NCBI GenBank assembly: GCA_963779615.1
Contig: CAVZZA010000003.1
Location: forward strand, 512,001 to 576,000
Length of the DNA stretch: 64,000 bases
Direction: 5' to 3'
Origin: an uncultured Nitrososphaeraceae archaeon
GTDB taxonomy: Archaea > Thermoproteota > Nitrososphaeria > Nitrososphaerales > Nitrososphaeraceae
Both the position numbers and the translations under genes were made by a program. The notes under the pieces were generated by a model. The model did not search any database and was not told the DNA's origin. It saw only the letters and a list, made by a program, of their open reading frames with translations. Of this stretch, positions 1-64,000 are shown piece by piece (position 1 is the stretch's first letter; every line of letters starts with the position of its first letter).

Positions 1-195
1 TTGGAAATGGTGGAAAAAGGAAAGCACAGTCAATCATGAAAAAATACAGGAGGAGATAATAGACATATGGCATTTTTTGATCCAACTATCCATAGAGTCG
101 GGCCTGGATTCCAAAAAGGTAATGGAAAAATACATGGAAAAAAACGAGGAAAACGTAAAAAGGCAGCTAAATGGGTACTGATTTATAAAAAAGGA

Positions 196-594
196 TCATC
201 CAAGCAACTCCACCTCATCGTAAAGTCCCTCGACGGCCAGAACAAACAAGTCATCCTCAAATATCAACAACCAATCGCTGACTCCCACGACAGGCAGTTT
301 TCTCACCAATACCCTTGAATCCTTTAGCATAGTCTTTATGTATACATGCGAAGGCATATCCTTGCTATCGCTCTTCAGGCGACACAGGTCTTTTTGCAAT
401 TTCACACCCCTTTTCCCACCCTGTATGTTGAGCTTTCTTGTGATACCATCCCTATCCACTATTTCGGATGTAACATAGCTTTGACCGATATCAAAATCAA
501 GGGAAAAGGAAATCTTTATTTTTGACAGGTTGCTGTTTGGGATTTCCTTAAACAGGATTCTGGATTCCTCATCGAAAAAAACCTTATCTTTCAT
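196..594 (-). CDS. hypothetical protein (132 aa)
   Basis: Clean ATG ORF with protein-like composition and a TATA-like tttattaa upstream; no family recognised. Confidence 0.7.
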   Translation of the reverse strand: MKDKVFFDEESRILFKEIPNSNLSKIKISFSLDFDIGQSYVTSEIVDRDGITRKLNIQGGKRGVKLQKDLCRLKSDSKDMPSHVYIKTMLKDSRVLVRKLPVVGVSDWLLIFEDDLFVLAVEGLYDEVELLG

Positions 595-1058
595 AAATCC
601 ATATGATGTTGAGTTAATTTATTAAAACTTTTCATAGCACATCTACTTTTCAGATTCAAGCCCGACTAGAAGGTTATATTTAACCGCGTAAAAACAAGAA
701 CAAGAGCAAGAACAAAAATAACTGATTTGTCCTGGCGGTGATTTCTTTTCTACAAAATTAGGTTGTGATGACCATCAGGGTTATTACACCAAAAAGGCTT
801 TCATCCAAACAACAAATTAACGAATTTTGTGTTTTTTAGTTGGTTAGCAGATGTTTTTGGGATATGCGCACATTGCAGTGTTTTTAGAGTCGATGAACAA
901 CACTGTCATCCATGGTCCGATAGGTTTCAATTTCTTGAGGATATTTTCACGGACATGCAAAAATCAAAAAGACCAATATCGCATAACATCTTACTCGATC
1001 AAAACAAACCCCCTTTCACTAATTAACAATATAACTTTGTCTTGATATTGCAACCTGT

Positions 1059-1661
1059 ATGTCCCAAGGTATTGGAGGACCTATCAACAATTATGAAAAA
1101 ATCATAATCGAGATTGGGTCAGGAGACGGCAGGCTATTAACCAATCTGGCAAATCTCTACGATAAAGGGAATACCCTTTTGATAGGCATAGAGATAGACC
1201 AGTCCCAATATACCAACTCGTGTGTCAGAATAAAGGGAAGAGAGAGAAAAAACACCATACAGTTTGTCAATGAACCATTTGAAAATGTATTGGCAGGTTT
1301 TCAAGACAACACAATAGACACCGTGATATCCGTTTTGCCGCACCCCAACTACATAGACAAGTCAAATCAGGACATGTGGATACCAATTTATAAGACCATT
1401 ATAGGCAAAATGAAAGTCCACGGCGATTTCATACTGGTAACTGAAATAATTGACGAGCTGCTTCAGCCTGTCTCACCATCCAACTACAGGGTTTGGAAAA
1501 AATGGCTTGCTGAAACCTTTAGTTCAATTGGTTTTGACTTGCTTACAGTTATTGATGATGGAGCCCCCTCCTGCTTTTCCTCACACTATCTGGATAAGTT
1601 TATGGATGACCCAGAAAGGATAAGAATCATGACTCTCGTGTTGACAAAAAAACAAACATAG
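1059..1661 (+). CDS. class I SAM-dependent methyltransferase (TrmB-like)
   Basis: Motif I IIEIGSGDG followed by LIGIEID; substrate not determinable. Confidence 0.8.
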   Translation: MSQGIGGPINNYEKIIIEIGSGDGRLLTNLANLYDKGNTLLIGIEIDQSQYTNSCVRIKGRERKNTIQFVNEPFENVLAGFQDNTIDTVISVLPHPNYIDKSNQDMWIPIYKTIIGKMKVHGDFILVTEIIDELLQPVSPSNYRVWKKWLAETFSSIGFDLLTVIDDGAPSCFSSHYLDKFMDDPERIRIMTLVLTKKQT

Positions 1662-1907
1662 CAGTTCCACACCAACATCCTCACTCTACCTACCCAGTTA
1701 ACCTTTCATTTTCTATCCAAAAGACAACAAATCAGCGATGTGCTTTTAATTTTAAATCCCGTTACTAAACTAGAATATTTAGTGTGTTTTTACCATAGAG
1801 TTTATCAATAGCAAACAAGGAAATAAAAAACAGTATAGATTCTAGGAACATAAAAAAAATTTTTATGTTTGCGTTAAACACCCTTTTATCCCGAATCAAA
1901 CAATAAT

Positions 1908-2090
1908 TTATTTGAAATTACTTTGCCGTTTTGTTAATTTTTGTTCCCTGTTCAATACTATCATTATAAGAACGGGAAAGACAAAACCCATCAGAAGCAA
2001 CACCTGGATTGTAATCGCCACAAAGAAACCCATCATAATCAACCAAACATAACAAATTGTAATTATATAGTCATAGGTACTCTTTAGCAT
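1908..2090 (-). CDS. small membrane protein
   Basis: 60-aa ATG ORF with a long hydrophobic stretch and a basic tail. Confidence 0.4.
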   Translation of the reverse strand: MLKSTYDYIITICYVWLIMMGFFVAITIQVLLLMGFVFPVLIMIVLNREQKLTKRQSNFK

Positions 2091-2501
2091 TTGTTATAAT
2101 TTACCCTACACTCGATAGATAATAAAATTCTATAGTAATGTTGTTTGGTGAAAAAACACATGCACCATTGCCCATCTTTGTTGTTGTGGTGCAGCACATC
2201 CATTAGTTTTGCAGTTTTGAACCCACATACAACCATAGCGATGCAAAACCATCACCCTCAAGGGACCGAAAACCATTTTTATTTTGTTCATCAAGTAAAG
2301 ATCCGGACCAAATTGCAAATCAAAAGCAAAACATCAATTATTTGCTTCACTCAAGTAACACAGGTAACAAACAAAATGGAAAAACCACAACAAAACAAAG
2401 ATGAATCAACACCAAACACCATTGACAAAGCCATCATGAAAAAATGTAATTAAACCCATTTTCAAAATAAAAAGTTTATTTACAAAAAAGAGTACAACTA
2501 C

Positions 2502-2954
2502 ATGCATACACTGATGTCCTTTTCCCCACCCTCCAGCAAATTCCCCCAACCACTTCTCATTTACGATGACAAATGCTCATCATGTACGAAATTTGCTAAG
2601 GCTGCAGAAAAGCTATCCAGGGGATGGATACGCATTGCAGGTCACTATTTTTCACAAGAAGCAATAGACACAAAGAAAATGGTTTTTCCTCCCGACTATG
2701 ATCCAACAAAAATGTTTTGGCTAATCAACAAGAAAGGCGCCTACGGGGCTCGATCAGGCCTCTTTCAGACCATAATGGAAATCATCAGAGGGAATTTCAA
2801 AGGCATGTCAAAAAGCAAACACGTGAAAGACTATGACGGCAAAGTAGCAACAACAGAATGCAACTACAGCGACAAGGAATCATGCATGTCTACAAGAACC
2901 ACACTAAACCGCATGTGCAGCATGATGAGAAACAGTGACAAGTTTGATTTTTGA
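2502..2954 (+). CDS. DCC1-like (DUF393) thiol-disulfide oxidoreductase family protein
   Basis: N-terminal LIYDDKCSSC matches the DxxCxxC signature. Confidence 0.7.
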   Translation: MHTLMSFSPPSSKFPQPLLIYDDKCSSCTKFAKAAEKLSRGWIRIAGHYFSQEAIDTKKMVFPPDYDPTKMFWLINKKGAYGARSGLFQTIMEIIRGNFKGMSKSKHVKDYDGKVATTECNYSDKESCMSTRTTLNRMCSMMRNSDKFDF

Positions 2955-3398
2955 TTTTTGGCGGACATGCCACACATCAAACCAACAACACTACCGTGAC
3001 ACAGTAGCAACTTGGTCTCCCACAGAACAAACAAAGTCCAACAACAACCAATTTCGGTAGCACGAGTTTTTTTACCAGATCCCTTCCCTGCTTTATCAAT
3101 GAAAACAAAACAATGTTGTTCAAACAAGGGCTTTCGGCCATAAGCAACACAACCCATTTGTACCCCTTTCCCTGACATGGCCCACAGGTACCAATTACAA
3201 AAACATCAAAAAGCACAACAATTTCATGTTTTTGAGGACAATCACCACGATACTGTCATTATCTCCATTTAATAATTTGCAGATCAAAAAGAGCAACGCT
3301 AAACCTCATATAGAGACAACCTCATTTTTTTGCAAAAAAAAACAGGAAGATGGATATTAATAGATAGCCAATAAAGAATATACAACAAGTAAGACAAG

Positions 3399-4838
3399 TT
3401 GGAGGAATTTGACCTTATAGTTATTGGAGGAGGCTCGGGATTGGATATTGCCAATGCTGCAGCCCAACAGGGCCTCAAAGTGGCAATTATCGAGAAAGGC
3501 AGGCTGGGTGGCACATGCTTGAACAGAGGATGCATACCTTCCAAACTGCTCATACACAGTGCAGACATAGTTGAGACGATAAAAAACGCAGGTGTGTTCG
3601 GCATAAGCGTAAACGGGCTGTCCATAGACTTTCAGAAAATAATGAGCAGGGTCAATGAAATTACCGATGCGGAATCAGATGGAATAAAAGATGGATTGAT
3701 GCAATCAGGCAACCCAAAGCTCTTTGCAAGAGAATGCAGGTTTATAGGCGAAAAAAAAATCGCACTGCTAGCAGAAGGCAAAAAAGACAATGGAGACATT
3801 ATCACTGCCGAAAAAATTGTGGTTGCAGCTGGAGCAAAACCCAAAATACCCAAAATAAACGGCCTCGCGGAATCGGGGTTCATAACAAGCGACGAGGCGT
3901 TGCGCCTTCAAAAACAACCCCGCGCTCTAACGTTTATTGGTGGCGGATATATCGCTTGTGAGCTGGCGCATTTTTTTGGCAGCCTTGGGACCAAAATCAA
4001 CATCATACAAAAAAACAGCCTTTTAATTCCCCATGAGGATAAGGAAATTGCCGAAAAACTCACAGGGATTTTCAGCAAAAAATTCAATGTTTATTTGGGA
4101 TGCGACCCTCAATCAGTTCTCAAAGTCAAAAACAATTGTGATGGTAACGATGGCCCCAATGATGCGATCACTAACGGCAATGATGAAACATTCCGTGTCT
4201 TGGCAACAACTCCTGATGGGGACACCATCAAGATTGATTCGGACAGTCTGATTGTTTCCATAGGAAGGGAACCAAACACCCATTCACTTGATTTGGAAAA
4301 AACGGGGGTCACGGTCAACGAAGGGGGCTTCGTCAAGGTGGATGAATACCTTGAGACGGCAAAGAAAGGGGTTTTTGCGATAGGGGACGTGGTTGGCAAA
4401 TACCAGTTCAAGCACAGCGCAAACCTTGAAGCTCAATACGCATACAACAACCTCATGGACAACAGCAAAAAAATGGCGGTGGACTATACCGCAATGCCAC
4501 GCGCAATTTTCAGCTCACCCCAGGTTGCCGCCGTTGGTTTCACAGAACAGGAGCTAATAGAAAATGGGGTAGACTACCTGAAATCCTCATACCCATACAT
4601 CAAAACAGGCATGGGACAGGCGATAGAGGACAAGGATGGGTTTGTCAAGTTTCTTGTGAACAAGAAGGACAGAAAAATCCTTGGGTGCCACATTCTTGGG
4701 ACAGACGCATCCGTTTTGATTCACGAGGTTTTGGTCATCATGAGATCTGGGGACAATGTGATAGACAACATCCTCTACACAGTGCACATTCACCCATCCC
4801 TTTCAGAGGTAATAGCAAGGGGGGCCGGCACCATCTAG
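3399..4838 (+). CDS. pyridine nucleotide-disulfide oxidoreductase (dihydrolipoamide dehydrogenase/mycothione reductase-like)
   Basis: FAD motif VIGGGSG, redox CLNRGC, NAD(P) motif IGGGYIACE, C-terminal HPSLSE. Confidence 0.92.
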   Translation: MEEFDLIVIGGGSGLDIANAAAQQGLKVAIIEKGRLGGTCLNRGCIPSKLLIHSADIVETIKNAGVFGISVNGLSIDFQKIMSRVNEITDAESDGIKDGLMQSGNPKLFARECRFIGEKKIALLAEGKKDNGDIITAEKIVVAAGAKPKIPKINGLAESGFITSDEALRLQKQPRALTFIGGGYIACELAHFFGSLGTKINIIQKNSLLIPHEDKEIAEKLTGIFSKKFNVYLGCDPQSVLKVKNNCDGNDGPNDAITNGNDETFRVLATTPDGDTIKIDSDSLIVSIGREPNTHSLDLEKTGVTVNEGGFVKVDEYLETAKKGVFAIGDVVGKYQFKHSANLEAQYAYNNLMDNSKKMAVDYTAMPRAIFSSPQVAAVGFTEQELIENGVDYLKSSYPYIKTGMGQAIEDKDGFVKFLVNKKDRKILGCHILGTDASVLIHEVLVIMRSGDNVIDNILYTVHIHPSLSEVIARGAGTI

Positions 4839-4919
4839 GAAAAAGTCAGTCTCCCAGGCAAACGGTCATTTTTTCATCCTTTTTGTGCACCTGTAAACTC
4901 AAGGCATCCTTTTGAAGTA

Positions 4920-6722
4920 TTGCATTTGATGTCCAATAAGCTTTTATACCAACACGCAAAGATTCTGCTGTACAATTTGACAAAACCCAATCCGGAGCAA
5001 AATACTGAATGTTTCAAGCCTTCTGCCAGATCAGGCATTTTGATTGCAGGAAGGTTATTTACACCCCACCCATTTATCATTGCGTCAATCCTAATCCTAT
5101 CCACAATAACAGTTTCAGCAACCACCAGCGTTACCGCAACAGCTCAACAAAACGTTCCCAGAATTACACATGGTATAGCAAGCGGCGATGTGACAAACCA
5201 CAGTGCGGTGATATGGTCAAGGTCAGATGGAGACTCGATGATGAACGTCAAATATGACACAAACCCAAATTTCACCAATCCAACTTTATCCAATGGCTCC
5301 GTTTTGGTCAGTAAAACCACAGGTTACACAGGACAGGTAAAACTGGACAACCTAAAGCCAAATTCCCAATACTACTATCAGGTGTGGCTCTCAGACCCAA
5401 ACAATAAGAGTGCCTTATCTGAAACATCCCCAACTGGCCTGTTTCACACAGCACCTGATACCCTTCACCAAAAAGAGGCCATCAGTTTTGTGGTGGGCGG
5501 AGACCTAGGCGGTCAAAACTATTGCAAAAGGGTTGACCTTGGATACCCGATTTTTTCAGTCATCAAGGCACTGTCCCCTGACTTTTTCATATTCAACGGG
5601 GACCAGGTTTATGCGGATGGCGACTGCAAAGCCAAAGGCCCAGATGATGCTACCGGGTGGCACAACATACCAGGAAACTTTTCAAGTGTATTAGACAAGA
5701 ATGTGAACTGGAGTGACGCGAACAAGGTGCGCGAAACATATGAAAAGCACTGGGACTACAACAGGGCAGACAACCACCTGCAGGGCTTGTTGAGCAACAC
5801 CTCCCTTTATTCGCAAGCAGATGACCACGAGGTCATCAACAACTACGGGGGGAACTGGTCTAACTGGAGCAACCAGACAAATGACAGGGAGGGATTCAAG
5901 AACCTGGCAAAGGCTGGAATAGAAACTTTTTTTGACTACTCCCCGATAGACAAAAAGAACAAGGCCTATCCAGAGCACATTTACCGCAACTTTAGCTGGG
6001 GAAAGGACATGGATCTCTTTATCTTGGATGCTCACACATACAGGGACAGAAACGATCTCCCGCAAATTTCAGGTATTATCAACAGCAATAACACCAACAT
6101 CAAAAATCCATTAGGTGCAGATACCAACACCACCACTGCTACCGACAGTTCCCCAACCAACACTTTTAACAAAACACTGTTGGGCAAGGAGCAGCTTCAA
6201 TGGCTGGAGCATGGGTTGCAAAGGTCCAACGCCACCTGGAAAATAGTCTCAAATGATGACCCCATTTTCATTCCAGAGTGCCGGACCTTTGACCAATTTT
6301 CCCCTCTGGGCTGCGACAACTGGGCAACTGACGGAAACACCACGTTGAACTTTGTGAACGAGAGAAACGGATTTCTCAAGTTTCTGGATGACAACAGGAT
6401 TGACAACGTTGTGTTCATCACCACCGACGTTCATTTTCCGGCCAACATAGTGCTGAGTCAGGACTTTAACAGTGACGGTAACAACCTCACCTTGCATGAA
6501 CTTGTAAGCGGACCAATCAGTGCATGGGGACCAGCTAGGGCAGATCCCCTGGACCCGACAGTTAATGCAAAATACCTCTACAACGAGGTCAAGATATTCA
6601 ATTTTGGGTACTACAAGGTTCAGAAAAACACAGTGGACGGGAAGGCTCACTTTATCTCCGAGATACGCGGTGCAGATGGCTTAACAAGGCCCGGCTCCCA
6701 ACTGGATTTGACACCCCAATAA
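4920..6722 (+). CDS. phoD: alkaline phosphatase D family protein, secreted (true start may be downstream)
   Basis: HGIASGDV, NGDQVYAD, DDHEV, LDAHTYR, LLGKEQLQWL and TDVH motifs; hydrophobic signal-like segment. Confidence 0.9.
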   Translation: MHLMSNKLLYQHAKILLYNLTKPNPEQNTECFKPSARSGILIAGRLFTPHPFIIASILILSTITVSATTSVTATAQQNVPRITHGIASGDVTNHSAVIWSRSDGDSMMNVKYDTNPNFTNPTLSNGSVLVSKTTGYTGQVKLDNLKPNSQYYYQVWLSDPNNKSALSETSPTGLFHTAPDTLHQKEAISFVVGGDLGGQNYCKRVDLGYPIFSVIKALSPDFFIFNGDQVYADGDCKAKGPDDATGWHNIPGNFSSVLDKNVNWSDANKVRETYEKHWDYNRADNHLQGLLSNTSLYSQADDHEVINNYGGNWSNWSNQTNDREGFKNLAKAGIETFFDYSPIDKKNKAYPEHIYRNFSWGKDMDLFILDAHTYRDRNDLPQISGIINSNNTNIKNPLGADTNTTTATDSSPTNTFNKTLLGKEQLQWLEHGLQRSNATWKIVSNDDPIFIPECRTFDQFSPLGCDNWATDGNTTLNFVNERNGFLKFLDDNRIDNVVFITTDVHFPANIVLSQDFNSDGNNLTLHELVSGPISAWGPARADPLDPTVNAKYLYNEVKIFNFGYYKVQKNTVDGKAHFISEIRGADGLTRPGSQLDLTPQ

Positions 6723-6789
6723 ATGGGGAAAAGAAGAATTTTCTCTTCATACAAATATTTAAAATTTCTGTTACTGTCATAGGAACCAG

Positions 6790-7320
6790 ACTCGAATAAA
6801 ATTGATTTATCTCCAACACATTCACTGCATTGGTTTAAAACATGATCAACTATATTTCATTTTCTTGCAGCTATCATGTACTTTTTCATCTGTAACCTCT
6901 AAATCAAGTATATCCATGGTTTTATATTTACTGCTGTAACACGGGTTTTAAGTAGTATTTTTTCTTATTTTATACATTCCATTCACCATACATCCACAGG
7001 CCTCTTTTCGTTACCTTAATTCCTACACTATCTACCACTATAACAATATCATCGTCATTATCAGCATCATTCAATCAACCGTTGCTGTTACATATTTTCA
7101 GAACGTCATATTTTCTGCCAATCTACAAATAACTTGGATTAACTGACAAGTTTTTACCTTTGACTTTTATGATACTTTCTTGGGTTTGTCTATGCGGTAG
7201 TTGAAGGTTAACCATGACCTAATCAATAAATAAAACAAAAGAATCAATATATAGGTAATATCTGTAGCCTTCCATATTTTCATGCATCTTTTAAATCTTG
7301 TCATGCCAACATACATCTAG
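6790..7320 (-). pseudogene. decayed IS5-family (IS903-like) transposase fragment
   Basis: Minus-strand pieces DIVIVVDSVGIKVTKRGLWM and LEVTDEKVHD align with AIDITGINVTNRGQWL and IKVTGEQVHN of the 10113-11009 transposase; many stops and frameshifts. Confidence 0.7.
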
Positions 7321-7918
7321 AAAAGCAAATTAAAAATCACCCCGCCGCTCAGGCGAATCGTTACTGAAGGCCATTGCATCACAAATGGCGGATTAACCTT
7401 ACCCCCTCTAAACAGATTGAGTTATACAACAAAACAAAATAAACAATCAGAAAATCAATAAACAGTTCAGAGCTAGAAGGCTGTCATCATTACTGCTTGC
7501 AAAATAGGGTAGGCACCACTAAATAAAAACTTTTTTGACCACCAACACAAAGAAAAATGAAAAAGGCAAGAATTTGCAGCAAATCGACACAAGGAAAAAA
7601 ATATTTATCTATTATTTGTTTATTTTAGCATGCAGAATTAATATTTCAGTAATTTTAAATTTTATCATGTTACCAAAACTCAATGCACTTTGCCAACTAT
7701 TTTTTAAAAACAAAAGTTATACAGAAATGGCATTTAGACGTTTATTTGTTACACATTCACAAGAAACTCCAAATCTGGAGGATCAATCAGTCTTAATTTA
7801 AAGAATAGGTGTTTTCAAAAAATTCATTATTTTGAACATAAATCCATTTCTAATCCACTTTTGGCATTAAATCCAAATTAAAAGTATATAAACAAAGGCA
7901 TATCTAAATGGGTTATTC

Positions 7919-10015
7919 ATGTTCAATTTTCTCAATTTTAATACCAAAAATATAGTTACTCTACACATCATCATTATTTTCTTGGCAGTTTTTAGTAACT
8001 CTTGCAGCATTTATGGCCAAAACAATCAAAACCAAACTGATAAAGATAAAATAAAAAATTTAACTGAATCCAACAAGATCCTACAATTAAGGTTAAATGA
8101 AAGTGACAGACAATCACCTAACCAAAGTATACCAATTAACACACAAATCATCAACAGTAATCCGAACAATAACACAGGCGCTCTTGGTCCACCTGTTGGG
8201 AATGTAACTGATCTATTTGGAGATGTCGGCCTATGGCTCCCAGTATATTTCTTAACAATAGTCGCCATAACTATGATGATACCGTTAGTAATCGACATGA
8301 TCTTGGCATATAAACGGAATTCAAAAGGAGAAAAGGTAAACCTAAAGCGCCCGCCTATTGGGATGGAAGGATTGTATAGGACCTTGATGACCTTTGGGGT
8401 CGTACTATTAGCTGGTATAGTACTCTTATATCTTCTCCTATTGATTACCGTATACAATAACCAGGCACTCATCGACACGTTAAGAAATCTTTCGACCATA
8501 TTAGGAACTGGACTGGCAACAATAATCGCATTCTATTTTGGAACAAGGGGATCTGAAAGTGCAGTTGAGAAAGCCGCAAAAAGACTGGCACCCCCAGGAA
8601 CAATAGGGGATTTGTCCATTCCTTCGGTAATAAAGACAAAACCAGTTGATGATTTAAAAAATGTTCCTATTAAAACAGACATTTATGCCAAATTTAGCGA
8701 GCCAATGGATATCACCTCTATCAATAAAGGCACTTTCACTATTATTGATTCAAATAACAACGTTGTTGATGGAGAAGTCAGTTTTATTGAAAATAACACA
8801 AAGGCATTATTCAAGGTAACAAACAAAAGTCAAAGCCTAGACCCAGGTACTGACTATACAGCTACTATCGAGTCAGAAGTAACAGATGTAGAAGGCAATC
8901 CCATGTATGAAGACAAAATATGGAGCTTTACCACCAAGGGGGAAGAACCGCCGAGCCCCGATGACAAAAATCCAGCCATACCAAAGGAATCAAAAAAACC
9001 CTCAGAGGGTCAGGTGGATGTTGAATTAAACCCTGCGGAGATTTCCTTTACATTTGACAAGGACATGGATAAAGGCACCATTACATCCACAACTATTCAG
9101 TTTTTAGAAAAGGGTATTGTGTTAGCACAAACACCCGATATCAAGTTTGATGAAGCAGGCAAGAGAAAAGTTACCATAGATCCCAAAAAAAGCCTTTCTC
9201 CAAAGACACAATACACAATCAAGGTTGGCCCAGGTGTAAAAGACACAACCGGAAAGCCATTGGAAAGTGAACAAAGTTGGAGCTTTACCACCAAGGGGGA
9301 AGAACCGCCGAGCCCCGATGACAAAAATCCAGCCATACCAAAGGAATCAAAAAAACCCTCAGAGGGTCAGGTGGATGTTGAATTAAACCCTGCGGAGATT
9401 TCCTTTACATTTGACAAGGACATGGATAAAGGCACCATTACATCCACAACTATTCAGTTTTTAGAAAAGGGTATTGTGTTAGCACAAACACCCGATATCA
9501 AGTTTGATGAAGCAGGCAAGAGAAAAGTTACCATAGATCCCAAAAAAAGCCTTTCTCCAAAGACACAATACACAATCAAGGTTGGCCCAGGTGTAAAAGA
9601 CACAACCGGAAAGCCATTGGAAAGTGAACAAAGTTGGAGCTTTACCACCAAGGGGGAAGAACCGCCGAGCCCCGATGACAAAAATCCAGCCATACCAAAG
9701 GAATCAAAAAAACCCTCAGAGGGTCAGGTGGATGTTGAATTAAACCCTGCGGAGATTTCCTTTACATTTGACAAGGACATGGATAAAGGCACCATCAATA
9801 TAGCAAATATCCAAGCCTTTGAAAACACCAAACTACTAACAGCATTAGAATATGACATCAACGTAGATTCAACGGACAAGAAGAAAATCATCTTAAGCCT
9901 GAAGAGGCAACTCAATCCAAAGACACAATACACAATCAAGGTTGGCCCAGGTGTAAAAGACACAACCGGAAAGCCATTGGAAAGTGAACAAAGTTGGAGC
10001 TTTACCACTAAATAA
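7919..10015 (+). CDS. membrane-anchored protein with four SbsA/Big_5-type Ig-like domains
   Basis: Signal-like N-terminus, three TM-like segments, then repeats with F(S/D)(E/K)xMD, LxPxTxYT, VxDxxG and WSFTT. Confidence 0.85.
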   Translation: MFNFLNFNTKNIVTLHIIIIFLAVFSNSCSIYGQNNQNQTDKDKIKNLTESNKILQLRLNESDRQSPNQSIPINTQIINSNPNNNTGALGPPVGNVTDLFGDVGLWLPVYFLTIVAITMMIPLVIDMILAYKRNSKGEKVNLKRPPIGMEGLYRTLMTFGVVLLAGIVLLYLLLLITVYNNQALIDTLRNLSTILGTGLATIIAFYFGTRGSESAVEKAAKRLAPPGTIGDLSIPSVIKTKPVDDLKNVPIKTDIYAKFSEPMDITSINKGTFTIIDSNNNVVDGEVSFIENNTKALFKVTNKSQSLDPGTDYTATIESEVTDVEGNPMYEDKIWSFTTKGEEPPSPDDKNPAIPKESKKPSEGQVDVELNPAEISFTFDKDMDKGTITSTTIQFLEKGIVLAQTPDIKFDEAGKRKVTIDPKKSLSPKTQYTIKVGPGVKDTTGKPLESEQSWSFTTKGEEPPSPDDKNPAIPKESKKPSEGQVDVELNPAEISFTFDKDMDKGTITSTTIQFLEKGIVLAQTPDIKFDEAGKRKVTIDPKKSLSPKTQYTIKVGPGVKDTTGKPLESEQSWSFTTKGEEPPSPDDKNPAIPKESKKPSEGQVDVELNPAEISFTFDKDMDKGTINIANIQAFENTKLLTALEYDINVDSTDKKKIILSLKRQLNPKTQYTIKVGPGVKDTTGKPLESEQSWSFTTK
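8921..10008 (+). repeat. 357-bp tandem repeat (3 Ig-domain units)
   Basis: tggagctttaccac at 8921, 9278, 9635 and 9995; units 1 and 2 appear identical, unit 3 has a divergent core. Confidence 0.95.
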
Positions 10016-10062
10016 AGAGAGACACCACCAGTCCAATCCTTTTGATATCAATAAAAACACAT

Positions 10063-11069
10063 TGCTTTGCTGCATGATTCTCAAAATTTTGCGATTCTAT
10101 TATATATTTTGTCTAAATGGATATTGTTTTGTTGTATAGTGACGCTTTTAACGCCATTTCTTTCACCATGTTTTCAAACTTTACTGAATAAACATACTCT
10201 CCAAACATCCTCTTTATAGATGAGAATACCGTTTCTACAATCCATCTCTTTCCATAGCTTACGCTATCCTTCCATTTTTGCAATTCATTTTTCTGGTCTA
10301 TGACTAACAGGTTTCTAAGGATATATTCAGTTTTTAGTCGAACTCTGGAATTCTTTCTTAGTTTGATACAAGGTATGACTCCATTGTCCGACAGACATCT
10401 AAAAACATCAATACTGTCATAGGCACCATCAGAAAATAGTTTGCCGACTGCGGCTGTTATTTTTCTATTTGGTTTTATGACATCAACAACCAATTCCAGT
10501 AACGTTTTGCCATTATGAACTTGCTCACCGGTTACCTTAATGGAGAGAATTTTCTTGCTCGTGATGTTGACTGATATGTGGATTTTCAAATATCCTTTTT
10601 TTACATGCCATTTATTACTTAACCATTGGCCTCTGTTCGTAACATTGATTCCTGTAATGTCTATTGCAATGACAAGGTAATTTTCTTTGAATTCCTTGCT
10701 ATCGTTATCTTCTACTTTGATGTCTAACCTGTTTATTCTCCTGCTAATTGTACTGTAGTCCGGGATAGAGGGTACTTTTCCTTTACCATGTCCTTGTGCA
10801 ATTCCTTCTTTGGTTTGCCGATAGGGAAGGTGAAAGTACGCTTTGGCATACCCAAGTAAAAGAAGAAATTTGTCGGGACAGTGAAATGGCTCTCCAACCT
10901 TGTCTTTGTTCATCTCTTTTAACTCCATATACCAATTGTCAATAACGTCAAACCCCAGCAGTATTTCACCACGTATGATCTGAGATTGGTTGTAGTTTGA
11001 CCATTTCACTTGGTTTATTGAAAGATGTCAGCTAACTGTATTTGGAAAAAGGAATCATGCAACAAAGCA
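10063..11069 (-). mobile_element. IS5-family (IS903 group) insertion sequence
   Basis: TIRs tgctttgctgcatgattc and gaatcatgcaacaaagca, resembling the IS903 end GGCTTTGTTG; flanks aaaaacaca/aaaaataca are a possible degraded TSD. Confidence 0.88.
10113..11009 (-). CDS. IS5/IS903-group DDE transposase
   Basis: PDYSTISRR, AIDITG, DGAYDS and YGKRWIVETVFSSIK motifs. Confidence 0.9.
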   Translation of the reverse strand: MKWSNYNQSQIIRGEILLGFDVIDNWYMELKEMNKDKVGEPFHCPDKFLLLLGYAKAYFHLPYRQTKEGIAQGHGKGKVPSIPDYSTISRRINRLDIKVEDNDSKEFKENYLVIAIDITGINVTNRGQWLSNKWHVKKGYLKIHISVNITSKKILSIKVTGEQVHNGKTLLELVVDVIKPNRKITAAVGKLFSDGAYDSIDVFRCLSDNGVIPCIKLRKNSRVRLKTEYILRNLLVIDQKNELQKWKDSVSYGKRWIVETVFSSIKRMFGEYVYSVKFENMVKEMALKASLYNKTISI

Positions 11070-11192
11070 AAAAATACAACACTTTTTTTTAAATCAAACA
11101 TATAAAAAACTTGACCATAAAAATATTATTTAACAAAGACGATAGTTAATAATGACAAGATTTAAGCTGAAAATTTAGACGGATCAATTATT

Positions 11193-11206
11193 AAAACATA
11201 TATAAA
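11193..11206 (+). promoter_or_regulatory. putative archaeal BRE/TATA box for tRNA-Ala
   Basis: aaaaca-tatataaa about 45 bp upstream of the tRNA. Confidence 0.4.
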
Positions 11207-11249
11207 TTATTGTAAACGACATAGAAGATGCAATAGAAAGGTAAAACAA

Positions 11250-11324
11250 GGGCTGATGGTTCAGCTTGGCACGAACGTTCGATTCGCAATCGAAAAATCG
11301 CGGGTTCAAATCCCGCTCAGTCCA
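11250..11324 (+). tRNA. tRNA-Ala: tRNA-Ala(CGC), no intron, CCA not encoded
   Basis: Cloverleaf: acceptor GGGCTGA/TCAGTCC with the G3:U70 alanine identity pair, D stem GTTC/GAAC, anticodon stem TTCGA/TCGAA with loop TTCGCAA, T arm GCGGG-TTCAAAT-CCCGC, discriminator A. Confidence 0.97.
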
Positions 11325-11513
11325 TCGACATAATTTAGAAAGGTTTCGGCAGGTTTTAGGTTTGGAAAACCAAATTGTTAACAAAAAACTGGAAGTTTAG
11401 ATCCAGTGTAATATGAAATAGTTAACAAATTTGTTAGCATAAAAAAACGGCCAATAAGGAAAAGCGAAAAATGTGTAAACATACCAAAATATTTGTTAAC
11501 ACGGCTGTTTTCG
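11311..11513 (+). repeat. att core plus family-A arm (copy A1, overlapping the tRNA 3' end)
   Basis: tcccgctcagtccatcga, then GTTAAC-type boxes at 11377, 11421, 11433, 11475 and 11495; homologous to 45172-45372. Confidence 0.9.
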
Positions 11514-11743
11514 ATATCAACTAGACAGGAGAATCATATTTTTACAATAACTTCCGATTCTTATCAACAAGCACTAGATTTTCTAAGAAATTTAAACAAA
11601 AAATTTCATATTAAAATTTATTTAAAAACATTGAAAATACTGAAATCAATATTCAATATTCAATAGATAGAATTCAATTATAGACTTTATATAAAGGTAA
11701 TTTATTTATAAATAATTGCTATCCTTCATAATCATAGAGTTAA

Positions 11744-12427
11744 TTACTTTATAATCTGAAAAGAATTAATCATTTTTTGCGCAATTGTCCAGTATTTATG
11801 ATAATGATTTTCTGGGCCGCTATATCCAATCGAATATGCCTTGTCATTATATAATGTCCACATATTCATCACTTTTATAATAAAAGGAGGCATAGATTCT
11901 CCAGGTATTCCAGAAGTTTGTACATTTGAAATTATTTCATGAGCTTCATTACCATCTAAAGTAGTTGCATTGGACTGAATTATTGTAATTCCCGACCAAC
12001 CCAAAGGCATTGTATTGTTATTAATGTTGATATTTTCTTTAGTATATTGATTTATGGTCGTATTTGGGGCCAACTTATCTATTATTATTGCCAAGTTAAC
12101 GTCTTTGGATGGTGCGAAAAACATAACAACAGTTTTGTTGTTGCCGAAAAGATCAAGACCTTGATCTAGTTTTGTCCAATCACCAGGATATTTGATTTTT
12201 ATCCCGTAGGTAGGATTTACATAGGTTAAGAAATCACTTAAGATAGAGCCATTTCCTTGATGTGGATTTGCAATCTGAGCGATTGCTTGTGGGATATCAC
12301 AAAATAATAAAATAATGGATATTGAAGAAAAAGTTATCAGTATAAGTGAAACAGGAATATATAAAATTAAAAGTTTATCATGTTTTTTTATTAGTTCAAG
12401 TATTTTATACGTATTGCACATCATCAC
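11744..12427 (-). CDS. PsbP-related secreted protein
   Basis: TM/signal segment, then YVNPTYGIKIKYPGDW, TLDGNEA, KAYSIGY and QKMINSF, typical of PsbP-like proteins. Confidence 0.8.
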   Translation of the reverse strand: MMMCNTYKILELIKKHDKLLILYIPVSLILITFSSISIILLFCDIPQAIAQIANPHQGNGSILSDFLTYVNPTYGIKIKYPGDWTKLDQGLDLFGNNKTVVMFFAPSKDVNLAIIIDKLAPNTTINQYTKENININNNTMPLGWSGITIIQSNATTLDGNEAHEIISNVQTSGIPGESMPPFIIKVMNMWTLYNDKAYSIGYSGPENHYHKYWTIAQKMINSFQIIK

Positions 12428-12611
12428 CTTACTACTTTCTGAAAGTTTTTATACATTGTGATGGCTATTTTTTTGCCATCAAAATATTATGTCTCAAAAT
12501 GATAATGTTTGATGGAATAATCCCGTCATCACGATAGACATTAAATAAACTCTTACCTACCAAGGTTATTAGTAGATACCAATTTTGATTTTGTAAATTG
12601 AAATTAGGATT

Positions 12612-13904
12612 TTGAATCAGAAAAATCTTATTAACTGTATTAGGGCATCATATTCATTGTATTGGCAACAATACCAAATCTTATTTTTTCTCTTTTTTGC
12701 TTTTATAATAATAATCTCCTTCTACAAATTTTTTCCTCATTATGTACTTGGTGAATCACCATCATTTTCACGTCAGGTCATTAATAATTTGCAACATAAT
12801 TGGGAAATTCAACCTGAGTTAAATGGGATGAACTGTACGGGAATTCAAGATCGAATCCCATATCCTCAGATGGAAGCCGTTAGTTATTTCAGTGATGGAA
12901 AAATTTTAAATGCTACAATCTGGCTATCAGGTCCACTTGATGAACATCCGCTTCCTGCATATCGTTCGCCAATATATGCAATGGCATTAACTATCATTTC
13001 ACCTAATAAAATCGATTCAGGAGACCCTGATTATGCAGTTATGATTTCATGGAATAATACAAATCAAGAGTGGGACAAAAAGTTTGTTGAATATTCAAAG
13101 TCAAAGTCAAATCATTCAATAGTTACACCTATGTATAACATTTCTTCTGGTTTTTTTAGCAATGAGCCCATATTCTATGGGAATGGAGGAAAGGCTCATA
13201 TCAATTTTTCACTGGATTTGAGTAAAGTAACATCTCCTAGCCAGTACATGGTGTTATTTGGCATACAAGATAATTTTCTTAATATTGGAAATGGAAATAA
13301 TTTTAGTTCATGTATGGTGAGAGATTTTGGCAATAATATTGCATATATTCCTCCTCCAAAATTCAGCATATCAACAGCGCCTAGTCCTCTGATTTTAAGA
13401 CCCGGAGACCAAAAAAACTTGGAACTGAGTGTAAATTCTAGCATCCTTGGAGCCCCTATAATCTCTTTCTCTACAAACCAAAGTAAATTAATCGGATTAA
13501 ATTTTAGTCCTAGTGAAGAACATCTTACTCCAGAAGGCATAACTGTATCAAATTTAAACATACATGTTTTTGGAAATGCTACAGCAAAGCCATATACACT
13601 GCCTATATTTGCAACTATAACTTTTCCTAGTCTCAATATACAAAAGATTTTTACGCCCTTCACTCAGCCCAGCATTCGGTCTGATAATCAGAGTGAGCAA
13701 AATGCAAATATGATTCTAAGACCATCATATTTCACGGTAACAGTACAAGAACCATTAACGTGGCAAGAAAACTTTTCTAACATTTGGTCAGTTTGGGGCG
13801 GTTTTATCAATTTAGTCGGAGGAGGATTCGCTGCAGGTTTTGCAGCACTAGTGTTAAATAGGTTTAAAATAGATCGAAAAAAACAAACGAATGAATCTTC
13901 TTAA
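12612..13904 (+). CDS. secreted/membrane-anchored hypothetical protein
   Basis: N-terminal TM segment, VSYFSDGKILNATIWL, beta-rich C-terminal half, C-terminal TM anchor. Confidence 0.75.
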   Translation: MNQKNLINCIRASYSLYWQQYQILFFLFFAFIIIISFYKFFPHYVLGESPSFSRQVINNLQHNWEIQPELNGMNCTGIQDRIPYPQMEAVSYFSDGKILNATIWLSGPLDEHPLPAYRSPIYAMALTIISPNKIDSGDPDYAVMISWNNTNQEWDKKFVEYSKSKSNHSIVTPMYNISSGFFSNEPIFYGNGGKAHINFSLDLSKVTSPSQYMVLFGIQDNFLNIGNGNNFSSCMVRDFGNNIAYIPPPKFSISTAPSPLILRPGDQKNLELSVNSSILGAPIISFSTNQSKLIGLNFSPSEEHLTPEGITVSNLNIHVFGNATAKPYTLPIFATITFPSLNIQKIFTPFTQPSIRSDNQSEQNANMILRPSYFTVTVQEPLTWQENFSNIWSVWGGFINLVGGGFAAGFAALVLNRFKIDRKKQTNESS

Positions 13905-14479
13905 TCAATCGAGTTTATAAATAATCATTCCACTCTCTACCCTTATCTTTGGAATTGCATCAGTTGCGATTGATAAAAAACGAAAGAAAAGGTAGAAATG
14001 AGTCACTCCGAGTCACTCTCTAAACATAATGATAATTATTACCATATATGGTCGTACTAGATGCAAAAAAACATTTCACGGATATAATTTTAATATCGAA
14101 TATAAATATTATTTCTAGATTGTCATATTTGGGTTATATCAAAGACAAAGAAAATTAATTTTTACTGGTTTTGTTTTTTTAATATAGATTTTGTCTCATC
14201 TTCACATTTTACTTCTGTCCATTTATCGAAGAGTCCATAAGATTGAGAAATGTCTAGATACCTAAGCGTGGCTGCCATGGCACCAGGATTCATACCTTTT
14301 GCATGTAATAGGCTACCAGTATTGTTGGGTTCTTTTGAACTTATATCACTGCTCATGTTTATTAGAAGGAACTTTATATGTATAAGATTTCTTAAGCTTG
14401 GCATTTATATGCATAAACCAATCAGACTAATTTTAGATGACCGATTTCTGTTTTGATATTTATTATTAGATCCCAAGAA

Positions 14480-14620
14480 TACCCCATCTTTTATACGGCT
14501 TGATAAATTCAACAAATACAGAATTGGCGGATTGAAAGATAAATCAAAAAATGGCAGACCTGCAGGGATTTTAGAAGAGTTAGTTTACCAGATAAAAAAG
14601 GAATTATTATCTGAATATTA
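14480..14620 (+). pseudogene. IS630-like transposase HTH remnant
   Basis: Plus-strand translation FNKYRIGGLKDKSKNGRPA...LVYQIKKEL resembles the GLxDxxRxGRP segment of IS630-type transposases. Confidence 0.5.
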
Positions 14621-14980
14621 AAAGTGTCACCTTGAGTAGTCCTTTAGATTGGAATATCTTTGATCACTACGATAGTTCACGGATATTTTGTAGTAATAAT
14701 GATTGCAATAAAGTAACCGAATTGATTATAGTATCTGATTATACTATTGAAATCAATAAATCGTTAGAACACTAATTCATCAGTATTAACCAACAAAAAA
14801 AAATGGTGTAACAACTGGACAAATAAAACAGGTTCCTGATAGCAACAATAAATTTGTATTTAATGTGAAATATAATGATCTAGCCAGGACCGGATATTTT
14901 TATTAATTCTGGAAATGAAGATCTCCGATAAAGTTTTTTATACACATTAATTAGTTCATGATCATAGTCATTTAATCACA

Positions 14981-16313
14981 ATGAACTCCAAAGATATACA
15001 GACATTAAACAATTCGGGTTTGGAACATTATAATCAGGGGGAAAAAAATCATGAGAAAGACGAAGTTAAAAAATCAATAGAATATTTTGATAAAATACTT
15101 AAACTAGAACCAAATAATGTGGTTGCATTAAAAAATAAAGGCAATGCACTTATTTACTTAGATTGGAATGATGAAGCTATCAAATGCTTTGATAAAGACT
15201 TTGGAAATTAATCATTCATCTGCCGATTTATTGAATAATAAAGGCAATGCTTTCTATAAGGCAAATAAATTTGAAGAGGCAAATTACTATTATGATAAAG
15301 CTCTAAAGATCAATGCTAAATTTAAAGAAGTATGGAATAATAAAGGCAATGCTTATGCCAAAATGGTAAAATTTGATACAAATGCAGAAGGTCAAAATTA
15401 TAGATATGCTAAAGAATCTTACGAGAAGGCGATTGAAATAGATGATGAATATTATACTGCATATAATAATTTTGCATTATTAGATGTAATTGAATCCAAG
15501 ATATTTGAAAATAAAGGAAAATTACAAGACGCTAAAGAGCACATTGAAAAATCATATAAAATAAAAAGTGACAATCCAGAAACTTTGGATAATTATGGTG
15601 TAGTTTATTATCACCTTAAAGATTACGATAAAGCTCTAGAGTTTTTCAATAGAGCTAAAGAAAAAGACAATAAATCTGCAATAATAATGTATCACATAGG
15701 AAGAACTAACGTCAAAAAAGAAAATTATATAGAAGCCCTGAGTTGTTTTGATAAATCTTTAGATATCGAGCCTAAATTTGCCGAAGCTTATAATGGGTTA
15801 GCTTTTGTCTATAATAAACTAAAAGACTTCAACAAGGCTATCAAATATGCAAGGAAGGCATTAGAAATAAAGCCTGAACTAGAAGTTGCAGATTATAACC
15901 TCGGAAAATTAGCTTCAAGCGATTTAATTAAAAAACACGGTGATTTTTGGGAATTTTGGACATCTTCGCCTTTTAAAAAACTAATAGTGTTAGTAATTTT
16001 ATTATTAACTTTTGTTTTTGTATCTCTCTATGCAATTCATATTTTCGGTTTTTTCAATCTCAATGAAGTTACAACAACTAACACCACTACAGCAAATAAA
16101 ATAGTAAATACTACAATACTTACCAATTCGGGAAGAGATGTACCTGAAACATATTTTATTATCATAGGTGTATTGCTATTTATTTTACTACTACCTGAAA
16201 TAAGAAAGGCTAAGATGGGCCCGGTTGAATTTGAATTAGATGAATCTGACAAACATCATTTTGAAAATGAGCCTAGTCCGAGCGGTCAAGAAGATGGAGA
16301 TGAAGAAATCTGA
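14981..16313 (+). CDS. TPR-repeat protein with C-terminal TM segments (frameshift near 15200)
   Basis: ORFs 14981-15211 and 15168-16313 join into continuous TPRs (NNKGNA...YDKALKIN); two C-terminal hydrophobic helices. Confidence 0.85.
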
Positions 16314-16527
16314 TAATGCATACTATATCCAATTAATTTACTTTTTAATCCTTTGTCAATATTATATAATAAGATTAAAATCAGAAAATTTACCAAGTAT
16401 CATTCGCATACAAAGGTTAATTTGCATTCCAAGTTGATTTAAAATACATATAATATATAAGCAAAGCAATTAAAAAATAATTAATCGTAAAATGGTATTA
16501 TAACCCCTTTACCACAAGGATTTAAAA

Positions 16528-16664
16528 CCCGCTCAGTCCATCGAACAACCTTCGGCAGAAATGCCCGTGAGTTTTTATGCTTATTTTTATGAAATAGTTG
16601 ACCATCAAATCCATGAATTTTGGATGGAAAATGGCAAAAAAGTTGACTATATGGTTGACCATCA
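16528..16664 (+). repeat. att core plus family-B arm (copy B1)
   Basis: cccgctcagtccatcga, then GTTGAC boxes at 16597, 16642 and 16654; homologous to 48858-48996. Confidence 0.9.
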
Positions 16665-16781
16665 TAGCAAGTAAATCCTCTTTGAATGTTTAAATTGGAT
16701 TTGTCTTTATCAAAGAAAATGTTTTTACTCAAAGTAATTGCATCTACATTATCATTTTTTAAAATTTTCGAGGTTTTATCA

Positions 16782-17457
16782 GGTGCTGTTAACTCAGGCG
16801 TTTATCACCTTCATGTTATGCATTTTTGCAAACAGGTTGAACCAGTTTTTGATATGGCGGAAGTCGCACACCGCTTTTCTGCATGGAAAATAGTCGTCAA
16901 ATCCTTCTGTCCTGTCCTTGATGTACTGTATTGTCCTTTCAATAACACTTTTCTAAAATGTGGAATGAATATGATGCTTCAGTTTCAGGAACAGAAAGGC
17001 CTGCGGATACCATGTGCCTCCGTCAGTTGAAACAGGATACTTTCCGTGAGCCTTGACCAGGCCAAAGATAAACCTTTCCGCAACAAGCATGTTTCTCTCT
17101 TTGGAGATTGACAGTGCGAGAATCTGCCTGTCTTTTGGCTCGATGGCAACCCAAAGCCACACCAATTCCGAACCTGTCTTAACAAGTGTTTCATCCACAA
17201 CATATTCTGAAATCCTTTTCCTTGATCCCGTCTTCCTTCCAGGCCTATATTTCTGAATCCACTTCCAGATTGCAACATGGCTTCTCTTTACAATGTGCAG
17301 GTAAGACAACGCCTTGGCAACGTTTCTCAATGACAAACCAAGAAAGTAAAGATACAAACCGTGGCCAATGTGTTTTGAAGGTGTCCTATTTCTCTTATTG
17401 CGCATACAGGAAATGAGCATCCTCAAGCTATAGGATTTTCGTTAAGTTAACAGGGCC
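16782..17457 (-). mobile_element. IS6-family insertion sequence (transposase 16953-17426, frameshifted at the 3' end)
   Basis: TIRs ggtgctgttaact and agttaacagggcc; 8-bp TSD ttttatca at 16774-16781 and 17458-17465; motifs GLSLR, RSHVAIWKW, VDET, STDGGTWY. Confidence 0.92.
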
Positions 17458-19006
17458 TTTTATCATTAGTATAAATTTTTATAATCGAATTAGATCTAAA
17501 ATCAAAATGCTCGTCATGCTTTTCAATTGTAGGATCTTTTGTTGACTTCAAGGCATATAAATCTGAATTTCTAGATAAAGAAAAAGTCGATATGGGTCCA
17601 TTATAACCAAATGAAGCAATTTTATTAAATCAGGATTTTTTTTGTTTTCTATTGTTAAGTAACATTGAATGTTTCGTTACATCATTAAAGATATTTGCTC
17701 CAACAATAAAATCCAAAAAATCAAGGTTACTTGTGATGTTATCGTCATCATTAATGTAGATTTGTTTTTCTTGCACAATTTTTTTTAACATACTGTGGGA
17801 ATTGGTGTTTTGAAGGCTTTTAGGTTTTGTATAATAAATATAATCTCCATCACCTTCATTATTTTTAACATGATAATCTAGTTTATTATTATCACCATAT
17901 TCAACACCTACTGATTTTAATAGAAAATTTTGTAACTCACTTTCTTTAGGTTTTAAAAAGAGTCGAAACTCTAATGTTAAGATTAAAGACGTTCAAATTT
18001 GTCTTGCTTTTTTTATGTAAGGTATTAGGTGTAATCTTTCGAAAAAATCAATAATTTGCTTATCGGAAGGTAACCCCACAGGATCTAAAAACATTTTAGA
18101 ACATTATAACGTCCTACTAGATTTTTTTCAACATTTGTAAATAAAAATGGCAATGCATATTTTCTATTTTTAATTAACTTTAACAATGAAACAGATACAA
18201 ATTAAAATCAATATTGAATTCTTTTTTGTAATCTTTATCCATGCTTAAATATTTATTTTTATCCTGAACTTTGTGGTTAATTTTAGGGCCATTTCCTGCT
18301 TTGGTGGTCAAGGGCTATCATTATAGTTTACAAGAGCCCGTAGATTATATTTATCAAATTCAACTGTAGTAGAAGGCAACAATGTTATATTAAATAGTGG
18401 CTTATGTAGGATTAACACAAATATTAAGCAATATTCATTACTGTAAACAATATTATTTATAATGATAAATAAAATAAATTTTAATCGATGCTAAACATTG
18501 TAGACAATTTCAAACTAATTTATGCTCCCCTTTTCTATCTAGCCCCTTCTTATGGATTTTGGAAATTTCATTACAACAACTTTGTCTTTCATTGTGAAAT
18601 AGGTTCAATATTCCTTATCTAGACCAATTGGATTGAAATGAAATAAAGGCTACCTCTTCATAAATTTTTTCGATAGGGTAGCGAATACCTAATCCAGATT
18701 ATGTAGATCCAAATTAAATTTATTTTGACATTTCGGACAGGTTATTTTTAAACTTTCATTAAAATTTATTTGCGGATACAGACCCCAACGTTAAAAAATG
18801 GCTAGAGGAACATAATATGGATATCAATAAAATGAGAGTTGACCTAGTCAATACATCTAAAGAGATCAAAGACCTTTATGATCCATCAAAAAAACCTTCA
18901 ATAACCATATCAAATACCGTTGATAGAACGCTTTCAGAACTAGATAAAAAAACCAAGGTAACTACTTCCTGACTCATAGAAGGATATTTCAAGAAATAAA
19001 ATAGTT

Positions 19007-20181
19007 GAGCATGGGTCATAATTCATTTTAATAATTTAGTCATTATTTTCGGAAGACAAATCAGCATCCTATCATGTACTTAATTGCTTTTGGAATGTCT
19101 TTCTGCATTTTGCAGTTATAATAAACAAGTATTTGATAGAGTAACACGGAAAGAAGAACAACTGCACATACCTTATCATATCCTCTCACAGGTAATGGGT
19201 CCATTCTAAAGACTGATTTGATGTGCTCAAACAGCGGTTCTATGGATTTGCCTCTCTTTGAGTATATGACCTATCCTAGAGCGGATTCATAGAAATCAAC
19301 AATTAGATTTATCCTTTCTGATGGGGTATTTCTGTATCGATGGACTGGACATACAAGTTGAAATCCCAAATCCATGCTCAAGTCATACAGGTTTTGGTCG
19401 TCGTATCCGGGGTCTGCAGTCATGTAATACGTTTTCCTTATTGTTGTAGAATGTAAACTGGATGTTAGTTCTGGAAAGACCTGGTTGTCATATACATTTG
19501 CTGTTGTAGCATCAGCTGATAGGGGTAAAGCAATGGAACCAGTACCTACATACCATGTGCAACTTGTATCCAAATACCCAACCTTTGGTATGACTGAAAC
19601 CCCATCTGGCGTCTGTGTCAATACCCGGACGTGGTACTATTCCTTTTTCCATTGAGGATTTATGCCAGACATGACCTTTTGCTTTGATAGGTGTGCTGTC
19701 TATTGCGAGGATATGTGGTCTGACCAAACCTTCTGAAACAAACAGACATCCCATTGTTGCAATCCTTTCTTTGATGTCGATAGAGATTGTCTTCAACCGC
19801 CTGTCAAAGGTGCGCCTGCTTGGCAACTGCGGTTCAGACAATCCACAGGCTTTCGTCACCTTTTTGTTGTAGGGCAGGTCGATGGAAAGATATTGATGCA
19901 GTGCCCTGTTTGAATCAAGCCGTAACCATATGCGTACTATAAAGCATCTCAAAATTGTGGTGGCAGAATATACACACGGTCTACCGCGGCGGCTGCGGCG
20001 ACAATGATTTTTTGTCTGATTGTCACCGCATGACCAGTCAATCAATCCAATGATATGCAAAATGCTAATTAGAATGGATGATGAACAATTTGTTGCTAGT
20101 CTTTTAGGTAGTACCTTGTTTCACCAAAATACGATACTCCTCTAGGCTAGCTTTATTTGTTATGAATTCTGACCCGGGCTC
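19007..20181 (-). mobile_element. DDE insertion sequence (DDE_Tnp_1-type) with frameshifted transposase
   Basis: TIRs gagcatgggtcataattcat and atgaattctgacccgggctc (17/20); 8-bp TSD aaatagtt; motifs IDSTPI, DTDARWG, GYKLH, ADPGYD. Confidence 0.88.
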
Positions 20182-20546
20182 AAATAGTTATCAAATCGCC
20201 AAGATATATTTTATTATTTGGTAAACAGTACATATAGAAGAAATAAATAAACTTGTCACTAAAAAGAAGAATTCTTCGACGAGGGGTACCATTCGGTCCA
20301 CCGTTAGGTCAAGGAAATTGGGTACAGATATTAAAACTAAAGGATTTTTATTTATATCGTATCCAGGGTCAATTGAAGACCAATTTGAATTTTTAATAAG
20401 AAGATGGACTAATAGCATTGGATAAACCATCTTGCTCGGAAGATATTTGTGAGGCGGCATTCTGTGTGGTACATTATCCCAATTAAACCATTTAATGATA
20501 GCCAACTATCCAACATTTCAATAGATATTGATAATTAAAGTAATTA

Positions 20547-20894
20547 ATGGGTATAAATTGTATATCATTAGCAATATTTATTAATATCGCTTTTTTAATT
20601 AAAGAAATGTCATTTAAAGTCATTCTAAAACATGCAAGTACAGAGGGTGATGAACACACATATTATGGAATCGTTTTCCTTAAATCTGGTCAAAATCAAT
20701 CAAAGAGGCTTGAATTTTCAGAATCAGAAAACATATTGAAAGCTACATTTACTTTTGACGGTCACCCTGTAGAATCCGGAGAGAATTACTTGGCAGTTTT
20801 GATTCCAGTGAACGAAGGCGAGAGAATTGACAATCCAGAATTTAAAATACAGTTTAATTCTCCAGCACCTGAACCAGAAATAGTTAATTTTTGA
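20547..20894 (+). CDS. hypothetical protein (start probably at MSFKVILKH)
   Basis: Compact protein-like ORF, no family recognised. Confidence 0.6.
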   Translation: MGINCISLAIFINIAFLIKEMSFKVILKHASTEGDEHTYYGIVFLKSGQNQSKRLEFSESENILKATFTFDGHPVESGENYLAVLIPVNEGERIDNPEFKIQFNSPAPEPEIVNF

Positions 20895-21138
20895 AAAATT
20901 AAAATAAGTTCCACCATTCAAAACCAACCAACCTTTTTCTTTAATTAAACATCATATTATAGATTATTATTCATAAAACATGAGAATAAAATTCATTTAT
21001 AGGGTACAAATAACATATTGTTTTATTAAGATAAACAACATTTTAAACTAATATGGAAATATTAATAATTTACTAATTGATAAATTTTAGGATAGTAGAA
21101 CATTACACAAAATAGTAATCAACTGAAAAACATTCCTA

Positions 21139-21152
21139 GCTCAGTCCATCGA
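21139..21152 (+). repeat. att core copy with a different (third-type) downstream flank
   Basis: gctcagtccatcga, a 14-bp exact match to the tRNA 3' end plus TCGA. Confidence 0.8.
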
Positions 21153-21660
21153 ATAGTGACCGAAAGGCACTTCTCCATACGATGAAAAATAAAACCTTTT
21201 TGATCTATTCAATTTTTGGTGGATATTATAGTGAAGGTTATAGGTGTTAAAATAGACCTATTTTATTAAATCGCTAAAACTATTTTCCCAAATCACAGGA
21301 TCCCATAGATATGTTTACACAATCATTTAATGATCTTTCTAAAAATTGGGCCAGTGCTTCAAAGAAATTTGAGTCCATGTACTCTTACTGCAAGAAAGGA
21401 AGTCATGTGAAAGGGATTGATGAAAAAGACGGAGGGGTTGGTGGACGAGAATCCAGAGCATTTTACAAAACGTTCCCAGAAGGGAACAAAAGTATCTTAA
21501 AAACCAAACATGGACACAATTCGTCTCACACCAGGTTGCCTAAACATCTAAAATCATATTTAGATCGCAAAAAGACAACGACATACTTGACAACTCTTTA
21601 TGGGATGTTATTGCAAATTATTGACATATAGATTTAATACATCCCAATATATATTAAATT

Positions 21661-23320
21661 ATGAATACTTTATTTGCATTTCATCCAATGAATGCTACAT
21701 TACAAGTGCCATATTTGACTACAGTCAAGATTGGCGATAATCAAGTCAACGTCGCAGAACCCGCAGAGATTTATTTACGTCATGTTTCCGAAGACCGCAA
21801 GATTATCGCACAACTTGATTTGATCCACTCATTTAAACCACTGACTGAACCAAACTCTTACAGCTTGGCCATGTGGCAGACACCTATACGTAACCAAGGA
21901 GGTAGGGGGACATGCTATACTTTTGCTTGTATAGCCGCAATGGAGGCCATGTACAATCGTGCATTTGGACGGATACTCGACCTTTCCGAGCACTACGCAT
22001 TTCAATTAGGGAAAATTGGTGAGTTATACCCAGATTACATGACCAACGCGCTTCCACATGAAAGTAACACGAGCTACTGGGGAGGCCAAGGAAACAGTAC
22101 CTTTCTTAAATATGATTAGTCGATGCGCCGTGCCCATAGAATCAGAGTGTCCTTATCTAAGTCAGGGAGATTTGGAAAAAATTCGAACATCATTAGGGTT
22201 ACCACCAATGGATGACTTTGAGACTATTACACAAGAAACCATTGATGAATTTGAGTTTGATGAAAAAAATGTGTCAGTTGCGGCACGCAGTCAGGCTGTA
22301 TATCAAGGTACTGGTTACGCGATAATAGGCATTGAGATTGCAGATATCGAAAATGCGATTGCTTCAGATCACGAGGTTGTTTTGGACATCTCGACAAACT
22401 GGTTTACAGATTCTGGTGGCGTATGGCAGTATAGGGCTGATCCCTCTGCACAAGGTCACACAATCTTAATCGTAGGCTATAATCGAGATTCTAAGATCTT
22501 CACGTTCAAGAACAGTTGGGGATCTGGAGGCCTTGACTCTATGAGTTATGATTGCTTTTCAAAAATAGCTGCAGGTGCTTGTACACTTAATGGTGTTGTG
22601 AGTCCTCTTCGTGGTCCTCAGGTCTTGTCACGATGGCTTGGTAAATGGAATTCCGATCATGATGGCTGGCGCGGTAAACTCACGATTCGACGAGTCACGA
22701 ACTTTCGGGACAGCGGTACTAGTGCTCCAACAAAGATAGGCAATTGGTATGCTCCAGATAATACACGTCGTGACATAAATGGTTCCTTCCATGAAAACGA
22801 TTTGCAGTGTATTTATTGGATGGCTTCAAACTCTGACAAGGTGCGACCTGGTCAGATCATAGGACAACCCTTTACTGTCGAGAATTACTCCTGGGAAGCG
22901 ACTAAATGTGCCGGTACGACGGTCTGGGGCGATTCTAGTTTTGGAGTAATCCTTGATAGATCCGGGATCCCCATCAGTTCTAATAACGGGGACTCCAAAG
23001 AGTGGATAGGAAGCTGGTCAATGAATCATGATGGCTGGCGCGGTATTCTTACAGTTAGTGATTTTATAAACATACGACTCCCACCAGGTCTCACCTTAAC
23101 TATTGTACGAGCAAGTTACAAGGGAGCTGATGGTACTATATATTCAGTAGCGGGATTGCGTGACGCAAGCAATTCACATCATTTATCGATTACTATTGCA
23201 TTTCCAGACAATAACCAAACTTTTGACCTTTATCTTTTCAGCCAAGAACTCGATAAAGCAGCAGGAAACACTGTCTGGTCAGACAAAACCTTTGGTGTTC
23301 AATTATACAAGATCGTCTAG
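21661..23320 (+). CDS. papain-family (C1A) cysteine protease with duplicated C-terminal domain (frameshift near 22100)
   Basis: Catalytic motifs NQGGRGTCYTFA, GHTILIVGY and KNSWG split over two overlapping ORFs; two C-terminal WxGxWxxxHDGWRG repeats. Confidence 0.88.
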
Positions 23321-23790
23321 ATGTATCGTTACTCATGATGATATGAGATATTCCTATAGAAAGCAGGAGACAAATGGTACTCCCTAATACAGGCCCGTAA
23401 TTTGAACATGCGGTGAAGAATATTCAAGCGCGTATTTCGGGTAGGGATTACTCTACCTGTTGGGTAAATATGCTTTTTATCTTTAATTGAACTGTCATTC
23501 TAACATCAAGTGCAAATCAATAAAAATGATATAATATCTATATTAAAAATCAAAAATCACCCTGCTTTGATATTCCGGATAATAAATAGAATGCAATAAT
23601 ATTAAAATTTAAAACCACCCTTTAGATATACATCAATAGAATATATAAGAAAGAAACAAATGATTTGTCTCCATGTTTTTCGTTAGGCTGCAATTCCTAC
23701 GAAATTGAGTGGTATGATTTATTTAGAAGTTTTCAAATGTTTTGTTGAATCATAAAAGAGAAAAATCCAAATATAGATAGATATACCATA

Positions 23791-24853
23791 GATCTCTTGC
23801 GTAATTGCCACTAAACAGCTTTATGACCATCAGTTTCTCATTAACCTGTACTTTCTTTGCTCTCGTATCACAGTTTATCCAGAAAACCATTGCTTTTCAA
23901 GTCATTCCCCGATCTGACGGTAAAGGAGTTTGATGAAATTTATGATAAGGGGATTGCAAAAAGACACGGCAAGCATGAGATCGTGTTTATCCAAAAGAAA
24001 AGATATTATAGAAAGAAGGCTCGGTGCAGGCAGACATTTCAAACGGGATGTCAAAAACAGGTTTCTGACGCTTTTGGTCTGCTACTGCCGTCTTTACATG
24101 ACCTACACGTTGGCTGGTTTTTTGTTTGACTTGTATCATAGTAACATCTGCAGGGATGTATAGAAGATTCAACCGCTGGTTCGAGTGTGTGCCAATTCCA
24201 CAAAAGATGCACAAAATAACCAAAAGGCTGCGCACACCAGAAGAAGTTGAAAAGCATTTCCAAGGCTTTCTGCCTTTCACCTATTGGACAGAACAACAGA
24301 TGCCACGGCCTGAAAACAGGAGAAGAAAAAAGATGTGTTATTCTGGAAAGAAGAAGAAAAGGATGTTGTAAAGACACAGCTTATGGTTAACAACCAAGGC
24401 ATCATTATTCATAAAACAGGCCATAAGAAAGGAGGGATGCATTATTATAATATTTGCAGATATAAAACGAATCATCCTGTAACTCCCCAAAAAAATTGCA
24501 AATGTTAACGTGTTTAACCTTGGTTAAATCGGAGTTGAGAAAGAATTTCCTGAACAAAGATCATCTATACCAAACAAAAAATAAGAGAAACCAAAAAGAT
24601 CTGTCTCAAGAAGAAAAAGAATACAATCAACACCATTCTAGGAAGAGGATAGTGATAGAGCAAGTCATTTGCAGAATGAAAAAGTACAGGATAATTATTG
24701 AGGATGTTTTCCGAAAAAGGCTCAAAAAGTATGATAGGGAATAAGATATAGTATCAGGACTGGTAACTATAGAATTATGAAGCGCCTTTATTAGATGGCA
24801 AATGCAAATGTCATCCGGAACGGTATTTTGGATTTCTAATTATGCAAGAGGTC
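23791..24853 (+). mobile_element. ISL2-like (IS5-related, DDE_Tnp_4-type) element with pseudogenised transposase
   Basis: TIRs gatctcttgcgtaatt and aattatgcaagaggtc flanked by TA; fragments YSGKKK and KRIVIEQVICRMKKY. Confidence 0.85.
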
Positions 24854-25009
24854 TACGATAGGACATACTTTGACTATGCAGCTAACTAAATATTCCCATT
24901 TGTATTATTTATCATAATAACCAAGAATTTAATATGTATTGAACAATCAATAAATCATTCAAAAATAACTACTATTAGTTTTCATTTACTAACAATCATA
25001 TTAACATAC

Positions 25010-26203
25010 TCACTTATTCTCCCTTAAGAAAAAGGAAAAAATTTTTTTAAAGTTGAGAGATAGAAACATCTTTACAATGTTTAAAAACGAAAATTCCAGA
25101 TTCAATTCTTTACGCGATTTTGTGCCAAAAATTGTTGGCGAATTTTTTAGATAGGGAACATATTCCCATTTCCACAAGTCATGATTATTATCACTTCCCG
25201 ACATTGCGTGATTAGAGGTATTTATAAAAATAACGGGATTAAAATAATTAGATGATAAATATTTTATGTTTCTGTGAAGCGCAGGATGGGGATCGAAATG
25301 GGCAGAATCATATTCTATCTCAAAGTCTTTAGAAAAAATGTTCTCAAAAACAAAATGTTTGTTGTTTTTATTGGGTTGTTGATCATCCATACAAATTTTC
25401 AAAGTTTCTATATCAGCAACCCTGTGGTACATCAGTAATCTAAGTTTCTCATATGCAAAATTTAAGATCTTGTGTCGCCTTAACACTTCATTGTTAAAAA
25501 TAATGGATACTTCCCAAATATTCGGCCCTGTATGTGCACAATGAATTTGTCGAACATAGTTTTTTAAAGAATCCAGTGCAGGCTGATATATTACAGGAAT
25601 AACAGGTATTTTTTTTTGTGTAATTTTTTCGTTTATTTCATCTTTTGATACACCAAGATCGAATAATCCTTTTTCAAGTAATTCTGAAGAGTCAATACTC
25701 AATTTAATGTATCTATAAACTTCATAAATCCCACAGTTCTCAACGTCTTTCCCATCGTACCAATCCCAAATCCAAAATTTTCTATTACCATCACCATCAA
25801 GCTGAAAGCCAATTCTTTGTTTTTTCTTGTTTTTTTCTAATGGAATATCCAAGTTTTCTCTAACATTATAGTTATCATTAGAAAGAGCATAGTCTTCGAT
25901 TTTAATCGGATCAACACGTTTTATATCAATTCCCAACATATATCTAATACCAACAGTCATGTTTCCCCTGTATTCACTATTTTTCATTGTTGTGCTACGC
26001 AATATTATTCTAAGTTCATCTTTTGTTATTTTTCCTGCTATATCCATTGTACAGTTATCCCAATCTAATCTTACAATTTTGCCTGTCCTTTTGACTTTTT
26101 TAATGCTATAATTTTTGAGATTATTGTTATGTATCTCTTTGATCTCGTAAAAATTAACGTCATGTGTGAACCAGAATTTAACGCTTTTGGCAGTAATTAC
26201 CAT
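25010..26203 (-). CDS. hypothetical protein (397 aa), paralog of 32561-33680
   Basis: Long intact ORF; LDWDNCT, WDWYDGK, EVSIIFNNE, NTSNHA and WKWEY motifs shared with the broken paralog. Confidence 0.8.
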   Translation of the reverse strand: MVITAKSVKFWFTHDVNFYEIKEIHNNNLKNYSIKKVKRTGKIVRLDWDNCTMDIAGKITKDELRIILRSTTMKNSEYRGNMTVGIRYMLGIDIKRVDPIKIEDYALSNDNYNVRENLDIPLEKNKKKQRIGFQLDGDGNRKFWIWDWYDGKDVENCGIYEVYRYIKLSIDSSELLEKGLFDLGVSKDEINEKITQKKIPVIPVIYQPALDSLKNYVRQIHCAHTGPNIWEVSIIFNNEVLRRHKILNFAYEKLRLLMYHRVADIETLKICMDDQQPNKNNKHFVFENIFSKDFEIEYDSAHFDPHPALHRNIKYLSSNYFNPVIFINTSNHAMSGSDNNHDLWKWEYVPYLKNSPTIFGTKSRKELNLEFSFLNIVKMFLSLNFKKIFSFFLRENK

Positions 26204-26543
26204 AAATCATTTACAAAAACCAATTGTAAAAGGTTTGCTATTTTCACATGACAATAAACCCCATTTCTGCAGGTATTTGTCAAATGCAAATACTTGAAAA
26301 TAAATTTGATATTTTTGCAAATTATTTAATGACCTGTAGAGTAAAAATCAGTTGGTTAAGAAACCCATTATAGAAAAATATTTCTTAACTTGGTAATAAT
26401 GCAATTTATTCTGTCATTTGGCGAATCATACCTTTATCCTATATTTTAGACATTTATACCCCAAGTTTAACTATAGGCAAACATTAATGCGGAACATGAT
26501 AATGATTCTGAACAATTTACATAAAAATAACCGCTCAGTGCAC

Positions 26544-27100
26544 TTTAGGTGGAGCTCAATTCTTATTATGTCTAGTAATATCCGAGGCACTGTATCCAGG
26601 CTATAGCCTTTCAGAACAATTCGTAAGCGATTTAGGTGCAACATTCAATCCGGGTTGCGTGATTTATCAACCCTCTTCCATTGTTTTCAATACATCTGTC
26701 TTTTTATTGGTGGTTATTGAGTTTGATTAAATCATCTTTATCTTTCAAATCCATTATCGTCTTTTTGCAATCCTTTTATGATAGGAAGTACAGGTGCAAT
26801 TGGGGTAGGGATATTCCCTGAGACAGCAGGATTGATTCACATCATATTTGCATTTATAGCGTTTCTTTTCATGGGACTTTCTGCAATTTCTTCCTATCAT
26901 ATAGCTCCTACCCTATGTCTTACTTCTCGTTGATCTTGGGGATAATGATCTTGATAACACTCTTTTTGTCGTCCATGGGATTAACTCTCGGTTTGGGAAC
27001 TGACGGGATTGAAAGAGTCATTTTGTGTCCTAGTATTATTTGGATCATTGGCATAGGCGCATATATGCTTGGGAGGACATCATCAGCAGTTACACTATGA
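26544..27100 (+). pseudogene. DUF998-like membrane protein, 5'-truncated and frameshifted
   Basis: Fragments LGGAQFLLCLVISEALYPGYS, SDLG, GVGIFPE and GLGTDGIER. Confidence 0.65.
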
Positions 27101-27317
27101 TGTCAAGCGATGTATGACATTCGTAGTATTACGTAGTTATTGGTATAACAAATCATCTGTGATAAGAAAATCAATAAGGATTAAAGATTAACTTTTATTT
27201 CTATATTACCATATGCAAAAGAATCTAAAGAAATTTAGTAGTTATTATATTTTAAATATCATAACGTAGAAATATGTTAAAATTCTTTATATACTAAACT
27301 TTATTTCTAAAAATTTA

Positions 27318-27875
27318 ATGAAAAGTAATACTCATTTAATTGTTATTACTGCCAGTCTTATTACTATATTTATATTAATCGAAGTCATTAGTTTTAGTCC
27401 TTTATCCACAGCAAACCTTGACTTTGAAAAAGAGATGTTTTTGTCAGTTTGGAACAAAACTGGATTTCATTCCGAATTTGATTCATATGTAGATTCTGAA
27501 CCCTATGGATATGGTGCTTATGATGTACATCAGACAAATTTATTCAACAGAGGGGACACACTCTTGCTTTATGTGGAGCCAGCAGGCTTCAGCCACAAGC
27601 GTTTAGTTAGTGAAAAAAATGATACCTTATATTCAATGAACTTCACAGCTGATGTTTTAGTTTCCAACAATGGAGGGAAATTAATTGCAAGTAAAGAGAA
27701 TATCCCCATAAGGGAAATAGTATCTCATCATAAAAATACAGAATTGTATTTAACACTAGCAATAAATCAAACTATACCTTTCCCAACAGGCGATTACACT
27801 TTTCAGTATTTCATAACAGATCAGAACTCGGGAAAGAATTTTAAAATAGTAAAAGATGTTCGGATCAGTATCTGA
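27318..27875 (+). CDS. secreted hypothetical protein (Ig-like)
   Basis: N-terminal signal/TM; YVEPAGF...FTADV...GDYTFQYFITD beta-rich pattern. Confidence 0.75.
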   Translation: MKSNTHLIVITASLITIFILIEVISFSPLSTANLDFEKEMFLSVWNKTGFHSEFDSYVDSEPYGYGAYDVHQTNLFNRGDTLLLYVEPAGFSHKRLVSEKNDTLYSMNFTADVLVSNNGGKLIASKENIPIREIVSHHKNTELYLTLAINQTIPFPTGDYTFQYFITDQNSGKNFKIVKDVRISI

Positions 27876-28095
27876 AAAACGTGGCATGTATAGATTGATT
27901 TTGCCACATATGCCAAACATAAGGAATTAAATCTGTTACTTGAAACATTTGATTATATAGTAACTCAAATTGCTAGTCAGACAATATATGTGGCTAATAA
28001 ATATAATTACCATATATATTATTAAGGCTGATTATTTAATGCCGTTCTGAAGTTATATAGTAGTGATCTTAACTATAACTGGTCTTGCATAAAGT

Positions 28096-29997
28096 TTGCA
28101 ATATAAAAAGATAATAATGATTTCAATAATTGCTTTATCTCTGATATGTACCCTAATATGTACATCTTTGATGGTATTCAATACTAATTTGAGATATGTT
28201 CATGGTTCAGAGTTTAATAACAATTTGCCGGAGGAACAAGGCAACGCGGCCGTCAACAATTTGCCGGAGGAACAAGGCAACGCGGCCGTCAACAATTTGC
28301 CGGAGGAACAAGGCAACGCGGCCGTCAACAATTTGCCGGAGGAACAAGGCAACGCGGCCGTCAACAATTTGCCGGAGGAACAAGGCAACGCGGCCGTCAA
28401 CAATTTGCCGGAGGAACAAGGCAACGCGGCCGTCAACAATTTGCCGGAGGAACAAGGCAACGCGGCCGTCAACAATTTGCCGGAGGAACAAGGCAACGCG
28501 GCCGTCAACAATTTGCCGGAGGAACAAGGCAACGCGGCCGTCAACAATTTGCCGGAGGAACAAGGCAACGCGGCCGTCAACAATTTGCCGGAGGAACAAG
28601 GCAACGCGGCCGTCAACAATTTGCCGGAGGAACAAGGCAACGCGGCCGTCAACAATTTGCCGGAGGAACAAGGCAACGCGGCCGTCAACAATTTGCCGGA
28701 GGAACAAGGCAACGCGGCCGTCAACAATTTGCCGGAGGAACAAGGCAACGCGGCCGTCAACAATTTGCCGGAGGAACAAGGCAACGCAACTATACCTTAT
28801 TCTACTCCTATGTATGGACCAACATTCTACTCCGGAGATTCAATGGACAGTATTGGTGAAAATGGCGCGGGTGGCGTGAATACAACATCTGGTTTTGGTG
28901 GAGGCACTGGCGCGGGTGGCGTGAATACAACATCTGGTTTTGGTGGAGGCACTGGCGCGGGTGGCGTGAATACAACATCTGGTTTTGGTGGAGGCACTGG
29001 CGCGGGTGGCGTGAATACAACATCTGGTTTTGGTGGAGGCACTGGCGCGGGTGGCGTGAATACAACATCTGGTTTTGGTGGAGGCACTGGCGCGGGTGGC
29101 GTGAATACAACATCTGGTTTTGGTGGAGGCACTGGCGCGGGTGGCGTGAATACAACATCTGGTTTTGGTGGAGGCACTGGCACTGGCGCGGGTGGAGGCA
29201 CTGGCACTGGCACTGGCACTGGCGCGGGTGGAGGCACTGGCACTGGCACTCATGGCGCGGTGAGGCACTAGCACTGCGCGGTGAGCATGGCACTGGCGCG
29301 GGTGGAGGCACTGGCGCGGGTGGAGGCACTGGCACTGGCGCGGGTGGAGGCACTGGCGCGGGTGGAGGCACTGGCACTGGCGCGGGTGGAGGCACTGGCA
29401 CTGGCGCGGGTGGAGGCACTGGCACTGGCGCGGGTGGAGGCACTGGCACTGGCGCGGGTGGAGGCACTGGCACTGGCGCGGGTGGAGGCACTGGCACTGG
29501 CGCGGGTGGAGGCACTGGCACTGGCGCGGGTGGAGGCACTGGCACTGGCGCGGGTGGAGGCACTGGCACTGGCACTGGCACTGGCACTGGCACTGGCTGG
29601 CACTGGCACTGGCGCGGGTGGAGGCACTGGCACTGGCGCGGGTGGAGGCACTGGCACTGGCGCGGGTGGAGGCACTGGCACTGGCACTGGCACTGGCACT
29701 GGCACTGGCACTGGCACTGGCGCGGGTGGAGGCACTGGCACTGGCGCGGGTGGAGGCACTGGCGCGGGTGGAGGCACTGGCACTGGCGCGGGTGGAGGAA
29801 ATGGAAATCAGTGTTTATCTAGTCAACATAGGGATGTTGCTGATAGGTGTGCTCCTGACGCATCTGCGGAACACACAAAAACTATACAGGGTAACACAGT
29901 GCTACTTGGTAACATGAGTATCATCACAGTCAAAGGCAACATTGGAATATCTTCAGGAAATATCATATCTATTAAAACCCCAATTATATTGCCATAG
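28096..29997 (+). CDS. secreted low-complexity repeat protein (frameshifts at about 29250-29290 and 29597)
   Basis: Signal peptide, ([12 protein letters not shown])x16, ([15 protein letters not shown])x7, a long GTGAGGGT tract and a short unique C-terminus. Confidence 0.75.
28219..28787 (+). repeat. 36-bp perfect tandem repeat x16
   Basis: Unit aacaatttgccggaggaacaaggcaacgcggccgtc with no spacers. Confidence 0.97.
28864..29178 (+). repeat. 45-bp perfect tandem repeat x7
   Basis: Unit ggcgcgggtggcgtgaatacaacatctggttttggtggaggcact. Confidence 0.97.
29179..29798 (+). repeat. compound ggcact / ggcgcgggtggaggcact repeat tract
   Basis: Mixed 6-, 18- and 24-bp units encoding GT/GAGGGT. Confidence 0.95.
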
Positions 29998-30168
29998 TCT
30001 ATAGAATTACTTTTTTTCTGATTTTGCGGCATATTGAGTAATTAATTTCTGTGATGATAATTTGTTAATGCGAAAGGACTACTGCGGATATATACCACTT
30101 CAATCGAATGATATTGCATCTATATGCAATATTTTGATTTTGTCAGCCTATTCTATATGGCAATTGCA

Positions 30169-30903
30169 CTAAAACCCGACAATGTGTGATGCTAGGATAG
30201 CCTGTATAAAACCATCCTTTCTATTTTCCATATATTCTTCTAAAAAGAGCCAGCTGTTGATATAGCGGAAGGATTGGTTGTTCTGAGCCAATTCCTTGTG
30301 AACTAAAGCATTCCAATCAATACCAACATCATTGTTATTACTATGATCCTGACCTATTGGTTGTTCTTCAATGTTTTGGCAGCCATACTTCACCAGATCC
30401 GTCATATTGATGTTGTTAGGATTGTTATGTGCTAAAATCGGATCGTTAGTTATGATGTATTTTTGAATATTAAATACATGTTTTATTCTTAGGCATATTT
30501 TGTCATTATAATTGGCATCTTTTTGTGAAATCTGTGCATTAAGCTGGACAAATTCCGTTAAGACATCGGATAAGTTATTCCAATTCTGTTGGATTTGGGG
30601 GTTTGGAAAGTAGGACTGTATCTTTGAACCAATGGTTGCCTTTGACATTTCCCATTCTACAGAGGCAGATCCAAAATCCATCTGGTTCGAAAAACCTGGG
30701 ATTTGAACTAATCTGGCGGTGATGATTATGTTGGATATGGCCTTACTGATCTCACCGGCGACATCCGTCTTTAGTTCAAGCTCTTTCTGATAGTCTTGCC
30801 ATTGGCGGGTATAATAAGGGATTATGAGGCTGGAAATTATTGCCCCTATCACTAAAAGCATAAAAGGATGGGCAAGTGCCTTTGCAATTTGAGTTTTGGT
30901 CAA
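30169..30903 (-). CDS. membrane-anchored hypothetical protein
   Basis: N-terminal TM (LLVIGAIISSLIIP) followed by a helical domain. Confidence 0.75.
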   Translation of the reverse strand: MTKTQIAKALAHPFMLLVIGAIISSLIIPYYTRQWQDYQKELELKTDVAGEISKAISNIIITARLVQIPGFSNQMDFGSASVEWEMSKATIGSKIQSYFPNPQIQQNWNNLSDVLTEFVQLNAQISQKDANYNDKICLRIKHVFNIQKYIITNDPILAHNNPNNINMTDLVKYGCQNIEEQPIGQDHSNNNDVGIDWNALVHKELAQNNQSFRYINSWLFLEEYMENRKDGFIQAILASHIVGF

Positions 30904-31125
30904 AAGGATGTTTATTTTACTTTTTAACTTCTACTTATCAGTTTATGATTTGCGTTTATTTTGCTAAATGTAAAATACATGAAATAGGAGATTAAAAGTT
31001 ATTTCTATGACCTGCAAGTTATATTAAATGACTAACATGAGACATGTTTTATGTATTGACATATGAATCAGTATATTGTTTCACAAAACCCAAATTAAAA
31101 CCGATTTTCAAAATCTATGTACTAG

Positions 31126-32174
31126 AATCTCTTGCATAATTAGAAACAGTATGCTTTATCAGTATGGCAATGACCGATGATGCCCATCTAAAAAGTTTAC
31201 AATGTTCTGTAGTTTACGAGTTCGGCTTCCATATCTGATACCTTGTCATGCTATCTCATCTTGTTGTTGAAAATGTCGCCCATTATGCTGCATTTTTTCA
31301 TTCTGCAAATGGCATGCTCTATCACTATCCTTTTTTTGGAGTGATCCTGGTTGTAAATCTTTTTACTCCTGAGCCAACCCCTTTTGGTTTCTCTTTTTTC
31401 TGTTTGGCACTGATGAATTTTGGTCAGGAAATTCTTTCTCAACCCCAAGATACCCACGGTCAAACACACGCTTACAGCTTGCTTTGGAGTGACAGGGTGA
31501 TTCTTTTTAATGTCATATTCATGCCGATGTCCTTTCACGTATTTTGTTTTGTGGATGATGACACCCTGGTTGTTAACCATGAGATGTGTCTTTACGGCGT
31601 GCCTTTTCTTCTTGCCTGAATAGTGCATCTTCTTTCGCCTCTTGTTTTCAGGTCGTGGTATCTTTGTTCCGTGCAATAGGTGAAAGATAGAAAGCAAGGA
31701 AAATGCCTTTCAGCCTCTTCTGGTGTGCGCAGCCTTTTGGTTGTTTTGTGCATCTTTTGTGGAATTGGCACGCACTTTCTTACCAGCGGCTCAGCCTTCT
31801 GCATATCCCTGCAGATGTTGCTCTGGTCCAAGTCAAGCATAAAGCCGGCCAACGGGTAGGTTGTGTAAAGGTGGTAACATGCAAAAAGCACCAGAAATCT
31901 GTTTTAACAGCCAGTTTGAAATGCCTGCCTGATGCACCCATGGATCATTACCTGCTGTCTTTTCTTTTGGATAGCCGCCTGATCTCATGCCTGCCGTGTC
32001 TTTTGCCATCTCCTTATCATAAATGTCATCAAACTCCTTTACCGTCAGATCGGGGAATGATTTGAAAAGCAATGGTTGTTTGGTCAACATCTCATAAGAG
32101 AGTAAAGAAAGGATAGTGAATTAATGAGAAACTGATGGTCATAATGCTGTTTAGGAACAATTATGCAAGAGATT
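31126..32174 (-). mobile_element. ISL2-like element, inverted copy, pseudogenised
   Basis: TIRs atctcttgcataatt and aattatgcaagagat; fragments homologous to the 23791-24853 and 63167 copies. Confidence 0.85.
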
Positions 32175-32560
32175 TAATATGTACATTTGTTTCCATGTTA
32201 TTGCGCATCCTAATTAAAAATAAAATTCAACGATACACCTTTCTATTTCTTCTAGTAATACAATGCTCTTTCTCTTTTTCATAGACTGGAATGATACTGT
32301 AGTTGTATGTTAGAAGATTGAACCTGGTTACACATTTAACAAATTTAATAAAGGGCCATGTTCAGAAAGAAACTTCTAATATAATCTCACAAACAGCAAT
32401 AACTGCATGTAGGAAGAATGTTTTTAACGAAATAGACATGGCATTATACATGCAAATATTTCAGCATATTTATTGTGTGTCTAATAATTGAGGCACCATA
32501 GAGTTAGAGAACAGTTAACTACACCCTTAAATAGGAAATTGATAGTAGTAGTGCAGTTTA

Positions 32561-33680
32561 ATGCAATCAAATGCCAATAGTTACAAGTTCTATTTCACCA
32601 ACAAAGTAAATCGATATCAGACTATAGAAATTTCCCCAGGCAAAAAAACACTAAAAAAAACACCCGAGACAGTAAAACTGGATTGGGACAACTGCACTTT
32701 GGATGTGGTTGGGCAGTTACCAGACGGCAAAACAAGAATCGTTTTTTGCAGCAAATAAAAAAAAATAAGCAAGTATATAGGTGATAAGCCTGTCGGCATA
32801 AGATACATGCTTGGGGTCGACATCACAAAAACATCTTTACCAAAAATAGAGCAATATGAACTGTCAGAAGATAACTCAAAGGTGAGAGACAATTTTGATG
32901 CCGGCAAAGAACAAATGAACAACAACCAAAGGGTGGTTTTTCAGCTTGACGATAAATATTGGGTTTGGGATTGGTATGATGGCAAGGAGGGTATTGAGAA
33001 AAGTGAAATATACAGAATTTACCAATTGGTGTCATCTCAAATTGAATCGTCAAAACCATTCACCGTGGGTTTGTTTAGCATAGACATGGAAAATGAAATA
33101 GAAGAAGCAAAGACCAAAACAAGCCCAATAATACAGATAATTACCAACCCGCAATGGACTCTGAAAAATCATGTTCGAGAGGTTCATTGCGCATGGATAA
33201 AGCCAAACATAATCGAGGTATCAATCATATTTAATAACGAACAGTTAAGAAAATTTAAGATTGCCAACAACCTTTATGAAAAATTTAGGCTTTTAAAATA
33301 CGGCAGAACATTTGACATAGAAACGTTTAGAATTTGCAATGATGGTAGTAATCTTAAAGATACTGACAAGAACTACTTTATTTTTGAGAACATCTATTCG
33401 GATACATATGACATAGAATATGACACCATCCATCACGATCCCAAGATAGCACCACATAGGGAAATAAAATACATGTCTAAAAAAAATTTTTCAACCCCAT
33501 TGTTTTTATAAATACGTCCAATCATGCGCTGTCTGAGAGTGACAACAATCATGATCAGTGGAAATGGGAATACATTCCGTTCACAAAAGACTCACCGTTA
33601 AAGTTTGGCACAAAATCCAGGTCAGAAATAGACAGTGCATTTACTTCTATTCTCTCAAAGATTTCAGCCTTTTTCATAAA
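32561..33680 (+). pseudogene. frameshifted paralog of 25010-26203
   Basis: Fragments VKLDWDNCTLDV, YWVWDWYDGKE, FIFENIYS and NTSNHALSESDNNHDQWKWEY in shifting frames. Confidence 0.8.
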
Positions 33681-34360
33681 GTGACCATCCAAACCTTGCC
33701 AAGGGCACATGAAAAAAATGGGCGGTCAGTTCATTTATGCATATGACCGTATCACCATTGGCTGCAACATGGTAGCGCACCTAGCATCCTTTAATGTGGA
33801 TACTTGGTTTGTTTTTTTAATAATCAGGGTTGGCGACTTTCCACACAAAACGCATAAAGATATCTTTTATCTTCTACATCATATTTGCTCAATGAATCAG
33901 AAAGGTGTTACACCACACTCCTTTTACCTCCCCTTATTTTTAGTTAGCATTTGCATCCCTCAAGGCAAATATGGGGATACAAGGCAACAGGTAACAGCAT
34001 CTCTCCCAACCCAAAAGCCAGGTAAAGCAACATTGTCACGGAAAAGGACAAACAATAATACTAACTTTTAGTAATCTGTTATTTTATAGAGTACATCAAT
34101 TTTTCAAAACCCAATTTCTGTCAGAACAATAAATACAACAAAGAGAATTGAATAGTTAAATCAAATACCATATGCATTTATAAAAGCAGACAAGACACAA
34201 CTGCGTTTTTTCAACCAAAAAAATATCCAAATGATACCGTATTGTAAACAGATAAGGAATTGAAGGTAAAAAAATTACTTTTTATAACCTAAAGGAGTTT
34301 AAGGGAAATAACATCCAATATCAACAAATATTTAATAACGACCCATCACCCAAAGCAGTT

Positions 34361-34990
34361 ATGGCTAATACCAACACTACATACATTATTAATGGAAAAA
34401 TAAAAGATTCGGAAGGAAACCCCGTGGGAAATGTAAAGGTCGAGGCAATGGATAGTGATCAGAACTGGTTTGAGGATCACAATGATGATTTGATTGATAG
34501 CAAATGGGTAAACAATGATGGAACTTTTCAAATTCCTTTTGAAAGAAAAAGGATTCAAGAAGGATGGCTGGAGGGCAACCCCGATATTTATTTAATGGTA
34601 AGAAACCCCTCGGGCCAGGTTATCCACAGGACTCAAACCAGAAGGGGGCTGGACATTTCCGACAGCAAGAGCCTACATTTTGAGATAATATTAAACTCCC
34701 TTGAAAGACAACAACAGCAATCAATACCGGATCCCTATTTATCAAACAACCAAAGGGTGATTGCGGCATTTGGAAGGCTTGCTGACGTCAGTGAGTTTCA
34801 GATAAGCGACATAGCAAGGGTACTAAGCCTATTGGGTCGCTCCATAAACGCATGGTCCCTTTACACAACAGAGTATATGTGGAATGCCACAGGATATGAT
34901 GGCCCCCAGGTTCCAAAATATCCTTGGAGGGAACCAGGCCACAGTCATGAATTGGGATGGGAGAGTGGACAACGTCAAAATGCCCAATAA
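34361..34990 (+). CDS. hypothetical protein, probable partner subunit of the GMC oxidoreductase
   Basis: N-terminal GKIKDSEGNPVGNVKVEAMDSD (transthyretin/carboxypeptidase-regulatory-like); C-terminal YTTEYMWNATGYDGP; stop overlaps the next start. Confidence 0.7.
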   Translation: MANTNTTYIINGKIKDSEGNPVGNVKVEAMDSDQNWFEDHNDDLIDSKWVNNDGTFQIPFERKRIQEGWLEGNPDIYLMVRNPSGQVIHRTQTRRGLDISDSKSLHFEIILNSLERQQQQSIPDPYLSNNQRVIAAFGRLADVSEFQISDIARVLSLLGRSINAWSLYTTEYMWNATGYDGPQVPKYPWREPGHSHELGWESGQRQNAQ

Positions 34991-37688
34991 CTGCATTTAC
35001 GGTACCGATATCTTTGAGAAGCGCGCTGAAAAATACAAAGTGATTACACAGGACATTGTTATCAATACGGATGTTTGTGTAATAGGCTCAGGCGCCGCTG
35101 GAGCCGTTTTGGCCACCAAATTGGCAGAAGAAGGCAAATCCGTAGTTTTGCTTGAGAGAGGAGGATACCATGACGGAGAGTCAATGAATCAGAGAGAGGC
35201 AGATATGGTTCCACTGCTGTGGAAAAACGCTGGTGCCAACTTCACTTCTAGTTTAAGAATAGCAGTAGCCCAAGGTTGCTGTCTTGGCGGCTCAACTGTC
35301 ATCAATGACGCTGTTTGCTTTAGGATTCCAGAACTTGTGATCAACCAATGGATTGAAAGCGGTGTATTGATTTCAAAAGACGAATGGGATGAGGCCAACA
35401 ATGAAGTATCAAAAAGAATCAACGTCACAAAAGTCACCGAAGAGGAGCTAAACACAAATGCCAAAAAACTTAGGGACGCATGCAGAACATACAAAATAAA
35501 CGGAGAGGAGATCAAGCACTGGGAAAACGAAAGAAACTGCGGCCAGTCTTTTTCCGATCCGAATCTTCATTCCTGCGTAAAATGCGGACTTTGCCACATG
35601 GGCTGCCATTACGATACAAAACAAAGCATGTTGGTTACGTACATTCATGATGCGCTCAGCAACGATAAACTAGACTACAACGTATACTGCAACTGTCAAG
35701 CAGAGAGAATCACCCATAATAACGGGATAGCAACCGGGGTAGACGCAATTTTTATAGATATCGATGGTAACGAAAAACAAAGACTACGCGTCAACTCAAA
35801 GGTCATAATCATTTCTTCTGGCGCCATTGCATCATCAAACCTGTTGCAAAAATCAGTAATTGGCGGAAACAATGTTGGAAAGGGGGTAGCACTCCACCCC
35901 GCACCTTTTGTCATGGGTCATTTCCATGAAAACATCTATGGCAATAGGGGGATACCCATGTCATATACATGTCACCAGTTTGGCGTAACGAACAATGTGC
36001 AAAAAGGGGGGTTTCTGATAGAAAGCATATTCTTACCAATTTTTCAAATGGCCATTGCGATCCCAACATTTGCCATGGACCATAAGAGAATGATGATGGA
36101 ATTCAACAGATACACCATGGCAGGAATTATGACCAGAGATGAGCCTAACGGCAATGTACTTGTATCATATAACGGAAATCCAAAACTGGACTACACCTTG
36201 TCGCCCCAAACAGTCAACGACATGGCAAGGGGAATGGCCATTGTTTCCAAGATGTGGTTTGACATTGGCGCAACAAGCGTAATCACATCGCATATGGATG
36301 TTCCAGAAATAAAAACGAGGGCAGATATTCCAAAGTTAAAAGAGGCAGTAAGAAACAACCCTAATGGTTTAATGGTTGGCTCAGCCCACCCCCAAGGCGG
36401 AAACAAAATGGGCAGCAGCAAGGAAGAATGCGTGGTGGACTCAGATTGCAAAGTATTTGGATTTGATAACCTGTATGTTTGCGACGCCAGTGTTTTTCCA
36501 ACCGCACTGGGCGTAAACCCCCAGCTTACGGTCATGGCCCTTGCAACCATTACAGCAAAAAAAATCATCAAAAATTGGAATAGATATCCAGCAGAAACAA
36601 GGCCTAACTTGGGCAAAACATGCAGAATTTCACAGCCAAGGTTCTGTAGATCCGAGCCAATCGGACAAATGTTTGCAATTGCCGATCATAAAACCAATCT
36701 ATTCTCGAAACTAGGCAACTCAAATGATATAAAACCAATAGTGGGAAAGAATTGGAGGTTTGACCCTGAAAACCAGATCATCCACAATGATTTGTTTTGG
36801 AAGGGAATGTACGGAACAGACAACAATCTTTTGACAAACTTGTTGCGATATTTTGGGGGATTCTATAAAAAATTTAAAAAGGTCGATGAAACAAGGTATA
36901 GCGGAATTACCCATCCTTTTGATTCCCAAATAATTGACGCAAAAAGCATTGCCGTTGAAAAAGAAATACCAGGATATGGTAAAGTAATTCACCTCGAATA
37001 TGAAGACTTTCCCTATTCCACCGCCTACGATTTGCTAAAGATGGTGGATGACAATACAATCCTCGGAAAGGCATTTATGGGACCCTTTGGAAGGGGACGG
37101 GAATTGTTTAACTTTAGTATGTCAAGGGCATATGACATTGACTATATGACAGAAGAGGATCTTTTTACACTATTCAATAGCAAAGAGATGAGTTATGTTC
37201 CCAACGAAAGTGAAATGCGAGGTGTCTGGGAAGGGATGCTGGTCTCCGATTCAGCTGTCACGCCTCGTGCGCAAATCTTTTATTTTGATTATGAGGATGG
37301 CCAAATAGATATGAGGTATTCCTTTGCAAACATGCTGCGTGGTAGATCGGATATAAGCATTACCGACAGGCTGTTTAGATTCGATGACCAAACCCCACTC
37401 CATGACGAAATACGGATGATAACACCAAATTTGATAGTGGGAAGATGGGTTACGGAATGGTCCTCGGAGGATTCGCTAAAACCGTACCTTGATGATTTCA
37501 AACGGCTCCTTGCTATTCCAGCACCCAAAGAAAAAGAATCAGCATATGAAAAGTTAGCCCAAATACTGCCAGTTCGTGGAATTAGACTACCCAAAGAATT
37601 AGGACTCAGTTTTTTGGGTGTCGAGGTGGATGAGGAACACAATAAATCCAGATTAGGCCTGTCCTATATGCTAAAGAAAATAGGGTAA
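34980..37688 (+). CDS. GMC-family FAD oxidoreductase with a long C-terminal extension
   Basis: VIGSGAAG, LGGSTVIN, CVKCGLCHMGC, SAHPQGG, DASVFPT and NPQLT; ATG at 34980 overlaps the upstream stop. Confidence 0.92.
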   Translation: MPNNCIYGTDIFEKRAEKYKVITQDIVINTDVCVIGSGAAGAVLATKLAEEGKSVVLLERGGYHDGESMNQREADMVPLLWKNAGANFTSSLRIAVAQGCCLGGSTVINDAVCFRIPELVINQWIESGVLISKDEWDEANNEVSKRINVTKVTEEELNTNAKKLRDACRTYKINGEEIKHWENERNCGQSFSDPNLHSCVKCGLCHMGCHYDTKQSMLVTYIHDALSNDKLDYNVYCNCQAERITHNNGIATGVDAIFIDIDGNEKQRLRVNSKVIIISSGAIASSNLLQKSVIGGNNVGKGVALHPAPFVMGHFHENIYGNRGIPMSYTCHQFGVTNNVQKGGFLIESIFLPIFQMAIAIPTFAMDHKRMMMEFNRYTMAGIMTRDEPNGNVLVSYNGNPKLDYTLSPQTVNDMARGMAIVSKMWFDIGATSVITSHMDVPEIKTRADIPKLKEAVRNNPNGLMVGSAHPQGGNKMGSSKEECVVDSDCKVFGFDNLYVCDASVFPTALGVNPQLTVMALATITAKKIIKNWNRYPAETRPNLGKTCRISQPRFCRSEPIGQMFAIADHKTNLFSKLGNSNDIKPIVGKNWRFDPENQIIHNDLFWKGMYGTDNNLLTNLLRYFGGFYKKFKKVDETRYSGITHPFDSQIIDAKSIAVEKEIPGYGKVIHLEYEDFPYSTAYDLLKMVDDNTILGKAFMGPFGRGRELFNFSMSRAYDIDYMTEEDLFTLFNSKEMSYVPNESEMRGVWEGMLVSDSAVTPRAQIFYFDYEDGQIDMRYSFANMLRGRSDISITDRLFRFDDQTPLHDEIRMITPNLIVGRWVTEWSSEDSLKPYLDDFKRLLAIPAPKEKESAYEKLAQILPVRGIRLPKELGLSFLGVEVDEEHNKSRLGLSYMLKKIG

Positions 37689-37916
37689 TTTCTTTCGTTC
37701 ACCTATTTTTATAATGTGACAAACCGGGCAATTAGGCAAATAGAATAAGTTATGGCCATAAAGCTGTTTGGGAGGAACTATGCATGATGTCTAGTGTGTT
37801 GATCAAGTTAAATCACTGATCGGTAAATACCATTGCTAAAATGAATGATGAACCAACATCATATAATTAGTGCACAACGACTCCATTGACAAATAACAGA
37901 TGTTTGCCTGAAACGG

Positions 37917-38366
37917 TTAAAGCAGCCTATCACCAACAAGGTTCTTGTATGCCTTTGTTTTTATGATGTCAATTTCCTTTTCCAATATCGAACGCCTTTC
38001 TTTGGTGATGCTCAATATCAAACCAATTGATTTGGCCTTTTCTTTGGAGCGTGTTTTGGAGGAATCGATTATTTTCCACAGTTCTTTTACAGTTTCATCA
38101 AGAGTCAACTTTATCTTCCCATATTCATCCAATAGTTGATCATCGGGATCAATATCTCTTTTGTTTATTTTGCTTTGCCAGTGATTAACGTCCCTGGAAA
38201 TAGTCAATTGGCTTATGTGGAGCATGTTTGATATCTCAAGTTAAGATTACCTTCTTGCGAATAGATCCCTTACTTTGTTTCGTCTCCAATCCATTTGCCT
38301 TTTTAATTTTTCATGGTTGTTCCAGTGAAATGGGGTTTGTCTTCTTTCAAATGTCCTGTTATTCAT
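37917..38366 (-). pseudogene. HTH DNA-binding protein with two in-frame stops
   Basis: QMDWRRNKVRDLFARR*S*LEISNMLHISQLTISRDV is HTH-like and is followed by helical segments; lies just left of the att core at 38497. Confidence 0.6.
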
Positions 38367-38496
38367 ATCGTTTTTGAATTAATAAAAATATCCATTTTTG
38401 AAAGTTATTCAATGTTTATTCATATGGTTTTCACAGTTATGCTCGAATTATCTGTTTCTCCATGTATAAAAAATATATAAAAAATAATTTTAGAAT

Positions 38497-38576
38497 ATCC
38501 CGCTCAGTCCATCGACATCATTTTGAAAGGATTCGGTGAAATTTAGGTTTGGAAAACCGAATTGTTAACAAAAAAC
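38497..38576 (+). repeat. att core plus truncated family-A arm (copy A2)
   Basis: atcccgctcagtccatcgacat...tttaggtttggaaaacc.aattgttaacaaaaaac is very close to copy A1; homology stops after the first box. Confidence 0.9.
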
Positions 38577-38836
38577 GATTTACAATAATCATGCAACAAG
38601 GCACTGCCAAAACCGATAATTAAATGTTTATTACCTTCATAACAAAGCATAACATAAACACAGGAGATTAAAATCGCGATTTACTTGGGGCTCATCCGAC
38701 CATAAGCCAAACATATATTACCATATAAGGGATATATATTTTTTAAATTAACGATAGAACTATTAAAAATTCACAAGTAATAGACAATTTTATAATATCA
38801 GCCGATTTGATTTGTAATCATAACATTCACAATACA

Positions 38837-39409
38837 TCAATTAATGTTCCTTTTAAAATAAGCACTGTTTTTAACTAATTCCATCAAAGATTTTGTTGCC
38901 ATCTCAAGTGAAATACTCTTGGATTTTGAATAATAGTTGGCCATTTTTTTCAAACCTTTTTCTGCTCGATATATTTTAACTGCGTCTTCCATAGATTTAA
39001 CCGGCCTATAAGAATTGAAACAGGAAGTAAGAATTTGGGTAAGAGTGTCTGCTTTAAAATTTTCATCGTGATGAGACAACAACTTCTCAAGTTCCTCAAA
39101 ATGGGGGTTTAACTGGCCAAAGACTCTCTTGATTTTAAGCTCGTCAACACCAGATTCAAAATTGGCATATTTGGAAAGCCACACATCAAAGATGTCATCT
39201 TTTGCTGTTGGTGGATGTGTTCGAAAATGTTTGAATTTCTTTCTATAAAACACATGTTTTGTTTTTGGCTCGAGTGCAGAAACAGGTTTGATTTTTTTAT
39301 TGTCGATAGTGGCTAAACCATCATGCATTCGCTCATTATGGCGCTCTGCATTATATTTTCTACCAAAACTTTGTTTGCATTCACTACAGGCATATGAATC
39401 TCCCTTCAC
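38837..39409 (-). CDS. C2H2 zinc-finger-containing protein
   Basis: YACSECKQSFGRKYNAERHNERMH fits C-x2-C-x3-F-x8-H-x4-H. Confidence 0.8.
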   Translation of the reverse strand: MKGDSYACSECKQSFGRKYNAERHNERMHDGLATIDNKKIKPVSALEPKTKHVFYRKKFKHFRTHPPTAKDDIFDVWLSKYANFESGVDELKIKRVFGQLNPHFEELEKLLSHHDENFKADTLTQILTSCFNSYRPVKSMEDAVKIYRAEKGLKKMANYYSKSKSISLEMATKSLMELVKNSAYFKRNIN

Positions 39410-39609
39410 AAATATAATTATCCAAATTTGATATAAATTAGTTACTCCGAGTAACTTATCGTTAACTGCAATTCAGTTATGGTATTCTTAAAAATAATGG
39501 TTAATCAAAAACTTAATATTGAAATGAAACATTTACTAAAATAGGTATTTTTTCTACCGTATATAATTTACCAGAGAAAGAGAAGAGAACCTATTTGTTC
39601 CATATACAA

Positions 39610-41993
39610 TTAAAATTCATTATCATTTTGTAATTTTTCAAGAGCTTTATTTTTGTTATTCAATGCTAATTTGTAATTCGGATCAACGGCCAATGCCTTG
39701 TCAAAGTACAGTATGGCCTTGTCATACTCGCCAAGGCTGGAAAGAGCGACACCTTTTCCATTCAATGCTAATTTGTAATTCGGATCAACGGCCAATGCCT
39801 TGTCAAAGTACAGTATGGCCTTGTCATACTCGCCAAGGCTGGAAAGAGCGACACCTTTTCCATTCAATGCTAATTTGTAATTCGGATCAACGGCCAATGC
39901 CTTGTCAAAGTACAGTATGGCCTTGTCATACTCGCCAAAGTATCCAAGAGCAACACCTTTTCCATTCAATGCTAATTTGTAATTCGGATCAACGGCCAAT
40001 GCCTTGTCATATGACTTTATGGCCTTGTCATACTCGCCAAGGTATCTAAGAGCGCTACCTTTGTAATTCAATGCTAATTTGTCATTCGGATCAACGGCCA
40101 ATGCCTTGTCAAATACAGTATGGCCTTGTCATACTCGCCAAGGCTGGAAAGAGCGACACCTTTTCCATTCAATGCTAATTTGTAATTCGGATCAACTGCC
40201 AATGCCTTGTCAAAGTACAGTATGGCCTTGTCATACTCGCCAAGTCTGGAAAGAGCGACACCTTTGTTATACAATGCTAATTTGTAATTCGGATCAACGG
40301 CCAATGCCTTGTCAAAGTACAGTATGGCCTTGTCATACTCGCCAAAGTATCCAAGAGCAAAACCTTTTCCATTCAATGCTAATTTGTAATTCGGATCAAC
40401 TGCCAATGCCTTGTCATATGACTGTATGGCCTCGGCATACTCGCCAAGTCTGTAAAGAGCATTACCTTTGTCATTCAATGCTAATTTGTAATTCGGATCA
40501 ACGGCCAATGCCTTGTCAAAGTACTGTATGGCCTCGGCATACTTTCCCAAATTGTAAAGAGCAACACCTGTGACATAAGCAACACCTTTATCATTGAATA
40601 TAATTTTGGAGGAGTCAATGTTGACGGGGGGTGGAGAGCTTGATTTTGGTGGGGGTAAGGGAATATGCGTTACAGTAACTGCAACAAAAGCATCATTTGA
40701 GGAGTTTTTGGCATCTGTAACATTAAGCTCAAATCTCAAAACGGCATCTTTGGATATGTCTTCGGGGGCGGTGAATGTGACGACAGCAGTGTTAGCACTA
40801 TCCAATGTGACCGGTGTGCCGGAAATCTGTCTCCATGAGTATGTTATTGGGTCATTGTTGGGATCTGTGCTTTTGCTTCCGTCCAAAGTTACAATATCCC
40901 CAGCGTTCACGGTTTGGCCAGTTCCCGCATTGGCTATGGGCGGTTGGTTGGACTTGGCAAACACTACAATTCGATGATTACCGGTATCAGCCACATACAC
41001 ATTTCCCGATTCATCAACAGCAATACCCAGAGGGTTATTTAACTGTCCATTTCCACCACCTTTTGATCCGAATTGTGTAAGAAAATTGCCACTGCTGTCA
41101 AACTTTTGGACACGGTGACTACCAGTATCGGCTACATAGACGTTACCTATTGAATCAATGGCGATGCTTGCCTGTCCCCTAAACTGCTTTTCACCTGTGC
41201 CATGTGAACCCCATTTTGCAATGAATTTTATTGTATTACCATTGCCATCAAACTTTTGGATGCGGTGATTAAAGGCATCAAACACATAAACATTGTTTGA
41301 TCCATCCACTGCAATGCTTGTTGGGTTGTCAAATTGTCCTTCGCGTAGTCCACTTGAACCAGTTTTTGCAATTAGCGAGCCATCAACAGAATGAATCTCA
41401 AATGTGTTGTTCAAGGTTTGTGTGAAATAAACGTGTCCGCCAGTGTCTATGGATATATCAGGCAGATAAGTTGACCCTGAAAGAACTCCTGAACCAACAC
41501 TCCATGATGTAAGGAATGTTCCATCACTTGTGAATTTTTCTATTCGAGAGTTACCAGAATCAAATACATACACATTTCTCGAAGATGGATCTATTGCTAT
41601 GCCAGAGGGACTGCTAAACTGTCCATCACCGGTACCTTGAGATCCCGATCCCCATGGAGGGGTAATGTTTTTGCCAGTAGAATCGAACACCTGAACTCTA
41701 TGATTTTGCGAATCAACAACATAAATATCATTTGACGATGGATCAATGGCAATGTCAGTTGGTTTGTTAAACTGCCCGTCACCCGTACCTTGATTTCCCC
41801 ATTTAGTAACAAAAGTATAATTCTCGGTGTTTGCCGCATATGCTATACCGGGTGCATCAGCATCATTGTCTTTAACTACACTATAATAAACAGAAATGAA
41901 CATAAAAAGAAATGATAAGGCAAAAGCAGTCATCATAAAGTATGATTTTTTCCTTTCACCATCAATATTATAAAATAAATGATTGATTTCCAT
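39610..41993 (-). CDS. secreted NHL beta-propeller + PKD/REJ-like + TPR protein (1-bp frameshift near 40113)
   Basis: NHL motifs GQFxxPxxIAxD...YVxDxxNxRIQxF, PPIANAG...LDGSKSTDP, then nine near-identical TPRs. Confidence 0.88.
39661..40560 (-). repeat. 102-bp tandem repeat x9 (TPR units)
   Basis: caatgctaatttg at 39661, 39763, 39865, 39967, 40069, 40170, 40272, 40374 and 40476; one unit is 101 bp. Confidence 0.95.
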
Positions 41994-42161
41994 TACATTA
42001 AAAGCTCCGCATTATCCCTAACACTTGTACAACTGCTTGATATTTAATTATTGGGGAGATAATACAAATGCATCATAAATGATATGCTTTGTATGCGTTC
42101 CTATTTAAAGGAGTAACATGATATACCAAGTCCATGGCATTATCAAAGTCACAATAAGCAG

Positions 42162-43574
42162 TCAGCCTCCCTTGTCATTATTGTGAGTATCATCTCCTTT
42201 GGAGGACCTTCTACGAGCAATTACCGTAATAACAGTTGTCACGATTGTTCCAACTACACCAATTATCGCCACTAACACGGTCGGATCAATAAATGGTTTT
42301 TGTGAATTTGACGTGGAAGATTCTATGGAAGGAGGAGGCTTTACTTTTACGCTAAGTGACGAGGAGCCTATTTCTTTTCCATCCTTATTGAAAGCTGTTA
42401 ATTTTATTATGTATTGTTTAGCTTCATCATATGGATGCGAAAAAGGAAAACTACAATTATCTTCTAGTCCATCACCCCATTCGCAATGAACTCTGTCTAC
42501 ACTGCTATTTTTTATACCGTCAATTTTTATTTCTAAATTTTCATTTTCTGTTATGTATGCTTTAAAATTTGTATCTTTCGATGTTGGCTGGGCAGTTGGC
42601 TGGGCAGTTGGCTGGGCAGTTGGCTGGGCAGTTGGCTGGGCAGTTGGCTGGGCAGTTGGCTGGGCAGTTGGCTGGGCAGTTGGCTGGGCAGTTGGCTGGG
42701 CAGTTGGCTGGGCAGTTGGCTGGGCAGTTGGCTGGGCAGTTGGCTGGGCAGTTGGCTGGGCAGTTGGCTGGGCAGTTGGCTGGGCAGTTGGCTGCGATTT
42801 TATTACAAGTCCATTTTCGAATGCAATGTTGCCCCAAGAGGACGGGTTTACAACAGACATTGAGAGGGGAAAACCGGATTTTTTGCCTGACGGATAATCC
42901 TGCTGTTGGATTGCAAAGCCATATGATTTAGGTTGAGTGGAAAAATGAATTCGAAAGTCCCCTTCCCACTTATTACTTTGGCTAAATATGTTGAATGTCA
43001 TGTTTTTAAAATATTGCCCCAAACCAAGGGTATCGCCAATTGAGGATGTCATCAAGGCATACCCATTTTGCTCTTCGGTTCCTGTATAATATTGAGCTTT
43101 TTGATTTCTTAGTAACATAATGAATTGATCAGAGGGTTTGATGGCATTGTTGCCAGGATTATTGTTACTACTGGAGTCAAAAAGAAAAACTATAGAATCG
43201 GCATCGTCCTGACTGCTGTCAGGTATTGTAAACGTCCCGTATACAGAATTGTATTTTGTTTCATACTTTAGGTTCAGGGTAACATTTTGGTTTATTGAAT
43301 TTGCCGCTGGAAAGGTTATATTTGCATTTGACTCTGGTGCATACTGATTTGGAATGGATCCCTGTTGTTGAATGTAATCCAGAGAACCTTGGGCAATTGA
43401 GAAAACATCAAAATTACTGTTTCCCTTGATATGGGAAGCATGGCAAAAATAACAAATAGATGAAACAAGTAATGTGAACAGCACCACAGTTAGCACAACA
43501 ACAGGAATTCGACAAAGTCGTCTTGCCACGGGATTGAAAAAAATTGAACTAGTCATCATGTAACTTGAGCACAT
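42162..43574 (-). CDS. surface protein with (QPTA)n stalk, PKD-like domain and C-terminal TM anchor
   Basis: Signal-like N-terminus, QPTA tract, WGDG...HPY PKD motif, TM followed by RRR. Confidence 0.82.
   Translation of the reverse strand: MCSSYMMTSSIFFNPVARRLCRIPVVVLTVVLFTLLVSSICYFCHASHIKGNSNFDVFSIAQGSLDYIQQQGSIPNQYAPESNANITFPAANSINQNVTLNLKYETKYNSVYGTFTIPDSSQDDADSIVFLFDSSSNNNPGNNAIKPSDQFIMLLRNQKAQYYTGTEEQNGYALMTSSIGDTLGLGQYFKNMTFNIFSQSNKWEGDFRIHFSTQPKSYGFAIQQQDYPSGKKSGFPLSMSVVNPSSWGNIAFENGLVIKSQPTAQPTAQPTAQPTAQPTAQPTAQPTAQPTAQPTAQPTAQPTAQPTAQPTAQPTAQPTAQPTAQPTAQPTSKDTNFKAYITENENLEIKIDGIKNSSVDRVHCEWGDGLEDNCSFPFSHPYDEAKQYIIKLTAFNKDGKEIGSSSLSVKVKPPPSIESSTSNSQKPFIDPTVLVAIIGVVGTIVTTVITVIARRRSSKGDDTHNNDKGG
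42583..42794 (-). repeat. 12-bp tandem repeat (about 17.7 units)
   Basis: Perfect gttggctgggca repeat. Confidence 0.97.
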
Positions 43575-43631
43575 CTCCGCAAATTCACTACATTAACAAT
43601 TCTTGGTATTGTATGTGCAATTGACAAACTC

Positions 43632-44666
43632 TTATTTTTGAGAGTTAGCCATATTGGTGCTAGATAAATCAGATATTGGGGATGTTTGGGCAAAAACTTG
43701 GATTTTATGGGTTCCCATATCTGCTACATAAACGTTCCCAGACGAATCAGCAGCAATACCATATGGGCTTGTGAACTTTCCCTGACCCACACCTTTTTCT
43801 CCCCACTTGGTAATGAATGCACCATTAGTATCAAACTTTTGAACTCGGTTATTGCCAGTGTCGGCCACATAGACATTACCTACAGAGTCAACGTTAATGC
43901 CCCCTTGCCTAATAAATTGACCATCACCATTACCTTGTTTTCCCCATTTTGCAATGAATTTTATTGACGGACTAGAATCCCCCTCAGTGGTAACCCCAAA
44001 TTTTTGAACGCGGTGATTGTTGGTGTCAAACACATAGACATTGTTTGAGCCATCAACTGCAATGCTCGTTGGGGCACTGAACTGCCCATTGCCCAATCCA
44101 TTTGAACCAAAGTCAGTAAGCAGAGAACCATCAATGGTATCTATTTCAAACTTGTTGGGGGTTGTTTGGGCATAATAGACATTCCCAGAAGCATCTATAG
44201 ATATTCCAGATTGATAAACTGGTCCCGAAGTAACACCAGAAGCAGCCCATTTTGTAAGAAATGAGCCATCGCTTGTGAATTTTTCAATTCGCAAATTGCC
44301 TGAATCAAGCACATACACATTTCCTACTGGATCTATCGCTATGCCTGTTGGGCCACTAAATTGTCCATCGCCTGAGCCTTGTGCACCCCACTTTGAAATA
44401 AATTTACCATCTAAATCAAATACTTGTATCCTGTTGTTCCCGGAATCCACAATGTAAACATTATTGGATGATGGATCCATGGCAATGGCAGATGGTCTGT
44501 TAAACTGTCCATCACCTATACCTTGCGTCCCCCATTCTTTGACAAAGGAATAATTCTCTGAAGTAGTGGCATATGCAAATATCGAATAGGAATTCAAAAT
44601 GGAAATTGAAATAATTGTAGCGATAAAGAATATAATTATTTTAGAAGTCTTTTCTGCTATACTCAT
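43632..44666 (-). CDS. secreted NHL-repeat 6-bladed beta-propeller protein
   Basis: Signal peptide plus six NHL repeats; paralog of the N-terminal half of 40074-41993. Confidence 0.9.
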   Translation of the reverse strand: MSIAEKTSKIIIFFIATIISISILNSYSIFAYATTSENYSFVKEWGTQGIGDGQFNRPSAIAMDPSSNNVYIVDSGNNRIQVFDLDGKFISKWGAQGSGDGQFSGPTGIAIDPVGNVYVLDSGNLRIEKFTSDGSFLTKWAASGVTSGPVYQSGISIDASGNVYYAQTTPNKFEIDTIDGSLLTDFGSNGLGNGQFSAPTSIAVDGSNNVYVFDTNNHRVQKFGVTTEGDSSPSIKFIAKWGKQGNGDGQFIRQGGINVDSVGNVYVADTGNNRVQKFDTNGAFITKWGEKGVGQGKFTSPYGIAADSSGNVYVADMGTHKIQVFAQTSPISDLSSTNMANSQK

Positions 44667-45171
44667 TATAACTTACTCATGATTTAAGCATATAAATATT
44701 TTTTTGGTTTTGTTGTTATTTGAAAATTGTTTTCATTTTATTCCTTATACTATATAAAGCAATAATGAATATACATGGCTCTACATTCAATGTATAGTTC
44801 CTTGTTATGCAAATCCGCAAATAGGTTCAACCAATTATTTACATGTTTGAGTTTACAGTTTGGCTTTTACAAAATGACTGTTATCCAATTGCATTAAATA
44901 CTAAAATCCGTTTGTCATTGACACAAAAGTCAAGTTTGGGATTGCAATCAAAACTACACTTGCCATGCAGAATAACACATTGTTGGTTTAGAAGTGGACA
45001 TTAGAAAATTCATCTATGCACCTATTGAATAAAATATTCATAATATAGATAGTATATGTTTAATGACTATCCTTTTTTTAAGGATAACATGCCAAAGCAC
45101 TATTCAGACATATCCACAATCATGTTTGTGTTCTCATTTAACAAACTATAAGAAATTAAAATATGAAAAGA

Positions 45172-45372
45172 CCCGCTCAGTCCATCGACAATGATTCGGA
45201 AGGTTTTGGCGAATTTTATGCTCAAAAAATCAAGTTGTTAACAAAAAATCGGAAGTTTAGATCGGACATACTGTGAAATAGTTAACAAATTTGCTAACAC
45301 AAAATAAACCTACGATAAGGAAAAGCGGCAGATTTGTAAACATTTCAAAATATTTGTTAACACGGCGGTTTC
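45172..45372 (+). repeat. att core plus family-A arm (copy A3)
   Basis: cccgctcagtccatcgaca, then boxes at 45237, 45281, 45293, 45336 and 45356; shares ggaagtttagatc, gaaatagttaacaaatttg, ataaggaaaagcg and caaaatatttgttaacacggc with A1. Confidence 0.92.
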
Positions 45373-45726
45373 CAATGCCAACATTCCAGATAGAACATTT
45401 TATATATGAAAAGTGATAGAAATCCCATTCTACTGATGTAATTTTAACATCAACTAGGAATATTATTCCAATATTTATATTGAATTATATTATCATAGAC
45501 ATGGAAAATTAATCTTTGTTAGACTGTGTTTTTTTAATGTAGATTTTGTCATTTTCAATCACGATTGTTATTTTATCTCTCAATGGGTTTTGACTATCTT
45601 CATTGCGCATTTTTTTTGTCAGTTGCCGAAAATCTTGCCCAAAAAATTATTCACTATAGGGCTTAAATCCAAATTGCTCGCTGATTAATATTCTTATTTA
45701 TTGGAATTCACTACCAATAATGTTAT

Positions 45727-47088
45727 ATGGCGAATATAATGAACTTTAGACCATATTATATGAGTACAAGAAAAAAATTGAGTCCCCCAGCCAATATTGC
45801 AGATTTCAATCCAGATTCACCTCTTTCAGAGAAATGGAGTGATAAGCTTTCAACACAATTCAGATCCGAAATTGAAACTATAACAAAAGAACAAAATGTT
45901 ACATCCAGTCAAATAAATTTTTTTAATCCACTGGTACCACCAGAAGGCCAAATTGGTGTATCTCATATAACATGGGGCGGTTTTCCCAATGTCTTAACAG
46001 CAGGACATGGAAGACAAGAAGCATTACGAATAGCAGATAGATTAGAATCTTTTACCGAAGTCCAGGATTCTGACGGAAATAAACTAACATTTAATTTTAG
46101 ACCCCAAGACGAATACCTTGAATGGGTTATAAAAAGGGATGAGCCAACAGGTAAAATAAAGGAAATTGTCTTCACATGTGAAGGACCAGAATATTGGGAA
46201 AACTTGTCTGTTGATTCTGAACTGCTCTTGAGTCTGTACCGAAAGTATGCAGGGCCAGAAGTAAAATTAGGTGATTTACAACATACACAAGATTTATACC
46301 CACTCAAAAGGGATGAGAGTTTAGAGCCGGTTATTAAAAAAGGGGACTATAACAGATGGAACAAATGGAATATATCTTCCGCAATACACCTTACTCATCC
46401 AAGTAACACTTTATTTGCCGAAATTAATTTGGCTGCACGCAGCACAATTTTAAGAAAAAGAGGAGAGACACCCATTACTGATGCCCATGATCTTATTTGT
46501 TGTTCGGGCTATGGAGCTCCGAACAGGGACAGCGACCCAACAATAGGATCTGGTGCAAATTTGGCAGTAAGAGATAGAAATTGGGTAAGCTTACACGATC
46601 CTGTTGGAATATATATAGATGGCATTGATCCATCGCAATTTACAAAACCCGATGGCTCGGCAATACTTGATTTTGCTAACAAGTATTGGAACATAATAAG
46701 GTCAAGTGACGACGGTAAAATGATTCTAAGAGCAAGTGTTAAGGTACCGGATAACGAGATGTTTGACGGTAAACCGTTATTGTTGGGAGACCTTTTGGTC
46801 AATGGAGAGGCTTTACAATATGGCGGGCAAGTGACAGATGCAATCACTGTTGGATTGTATGCTGACATAATACCAAATGGCCCAAAAGCGGTTGCTTTTG
46901 ACTGTCCTAATAAATGCTGCACCAACCCAGACAACCCAGACATAGACGAAGTCGTTCCAATAAATGAAGACTGCAAAACAGAAACTCAAGCATTGTCTCT
47001 TGGTGAAGCGGGAAGAAGTAATCGCTTAACACTTATGGATAAAGGTTATTCGCGAGGAACTGGAGTAAAATACAATGACGCAGTCTGA
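45727..47088 (+). CDS. uncharacterised protein coupled to the DyP peroxidase
   Basis: Long intact ORF (RPQDEYLEW, FTCEGPEYW, YNRWNKWN, HLTHPSNTL); overlaps the DyP start. Confidence 0.8.
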   Translation: MANIMNFRPYYMSTRKKLSPPANIADFNPDSPLSEKWSDKLSTQFRSEIETITKEQNVTSSQINFFNPLVPPEGQIGVSHITWGGFPNVLTAGHGRQEALRIADRLESFTEVQDSDGNKLTFNFRPQDEYLEWVIKRDEPTGKIKEIVFTCEGPEYWENLSVDSELLLSLYRKYAGPEVKLGDLQHTQDLYPLKRDESLEPVIKKGDYNRWNKWNISSAIHLTHPSNTLFAEINLAARSTILRKRGETPITDAHDLICCSGYGAPNRDSDPTIGSGANLAVRDRNWVSLHDPVGIYIDGIDPSQFTKPDGSAILDFANKYWNIIRSSDDGKMILRASVKVPDNEMFDGKPLLLGDLLVNGEALQYGGQVTDAITVGLYADIIPNGPKAVAFDCPNKCCTNPDNPDIDEVVPINEDCKTETQALSLGEAGRSNRLTLMDKGYSRGTGVKYNDAV

Positions 47089-48697
47089 CTTTGATCTTTT
47101 AGAACCTGTACTGGATGTCACCGACATTCAAGGAAACATAATACCTGGTTTTAAGAAAGATCACCGCACTTTACTAGGATTTACCTTTAATAACTCCAAT
47201 GAGGCAAAAAAGTGGGTTAAATTATTATCATCACATATTTCCACATTGTACAAAGTTCTCAATGTCAATAGAACATATAAATCTGAAAAAAAACGCTTGG
47301 GCGCTGAGCCAACCGACCTAACGGCCACATGGACAAATATTGCCTTTTCATATCCAGGGATAAGAAAATTAGTAAACGACATGGAAGAAATAGAACTGGA
47401 TTATGCCTTTGATAACACGTTTAAAAACGGCTTACCGAAATCATCCATTGGATTAGGGGATTCAACCGATCCAAACGCGGAAGGCAACATTTCCAATTGG
47501 GTGATAGGGATACCCGATAGAGAAGGAGAATCAGATGGCATACCGGACGTTATTTTGATTATAGATAGTGATACTCCTGAAGCTATGGAATCAAAGGTAC
47601 ATTTTATTGAAGGTTTGTCTCCCAGCTATGAAACAAAATTGCATTACAAAGAGGTAGGGCATGATTTGTCATACTACGGTAACGAGCATCTAAGAGGACA
47701 CGAACATTTTGGTTTTAAGGATGGTATTTCGCAGCCGGCTGTAAGAGGCAGATCTTCATCTAGCCCAACTGATTTTTTGACTGCAAGGTCTGCTGATGCA
47801 ACAGATGATCCTAATTCTCCGGAATTCAGCTCTGATGGCAATCCACTTGTAGCAGCCGGTGAATTCGTTATAGGCTATCCAGTTCAAAATTTAAACTATC
47901 CAAGAAGGGTTAATCCAGTAAATCAACCTCACAAACTTTTAAGAAATGGCTCTTATTTGGTTTACCGAAGACTTAAGCAAGATGTGGTGGGTTTTGAGAT
48001 TTTTGCCAATAGAGAAAGCCAAAGAATATCCACTTCATCTGGATTTCCCACCATTAGCCCTCTAAAGTTTAAAAGTCTCATTGTGGGTAGATGGCCTAGT
48101 GGCGCACCGGTCAGTAAATCCCCTGACCAAGACAGTCTTGAATTGGCCACAAGTAATCATAACAACACATTTGGTTATGCAGACGATCCTAATGGTTATA
48201 AAACACCCGTATTTAGCCACATAAGGAAGATAAATCCGAGAGATTTATCAACAGATGATGGTCCACCATCACAAACATTAAAAAGACGGATTCTTAGACG
48301 AGGGATACCATTTGGTCCCCCTTTAGAGATTGGAAAACCAGATACAGTTAATGGGGATAGAGGATTGTTATTTTTATCGTATCAGACATCCATTAGAGAA
48401 CAATTTGAATTTATAGTGAGAAGATGGGCAAATAGCACAGTTAATCCGTCTAATGGTTCCAGCCCAGGGGTTCACCAGGGTGGATTAGATCTTGTCATTG
48501 GCCAAAAATCAGAGACAGGAACATCAGGTAATCGCGTTCGTAGTAACTATTTGCGTGGCAAAGTGAACGATGAAACTATAGAGGTAAAAACAACTACAGA
48601 AGGTTTAAGCATGCTAGATTGGGTCATACCGACTGGAGGTGGATATTTCTTTTCTCCCTCAATCAGATCACTAACAGACATTCTAGGTGCGACATAA
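47075..48697 (+). CDS. Dyp-type (dye-decolorizing) heme peroxidase
   Basis: DIQGNI, HEHFGFKDGISQP (GxxDG), NGSYLVYRRL, SHIRKINPR (proximal His), ILRRGIPFG, GGGYFFSPS. Confidence 0.93.
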   Translation: MTQSDFDLLEPVLDVTDIQGNIIPGFKKDHRTLLGFTFNNSNEAKKWVKLLSSHISTLYKVLNVNRTYKSEKKRLGAEPTDLTATWTNIAFSYPGIRKLVNDMEEIELDYAFDNTFKNGLPKSSIGLGDSTDPNAEGNISNWVIGIPDREGESDGIPDVILIIDSDTPEAMESKVHFIEGLSPSYETKLHYKEVGHDLSYYGNEHLRGHEHFGFKDGISQPAVRGRSSSSPTDFLTARSADATDDPNSPEFSSDGNPLVAAGEFVIGYPVQNLNYPRRVNPVNQPHKLLRNGSYLVYRRLKQDVVGFEIFANRESQRISTSSGFPTISPLKFKSLIVGRWPSGAPVSKSPDQDSLELATSNHNNTFGYADDPNGYKTPVFSHIRKINPRDLSTDDGPPSQTLKRRILRRGIPFGPPLEIGKPDTVNGDRGLLFLSYQTSIREQFEFIVRRWANSTVNPSNGSSPGVHQGGLDLVIGQKSETGTSGNRVRSNYLRGKVNDETIEVKTTTEGLSMLDWVIPTGGGYFFSPSIRSLTDILGAT

Positions 48698-48857
48698 TCG
48701 ATGTGTTATAACAGTTGTTTTGGATTTGCTTTATCATAACAAACGCTCAAACTACTTGCCATTTATAGGAATTTTAATCTTTTTTCAATTTACACAAAAA
48801 TAACTCACAGCAATGAAAACCGAATCACAATAGAACTTCTATGCCACATGGAATTCA

Positions 48858-49050
48858 ATCCCGCTCAGTCCATCGAACAGCATTCAGCAGATGTGCCCGC
48901 GTGTTTTTGTGCTCATTTTTGTAAAATAGGTGACCATCAAAGCAGATAATTTTGGATTGAAAATAGCAAAAAAGTTGACTATATGGTTGACCATCAAAAC
49001 ATGAAATTATAATTGTTGGTCAACTGTTAGTTGTTAATGGCCAACCATCA
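48858..49050 (+). repeat. att core plus family-B arm (copy B2)
   Basis: atcccgctcagtccatcgaaca, then boxes at 48929, 48974 and 48986, plus inverted/variant boxes at about 49016 and 49037; shares gcaaaaaagttgactatatggttgaccatca with B1. Confidence 0.92.
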
Positions 49051-49253
49051 ACTTATGATACTAACAATCCCCTTGCCTAAACAATTGGCTACCTTGCTGC
49101 AGATTTAAATAATTTCAGCTCAGAAATTTTTTATGCCACTGCACCTCCAAAAGAACCACAATTTCCTTTTCAGGGCCCGCACATATAAATTTGACCGAAT
49201 TTTTGACCGCTTTGACTGTTATATTGAACAATATGACCACAGTTAAATGCTAG

Positions 49254-51243
49254 TTGTCATATACTAATAATATAATAATGTCAGGCCTAAAACAAACGAC
49301 TGAGTCGCTAGTGATACAGGGCTTCCTAAACGGCAAGTCGATGGACCAAATAGTCTCAGAAACCAATGTCTCAAAAGGCAAGGTGCATTACTTGATAAAT
49401 GACTGGAAAAATGAAATTGGGTTACCCTACATTGACGAGCTGAGGGAGTTTTCGGTCATAGTCAGGAAATCCGGGATATCGATTGGGCAATGCGCCCAGG
49501 GATTTAGGATGATAAGCATACTGAAAAACCTTGGCACACATGAAGGCGATGATAACGACGGTACAGACAACAAATATGAGGGCAACTACAACGAGTTCTC
49601 CTCCTTTATAGATGACATCTACAAAAACTGCAAAAGGGAAGGCGTTACGCCCTCAATCATACCAGTATGGGTTAAGGACCTGTTTGATTTTTACAATTCC
49701 ACCATCAAAGATCAAAAAGAATCATTTTTTCCCATGAATGAAGGACCTGATGGTGGTTTTGACAACAATATGGACAATAACAAAGATAGCAATGCGCGAC
49801 CGAAATCAATTGCAAAAAGATTTGACGAATCTATCTCCAGCCATCCGCATCAAGAGAACAGTCCAAGTTTCAGATCTCAACAAGAATACGATGATGTTGC
49901 TGGTGATGGTGGCGATCCCGATTCCTTCACACATACAAAGGAAAATTTAACAAATTCCAGCCTTAAACAAAACCCCCTCGCCCATACTCCAAATGATGAA
50001 ATCGAGATACCATTCGTTTCCCAAATATCCCTCTACATTCACCAAAAGAAAAGAGAATATTCAAAAGTTGAAAACCATAGAAAAAAGGCTAAAGCGGAAG
50101 TGGAAGACCTCGATTTCCAAAAGACGCTGTTGAAAAAGGTGCTTGACGGGTTAGTCAAAGAAAAAAAGGGCATGGTGTCCTATTTCCAAACATTTTTAGA
50201 ACTAAAAAAAGTGTTACTTGACAAATATGACATTGACATAGAAGAGGCGATAAAAGAGGTTGCCAGGATAATCCATGACTTTAAAGAGAACGGTTATGAT
50301 GCTGCCAGGATAATAGAGGAATATGAAAGAATCAAAATCCCTCAAGTGGCTGATAAGCGAAAATGAAGAAAGGGTCAAAGAAATTCAGGAACAAAGAAAT
50401 TACCTGCTCAGAGAGGTTTCATCCCTAGACTCGCAAGCAAGCATGCACAAGCAAACCATGAGTGTGTATTGGGAACTGGAGGCAATGGGATTTGGGCTTC
50501 CAGAGATAAAACAGATATGGAACACAATTTTGGAGATTGCCGGAACCAGAAAGGATTCAATATCACCACAAGAGGCAGTATCCCTATTCATAAGGGACAT
50601 TGAAGAGAACTACCACGACAAATTTTTACTGGAAGACAAGGTCAAAGAAAAAAGAAATGAGCTTTCTCAGATAAAGCAAGAACTGAACAACAGCAGACTG
50701 GCACTGCAGTTAACGCCATTTGTAGGCACAACCTTGCATTATCTCTTTCAACACGGAATAAGCGAAGGTGACATCATAAGCATCAGCCAATTGGTGACAG
50801 AATCTGCAAACGGCAAGTTACAGTTTGATCCTCAAGACGAGGACAGCAAAACCGTAAATGTCAGTAACAGCAATAACAATAACAATGGCAGTAACAGATC
50901 AGAACACTGGAAATCATTTTTGGGGAATTTGAGAAAATTAGGGGACATAAACTCTTTGATAAAGGAACAACAGGGAACACTGGAACTAATAAGGAAAGAA
51001 ATTGGTGATTTAGACAAGCAAAAACAGGATCTTTCTGCCCACTGCCAAAACGCAGTTTCTTTTATAGGTTTAATGGCCAAACAGATCCACCACTTTAACT
51101 GGTTAGTCGATCATTACTATAATACCACAACCAAAAAGATCAGGGCATCATCTCCCACATTATCCCCATTGCTCATAAATTTGGTATATCTTAATTTGGA
51201 CAACCCGCATAAATCCGACAAGGAGGCAGACGGGGATAAATAG
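49254..51243 (+). CDS. N-terminal HTH plus long coiled-coil protein (frameshift near 50335)
   Basis: GKSMDQIVSETNVSKGKVHYLINDW is HTH-like; heptad-rich segments run across two overlapping ORFs. Confidence 0.7.
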
Positions 51244-51928
51244 TCTTTTGTTATATGACACACATATGCACATTGTCAACTCTGCTGGCATGCACTACCT
51301 TCGGTTGTCTGGATTTTAGTTTGTTACCATCTTTGTTTCTCGATGCCTAATCGTGTCATTGTTTACAGGTAGCCTATCGAAAAACCTCGAGTGGACCGAG
51401 AATGGCTTGCGGGCTCTACGCTGTTTGGTAGGCATAGGAGAGAAAGGGAATTTTAACCATTGAATCCACTCTGGCAATCACTACAAAGAATATGAAAAAG
51501 TGTCCGAAGGTATTGGTGTGATAGGAACCACAATACCTTACCTCAAGAGTTTAAAATCCAATTAATGGCAAAACATCAAGTATGCAATTACAGGTTTTTT
51601 ACGGTCTTGCCGGATCCACAACTGGTCCTGAATCTATCTCTGTTGAACTCTTGACACAGACGCCTGGACTCATTTGCTGCTAGAGGTTGCTGCTGCCACG
51701 CTTTCAGCGTCATGTGCATTGTTGTTCTCGCTGCTAGTGTTATCATTGACCTTCCATCCATACCTCTCGTATTCGCATAAAAACTCCCGACTCTTTCCAT
51801 AGATCTTTGGACAATGAATGATTGCCCACATCTTCGCAAATTATGTCTCTGCATGTTGAGCTGGTAGGAATGTGCTGTTGCAAGTCTAATCAAACGTTGA
51901 GGATTCTCTGAACATATTCTTTGACCCC

Positions 51929-52219
51929 TTAAAATTTATGGAAATCCGCCCTTTTCATCTTTGAGCCACATTTTGGACAGGCAATTTCATTATGTCTTGT
52001 TTCACAACTAATACAAGAGTAACTGCTTGAATTACGAAACACTGTATTCATTCTTTTAATAACTTTTTTTCTGAGATGAAAGTTTAACAGAATGAAGGCT
52101 GCTATCGCTAGTGGTATAGACAGAGGAAAAGGGGTATAAAACAAAATAGCGAAGACAACACCAAGGGAAATGCCTATCCACAACAACGGTCCGAAAAGGT
52201 ACTGCTCATTAGTATTCAT
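51929..52219 (-). CDS. small membrane protein with C-terminal zinc ribbon
   Basis: Two TM helices, then CISC...CPKCG. Confidence 0.75.
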   Translation of the reverse strand: MNTNEQYLFGPLLWIGISLGVVFAILFYTPFPLSIPLAIAAFILLNFHLRKKVIKRMNTVFRNSSSYSCISCETRHNEIACPKCGSKMKRADFHKF

Positions 52220-52382
52220 AGGGTATGCTTTCTTAGAACCATAACAACTATTATTGCATTTTCATTCTTATTTTATTGTCTGACCTGTGGTATTTTATAT
52301 TCATATATATGAAGGTGACGGACCACCACCTCGATGCTGAATCCCTTTGACATCCCTAAAGCGTAATCCATCCAAGCAATAG

Positions 52383-52760
52383 CTATGACAGAGATTGGCT
52401 CGTCATTCTTTTATCATATGCCTCGATTATCTTTTGTAAACCATGTTCTTCTTCCTTTGCTGCATCGATAAATTCATCCAAAATGCCATATTCTTTCACG
52501 GTACTGACCTTATCAAAGAAATCCTGGTTATGTGATCTCTCAAGTTCCAGAATATCAGAAGGACATGATTCGTTATATGCAGACTTGATTAGATTTTTTT
52601 GAATCAGTAATCTGTTATAGCGACTGGCCGCAAAATAGCGTCTAAAGAGATTTAACCTCTCCCCCTTGCCAAGTCTCTCAAGTTCTCCCTTATCAGGGAA
52701 TTTAAAATCAATCACCTTATTGATCAACCATACGCAAATCGCACACAGATGTAAACACAC
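52383..52760 (-). CDS. hypothetical helical protein (start probably near IDFKFP)
   Basis: Protein-like ORF, no family recognised. Confidence 0.6.
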   Translation of the reverse strand: MCLHLCAICVWLINKVIDFKFPDKGELERLGKGERLNLFRRYFAASRYNRLLIQKNLIKSAYNESCPSDILELERSHNQDFFDKVSTVKEYGILDEFIDAAKEEEHGLQKIIEAYDKRMTSQSLS

Positions 52761-53052
52761 TTATCACAAACCATGAATTGCAATGCAGAATCCGGCCCAA
52801 TATCCAACGTTAAAGAAAACCTTTAAAGCTTGGACACATTCTATCATTAGCAGGAAACTGCTTTTATTACCGATATGGTAACCAAGCCCACCGAATCCGC
52901 TACCTATTTATAGTAAAGACATAAGCAATAACCATAATTTCTCAAGTATCAAAAGTTGAGGCACATCAATGAATTTTCAACATGTCAGTGAATGTCGTTC
53001 CTACAATAATTTGAGGTTAGCCAGAGGAATTTTCTTCGCACCATACTTTAAA

Positions 53053-53427
53053 TCAGCCACGCGGAGGCAATTCCTGAAGGGTCCAAGAGTTGCCATCCGG
53101 ATCATTAAAACGAACTAACCTGCCCCAAACTTGTTGGTCAACATCAGTAACATTCACTCCGCGCTTTTTAAGTTCATCATGAGCGGCCTGTGCATCCTTG
53201 ACTACCATTTGTAAACCCTTAACGCTTCCAGGTTTCATGTTGTCGGCGATACCAATCCCGAAACAAATTGAACAGCCAGAACCTGGAGGTGTCATTTGAA
53301 CAAAACGTATCTTCTCGTTCACGGCATGATCATGGTCTAAACTAAAACCTACTTTATCTCTATAAAAGTCAAGTGCACGATCCACATCTACTACTGGAAT
53401 TGCAACCTATTCAAGTTTCATTTCCAT
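53053..53427 (-). pseudogene. VOC/glyoxalase family protein with an in-frame TAG at codon 7
   Basis: MEMKLE*VAIPVVDVDRALDFY...FNDPDGNSW. Confidence 0.8.
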
Positions 53428-53601
53428 CAATAATCCACCCAACACTATATGTAAACGAGACAACACTCAAAGAATACTAATTGGACAGATGAGTTCCATG
53501 AATGAATATCCATGATTATCTATCATAAACCCATGAATAAAAAGATGCGGTAGTATTGATTGCTGAGGTGCATCCATCTTCATCGCATTTTGGGATTGTT
53601 G

Positions 53602-53676
53602 TGGCGGCGGCGGCGGCGGCGGAAGCGATGTCGGTGGCGGAAGCGATGTCGGTGGCGGAAGCGATGTCGGTGGCAG
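53602..53676. repeat. GC-rich (ggc)n run plus 18-bp repeat x3
   Basis: ggcggaagcgatgtcggt x3 in an AT-rich intergenic context. Confidence 0.85.
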
Positions 53677-53749
53677 CGACTAAGATATACATTAATTACT
53701 TCAAATCAACAACAATTTTTTGTAATATCCATAATTATAAAATTTAGAT

Positions 53750-54338
53750 ATGATAACATATGTCTTTAAATGTTTCAAGAAAGTACAATACGTAACGCCA
53801 CAATAAGGTGGTTCATAATGAGATGGCCATAGTTTATGACGATAGAACCGATTGGGTTTCAGGCAAAAGCATAACAACAGACAGGGAAGCAGCACAATTA
53901 TACAACGCCAACATCATGGATGCAGGCAAAGAGGGATGCAGATTCATCCCCAATGCCTTCAAAGCCAAAGATGTAGAGTCATCCACTGATGACGATAATG
54001 CCGATGAAGAGAAAATCCTAAAAATTTATGGCAAAATGCTGCCCTTAGTCGAGGAACTTGACAAACTACTGTTGGATGTAACCCCTGCAGAAAGAATAGA
54101 CACGGTTGCCAAAATAATCATTTCATCCCTGATGTTCTCAAACCCAATCAAGGCCATAAAGCATGCAATTGACTTTCAACACTCAATTAAAGGCATGAAA
54201 AAAGCTTCATATTTTGTGGCAGCATCAAATAAAATATCACCCGTTCAAGCTCAACAAATGTTAAGAACAGCTATTTTGAATGCACCCTACTTTAAAAAAA
54301 AACTAAACTACAGTATCAACGACAACAGCAACAACTAA
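53750..54338 (+). pseudogene. paralog of the C2H2 zinc-finger protein 38837-39409 with a broken N-terminus
   Basis: SRKYNT*RHNKVVH aligns with GRKYNAERHNERMH; KIYGKMLPLVEELDKLL with RVFGQLNPHFEELEKLL; NAPYFKKKLN with NSAYFKRNIN. Confidence 0.7.
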
Positions 54339-54707
54339 GTTAAAAAGAATAGACCAGCCCATTCAATGAAAAAATCGGCTCATTCGGAATCTTGCGTTCA
54401 AAACGCATAGTGAAAGAAACAAAAACCACTTCAAATACACAAAGAACTGATTTTATTAAGATAAAGTTTATATCGTTTTCTAATTTTAGAAACTCATCAA
54501 ACTTGTAATTTAATATAAAATCCGCTATTTCAATAGCATTTTTAGGGTAAAGTTTTACAATTAGGGAACACATAGAATAAGGCATTTCATGAATATCAAC
54601 AAATTGCCTTATTATTGATGCTGGGATTACTTTTTATGAAAATGCATATCAATAAACACATGTACCAACTATGGCAATAAATATAAAAAAATGATTGATT
54701 ATACTGG

Positions 54708-55858
54708 TCACTCATTTCTCCAATTCATGGTCACAAACCCTATAGCGCCGTTATCATTAACCATCTGTTCGTTTATGCCGCTTCTATAACCCAGATATCC
54801 AAAATGATTGTCGCCTATGAATGCAATTGTGCATGACTCGTGACCTAAAAAGGTTATCCTTAAATCACATTTTCCATCCTTATCTGCATCAGCATCTGGT
54901 CTAATTTCACTGATAACATTGTGTTCTTCATAATTATCTGGTGTTCGTATAGAATCATCACCAACACAAGACGATGGATTGAAGATATTTTGTGGACCTC
55001 CCTTCACCCCACACCATCCAAGAGCATCGTCTCCTTCAGTTTCCCTATATGAAAATTGTAACATGTTGTCTTCCGGATTATACAGGTTGTAAAATCTTTC
55101 TACTTCGGATTTTATCGCTATTCCGTTGCATGGTAATGGAGGTTTATTAATACTACAATCATCTGAATTCATAGAAACTTGCTCATTATCAATGGCTGCT
55201 CCCAAAAGATGAGTAGACGTTATTTTTTTTGAGAGGGCATTATCCCTTTCATTATCATTATCATATATCCATTGGATGGCGGATAAGGTTACTCTTGAAC
55301 CAAGAGAATGTGCAATTAGTCGTAATTTGTCATTTGGGCACATGTCTTTGAAATGCACAATAAATTTTCCCAGTATCGGACCGTTTCCATTACTATATTT
55401 TTTGCTATAGTCCATCCACCCTCAGATATAGATGCATCAACAAAAGAAAAAGCAGTATTAGAGTCCCAGCTAAACCCAATAAGAGGAATGTTATATCCAC
55501 TATCCTGCAAAGATAAGGACACTCTATCAGTTTGTTCTTTTGCTTGTTTCTCATCAGCCCAAACACCATGGACATAAATTGCCAATTCTCCAGGACAACT
55601 GTTACTATTTAAAATGGATAGCGCAGAAGGTAAATTTGCCTGGTGAATCATGCTTCCGTTGGTTTTATCAAACGATCCACGAGTGGTTGCAATAAATGGA
55701 TGTTGCTGTGCAAAGACTTTATCAATCGAAAAACTAACTACCAGTAATAATACTAGAGCGATGGATAACACAGAAACAATTGATAAGGATCTACATATTT
55801 TATACTTTTGTAAAGGCTTTATTCTATTTGAATAATTACGGCTATCGTTATTGTTCAT
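54708..55858 (-). CDS. secreted alpha/beta hydrolase (DUF900/DUF726-like), frameshift near 55390
   Basis: IYVHGVW, IGFSWDS, IAHSLG nucleophile elbow, LLGAAID and NLYNPEDNML. Confidence 0.8.
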
Positions 55859-56341
55859 ATTTGATTTCTATTCCATTAATATACATTCATTGTAGATAAT
55901 AAACCTTTAAAAAATGAAATTTTCATAGTAATGGTTAACAAGACACAAAATTACTGGCCTCTTTATATTAAATACAGTTAGATATAATTCCAAAACAATA
56001 TGTGGATTCCATTCATGCTGATGTAATGCCTAAATTCCACCATTAGATACAATCTTTGATTATACTACTAAACAGTAACTTGGAACTACGAATTAATTTT
56101 TTCTATAAATAACAAAATCTGCATAAAACAGATCAATTGTGTATTAAATTAGTTATGTGACAGAGCAGTATTCTAAATTGAATAAAATTGGTTTTTTTTA
56201 TACATGAGTTTTTGTTGTCCGGTATAGATCGTTAATGGCTTTATTATGGGTATGGAATATGTCTTGAGTGTTTTTGCAATAAATGGCATTTATTTCCAAG
56301 AAATAAAAAGTATAAATACATTCAAATAATCATAATTCACA

Positions 56342-56890
56342 ATGATAAATATTTATCCGATTATAATACTAGTTAGTGGAATCTTATTAGGAACATTTAG
56401 TGCGATGAACAATTCACCAAACGTCTTTGCACAGGGTACTCAAGCACCTAATGCAACAGAAACAACCATCAATTTTGGTTCTGATACTCCAGTCACTGTT
56501 TACCTGACTCAAGCAGGAGGATTCTGGGGGGGATACGAAAATACGATGTTTGATTCTAACTCCATGCAAAAAGTGACAATCGAATCTTCGAATTCACCCC
56601 CATTGTTTGAGAAAGTAAGTGAAAAAGTATATAATCAACTTGTAAACTATATAGCAAATACCACAAATTTCGAGTTTTTCTCTCTAGAATCATCTCCCTA
56701 TGAACCTTGCCCAGATTGCCAAAAAACCTTGTTAACTATATCTATGCCTACTCCCGGAGGAACAGTTAGTAACACTGTATATTACAATAATTACGATAGC
56801 AAGGAAGAAGTTCCAGTGCTTGTAAGGAATATTGTTGATCTTCTGAATTTAGAAAATTTTCCTCAAATTAACATTCCAAGTAACCAATAA
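56342..56890 (+). CDS. secreted hypothetical protein
   Basis: Signal peptide ending VFAQ; AGGFWG and CPDC motifs. Confidence 0.7.
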   Translation: MINIYPIIILVSGILLGTFSAMNNSPNVFAQGTQAPNATETTINFGSDTPVTVYLTQAGGFWGGYENTMFDSNSMQKVTIESSNSPPLFEKVSEKVYNQLVNYIANTTNFEFFSLESSPYEPCPDCQKTLLTISMPTPGGTVSNTVYYNNYDSKEEVPVLVRNIVDLLNLENFPQINIPSNQ

Positions 56891-57699
56891 ACTGATTATA
56901 TGACAAGATGATGCAAACTGAGTGATTGTATCTAGATTTGAAATATGATCACCATATAAAAATTCAATATAGACTACTCTTCATTTCTTTTGAAAATAAT
57001 TATCATCATCGAAAAAGAGGAAATAAAAAGTGATGGTAATGCAACAAGAATAAAAAGTATCCTTTTTTTTAAATACTGATGGGTATTAATAATATTTCCT
57101 TTCATTTCTGATATATTATCGGTTTTATTTATTCGGTATTATTATATGATATAACTTTATCTAATAATGATTTAAGTTATTTTACCGACAAGATTAAATT
57201 TGATTTCTGTAACTATTAAGATTGACAATATGCAATTACTTAACATATTCCCCTTTTGTAAGATCCACAGATTTAATTTTATTACAGGTAATTTGTCTAA
57301 GGTGAACCAAAACAAACACCCAAGGTACACAAATTTGGATTACAGGTCCAGATGGGAAAAAGTTTCGTGTCAATAGGATCAGGGCAGTATTGCAGCATTT
57401 AGGAATACAACACAACCATGCAATCCATCCGCTTTACTTTCGGTAAATTATGAATTTCCCTTTGCTACTTTGAGTACTGTAGCCAGAACCAGTATTGTTA
57501 CCGAAGTTAAATAGTTCCAATCTATCAGGGAAGGTGTGTCGCTGCCATCATGGTAATGAGGATTTTGCTCTTCATTTGCAGAACTATCGTAAGCTCCTAT
57601 GACAACATGCCCTTCTGCTTCAAATGGTTCATAATCGCTGTCAAAAATTGAGTCCAAATGGATTTGCAGGTCAGTATAAGAATGCATGTCAGCCATGAC

Positions 57700-58033
57700 T
57701 TTTCCAAACCATTTCCAGATTGACATATGGCTTCTTTCCACAAATCGGTTTAACGCCTTTGCAATGCTTCCATAAGGGAAACCAAGGAAGTAAAGATATA
57801 GTGATTAGGCAATATCCTTTGGTTTGGTTCTCTGCCTTCGGTAGATCAATATTGCTTATGGCATAATCACAACTATAGCTTTGCCTTTTTTATTGTGAAT
57901 ATAGTAATTAAAAATATTTGAAGAGAATTCGGGTTAAACTGTCCTTAATTTATTAAAATTGAATTTTTTGGATTTCAAAAACCATTTCATTTAGACAAAT
58001 ATAAAACAGGTAAATGCTTAAGTGAACAGAGCC
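57700..58033 (-). pseudogene. IS6-family transposase remnant with one TIR
   Basis: ERSHMSIWKW resembles KRSHVAIWKW of 16953-17426; agtgaacagagcc at 58021-58033 resembles the IS6 end agttaacagggcc. Confidence 0.65.
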
Positions 58034-58656
58034 CTAGAAAGGGATGTCAACCTTTATATATTAAAAATGATATGATATTCAGAAATTTTCAATAATATTT
58101 GTTAATAGAAAAGGAGAAGACATACATCCAATGTTCCAAGATACAAAATTAATATAATGTAAATCCCGGAATATATTACCAGTGTATTTTACAAAATAGC
58201 ATTATTTTTTATTGTTGTTACGAATTAATAATATGAAGGCTATTCATTAGTTTTTTTATCGATATGACAATTAAACTTATTTTTACCCCCGTAAAATTAG
58301 AAATATTCAGATACTATAAATATTATGGGTAAGTCTTTGGTCCTGTTCAAAAAAGACAATACAGATTCTAATTATATAATTCGATATTATATCATTGTAA
58401 TAATTCGCCATTAATAAAAACTAGTCATCTCCATAACATTCATCGCACTCGCAATCTAAACAGTTATTTGAAGATAAACCAATGTCGATAAAGCGCATCA
58501 TAAATTCGGAACAACCTGTTACACTAAATGAACCCATATCAGTTTAATTAATTCACATTAGAACCCCTTTACTGCAAGGAACTTAATCCCCATGGCTGAG
58601 AACTACATATTCAGTTTCTCGAAACCTAGTCACTAAGGGACAACCTCATATTTTAA

Positions 58657-59601
58657 GAGCCTATCCCAAAACTATCTTTCTGTAGATAATGATACAACAT
58701 GAGAACTGTACCAACCCAAGATAGTTCTCTGCTTTCCTCTCATATCTTGTGTACAGTTTTCTGAATAGGTTATACCATGAGTTTGTTCTCTCCACAACCC
58801 ATCTTCTAGCAGGATGTTTTTTTCGATTTGACATCTTTTGTGTTTCTGTCTTGCCTTCCCCTCTTTTTCTCCTGTACGGTAAATGCGGTATATGTCCTCG
58901 GCTGATGATTTCCTGCTTCACCGTCTTGGAACTGTACGCTTTGTCAAGACACAGATGTTGTAGTTTTCTTTTTCTGGATAATTTACGTTTCGTTGATGAT
59001 GATGATGATGATCGTTTGATAATTGTATTATCCATTACATCTGTTACTAGTTTTGTATCATGAGTGCTTGCGGAGGATATGACAACTGAGAGTGGGATTC
59101 CTTTTGTATCCGTTAAAATATGCCTTTTTGTGCCCAGTTTGCTTCTGTCAGTGGGATTGCTTCCGGTCATTGCCCCCCTAAAGGAGACTTTATGGATATG
59201 CTGTCAAGCGATTGCCATGTCCACTTGATACCTTGTTTGTTATCATATGATTGCAACAACCTAATCCATGCCTTTTTGAAAATGTCTAACCCAACCCACT
59301 CCTGAAATCGCCTATGACATGTTGAACCTGAACCATACTCTGCAGGCAGCATCTTCCACTGGCACCCTGTTCTTAGGATGTATAGAATACCGTCCATCAC
59401 TTTTCTGTAGGGAGCAATTGGACGACCAATCGCATTATCGGGTTTTTCCTTTGGTAAAACTGAAACAATTTCATCCCATAATTCATCTGGAATATTGAGT
59501 ATAGTACAATTATCCTTTTTATCCTTCTCTTTCTGGATACAGGTCACATTTTAGCAGTGATTATAACAAGCTATAATCCTATCGAATTTTGGGATAGGCT
59601 C
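58657..59601 (-). mobile_element. IS5-family (IS427-like) element with a two-ORF transposase (59167-59547 and 58661-59170)
   Basis: TIRs gagcctatcccaaaa and ttttgggataggctc, TAA duplication; motifs LRTGCQWKMLP, DSISIK, LDKAY, RWVVERT. Confidence 0.92.
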
Positions 59602-59764
59602 TAAGCACAAGTAAGTCAAAATGTTTATCTCATTTGAAAGTCATCTTGCCATTCTTTAAGAATTGCTACTACTATACTTTACTCCCTTTCTGATTTTTAT
59701 ATCATACAGGGTATGGATACTTGATGAACAAACTGGGCGTAAACGAAATGGAGAGTCCATCTTA

Positions 59765-60244
59765 ATGCAAAACATACAGAGAATCAGCCCATTTCTGTGG
59801 TTTGACAACCAGGCTGAGGATGCGGCCAATTTTTATGTCTCGATTTTCAAAAATTCCAAAGTCAACAAAATCACGTATTATAATGAAGCAGGACCTGGGC
59901 CGAAAGGCAGCGTAATGACGGTGTCTTTTGAACTTGACGGCCAGGGATTCGTGGCATTAAATGGCGGGACCCGATCTGAATTCACAGAATCAATATCTTT
60001 TATGGTAAACTGTAATACCCAGCAAGAGGTAGATGAGTACTGGGAAAAACTATCTACGGGAGGACAAGAGATACAATGTGGTTGGCTGAAGGATAAATAT
60101 GGAGTGTCATGGCAAGTTACGCCAACTGTACTGATGGAGATGATTGGTGACCCTGATCCCAAAAAATCCGAACGTGTGATGGAGGCAATGTTTCAAATGA
60201 AGAAAATTGACATTGAAAAGATAGAGCAGGCCTATATCCAATAA
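59765..60244 (+). CDS. VOC-family protein (PhnB / 3-demethylubiquinone-9 3-methyltransferase-like)
   Basis: MQNIQRISPFLWFDNQAEDAANFY...ALNGG...CGWLKDKYGVSWQV...MKKIDI. Confidence 0.9.
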   Translation: MQNIQRISPFLWFDNQAEDAANFYVSIFKNSKVNKITYYNEAGPGPKGSVMTVSFELDGQGFVALNGGTRSEFTESISFMVNCNTQQEVDEYWEKLSTGGQEIQCGWLKDKYGVSWQVTPTVLMEMIGDPDPKKSERVMEAMFQMKKIDIEKIEQAYIQ

Positions 60245-60358
60245 GTATATGCATAACAATTTTGCAACATTCATTTCTCCACAAACATTGATTTCATTGA
60301 GGAGGCAATAGGCAAAACAAAATCATTAAAAAACAGGGTATTAATTTAATTTTAGTGT

Positions 60359-60904
60359 ATGTCATCCACATAATCGCTAAGAAAAGATCATGCTTTAATT
60401 GAAAAAATGATAAACGCTTTAAAAACAATTTCATCATTGTTAAACAATGGAAAACAAATACCCGATTCCATTTTTAACCAGCCAATTGATTTTTCCATTA
60501 ACTTTACAAACACCTGTCACCACGGAAAGGAAGAGGAGTTTCTGTTTCCAGCTTTGGAAAGCAAAGGCATGCTTATAGAAGATGGTCCTATAGCAAGGAT
60601 GCTGTACGAGCATCAGATAACCAAAAATCTCGCAGAATCCATCATCAAGTCTACTAAAAATTATGTTGCTCATGGAGACTATAAAGATCTGGTAAAGGAC
60701 ATCGATAAATATGTTCAGCATGTATCTCTCCACCTATCAAAGGAAAACCAAAGGCTTTTTGCCATGGCCGACATAATACTCAAGGATCAGGAAAATCAAG
60801 TTAACAATAACTTGATTGAAGTAGAGCAGGAAAAACCGGATAGAATTGGAAGTTCGCGTGAGCATTATGAAAAATTAATAGACAACATCAATTTACATGA
60901 ATAA
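60359..60904 (+). pseudogene. hemerythrin-domain protein with an in-frame TAA at codon 5
   Basis: MSST*SLRKDHALIE...CHHGKEEEFLFP...MLYEH...HLSKENQRLF. Confidence 0.8.
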
Positions 60905-61211
60905 CAGATTTTTTGTATGTATCTATACCTATTAGCATAAATACATAAACATCAATTTTCTTCCATGTCATTAATTTTTAATAATAGTTGTATATAGTAA
61001 GGTTGATGAAGATTTGAGATTAAAATACATCCTATTTTAGAATAAACAGATTTAACCTGAATATGAGAAACTATCTGTTAAGAAATGCATTTTAGGAAAC
61101 TTATGCTAATTTGTATAAATCATATAGGTATAAACTGACGTCAATTATTAGGAAAATGATTATTAATAATATCTGTAAAAAAGATCTACCTCTTATAATG
61201 TATTTTCTAAA

Positions 61212-61350
61212 TGCTTTATTGCATGATTATTGTAAATTGTTTTTTGTTAGCTTTTTAGTTACTGTCCAAAGAGCAAACAGTCATAGTTTAATATTATTTG
61301 TTGACAAAGTAGCATAATTTTAGATGTATTTCGAATCATGCAACAAAGCA
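61212..61350. mobile_element. 139-bp MITE with IS903-type ends
   Basis: TIRs tgctttattgcatgatt and aatcatgcaacaaagca match the ends of IS 10063-11069; flanks ttttctaaa/atttctaaa (8/9 TSD). Confidence 0.82.
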
Positions 61351-61758
61351 ATTTCTAAAGACTTCTCTTGTCGAAAGTAGTAAGCATTGCGGCCTTATAG
61401 ATGAATGACTCGATTTGTATATCTATTGTTATAAAAAAAATTAATGATTTTTCTTTGGCTGTTTCTATTTTTTTGCTCATGTCATTCATAGTTTTAATCG
61501 ATACATTATCGTGTAATTCGAGCATCAATTTTATTTCGGGAATGGTCTGAGCATCACAATTCCTATGTAAGATTATTGTTTTTAACTTGGTCAATATTTT
61601 CAATTCATTAATTGAAAACTATGGTCAACACCATCAGCTCAAAGAAGGCTAATACAATTCCACACCAGACTACAATAGAATTAATATTTTGGATATAATT
61701 TATAAAGATAAAATAAATCTAACTAGAAAAAAACACTCGTTGGAGAAATATCAAAAAG

Positions 61759-63084
61759 TCAAGTTTTCCAGTTTCCTCTTGGTAAGAGAAGGTCCTTTAT
61801 CGAACCATCTTTGAAGAACACCTTTGCATTTAGATTGAAAAAGCCCCAATTTGTGAAAGAGATTTCAAACTGATTATCTAGCAATGAAGAAGTAACGACA
61901 TTTGGAGTAAATGTGGGATGTAAATAATAATCTACTTTATCAATTGTTGATAACACTGCATCTGTAGTATTTATCCAAATGCGAGTTGAAAACGGGTTTT
62001 GAGGATTATTTATTCTTATGCTAGACTGACCCAAATTTATCTCTGAAGCATTTTCTGCCAATGTTGATTCTTTTGGTTCTCCCAAACTATCTTCGAGGAC
62101 AAGATTTGATTTGTTATGTTCTAAAATGTTACTCAAATAAGAATCTGAATGATAATCCGTAAAGTTTGGAGTAGTAATCGCGGTACTATTTCCATACGAA
62201 AGCATCGATTTGTTGTTCAGAGCAATATTTTCTATACTCGGCTTAAACGAGGTATTGTTATCATCAGAATTTGTCACATTAAACGATGGGGGAACGCTAG
62301 AAGGAGACATATCATTAACATCAAAATCCAAGTTTAATACCTCCTGGCGTCCACCAGGGACAAAGAATAATGTTTCAAATGCACTGTCCTTAGAGTTTAA
62401 ATAAACCAAGAGTTTATGATTTCCCTGGCCGATTCCTTCTAATCTGAAAATACCTTTTGAATTAAGTGTCTGACCCGATGGACTTTTTTGACCATCAATC
62501 AAATAATCAATGTTGGGTATAACCGTTGAATTATTCTTAACAACACCCTTAACGGTAGCAGCAGTGATAGTCGTAAAATGGAATTCATCAGGCTCGGTAT
62601 CCACATTTCCCAAAATTCCACTAGAACGAACATGAAAAGTATGTCCTGCTTCGCTATTGAGATTAGAATAAGATTTTGGGGATACGCATGGTTCATATTC
62701 ATTCCCGTCAATACTGCATTCAAATTTAGGGTCATAATTCGGCTTTACATTAACCGATGCATCTTTTGGACTCAAATAGGAAGTAAAGTAAAATGTAATG
62801 GAATTTGATGCAATTGTATCACCTGAATTAACCTTTTTACTTACATTTTTGTTGAAGCTGTCAAAAGTCATTGCATTGGTAATATTGGTAACAGGATTGC
62901 CGGTAATGGAATTTTTGATTTGTTCACTTAATGGTGAAAAAACGGGAGAAAATACTGTTGCAAGCAATCCGCCAGTTAAGGTTATAGCAATTGTACCTAA
63001 CGAGGCCAAAATTACATTCTTCCTATTTACCATATCTAAATGTCGCGATGACATATTAATAAGGATTTTGTCTCTTATTGCCAA
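61759..63084 (-). CDS. membrane-anchored protein with Ig-like domains and a C-terminal prokaryotic YEATS-like domain
   Basis: N-terminal TM; FECSIDG...CVSP...HTFHVR Ig-like segment; C-terminal IDKVDYYLHPTF...FEISFTNWGFFNLNAKVFFKDG matches the YEATS V-x-Y-x-LHPTF...WG-x-F signature. Confidence 0.8.
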   Translation of the reverse strand: MAIRDKILINMSSRHLDMVNRKNVILASLGTIAITLTGGLLATVFSPVFSPLSEQIKNSITGNPVTNITNAMTFDSFNKNVSKKVNSGDTIASNSITFYFTSYLSPKDASVNVKPNYDPKFECSIDGNEYEPCVSPKSYSNLNSEAGHTFHVRSSGILGNVDTEPDEFHFTTITAATVKGVVKNNSTVIPNIDYLIDGQKSPSGQTLNSKGIFRLEGIGQGNHKLLVYLNSKDSAFETLFFVPGGRQEVLNLDFDVNDMSPSSVPPSFNVTNSDDNNTSFKPSIENIALNNKSMLSYGNSTAITTPNFTDYHSDSYLSNILEHNKSNLVLEDSLGEPKESTLAENASEINLGQSSIRINNPQNPFSTRIWINTTDAVLSTIDKVDYYLHPTFTPNVVTSSLLDNQFEISFTNWGFFNLNAKVFFKDGSIKDLLLPRGNWKT

Positions 63085-63166
63085 TTAATTTAAATTTCTA
63101 TCAATAATATCTATCCAAAACAATCCACCAAGAAAAAGTGAATCACACTAATAGGATTAATACGTA

Positions 63167-64000
63167 GATCTCTTGCATAATTAGCCCAAAATAGCTTTAT
63201 TGGCCTTTATCGCTTATCACTATGCCTTTCTTTTATTATCCTACGACAGGTTATCCACAAAACCATTACTTTTCAAGTCATTCACAGGCCTGACGGTAAA
63301 GGAGTTTGACGATATTTATGATAATGAGATATCAAAAAGATACCGCAGGCATGAGATCAAACGATTATCCAATAGAAAGGATAGGGAACGATCCATAGGC
63401 GCAGGCAGGCATTTCAAGTTGGATGTTAAAAACAGGTTTCTGATGCTTTTGGTGTATTACCGCCTTTACATAACCTACACGTTGGCTGGCTTTTTGTTTG
63501 GCTTGGACCAGAGCAGCATTTGCAGGGATATGCAGAAGATTGAGCCGCTGGTAAGAAAGTGCGTGCCACTTCCACAAAAGATGCACAAAACAACCAAAAG
63601 GCTGCGCACACCAGAAGAGGTTGAAAAGCACTTTCCTGGCTTTATTGCCTTCACCGATTGCACGGAACAGCCGATACCACGACCTGAAAACAGGAGGCGA
63701 GGAAAGACATACTATTCAGGCAAGAAGAAAAGGCATACCGTTAAGACACAGCTCATGGTCAACAACAAGGGTCTCATCATTCACAAAACAGGCCACAAGA
63801 AAGGAAAAAGGCATGACTATGACGTCTATAAAAAAATCACCCGGTAACCCCAAATCAGGTTGTCAGCGTGTTTGACCTTGGATGCCTTGGAGTTGAGAAA
63901 GACTATCCAGAACAAAAATCGTCTCTGCCAAACAAAAAGAAGCGAAACCACGAGTTCTCTCAAGGGGAAAAAGAGTACAACCAAAGCCATGCTAGAGAGA
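63167..64000 (+). mobile_element. ISL2-like element running off the window end (transposase 63200-63847, frameshifted)
   Basis: Left TIR gatctcttgcataatt; DCTEQPIPRP...YYSGKKKRHTVK. Confidence 0.88.

Follow-up and report, generated by a model that had tools for sequence, protein, structure and literature searches.

A tRNA-Ala(CGC)-anchored array of att-flanked segments in an ammonia-oxidising archaeon, probably built by serial integration followed by integrase loss

Background

How does a tRNA gene come to be followed, over tens of kilobases, by repeated copies of its own 3' end, with accessory genes between the copies and no integrase beside them? The question is raised by the tRNA-Ala(CGC) locus of an uncultured Nitrososphaeraceae archaeon, an ammonia oxidiser whose genome encodes an archaeal AmoA. 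We analysed a stretch of 64,000 nt from contig C3 of this genome, here called the window; plain coordinates count from its first nucleotide. An initial annotation had described the locus as an integron-like array of cassettes. In the parts of the literature drawn on here, archaeal integrated elements without an integrase have been read as having lost it once they had integrated, and elements are known to integrate in tandem (PMC8371274; PMC6563490).

Results and discussion

Six att-type repeats downstream of an intact tRNA gene

The 14-nt repeat GCTCAGTCCATCGA, derived from the tRNA 3' end, occurs in exactly six exact copies in the window, all on the + strand and ending at 11328, 16544, 21152, 38515, 45188 and 48876, that is, at spacings of 5216, 4608, 17363, 6673 and 3688 bp.

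11250-11324, +: tRNA-Ala(CGC), intact, island anchor on the attL side (ARAGORN; Rfam RF00005, 62.6 bits)
11312-11328, +: core 1, 17 nt, made up of the final 13 nt of the tRNA and TCGA (exact repeat)
16528-16544, +: core 2, 17 nt (exact repeat)
21139-21152, +: core 3, only 14 nt shared (exact 14-mer)
38499-38515, +: core 4, 17 nt (exact repeat)
45172-45188, +: core 5, 17 nt (exact repeat)
48860-48876, +: core 6, 17 nt (exact repeat)

All six direct repeats of the initial annotation were thus recovered at the positions it gave. It described the repeat as the tRNA 3' end plus TCGA; five cores have 17 nt (CCCGCTCAGTCCATCGA) in common, and core 3 shares only 14 nt. With up to two mismatches to GCTCAGTCCATCGA allowed, the window yields 7 matches, against a mean of 0.17 and a largest value of 2 in 100 shuffles, none of which reached 7. 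The seventh match has two mismatches and lies on the - strand within an IS fragment (19337-19350); we take it to be a chance occurrence. In the whole genome (3,169,391 bp searched) the exact 14-mer is found only at the six window sites, and a single copy with one mismatch is present at C5:840966-840979, so that exact cores are confined to the island rather than scattered. An intact tRNA at one end, with same-strand repeats exclusively downstream of it, is typical of a tandem-integration island, and these observations support the view that serial site-specific integration at the tRNA left the repeats behind as att-type scars.

Three kinds of arm follow the cores

Every core is followed by an arm of 130-400 bp with repeated GTTAACA or GTTGAC motifs. 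A conserved arm is indeed always present, as first noted, but there are three kinds and not one: arm A follows cores 1, 4 and 5, arm B cores 2 and 6, and arm C core 3. The arms hold a short hairpin with a T-run, after which come repeats in direct and inverted orientation (TTGTTAACA for arm A, GTTGACCAT for arm B) that may be protein-binding sites.

11329-11546, +: arm A of core 1, long form, TTGTTAACA-type repeats, no integrase after it (alignments)
16499-16527, +: P-side motif (GAACCC..ACCACAAGGA..) ahead of core 2 (repeat comparison)
16545-16678, +: arm B of core 2, with GTTGACCAT/GTTGACTAT repeats, truncated near +150, whereas relatives have ~283 nt ahead of the integrase start
21153-21205, +: arm C of core 3, whose sole relative in the genome is at C3:901334 (-)
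38516-38903, +: arm A of core 4, split by a 232-bp MITE-like insert (38577-38808)
45189-45577, +: arm A of core 5, extended long form, about 400 nt (alignments)
48830-48859, +: P-side motif ahead of core 6 (repeat comparison)
48877-49065, +: arm B of core 6, cut at ~+205 (comparison with relatives)

Conservation had been thought one-sided. This is correct in that arms follow the cores, but cores 2 and 6 also share the upstream P-side motif GAACCCnTTTACCACAAGGAATTTAAT, and across 176 nt covering both sides of the core their junctions share 82% identity. At cores 3, 4 and 5 the P-side motif is missing although the core is intact. Junction 4 has a paralogue of ~1.05 kb on another contig (C5:840143-841190), which covers both sides of the core and lacks the MITE-like insert. 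Junction 5 is common to G110, G104, G113 and G089. Across 25 arm-A copies the core and repeats are conserved at 0.84-1.0 and the spacers at about 0.5; this motif-wise pattern fits ongoing constraint and also constraint that acted before integrase loss. Folded as a consensus, 12 arm-A copies give -3.9 kcal/mol (covariation term +0.79), unlike the imperfect hairpins of attC sites.

Cargo and extent of the island

The cores delimit segments of 3.7-17.4 kb with genes on both strands:

11744-16313, both strands: segment 1 cargo span (Pfam)
11744-12427, -: PsbP-like gene, segment 1 (Pfam)
12612-13904, +: 430-aa ORF of no assigned function, segment 1
15168-16313, +: TPR protein, segment 1 (Pfam)
16953-20060, -: segment 2 IS debris span (Pfam)
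16953-17426, -: DDE_Tnp_IS240 fragment, segment 2 (Pfam)
19512-20060, -: DDE_Tnp_1 fragment, segment 2 (Pfam)
20256-20416, +: C-terminal pseudogene fragment of a DyP (dye-decolourising peroxidase), segment 2 (tblastn, E 8.6e-11)
21311-38225: segment 3 cargo, 17.4 kb (Pfam, composition)
21661-23320: papain-like ORFs, segment 3 (Pfam)
28096-29271: MgtE_N repeat protein, segment 3, GC up to 0.64 (Pfam, composition)
31251-31697: DDE_Tnp_4 fragment, segment 3 (Pfam)
34884-37688: GMC oxidoreductase, segment 3 (Pfam)
38837-44666, -: segment 4 cargo, comprising a 190-aa ORF and TPR, NHL-PKD-TPR, PT-repeat and NHL proteins (Pfam)
45727-48697, +: segment 5 cargo, an unknown 453-aa ORF and a DyP-type peroxidase (Pfam)
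49254-64000: start of segment 6, no recombinase found; the segment, about 51.8 kb long, extends to C3:612667 with its decayed core

The segment-5 DyP gene (47075-48697) overlaps the 453-aa ORF by 14 nt, and its residues 401-454 are matched by the segment-2 fragment. The protein was found in 0 of the 33 other genomes of the genus, and an independent 10-kb soil metagenome contig has a stretch about 94% identical to 45609-48834 and runs from the DyP module through the position of junction 6 into arm B; there the 69 nt with the P-side motif and core have the same length as in the window and a diverged sequence.

The array goes on past the window. At C3:612667 a decayed copy with arm B differs at 2 of the 17 core positions, and at C3:618541 a copy with arm A has kept little of its core. 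On the strength of these copies the island spans about 95 kb, from C3:523,3xx to about 618,5xx, and the locus in the window is its tRNA-proximal half. A ferritin-like gene (C3:617621-618130), which in G032, G064 and G054 lies about 4-11 kb downstream of tRNA-Ala(CGC), suggests where the distal end is. As decay of the repeats grows with distance from the tRNA, the newest element probably lies next to it, in agreement with the order first proposed. The upstream flank is syntenic with G110, and downstream the arms alone are common to both; island content varies among relatives between syntenic flanks and is strain-specific, as the distribution of DyP illustrates. Similar repeat arrays adjoin at least three or four other tRNAs of the genome, for example tRNA-Met(CAT), with 8 copies.

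The integrase is absent here and present beside the same arms in relatives

No tyrosine or serine recombinase had been noticed in the window, and every search bears this out. Pfam profiles on 40 ORFs gave no recombinase, and no helicase, primase or polymerase domain either; genome-wide six-frame searches for PF00589, PF16795 and PF00239 had no match in the window; tblastn with 10 integrase queries gave nothing there, and no integrase pseudogene was found in it. Over C3:512001-632000 the only integrase-like match is a marginal one of 24 aa (E 0.008; C3:587471-587542), in the island and outside the window.

A search for integrases next to the same arms was rewarded in relatives, at the same tRNA: the arms lie directly ahead of an archaeal integrase of ~390 aa (PF16795-like) and a PadR-like/DUF4364 gene. 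Behind arm B of G064 and G110 an ORF of 401-403 aa starts at +283, and G111 has a 92%-identical homologue in the same place. All 8 aligned members of the family match PF16795 at E <= 0.01 (best E 1.6e-7), the first at 26.3 bits against a cut-off of 27. R255, K300, R347, H350, R369 and Y378 are invariant in these 8 sequences, and the invariant Arg/Lys/Arg/His/Tyr set would correspond to the catalytic residues of tyrosine recombinases. Judged by eye, the N-terminal segment looks like a ribbon-helix-helix; a sequence search of the PDB gave no match. A PF16795-like integrase adjoins tRNA-Ala(CGC) or its arm in 13 published genomes (G064, G096, G006, G001, G059, G055, G076, G026, G091, G012, G078, G110 and G111), whereas four others have a PF00589-type integrase at this tRNA instead, among them G032 with a clean 11-kb element bounded by an attR. 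The closest counterpart to the arm-linked integrases in the host genome shares 41% identity with them and is found at tRNA-Gly(CCC), with a different core; it is an intact family member (PF16795, 28.2 bits) with TTGTTGAC repeats in its own arm.

Some copies may record loss of the integrase. G110 keeps an integrase in its tRNA-proximal element, and its distal arm-bearing segments have none. Integrase-less copies of arm B end at about +125, +147, +150, +205 and +240 of ~283 nt. About 1.8 kb after an arm-A core, G110 has a 62-aa C-terminal integrase stub with 69% identity to the GTTAACA-type integrase of G055, and G096 has a comparable stub of 79 aa (75% identity). Integrase remnants within the segments, which would mark them as ordinary decayed elements, were not found in the window and occur in an arm-A segment of a relative.

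Accretion with loss of the integrase, and its alternatives

We consider it probable, with moderate confidence, that integrative elements entered tRNA-Ala(CGC) serially and then lost their integrase modules. Elements would have inserted one by one into the tRNA 3' end, each insertion regenerating the tRNA and displacing older elements outward. Each junction retains a tRNA-derived core of 14-17 nt and, behind it, the integrase-proximal (P') arm of the next element. The integrase-PadR module would then have been deleted from every segment in the host genome, leaving att-flanked remnants with accessory genes that decay and rearrange. The order of events and loss by deletion are our reconstruction; the account is supported by the variable arm-B ends, the C-terminal stubs of relatives, the IS and DyP debris and the decayed distal repeats. 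Simple later deletion does not explain why the P-side motif is missing at the intact cores 3, 4 and 5.

Arm A sits less easily with this account. Within 1.5 kb of the 25 arm-A loci, which come from 9 of the 34 genomes of the genus, there is no integrase homologue, so independent loss would have to have been complete. Seven copies reach at least about +204 (two in G000, three in G110, one each in G112 and G104), and the five aligned further (the two of G000, G110:C31:69500, G110:C79:4446 and G112:C297) run to about +235, near the expected integrase start. The cargo of G104:C169 matches that of G110:C79 at 97% identity, so the seven long arms precede four or five distinct cargoes, a situation that random deletion end-points do not predict. 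These observations speak for a reading in which an integrase from another element excises arm-bearing, integrase-less segments and returns them to the array at whichever core, so that the tRNA locus serves as a platform for capture and reshuffling. Its case is helped by the motif-wise conservation of core and repeats, the intactness of all six window cores, the small segments of 1.7-3.8 kb in relatives, the two extra segments (2.4 and 3.8 kb) that G110 has between neighbours adjacent in its close relative G104, and the family integrase intact at tRNA-Gly(CCC) in the same genome. Between species, moreover, the arms resemble one another more closely than the flanking genes do: three G110 copies share 82-89% identity with arm A of core 1 (88.9% over 208 nt for G110:C31:69500), and in the 34-kb syntenic flank (19 alignments, 25.4 kb) the weighted mean identity is 75.8% and the highest 81.3%. 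Junction 5, however, at 80.6% identity to G110:C93 over 726 nt (-306..+402), falls within the flank range, near its maximum, and so looks old and vertically inherited. The cognate integrase is also missing from the host, its nearest homologue targeting another core, and searches of the 34 genus genomes gave no full-length integrase above 39% identity to the GTTAACA type; the DyP module that the soil contig also has starts at 45609 and not at core 5; and the cut points of arm B differ among copies. We therefore regard mobilisation in trans as possible but unlikely. The initial proposal that the segments were inserted as integrase-less units in trans is disfavoured in particular by the integrases adjoining the arms in relatives, the varying arm-B ends, the arm-A-type stubs and the lack of a close integrase homologue in the genome. 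Similarly doubtful is the broader idea that arm A, and perhaps arm B, marks integrase-less mobile units of Nitrososphaerales with interchangeable cargo, reshuffled among tRNA arrays by integrases acting in trans.

It is also conceivable, though we think it improbable, that the arms act as portable homology, the array changing after integrase loss only by homologous recombination between arms and by the recombination of imported foreign DNA with them; the arms would be kept partly because their first ~45 nt end the tRNA transcript and their repeats bind a putative host protein. The G104/G110 difference is exactly one repeat-to-repeat unit, and the switch point, ~37-55 nt past the core start, lies within the arm and outside the tRNA-derived core, a position that arm-to-arm recombination explains as well as mobilisation in trans does. 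In segment 5 the ~400-nt arm has its relative in G110 and the DyP module in the soil contig, so the two were joined by non-att recombination near 45571-45609; the junction-4 paralogue on another contig points the same way. Arm copies only 75-89% alike would nevertheless be poor substrates for homologous recombination, we have no candidate for the host binding protein, and three interleaved arm kinds with exact 17-nt cores still require prior site-specific integration. Repeats can mislead assemblers, no sequencing run containing the stretch was found (the largest share of its words was 0.11), and a misassembly or a local segmental duplication of the tRNA end might be suspected; this we hold to be very improbable, because arms 63-89% alike, of three kinds and with unrelated cargo, make every junction a unique sequence, the independent soil contig crosses from the DyP module over the junction-6 position into arm B, and at least 8 further genomes of the genus have homologous arrays.

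Relation to known systems

On the preferred account of accretion followed by integrase loss, the segments match, by analogy, the cis-mobilizable elements (CIMEs) of bacteria, whose structural feature is an att-flanked segment devoid of integration and transfer genes; no conjugation module was found among the ORFs scanned in the window. Pavlovic 2004 and Bellanger 2011 are reportedly the primary papers on streptococcal accretion and CIMEs. The array differs from the streptococcal case in its archaeal host, PF16795-like integrase family and repeat-bearing arms and, with at least 7 units, in being wholly without an integrase; the likeness is one of structure. The comparisons that follow draw on parts of the papers cited. 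Streptococcal ICEs and IMEs likewise integrate at tRNA 3' ends, leave att-flanked decay units and build tandem arrays by further integration; the scheme has three steps, namely integration, decay to a CIME and accretion (PMC5704250). In the ssrA islands of Dehalococcoides many direct repeats of a small-RNA 3' end lie within about 100 kb downstream, bounding tandem, strain-specific islands, with a conserved motif beside the repeat; some islands are without an integration module, and the authors suggest that these are CIMEs (PMC3146451). There, however, the host is bacterial, the enzyme is the serine recombinase DsiB, the target is tmRNA and 16 islands have the module (PMC3146451), whereas the archaeal array has none.

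The initial comparison with islands built by tycheposons holds for the pattern of island building and fails for the elements. The Prochlorococcus islands are tRNA-anchored, new elements push older ones inward, the cargo is niche-related, and partial tRNAs and degenerate integrases are scattered through them (bioRxiv 10.1101/2020.12.28.424599). A tycheposon, however, is defined by an integrase and a replication module, neither of which was found in the window, and the integrase family and domain of life differ. The island-building pattern thus matches one known from bacteria and occurs here in an ammonia-oxidising archaeon. Closest in host are the cryptic integrated elements of Thaumarchaeota, of the same phylum, with frequent tRNA targets, a median att length of 17 bp and arrays at one site (PMC6563490). 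Their most conserved protein is the integrase, a search for which was one of three routes of detection, and integrase-less arrays may therefore have escaped that catalogue; the part of it considered here contains no description of tRNA-Ala(CGC) arrays (PMC6563490). The integron analogy has to be given up. Tandem units bounded by recombination sites and accessory genes gathered at one locus are common to both, but the array has no platform integrase and no attI, a tRNA gene stands at its head, its sites do not fold like attC, and its multigene units of 3.7-17 kb, with genes on both strands, have no common promoter or orientation.

Conclusions

A large share of the strain-specific genes of this host, including secreted-type NHL/TPR proteins, a GMC oxidoreductase and DyP, lies in arrays of att scars anchored at tRNA genes, and estimates of how much of thaumarchaeal genomes is mobile may be too low where such integrase-less arrays are missed. 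The analysis also defines an element family composed of a tRNA core, a repeat-bearing arm, a PF16795-like integrase and a PadR-like gene, and so supplies defined DNA substrates and enzymes with which site-specific recombination in archaea can be tested. Should the arms still be in use, they would be the first archaeal counterpart of the cis- and trans-mobilised cassettes of bacteria; and if the segments do spread in trans, ammonia-oxidising archaea would possess an integron- or CIME-like form of gene capture that is invisible to integrase-based surveys.

The repeat array and the extent of the island

The initial annotation described six direct repeats of the tRNA-Ala(CGC) 3' end, and this is borne out: the 14-mer GCTCAGTCCATCGA has six exact copies, all on the forward strand, ending at 11328, 16544, 21152, 38515, 45188 and 48876 (cores 1-6; segments 1-6 are the DNA after each, and junctions 1-6 their surroundings). 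With up to two mismatches there are seven matches, compared with a shuffle mean of 0.17, and none of 100 shuffles reaches seven; the repeats are real and non-random. The seventh match, on the opposite strand within an insertion sequence (IS) fragment, was treated as chance. The exact 14-mer is absent from the rest of the 3.17-Mb genome (five contigs searched, C1-C5, with the window on C3), and its sole single-mismatch copy genome-wide lies at C5:840966-840979. Five of the six cores share 17 nt, CCCGCTCAGTCCATCGA, and core 3 has 14 nt. The tRNA and further decayed copies of the repeat, each followed by one of the three kinds of arm described below, are as follows.

Intact tRNA and decayed repeat copies
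11250-11324 (+): intact tRNA-Ala(CGC), by ARAGORN and Rfam
C3:612667: decayed copy with arm B, 2 of 17 core positions altered, outside the window
C3:618541: decayed copy with arm A, core mostly decayed, outside the window
C3:901334 (-): decayed copy with arm C, outside the window
C5:840982 (-): decayed copy with arm A, outside the window

Core decay grows with distance from the tRNA. Because a ferritin-like gene, here at C3:617621-618130, lies about 4-11 kb downstream of tRNA-Ala(CGC) in three relatives (G032, G064 and G054), the island is suggested to start at the tRNA and end near C3:618.5 kb, a span of some 95 kb. Segment 6, which had been left open-ended, measures about 51.8 kb. A DDE_Tnp_1 transposase gene that looks intact (10113-11009, reverse strand) stands some 240 nt ahead of the tRNA, and a relative of it adjoins the ferritin-like gene in G064. 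The genome encodes an archaeal AmoA, and the host is therefore an ammonia-oxidising archaeon.

Arms and the upstream motif

The sequences directly after the cores are of three kinds: arm A follows cores 1, 4 and 5, arm B cores 2 and 6, and arm C core 3. Arm A carries repeats of the TTGTTAACA type and arm B those of GTTGACCAT and GTTGACTAT, and both open with a short hairpin followed by a T-run. The arm A of core 4 is interrupted by a 232-bp MITE-like insert (38577-38808), a stretch of about 40 nt of which has more than 20 genomic occurrences. Conservation had been described as one-sided, and this holds in that conserved arms do follow the cores, albeit of three kinds; it does not always hold upstream, as cores 2 and 6 are both preceded by GAACCCnTTTACCACAAGGAATTTAAT, and their junctions share 82% identity across 176 nt. 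In relatives the GAACCCnTTTACCACAAGGAATTTAAT motif precedes most non-tRNA cores, including the one at the far end of integrase-bearing elements.

The same upstream (P-side) motif, as GAACCC..CCACAAGGAA.TTAAT, also occurs at 58571-58601 and C3:578250-578279, there followed by other tRNA-like 3' ends, for which no tRNA in the genome matches at up to two mismatches. The region C5:838330-841190 is paralogous to junction 4 (38287-39488), including both flanks of the core but lacking the MITE-like insert, and also to 59602-60169; no detected tRNA adjoins it. The arm as an RNA gene was considered and rejected: Rfam finds only the tRNA in the window, and a fold of the 12-copy arm-A consensus is unsupported.

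Complete elements in relatives

The same kind of arm follows tRNA-Ala(CGC) elsewhere in the genus and family. In G064 and G110 an ORF of 401-403 aa begins at +283 and is followed by one of 139-170 aa, and in G111 a homologue of that larger ORF, 92% identical, occupies the same location. The larger protein matches PF16795 (Archaeal phage integrase) in all eight aligned members (best E 1.6e-7; 26.3 bits in the first of them, where the cut-off is 27), possesses invariant Arg, Lys, Arg, His and Tyr residues and has an N-terminal segment that, by eye, looks like a ribbon-helix-helix; the smaller is PadR-like/DUF4364. Integrases next to the same arm, which the initial annotation proposed to look for elsewhere, are found, and the PF16795-like type stands beside tRNA-Ala(CGC) or its arm in 13 published genomes. 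In four genomes a PF00589-type integrase takes its place, in G032 as a clean 11-kb element with a second core at its end; no figure or conclusion given here draws on G035 and G077 (loci L023 and L020), which are flagged unpublished. Since an integrase sits directly behind the same arms at the tRNA in relatives, the arms are the integrase-proximal (P') att arms of an integrative-element family. Each element type has its own arm repeat word (GTTGACCAT, GGAACCA, TTCTTCCAT, TGCTAGCA or GTTAACA), and this difference by element type suggests that the repeats could be binding sites for an element-encoded protein.

Recombinases in the island and in the rest of the genome

The window itself, as originally claimed, has no recombinase ORF. 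A Pfam scan of 40 ORFs recovered no recombinase domain, the matches being to PsbP-like, TPR, NHL, papain-like, MgtE_N, GMC oxidoreductase, DyP (dye-decolourising peroxidase), hemerythrin and YEATS domains, alongside several transposase fragments. Searched in six frames, the genome gave three matches to PF00589, four to PF16795 and one to PF00239, none of them in the window, and tblastn with ten integrase queries against C3:512001-632000 returned nothing but one marginal 24-aa match (C3:587471-587542, E 0.008). A hidden recombinase in the segments was likewise rejected by all-versus-all blastp of the 117 ORFs of C3:512001-632000, in which only TPR/NHL paralogues and IS fragments are common to segments, and unknown ORFs of 430 and 453 aa show no likeness to each other.

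Among other features of the window, a 441-aa protein (61759-63084, reverse strand) has a C-terminal prokaryotic YEATS domain (PF20305, E 4e-15). Long in-frame tandem repeats (36, 45, 24/12 and 12 nt) occur at 28075-29870 and 42535-42842, in the ORFs 28096-29997 and 42162-43574, and GC content reaches 0.64 at 29-30 kb and is 0.28-0.47 across the remaining window.

Elsewhere in the genome, the PF00589 matches lie at tRNA-Val(TAC), tRNA-Arg(GCG) and tRNA-Ala(TGC). A homologue of the tRNA-Ala(CGC)-type PF00589 integrase, 59-65% identical, is present at C4:252101-253388, where it is frameshifted and sits behind a different, intron-bearing tRNA; a DyP-like fragment (C4:258081-258611) lies about 5 kb from it. 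The PF16795 matches are at tRNA-Gly(CCC), C5:421538, C3:266547 and C5:427424, the last two with an internal TGA, and GTTAACA arms are absent at all four loci. The candidate helper, this genome's sole member of the arm-linked integrase kind, intact at C3:1137590-1138648 after tRNA-Gly(CCC), is 41% identical to the arm-B integrases and has its own arm with TTGTTGAC repeats and a different core. No PadR-like homologue was found. A cognate integrase elsewhere in the genome was rejected on these grounds; a cognate helper is absent from the 92.5%-complete assembly.

History of the array

The locus is a tRNA-anchored accretion island of units without an integrase. We consider serial integration with subsequent loss of the integrase modules to be its most likely history, at somewhat better than even odds. 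A complete arm B extends for about 283 nt ahead of the integrase start; likeness to it ends at about +150 after core 2, +205 after core 6 and +147 at C3:612667, and in two integrase-less arm-B copies of G110 at about +240 and +125. G110 also retains a 62-aa integrase C-terminal stub about 1.8 kb past an arm-A core, with an NHL gene between them; this stub shares 69% identity with the GTTAACA-type integrase of G055, and G096 has a 79-aa stub (75% identity). In G110 an integrase persists in the tRNA-adjacent element and in none of the arm-bearing segments farther out. IS debris makes up most of segment 2, which also contains a C-terminal DyP pseudogene fragment (20256-20416, forward strand, matching the segment-5 DyP at E 8.6e-11).

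Two other histories have been weighed against this one, mainly because of the behavior of arm A. It occurs at 25 loci in 9 of 34 genus genomes, with no integrase homologue within 1.5 kb of any of the 25, and the 34 genomes contain no full-length integrase with more than 39% identity to the GTTAACA type. Seven copies from four genomes keep the arm to at least about +204, and in the five of these aligned further it reaches about +235, roughly the expected integrase start; two of the seven have the same cargo at 97% identity, leaving four or five cargoes. Across the 25 copies conservation is 0.84-1.0 in core and repeats and about 0.5 in spacers. Against three G110 copies the core-1 arm A shows 82-89% identity; in the 34-kb syntenic flank 19 alignments cover 25.4 kb in all, and their identity averages 75.8% (weighted) and peaks at 81.3%. 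This pattern fits continued use of the arm, and also a constraint that acted before integrase loss. Mobilisation of the cassettes by an integrase acting in trans, the original reading, we regard as unlikely, and homologous exchange through the arms as less likely still. G104 and G110 are 95-97% identical over common segments; in G104 (contig C169) segment U1 is directly followed by segment X, and in G110 (contigs C93 and C79, which overlap by 55 nt at 100% identity) the two are parted by extra segments of about 2.4 and 3.8 kb. Matches of G104 to this extra DNA are at most 91% identical, the longer ones 81-84%, compared with 96-97% for the common segments. The switch point falls between about +4 and about +44 from the core start, and since diagnostic positions to +36 still match the left partner, the break lies in the arm and not in the tRNA-derived core. 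The comparison of cassette content and order among relatives, proposed from the outset, shows here that arrays change by whole units, which is compatible with integrase action as well as with arm-to-arm homologous recombination.

Nucleotide matches of the window's cargo to relatives are limited to the arms and a few island-end genes. Junction 5 looks old because both sides of its core are common to G110, G104, G113 and G089 (80.6% over 726 nt in G110:C93). No sequencing run contains even half of the window's words, the highest share being 0.11 (soil metagenomes, as contigs); four soil metagenomes compared with the window gave one informative contig, of 10 kb, and no segment-skipping joints in the stretches they cover. 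The DyP module is about 94% identical to this contig, in a match that starts at 45609, about 420 nt past core 5, and crosses the junction-6 position, where 69 nt are diverged, into arm B. The arm of segment 5, about 400 nt, has a relative in G110 and not in the soil contig; since arm and DyP module have different relatives, they were joined by a non-att event, which counts among the signs of integrase-module loss.

Other arrays and known systems

The tRNA-Ala(CGC) array is one case of a genome-wide habit. The last 13 nt of tRNA-Met(CAT) occur in eight same-strand copies over about 148 kb (C3:117219-264892), with three more at C3:820-827 kb and one on contig C2; tblastn detected no homologue of the query integrases in the interval from C3:117 kb to 265 kb. 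A tRNA-Gly(CCC) array has three copies (C3:1116674-1138905 and C1:184857), the one at 1116674 having a full TTGTTGAC-repeat arm with no integrase behind it, and repeats also exist for tRNA-Glu and tRNA-Ala(TGC). ARAGORN found 24 tRNAs and missed intron-bearing ones, so other arrays may exist. Contig C2 (29.8 kb) has three tRNA-Val(GAC) 3' ends, one of tRNA-Met(CAT), the P-side motif and integrase fragments, and could represent either a mobile element or part of an island left unplaced.

The proposed analogy with integrons does not stand, as the locus lacks every defining integron feature that was testable. Archaeal integrated elements without an integrase have presumably lost it after integration, and tandem integration occurs (PMC8371274). 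A thaumarchaeal survey that detected elements by three routes, an integrase search among them, found no protein of its cryptic elements better conserved than the integrase, and it notes arrays at re-used sites (PMC6563490). In bacteria integration is followed by decay to a cis-mobilizable element (CIME) and accretion (PMC5704250); Dehalococcoides has more than 12 ssrA repeats within 100 kb, with some islands lacking an integration module (PMC3146451), and in the tRNA islands of Prochlorococcus partial tRNAs lie scattered alongside fragments of integrases (10.1101/2020.12.28.424599). As these systems are described in the passages cited, the tRNA-Ala(CGC) locus works like them. No account of this array or of integrase-less Nitrososphaerales arrays was found in the literature consulted; supplementary tables, among them the element lists of PMC6563490, may bear on this point. 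The array is an archaeal instance of a type of system already known; its significance is moderate, and would rise if excision of the integrase-less units were shown.

Follow-up and report, generated by a model that had tools for sequence, protein, structure and literature searches.

Iterated boxes next to tRNA-Ala(CGC) core copies in a Nitrososphaeraceae archaeon are most likely integrase arm-type docking sites, orphaned in an accretion array

Copies of a tRNA 3' end recur along one contig of an uncultured Nitrososphaeraceae archaeon, and each is followed by an arm of regularly spaced hexameric boxes. What do such boxes serve where no integrase gene accompanies them? The window, by which we mean the whole stretch of 64,000 nucleotides that was analysed (G000:C3:512001-576000), belongs to a host genome of 3.17 Mb with ~36% G+C. 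The sole tRNA gene called in it by ARAGORN is tRNA-Ala(CGC) at 11250..11324 on the plus strand (Rfam tRNA, 62.6 bits), the attB-bearing gene that anchors the array. The core is a 17-mer, CCCGCTCAGTCCATCGA, made of the final 13 bases of this tRNA plus TCGA. Exact matches lie at 11312..11328, 16528..16544, 38499..38515, 45172..45188 and 48860..48876 (core copies 1 to 5), all on the plus strand, and these five are the only exact copies genome-wide; contig C5 holds one extra copy with 1 mismatch, and the reversed pattern, used as a control, gave 0 matches in the genome. Left of core copy 2, a motif composed of a small hairpin and a T-arm-like stretch (16504..16527, plus strand) closes segment 1 and is also found left of cores in the relatives G016 and G010. 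The corresponding left-arm hairpin motif at 48836..48859 (plus strand) closes segment 4, and the hairpin stems of the two differ by paired changes.

An earlier note on this DNA had distinguished two arm families with one geometry and different box words, and an exact search confirmed that each of the five core copies carries an arm of family A (GTTAAC) or family B (GTTGAC). Arm A1 (11329..11521, plus strand) has six boxes: GTTAAC at 11377, GTTAAC at 11421, GTTAGC at 11433, GTAAAC at 11475, GTTAAC at 11495 and ATCAAC at 11516, giving spacings of 44, 12, 42, 20 and 21; it has stops in all six frames and is followed by no integrase. Arm A3 (45189..45382, plus strand) repeats the layout at 45237, 45281, 45293, 45336, 45356 and 45377 (spacings 44, 12, 43, 20 and 21), and the hexamer positions in A1 and A3 reproduce the offsets given in the earlier note, +49 and then +44 and +12. 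Arm A2 (38516..38576, plus strand) retains box 1 only, at 38564; the cause of its truncation is a repeat-related insertion right after that box, not mere shortness, and the insertion is related to a repeat with ~20 genome copies. As a separate observation, arm A7 harbours, at C3:623537-623673 beyond the window, a miniature repeat of ~140 nt whose ends read TGCTTTGTTGCATGA and which is present ~20 times in the genome. A related end is fused to A2 box 1 in the window (38566-38604), and the subterminal TAACAAAAAAC of the repeat resembles an A box.

In family B, arm B1 (16545..16674, plus strand) has GTTGAC boxes at 16597, 16642 and 16654 (spacings 45 and 12) and has lost the distal inverted boxes; an IS fragment lies downstream on the minus strand (16953-17426). 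Arm B2 (48877..49045, plus strand) has direct boxes at 48929, 48974 and 48986 and inverted boxes at 49019 and 49040, with spacings of 45, 12, 33 and 21. The proposed offsets of +53, then +45 and +12, are those of the hexamers in B1 and B2, and the stretches TTCGG.AG and TTTTATGCT, said to be shared by A3 and B1, are present in both. An automatic 8-mer motif finder was noisy for the arms of this genome. After B2, an integrase gene is present at this place in relatives and absent in the own genome.

The box words are concentrated in the arms. In the window, GTTAACAAA has 7 occurrences where 1.45 are expected, the highest count in a shuffle being 4, and 7 of 7 are inside A arms; GTTGACYAT occurs 7 times against 1.12 expected, with 5 of 7 inside B arms. 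The claim that boxes are kept while spacers drift held for family B, in which boxes have a mean information of 1.82 bits against 1.40 for the rest of the arm, a difference that 1 in 5000 random placements of the blocks equalled (8 copies). For family A (1.34 versus 1.13 bits, 17 copies), 442 of 5000 placements did as well, so that the higher conservation of the boxes is a trend only and not significant; non-box stretches of A arms, such as AAAGGTTTCGG at +11 to +21, are as well conserved as the boxes. When A1 and A3 were aligned with the integrase-side arms of more distant loci (L114, L128 and L111), the invariant columns were essentially the six boxes and the spacers differed. The contrast between box and spacer is sharp only over deeper divergence. 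Orphan A arms also have ~10-11 more bases between boxes 3 and 4, equal to one helical turn, and in long A copies similarity persists to about +195 to +215 past the core. A arms were found in 9 of 41 sampled genomes including G000 (8 of the 24 other genomes of the genus, none of the 16 from other genera), and B arms in 8 of 34 genomes of the genus. An integrase lies within 1.5 kb of 3 of 13 B copies. None lies within 1.5 kb of the family A copies (0 of 27), and A arms in this genus may therefore be fossils.

Intact elements are found in relatives. In G016, G018 and G011, a B arm comes directly after an intact tRNA-Ala(CGC), and ~290 nt past the core begins an ORF of ~400 aa that matches PF16795, 'Archaeal phage integrase' (29 bits; cut-off 27). 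An AlphaFold2 model of this protein (pLDDT 71) had as its nearest Foldseek match 3vcf_A, the catalytic domain of the SSV1 integrase (E 5.8e-4, TM 0.65), with Xer, Cre and lambda Int behind it, and the R...K...H/R...HY recombinase positions are invariant in an alignment of 15 sequences. The integrases of the relatives have, by these signs, a tyrosine recombinase catalytic domain; no such gene was found in the window. Since the integrase ORFs beside the tRNA are whole (360-400 aa, starting ~290 nt past the core), they are not of the self-splitting SSV kind. A cluster of the form C-x5-GC-x-C-x2-LH is also invariant in all 15 integrases, at about residues 266-278 of the G016 protein and within the catalytic domain; it may be a metal-binding site.

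The integrase family is present in 20 of 34 genomes of the genus. A tRNA was called at 20 of 30 integrase loci, 7 being Ala(CGC) and 13 Gly(CCC), with two of the Ala loci overlapping the same region. Members of the Ala clade are at least 58% identical to the G016 protein, a deeper branch is 41-48% identical, and integrases of the Gly clade are 33-40% identical. A scan of species representatives gave 33 integrase loci, all in Nitrososphaeraceae or Nitrososphaerales, and the named related assemblies are Nitrososphaeraceae or Candidatus Nitrosocosmicus. Among IMG/VR viral contigs, 26 matched the pattern and 0 of these encode a relative of the integrase. Among sequencing runs, no RNA run was listed as a match, and the matching DNA runs contained shares of only 0.05-0.08 of the sampled words. 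In metagenome-assembled genomes, the sister subfamily that is 41-48% identical (L114, L128, L158, L160 and L198) is preceded by A-like arms, which agree with A arms in box words and spacing, and arms of the KTVGVRI/V subfamily have box words near-identical to those of A1 and A3, TTGTTAACAAAAAA and then GTTAACAAAAATGCTAACAAAA. At least four box types use tRNA-Ala(CGC), and a GAAAT.C.C motif ~20-27 nt beyond the tRNA end, common to different box classes of the Ala clade, may be a core-type site. Together, the integrases in relatives lend support to the suggestion of the earlier note that the arms serve at least two related recombinases with one tRNA target.

The own genome has a Gly-type integrase copy only (C3:1137587-1138633), which lies outside the window in a minus-strand locus with its cognate tRNA-Gly(CCC) (C3:1114387-1138846). 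After this tRNA, its 3' end recurs three more times, in each case with a partial TTGTTGAC arm, and another copy is found at C1:184852; this element family thus has a further accretion array here. The sequence after tRNA-Ala is unrelated in G041 and contains a different integrase-like gene in G048. In the latter (L134, G048:C1:2153527 onward), a 99%-identical tRNA-Ala(CGC) precedes a different ORF with an N-terminus that looks recombinase-like by eye. Should this ORF encode an integrase, tRNA-Ala(CGC) would be the target of two or more unrelated integrase families.

When the spacers between tRNA and integrase gene were read at ~50 Nitrososphaeraceae loci, 5-6 iterated boxes were seen every time, in one layout, a pair 12 bp apart and then boxes ~21 bp apart, with a word that is lineage-specific. 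Boxes of the Ala clade lie at about +54, +99, +111, +144, +164 and +185, the last three often inverted; those of the Gly clade lie at about +25, +37, +68, +89 and +110, which corresponds to the Ala module without its first box. Spacings of 44-45, 12, 32-43, 20-21 and 21 are common to A arms, B arms and those that bear an integrase. The repeats are distinct from the 17-bp core and keep a fixed phasing, as arm sites would. No boxes were found within 350 nt to the left of 7 cores of the own genome and 2 cores of G016.

The box word tracks a seven-residue strand that lies just before two helices at the integrase N-terminus. Classed by the residues at strand positions 3, 5 and 7, S-T-R goes with GTTGAC (15 loci, both clades) and T-G-R with GTTAAC (L077, L079/L111, L114 and L128 in the Ala clade, L081 in the Gly clade). 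T/V-G-K goes with GGTTAACC (L085, L086, L093), T-G-I/M with ATTAAT (L087, L089), A/C-N-K with GGAACC (L075, L115), N-N-K with GGAAGA (L076), V-A-R and I-S-R with GTTTAC (L094, L096), and T-S-R with GTCTAC (L100). No exception was seen among the classed loci; the L091-type subgroup, which has a two-residue insert and no evident boxes, was left unclassed. A tree of 24 rows that leaves out the N-domain shows 11 changes of class, the minimum being 9 for 10 labels, and sister integrases differ in class in three pairs (L080/L081, L086/L100 and L087/L094). When L114 and L128 are compared with L115, or L075 with L076, the helices are near-identical and both strand and box differ.

The rule was read by eye first and then applied to held-out metagenome loci, three of which had <220 nt upstream and were dropped. 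Among the 21 held-out loci of known class, 18 had the predicted hexamer at least three times within 420 nt, and in those 18 it was the commonest of seven candidates; since several of the loci are near-copies of training loci, this test is only partly independent. The other three, of the KTVGVRI/V type, had 0 predicted hexamers within 420 nt. A wider look at these three, made post hoc, found 3-5 GTTAAC boxes 456-588 nt upstream, beyond a divergent gene, with spacings of 44, 12, 32, 20 and 21. The metagenome loci also revealed two new classes, HTLCARI with GTATAC and KTVGVSL with CGTTAA/CATTAA, in addition to the eight in the first locus set. Considering that the arm and the coding region of the N-domain are 300-600 bp apart, joint recombinational transfer of the two could give such covariation without contact.

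Pfam gave nothing significant for the N-domains and no arm-binding family. The best PDB profile match, a weak one (E 0.2), is to the ribbon-helix-helix domain of NikR at residues 6-48; the nearest named ESM clusters all belong to the ribbon-helix-helix clan (scores 0.84-0.87, taken as a lead only), and the AlphaFold2 model shows an extended stretch followed by helices at 55-67 and 73-81. These predictions suggest that the N-terminal ~50 residues of the integrase are probably a ribbon-helix-helix domain. As to other candidate readers, no accessory DNA-binding gene beside the integrase gene is conserved across clades. A PadR-like/DUF4364 gene follows it in L071, L073, L106 and L128; since this gene was seen in part of the Ala clade only and at none of the Gly loci inspected, the integrase N-domain is the sole candidate reader present everywhere.

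As the main alternative, might the boxes nevertheless be read not by the integrase but by a small winged-helix protein that the element encodes separately and that has a directionality or architectural role? The basis for this idea is a suggestion made for the haloarchaeal SNJ2 system, which has conserved P/P' arms and for which a MarR-like protein, Orf3, is named as a possible binder in the part of the paper available to us (PMC5861418). The PadR-like gene of the four Ala-clade loci would suit it, as would a divergent winged-helix gene located between arm and integrase gene in L114 and L128. However, no PadR-like or other winged-helix gene was seen within ~1.5 kb downstream of the integrase gene in the tRNA-Gly loci, L075, L076, L111 and L115, all of which have boxes, and the hexamer tracks a strand within the integrase itself. 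We regard a winged-helix binder as unlikely. The boxes could instead serve as operators for control of the integrase promoter, by the integrase or by another repressor, with no role in a recombination complex. They lie immediately upstream of a TATA-like element and the integrase start, and proteins of the ribbon-helix-helix type usually act as repressors, binding to sub-sites in tandem. Moreover, 5-6 boxes, each perhaps occupied by a dimer, exceed what a synapse of four subunits needs, which counts against docking and fits an operator as well. Against a purely regulatory function, orphan arms retain the six-box layout to about +195 beside unrelated cargo in either orientation, and in cassette copies across genomes similarity begins exactly at the core, with the arm included. 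This behaviour suits a recombination module, and the two roles can coexist; boxes acting as operators alone seem quite improbable.

The regular 21-bp phasing of the boxes is iteron-like and a minus-strand ORF (16481-16732) crosses B1, raising the possibility that the arms are replication iterons, a non-coding RNA or the coding remnant of a split SSV-type integrase gene. But all six frames are stopped in 18 of 18 long A copies; no frame is open across all 8 B copies, and all six are stopped in the three B copies that bear an integrase. Rfam detected only the tRNA between 11000 and 17000, and folding z-scores of arm RNA, from -2.6 to +0.7, are unremarkable. The counter-reading offered in the earlier note, that an arm is a transcribed RNA or a coding fragment, fails on these grounds. 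The integrase genes next to arms are whole, not split, and no replication gene is linked to arms. We consider this group of explanations highly improbable.

Further core-plus-arm copies were located by a profile search of the genome. Three lie beyond the window on the same contig and in the same orientation as the window copies: B3 (C3:612667, core with 2 mismatches), A5 (C3:618541, core decayed) and A7 (C3:623446, split by the ~140-nt miniature repeat). Two are dispersed and on the minus strand, A6 (C3:188529) and A4 (C5:840982), the latter a 1.2-kb paralogue of the 38499 junction. The array has 8 cores in a single orientation between C3:523312 and C3:623446 (~100 kb), five exact ones in the window and three degenerate ones further along C3. 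With these additional copies downstream, tRNA-Ala heads a ~100-kb stack of at least eight att-bounded segments of 3.7 to 52 kb each. Synteny did not place the end of the array, the tRNA-Ala and DNA ligase genes not being adjacent in 5 relatives.

The cargo of the segments includes PsbP-like, TPR, NHL and PT-repeat proteins, a GMC oxidoreductase, a DyP peroxidase, several metalloproteases, a LodA-like oxidase, a nuclease and many IS fragments. Pfam detected no integrase in the window and C3:576-640 kb (26 + 64 ORFs). A tblastn search of the own genome with the integrase family found the tRNA-Gly locus only and nothing in the array, and PF00589 gave 3 weak matches across the genome, all outside the array. 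The segments are bounded by direct att copies at one target and have no integrase, as in a CIME or accretion array. Two repeat features of the window were recorded besides. Long tandem repeats of 36, 45 and 24 nt at 28075-29870 (G+C 0.49-0.64 against 0.36 for the genome) sit in an ORF matching MgtE_N (28096-29271) and form a compositional island in segment 2. A repeat of ~700 nt has two copies 39.4 kb apart, at 23856-24580 and 63232-63938 (80-83% identity), the second of which overlaps a DDE_Tnp_4/HTH_Tnp_4 transposase ORF.

Signs of decay and of shuffling are both present. The integrase-bearing element is proximal to the tRNA in G016 and in the own tRNA-Gly locus. In G016, the B element extends over 9.4 kb to the next core, includes ATPase genes, and is followed by two integrase-less A segments, one of which holds a 68-aa fragment of an integrase C-terminus. 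Core decay in the own array grows with distance from tRNA-Ala, and repeats or degradation have affected the distal cores and arms. As for shuffling, a 1.73-kb cassette with a single gene, for a 480-aa protein, and with a core and A arm at both sides occurs at 95% identity in four genomes (L046/L027 in G016:C93, L035/L022 in G023:C71, L023/L032 in G021:C185 and L041/L021 in G005:C169). Similarity between its copies begins at the left core (three pairings) and reaches ~150 nt into the arm that comes next; in three pairings the flanks are different. Long A arms, moreover, have kept their similarity to about +195 to +215 though integrase-less. Decay and shuffling both fit the bacterial scheme of accretion and cis-mobilization as described in the accessible part of PMC5704250.

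We conclude that arm-type docking is the most likely function of the boxes, which in this genome stand as orphans in an accretion array. To the fuller reading, that the arms are P' arms left by successive integrations of an element specific to Nitrososphaeraceae, with docking by the N-domain included, we assign a probability of roughly 0.6. Integrations into the 3' end of tRNA-Ala(CGC) would leave behind the integrase-proximal (P') arms of attP-type sites. An intact element would comprise the tRNA, the 17-bp core, an arm of ~200 bp with 5-6 boxes, a promoter and the integrase, itself a tyrosine recombinase that combines an SSV1-like catalytic domain with a small N-terminal one, probably of the ribbon-helix-helix type. 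Judging from the anatomy of the arms, their linkage to integrases in relatives and the covariation of strand and hexamer, all of which are observed, the N-terminal domain would bind the boxes and the remainder of the integrase would act on the core in recombination, amounting to two-site binding of the lambda Int kind achieved with a different docking fold. Three strand residues would decide which hexamer is read, S-T-R selecting the GTTGAC of family B and T-G-R the GTTAAC of family A, so that elements with a common tRNA-Ala core could differ in arm specificity. Orphan arms could then act only with a matching integrase that arrives in trans.

A bolder extension, which we put forward tentatively and at less than even odds, is that of a modular system in which a swappable arm and a ribbon-helix-helix reader are matched through three residues and integrase-less cassettes are shuffled in trans. 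If so, integrases acting on one tRNA core would be mutually independent, and tRNA-anchored cassette arrays, some of them single-gene, would be the archaeal functional counterpart of integron or CIME gene capture, supplying secreted enzymes to soil ammonia oxidisers. The apparent three-residue-to-hexamer rule, if it holds, could also yield programmable and mutually independent integration tools. The ~100-kb array itself illustrates how accessory genes (proteases, a peroxidase, oxidoreductases, TPR and NHL proteins) are stacked at one tRNA in soil ammonia-oxidising archaea.

The elements can be compared with several known systems. SSV1-type 'suicidal' integrases provide the best structural match (3vcf_A) and the sole Pfam match (PF16795), but there attP lies within the integrase gene, which is split upon integration, whereas here the att site is outside and the gene is whole. 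Integrons, with IntI, attI and hairpin attC sites, differ in that the present array has no integrase, its arms are poorly folded and its boxes are direct repeats. The CIMEs of streptococcal ICEs resemble the array as integrase-less, att-bounded segments stacked at one target gene, according to the portion of PMC5704250 at hand. They are bacterial and linked to conjugation, whereas here at least eight segments span 100 kb in an ammonia-oxidising archaeon and some units are single genes of 1.7 kb. For the thaumarchaeal mobilome, PMC6563490 describes att sites that are short, tRNAs as targets and integrations in tandem; arms and Nitrosocosmicus do not occur as words in the available part of its text. 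A 2021 account of archaeal tyrosine recombinases (PMC8371274) treats lambdoid arms as an exception and, in the part available, describes no archaeal arm sites, the terms 'arm-type' and 'ribbon-helix-helix' not occurring there. Full-text literature searches, as far as their sources could be consulted, returned no description of arm-type sites of archaeal integrases, the matches being bacterial by title, and no ribbon-helix-helix arm reader in tyrosine recombinases was found by title or abstract among main texts. The nearest archaeal precedent is SNJ2 of haloarchaea, going by the accessible part of PMC5861418: its integrase likewise targets a tRNA, its P/P' flanks are conserved and a small winged-helix protein is encoded nearby, with a core of 14 bp. 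It differs in belonging to another integrase family and in requiring the accessory proteins Orf2 and Orf3, and neither iterated boxes nor an N-terminal docking domain appear in that part of its description (PMC5861418).

With lambda-type systems the elements have in common a tyrosine recombinase, a short core shared with the target, an extra N-terminal domain as the candidate reader of repeats, and direct repeats that are unrelated to the core, fixed in phasing and located in the integrase-side arm. The lambda attP has arm-type sites P1, P2 and P'1-P'3, bound by a heterobivalent integrase. Arms are found there on both the P and P' sides, whereas here boxes are on the integrase side only. In contrast to the lambda and Tn916 fold, the N-domain of the present family is without an arm-binding Pfam match and looks like ribbon-helix-helix; the catalytic domain is SSV1-like, and the host is an archaeon. 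To our knowledge, the archaeal integrases described so far have simple att sites. If an archaeal family combines complex arms with a docking domain of its own, the lambda paradigm would extend to Archaea, on a different fold.
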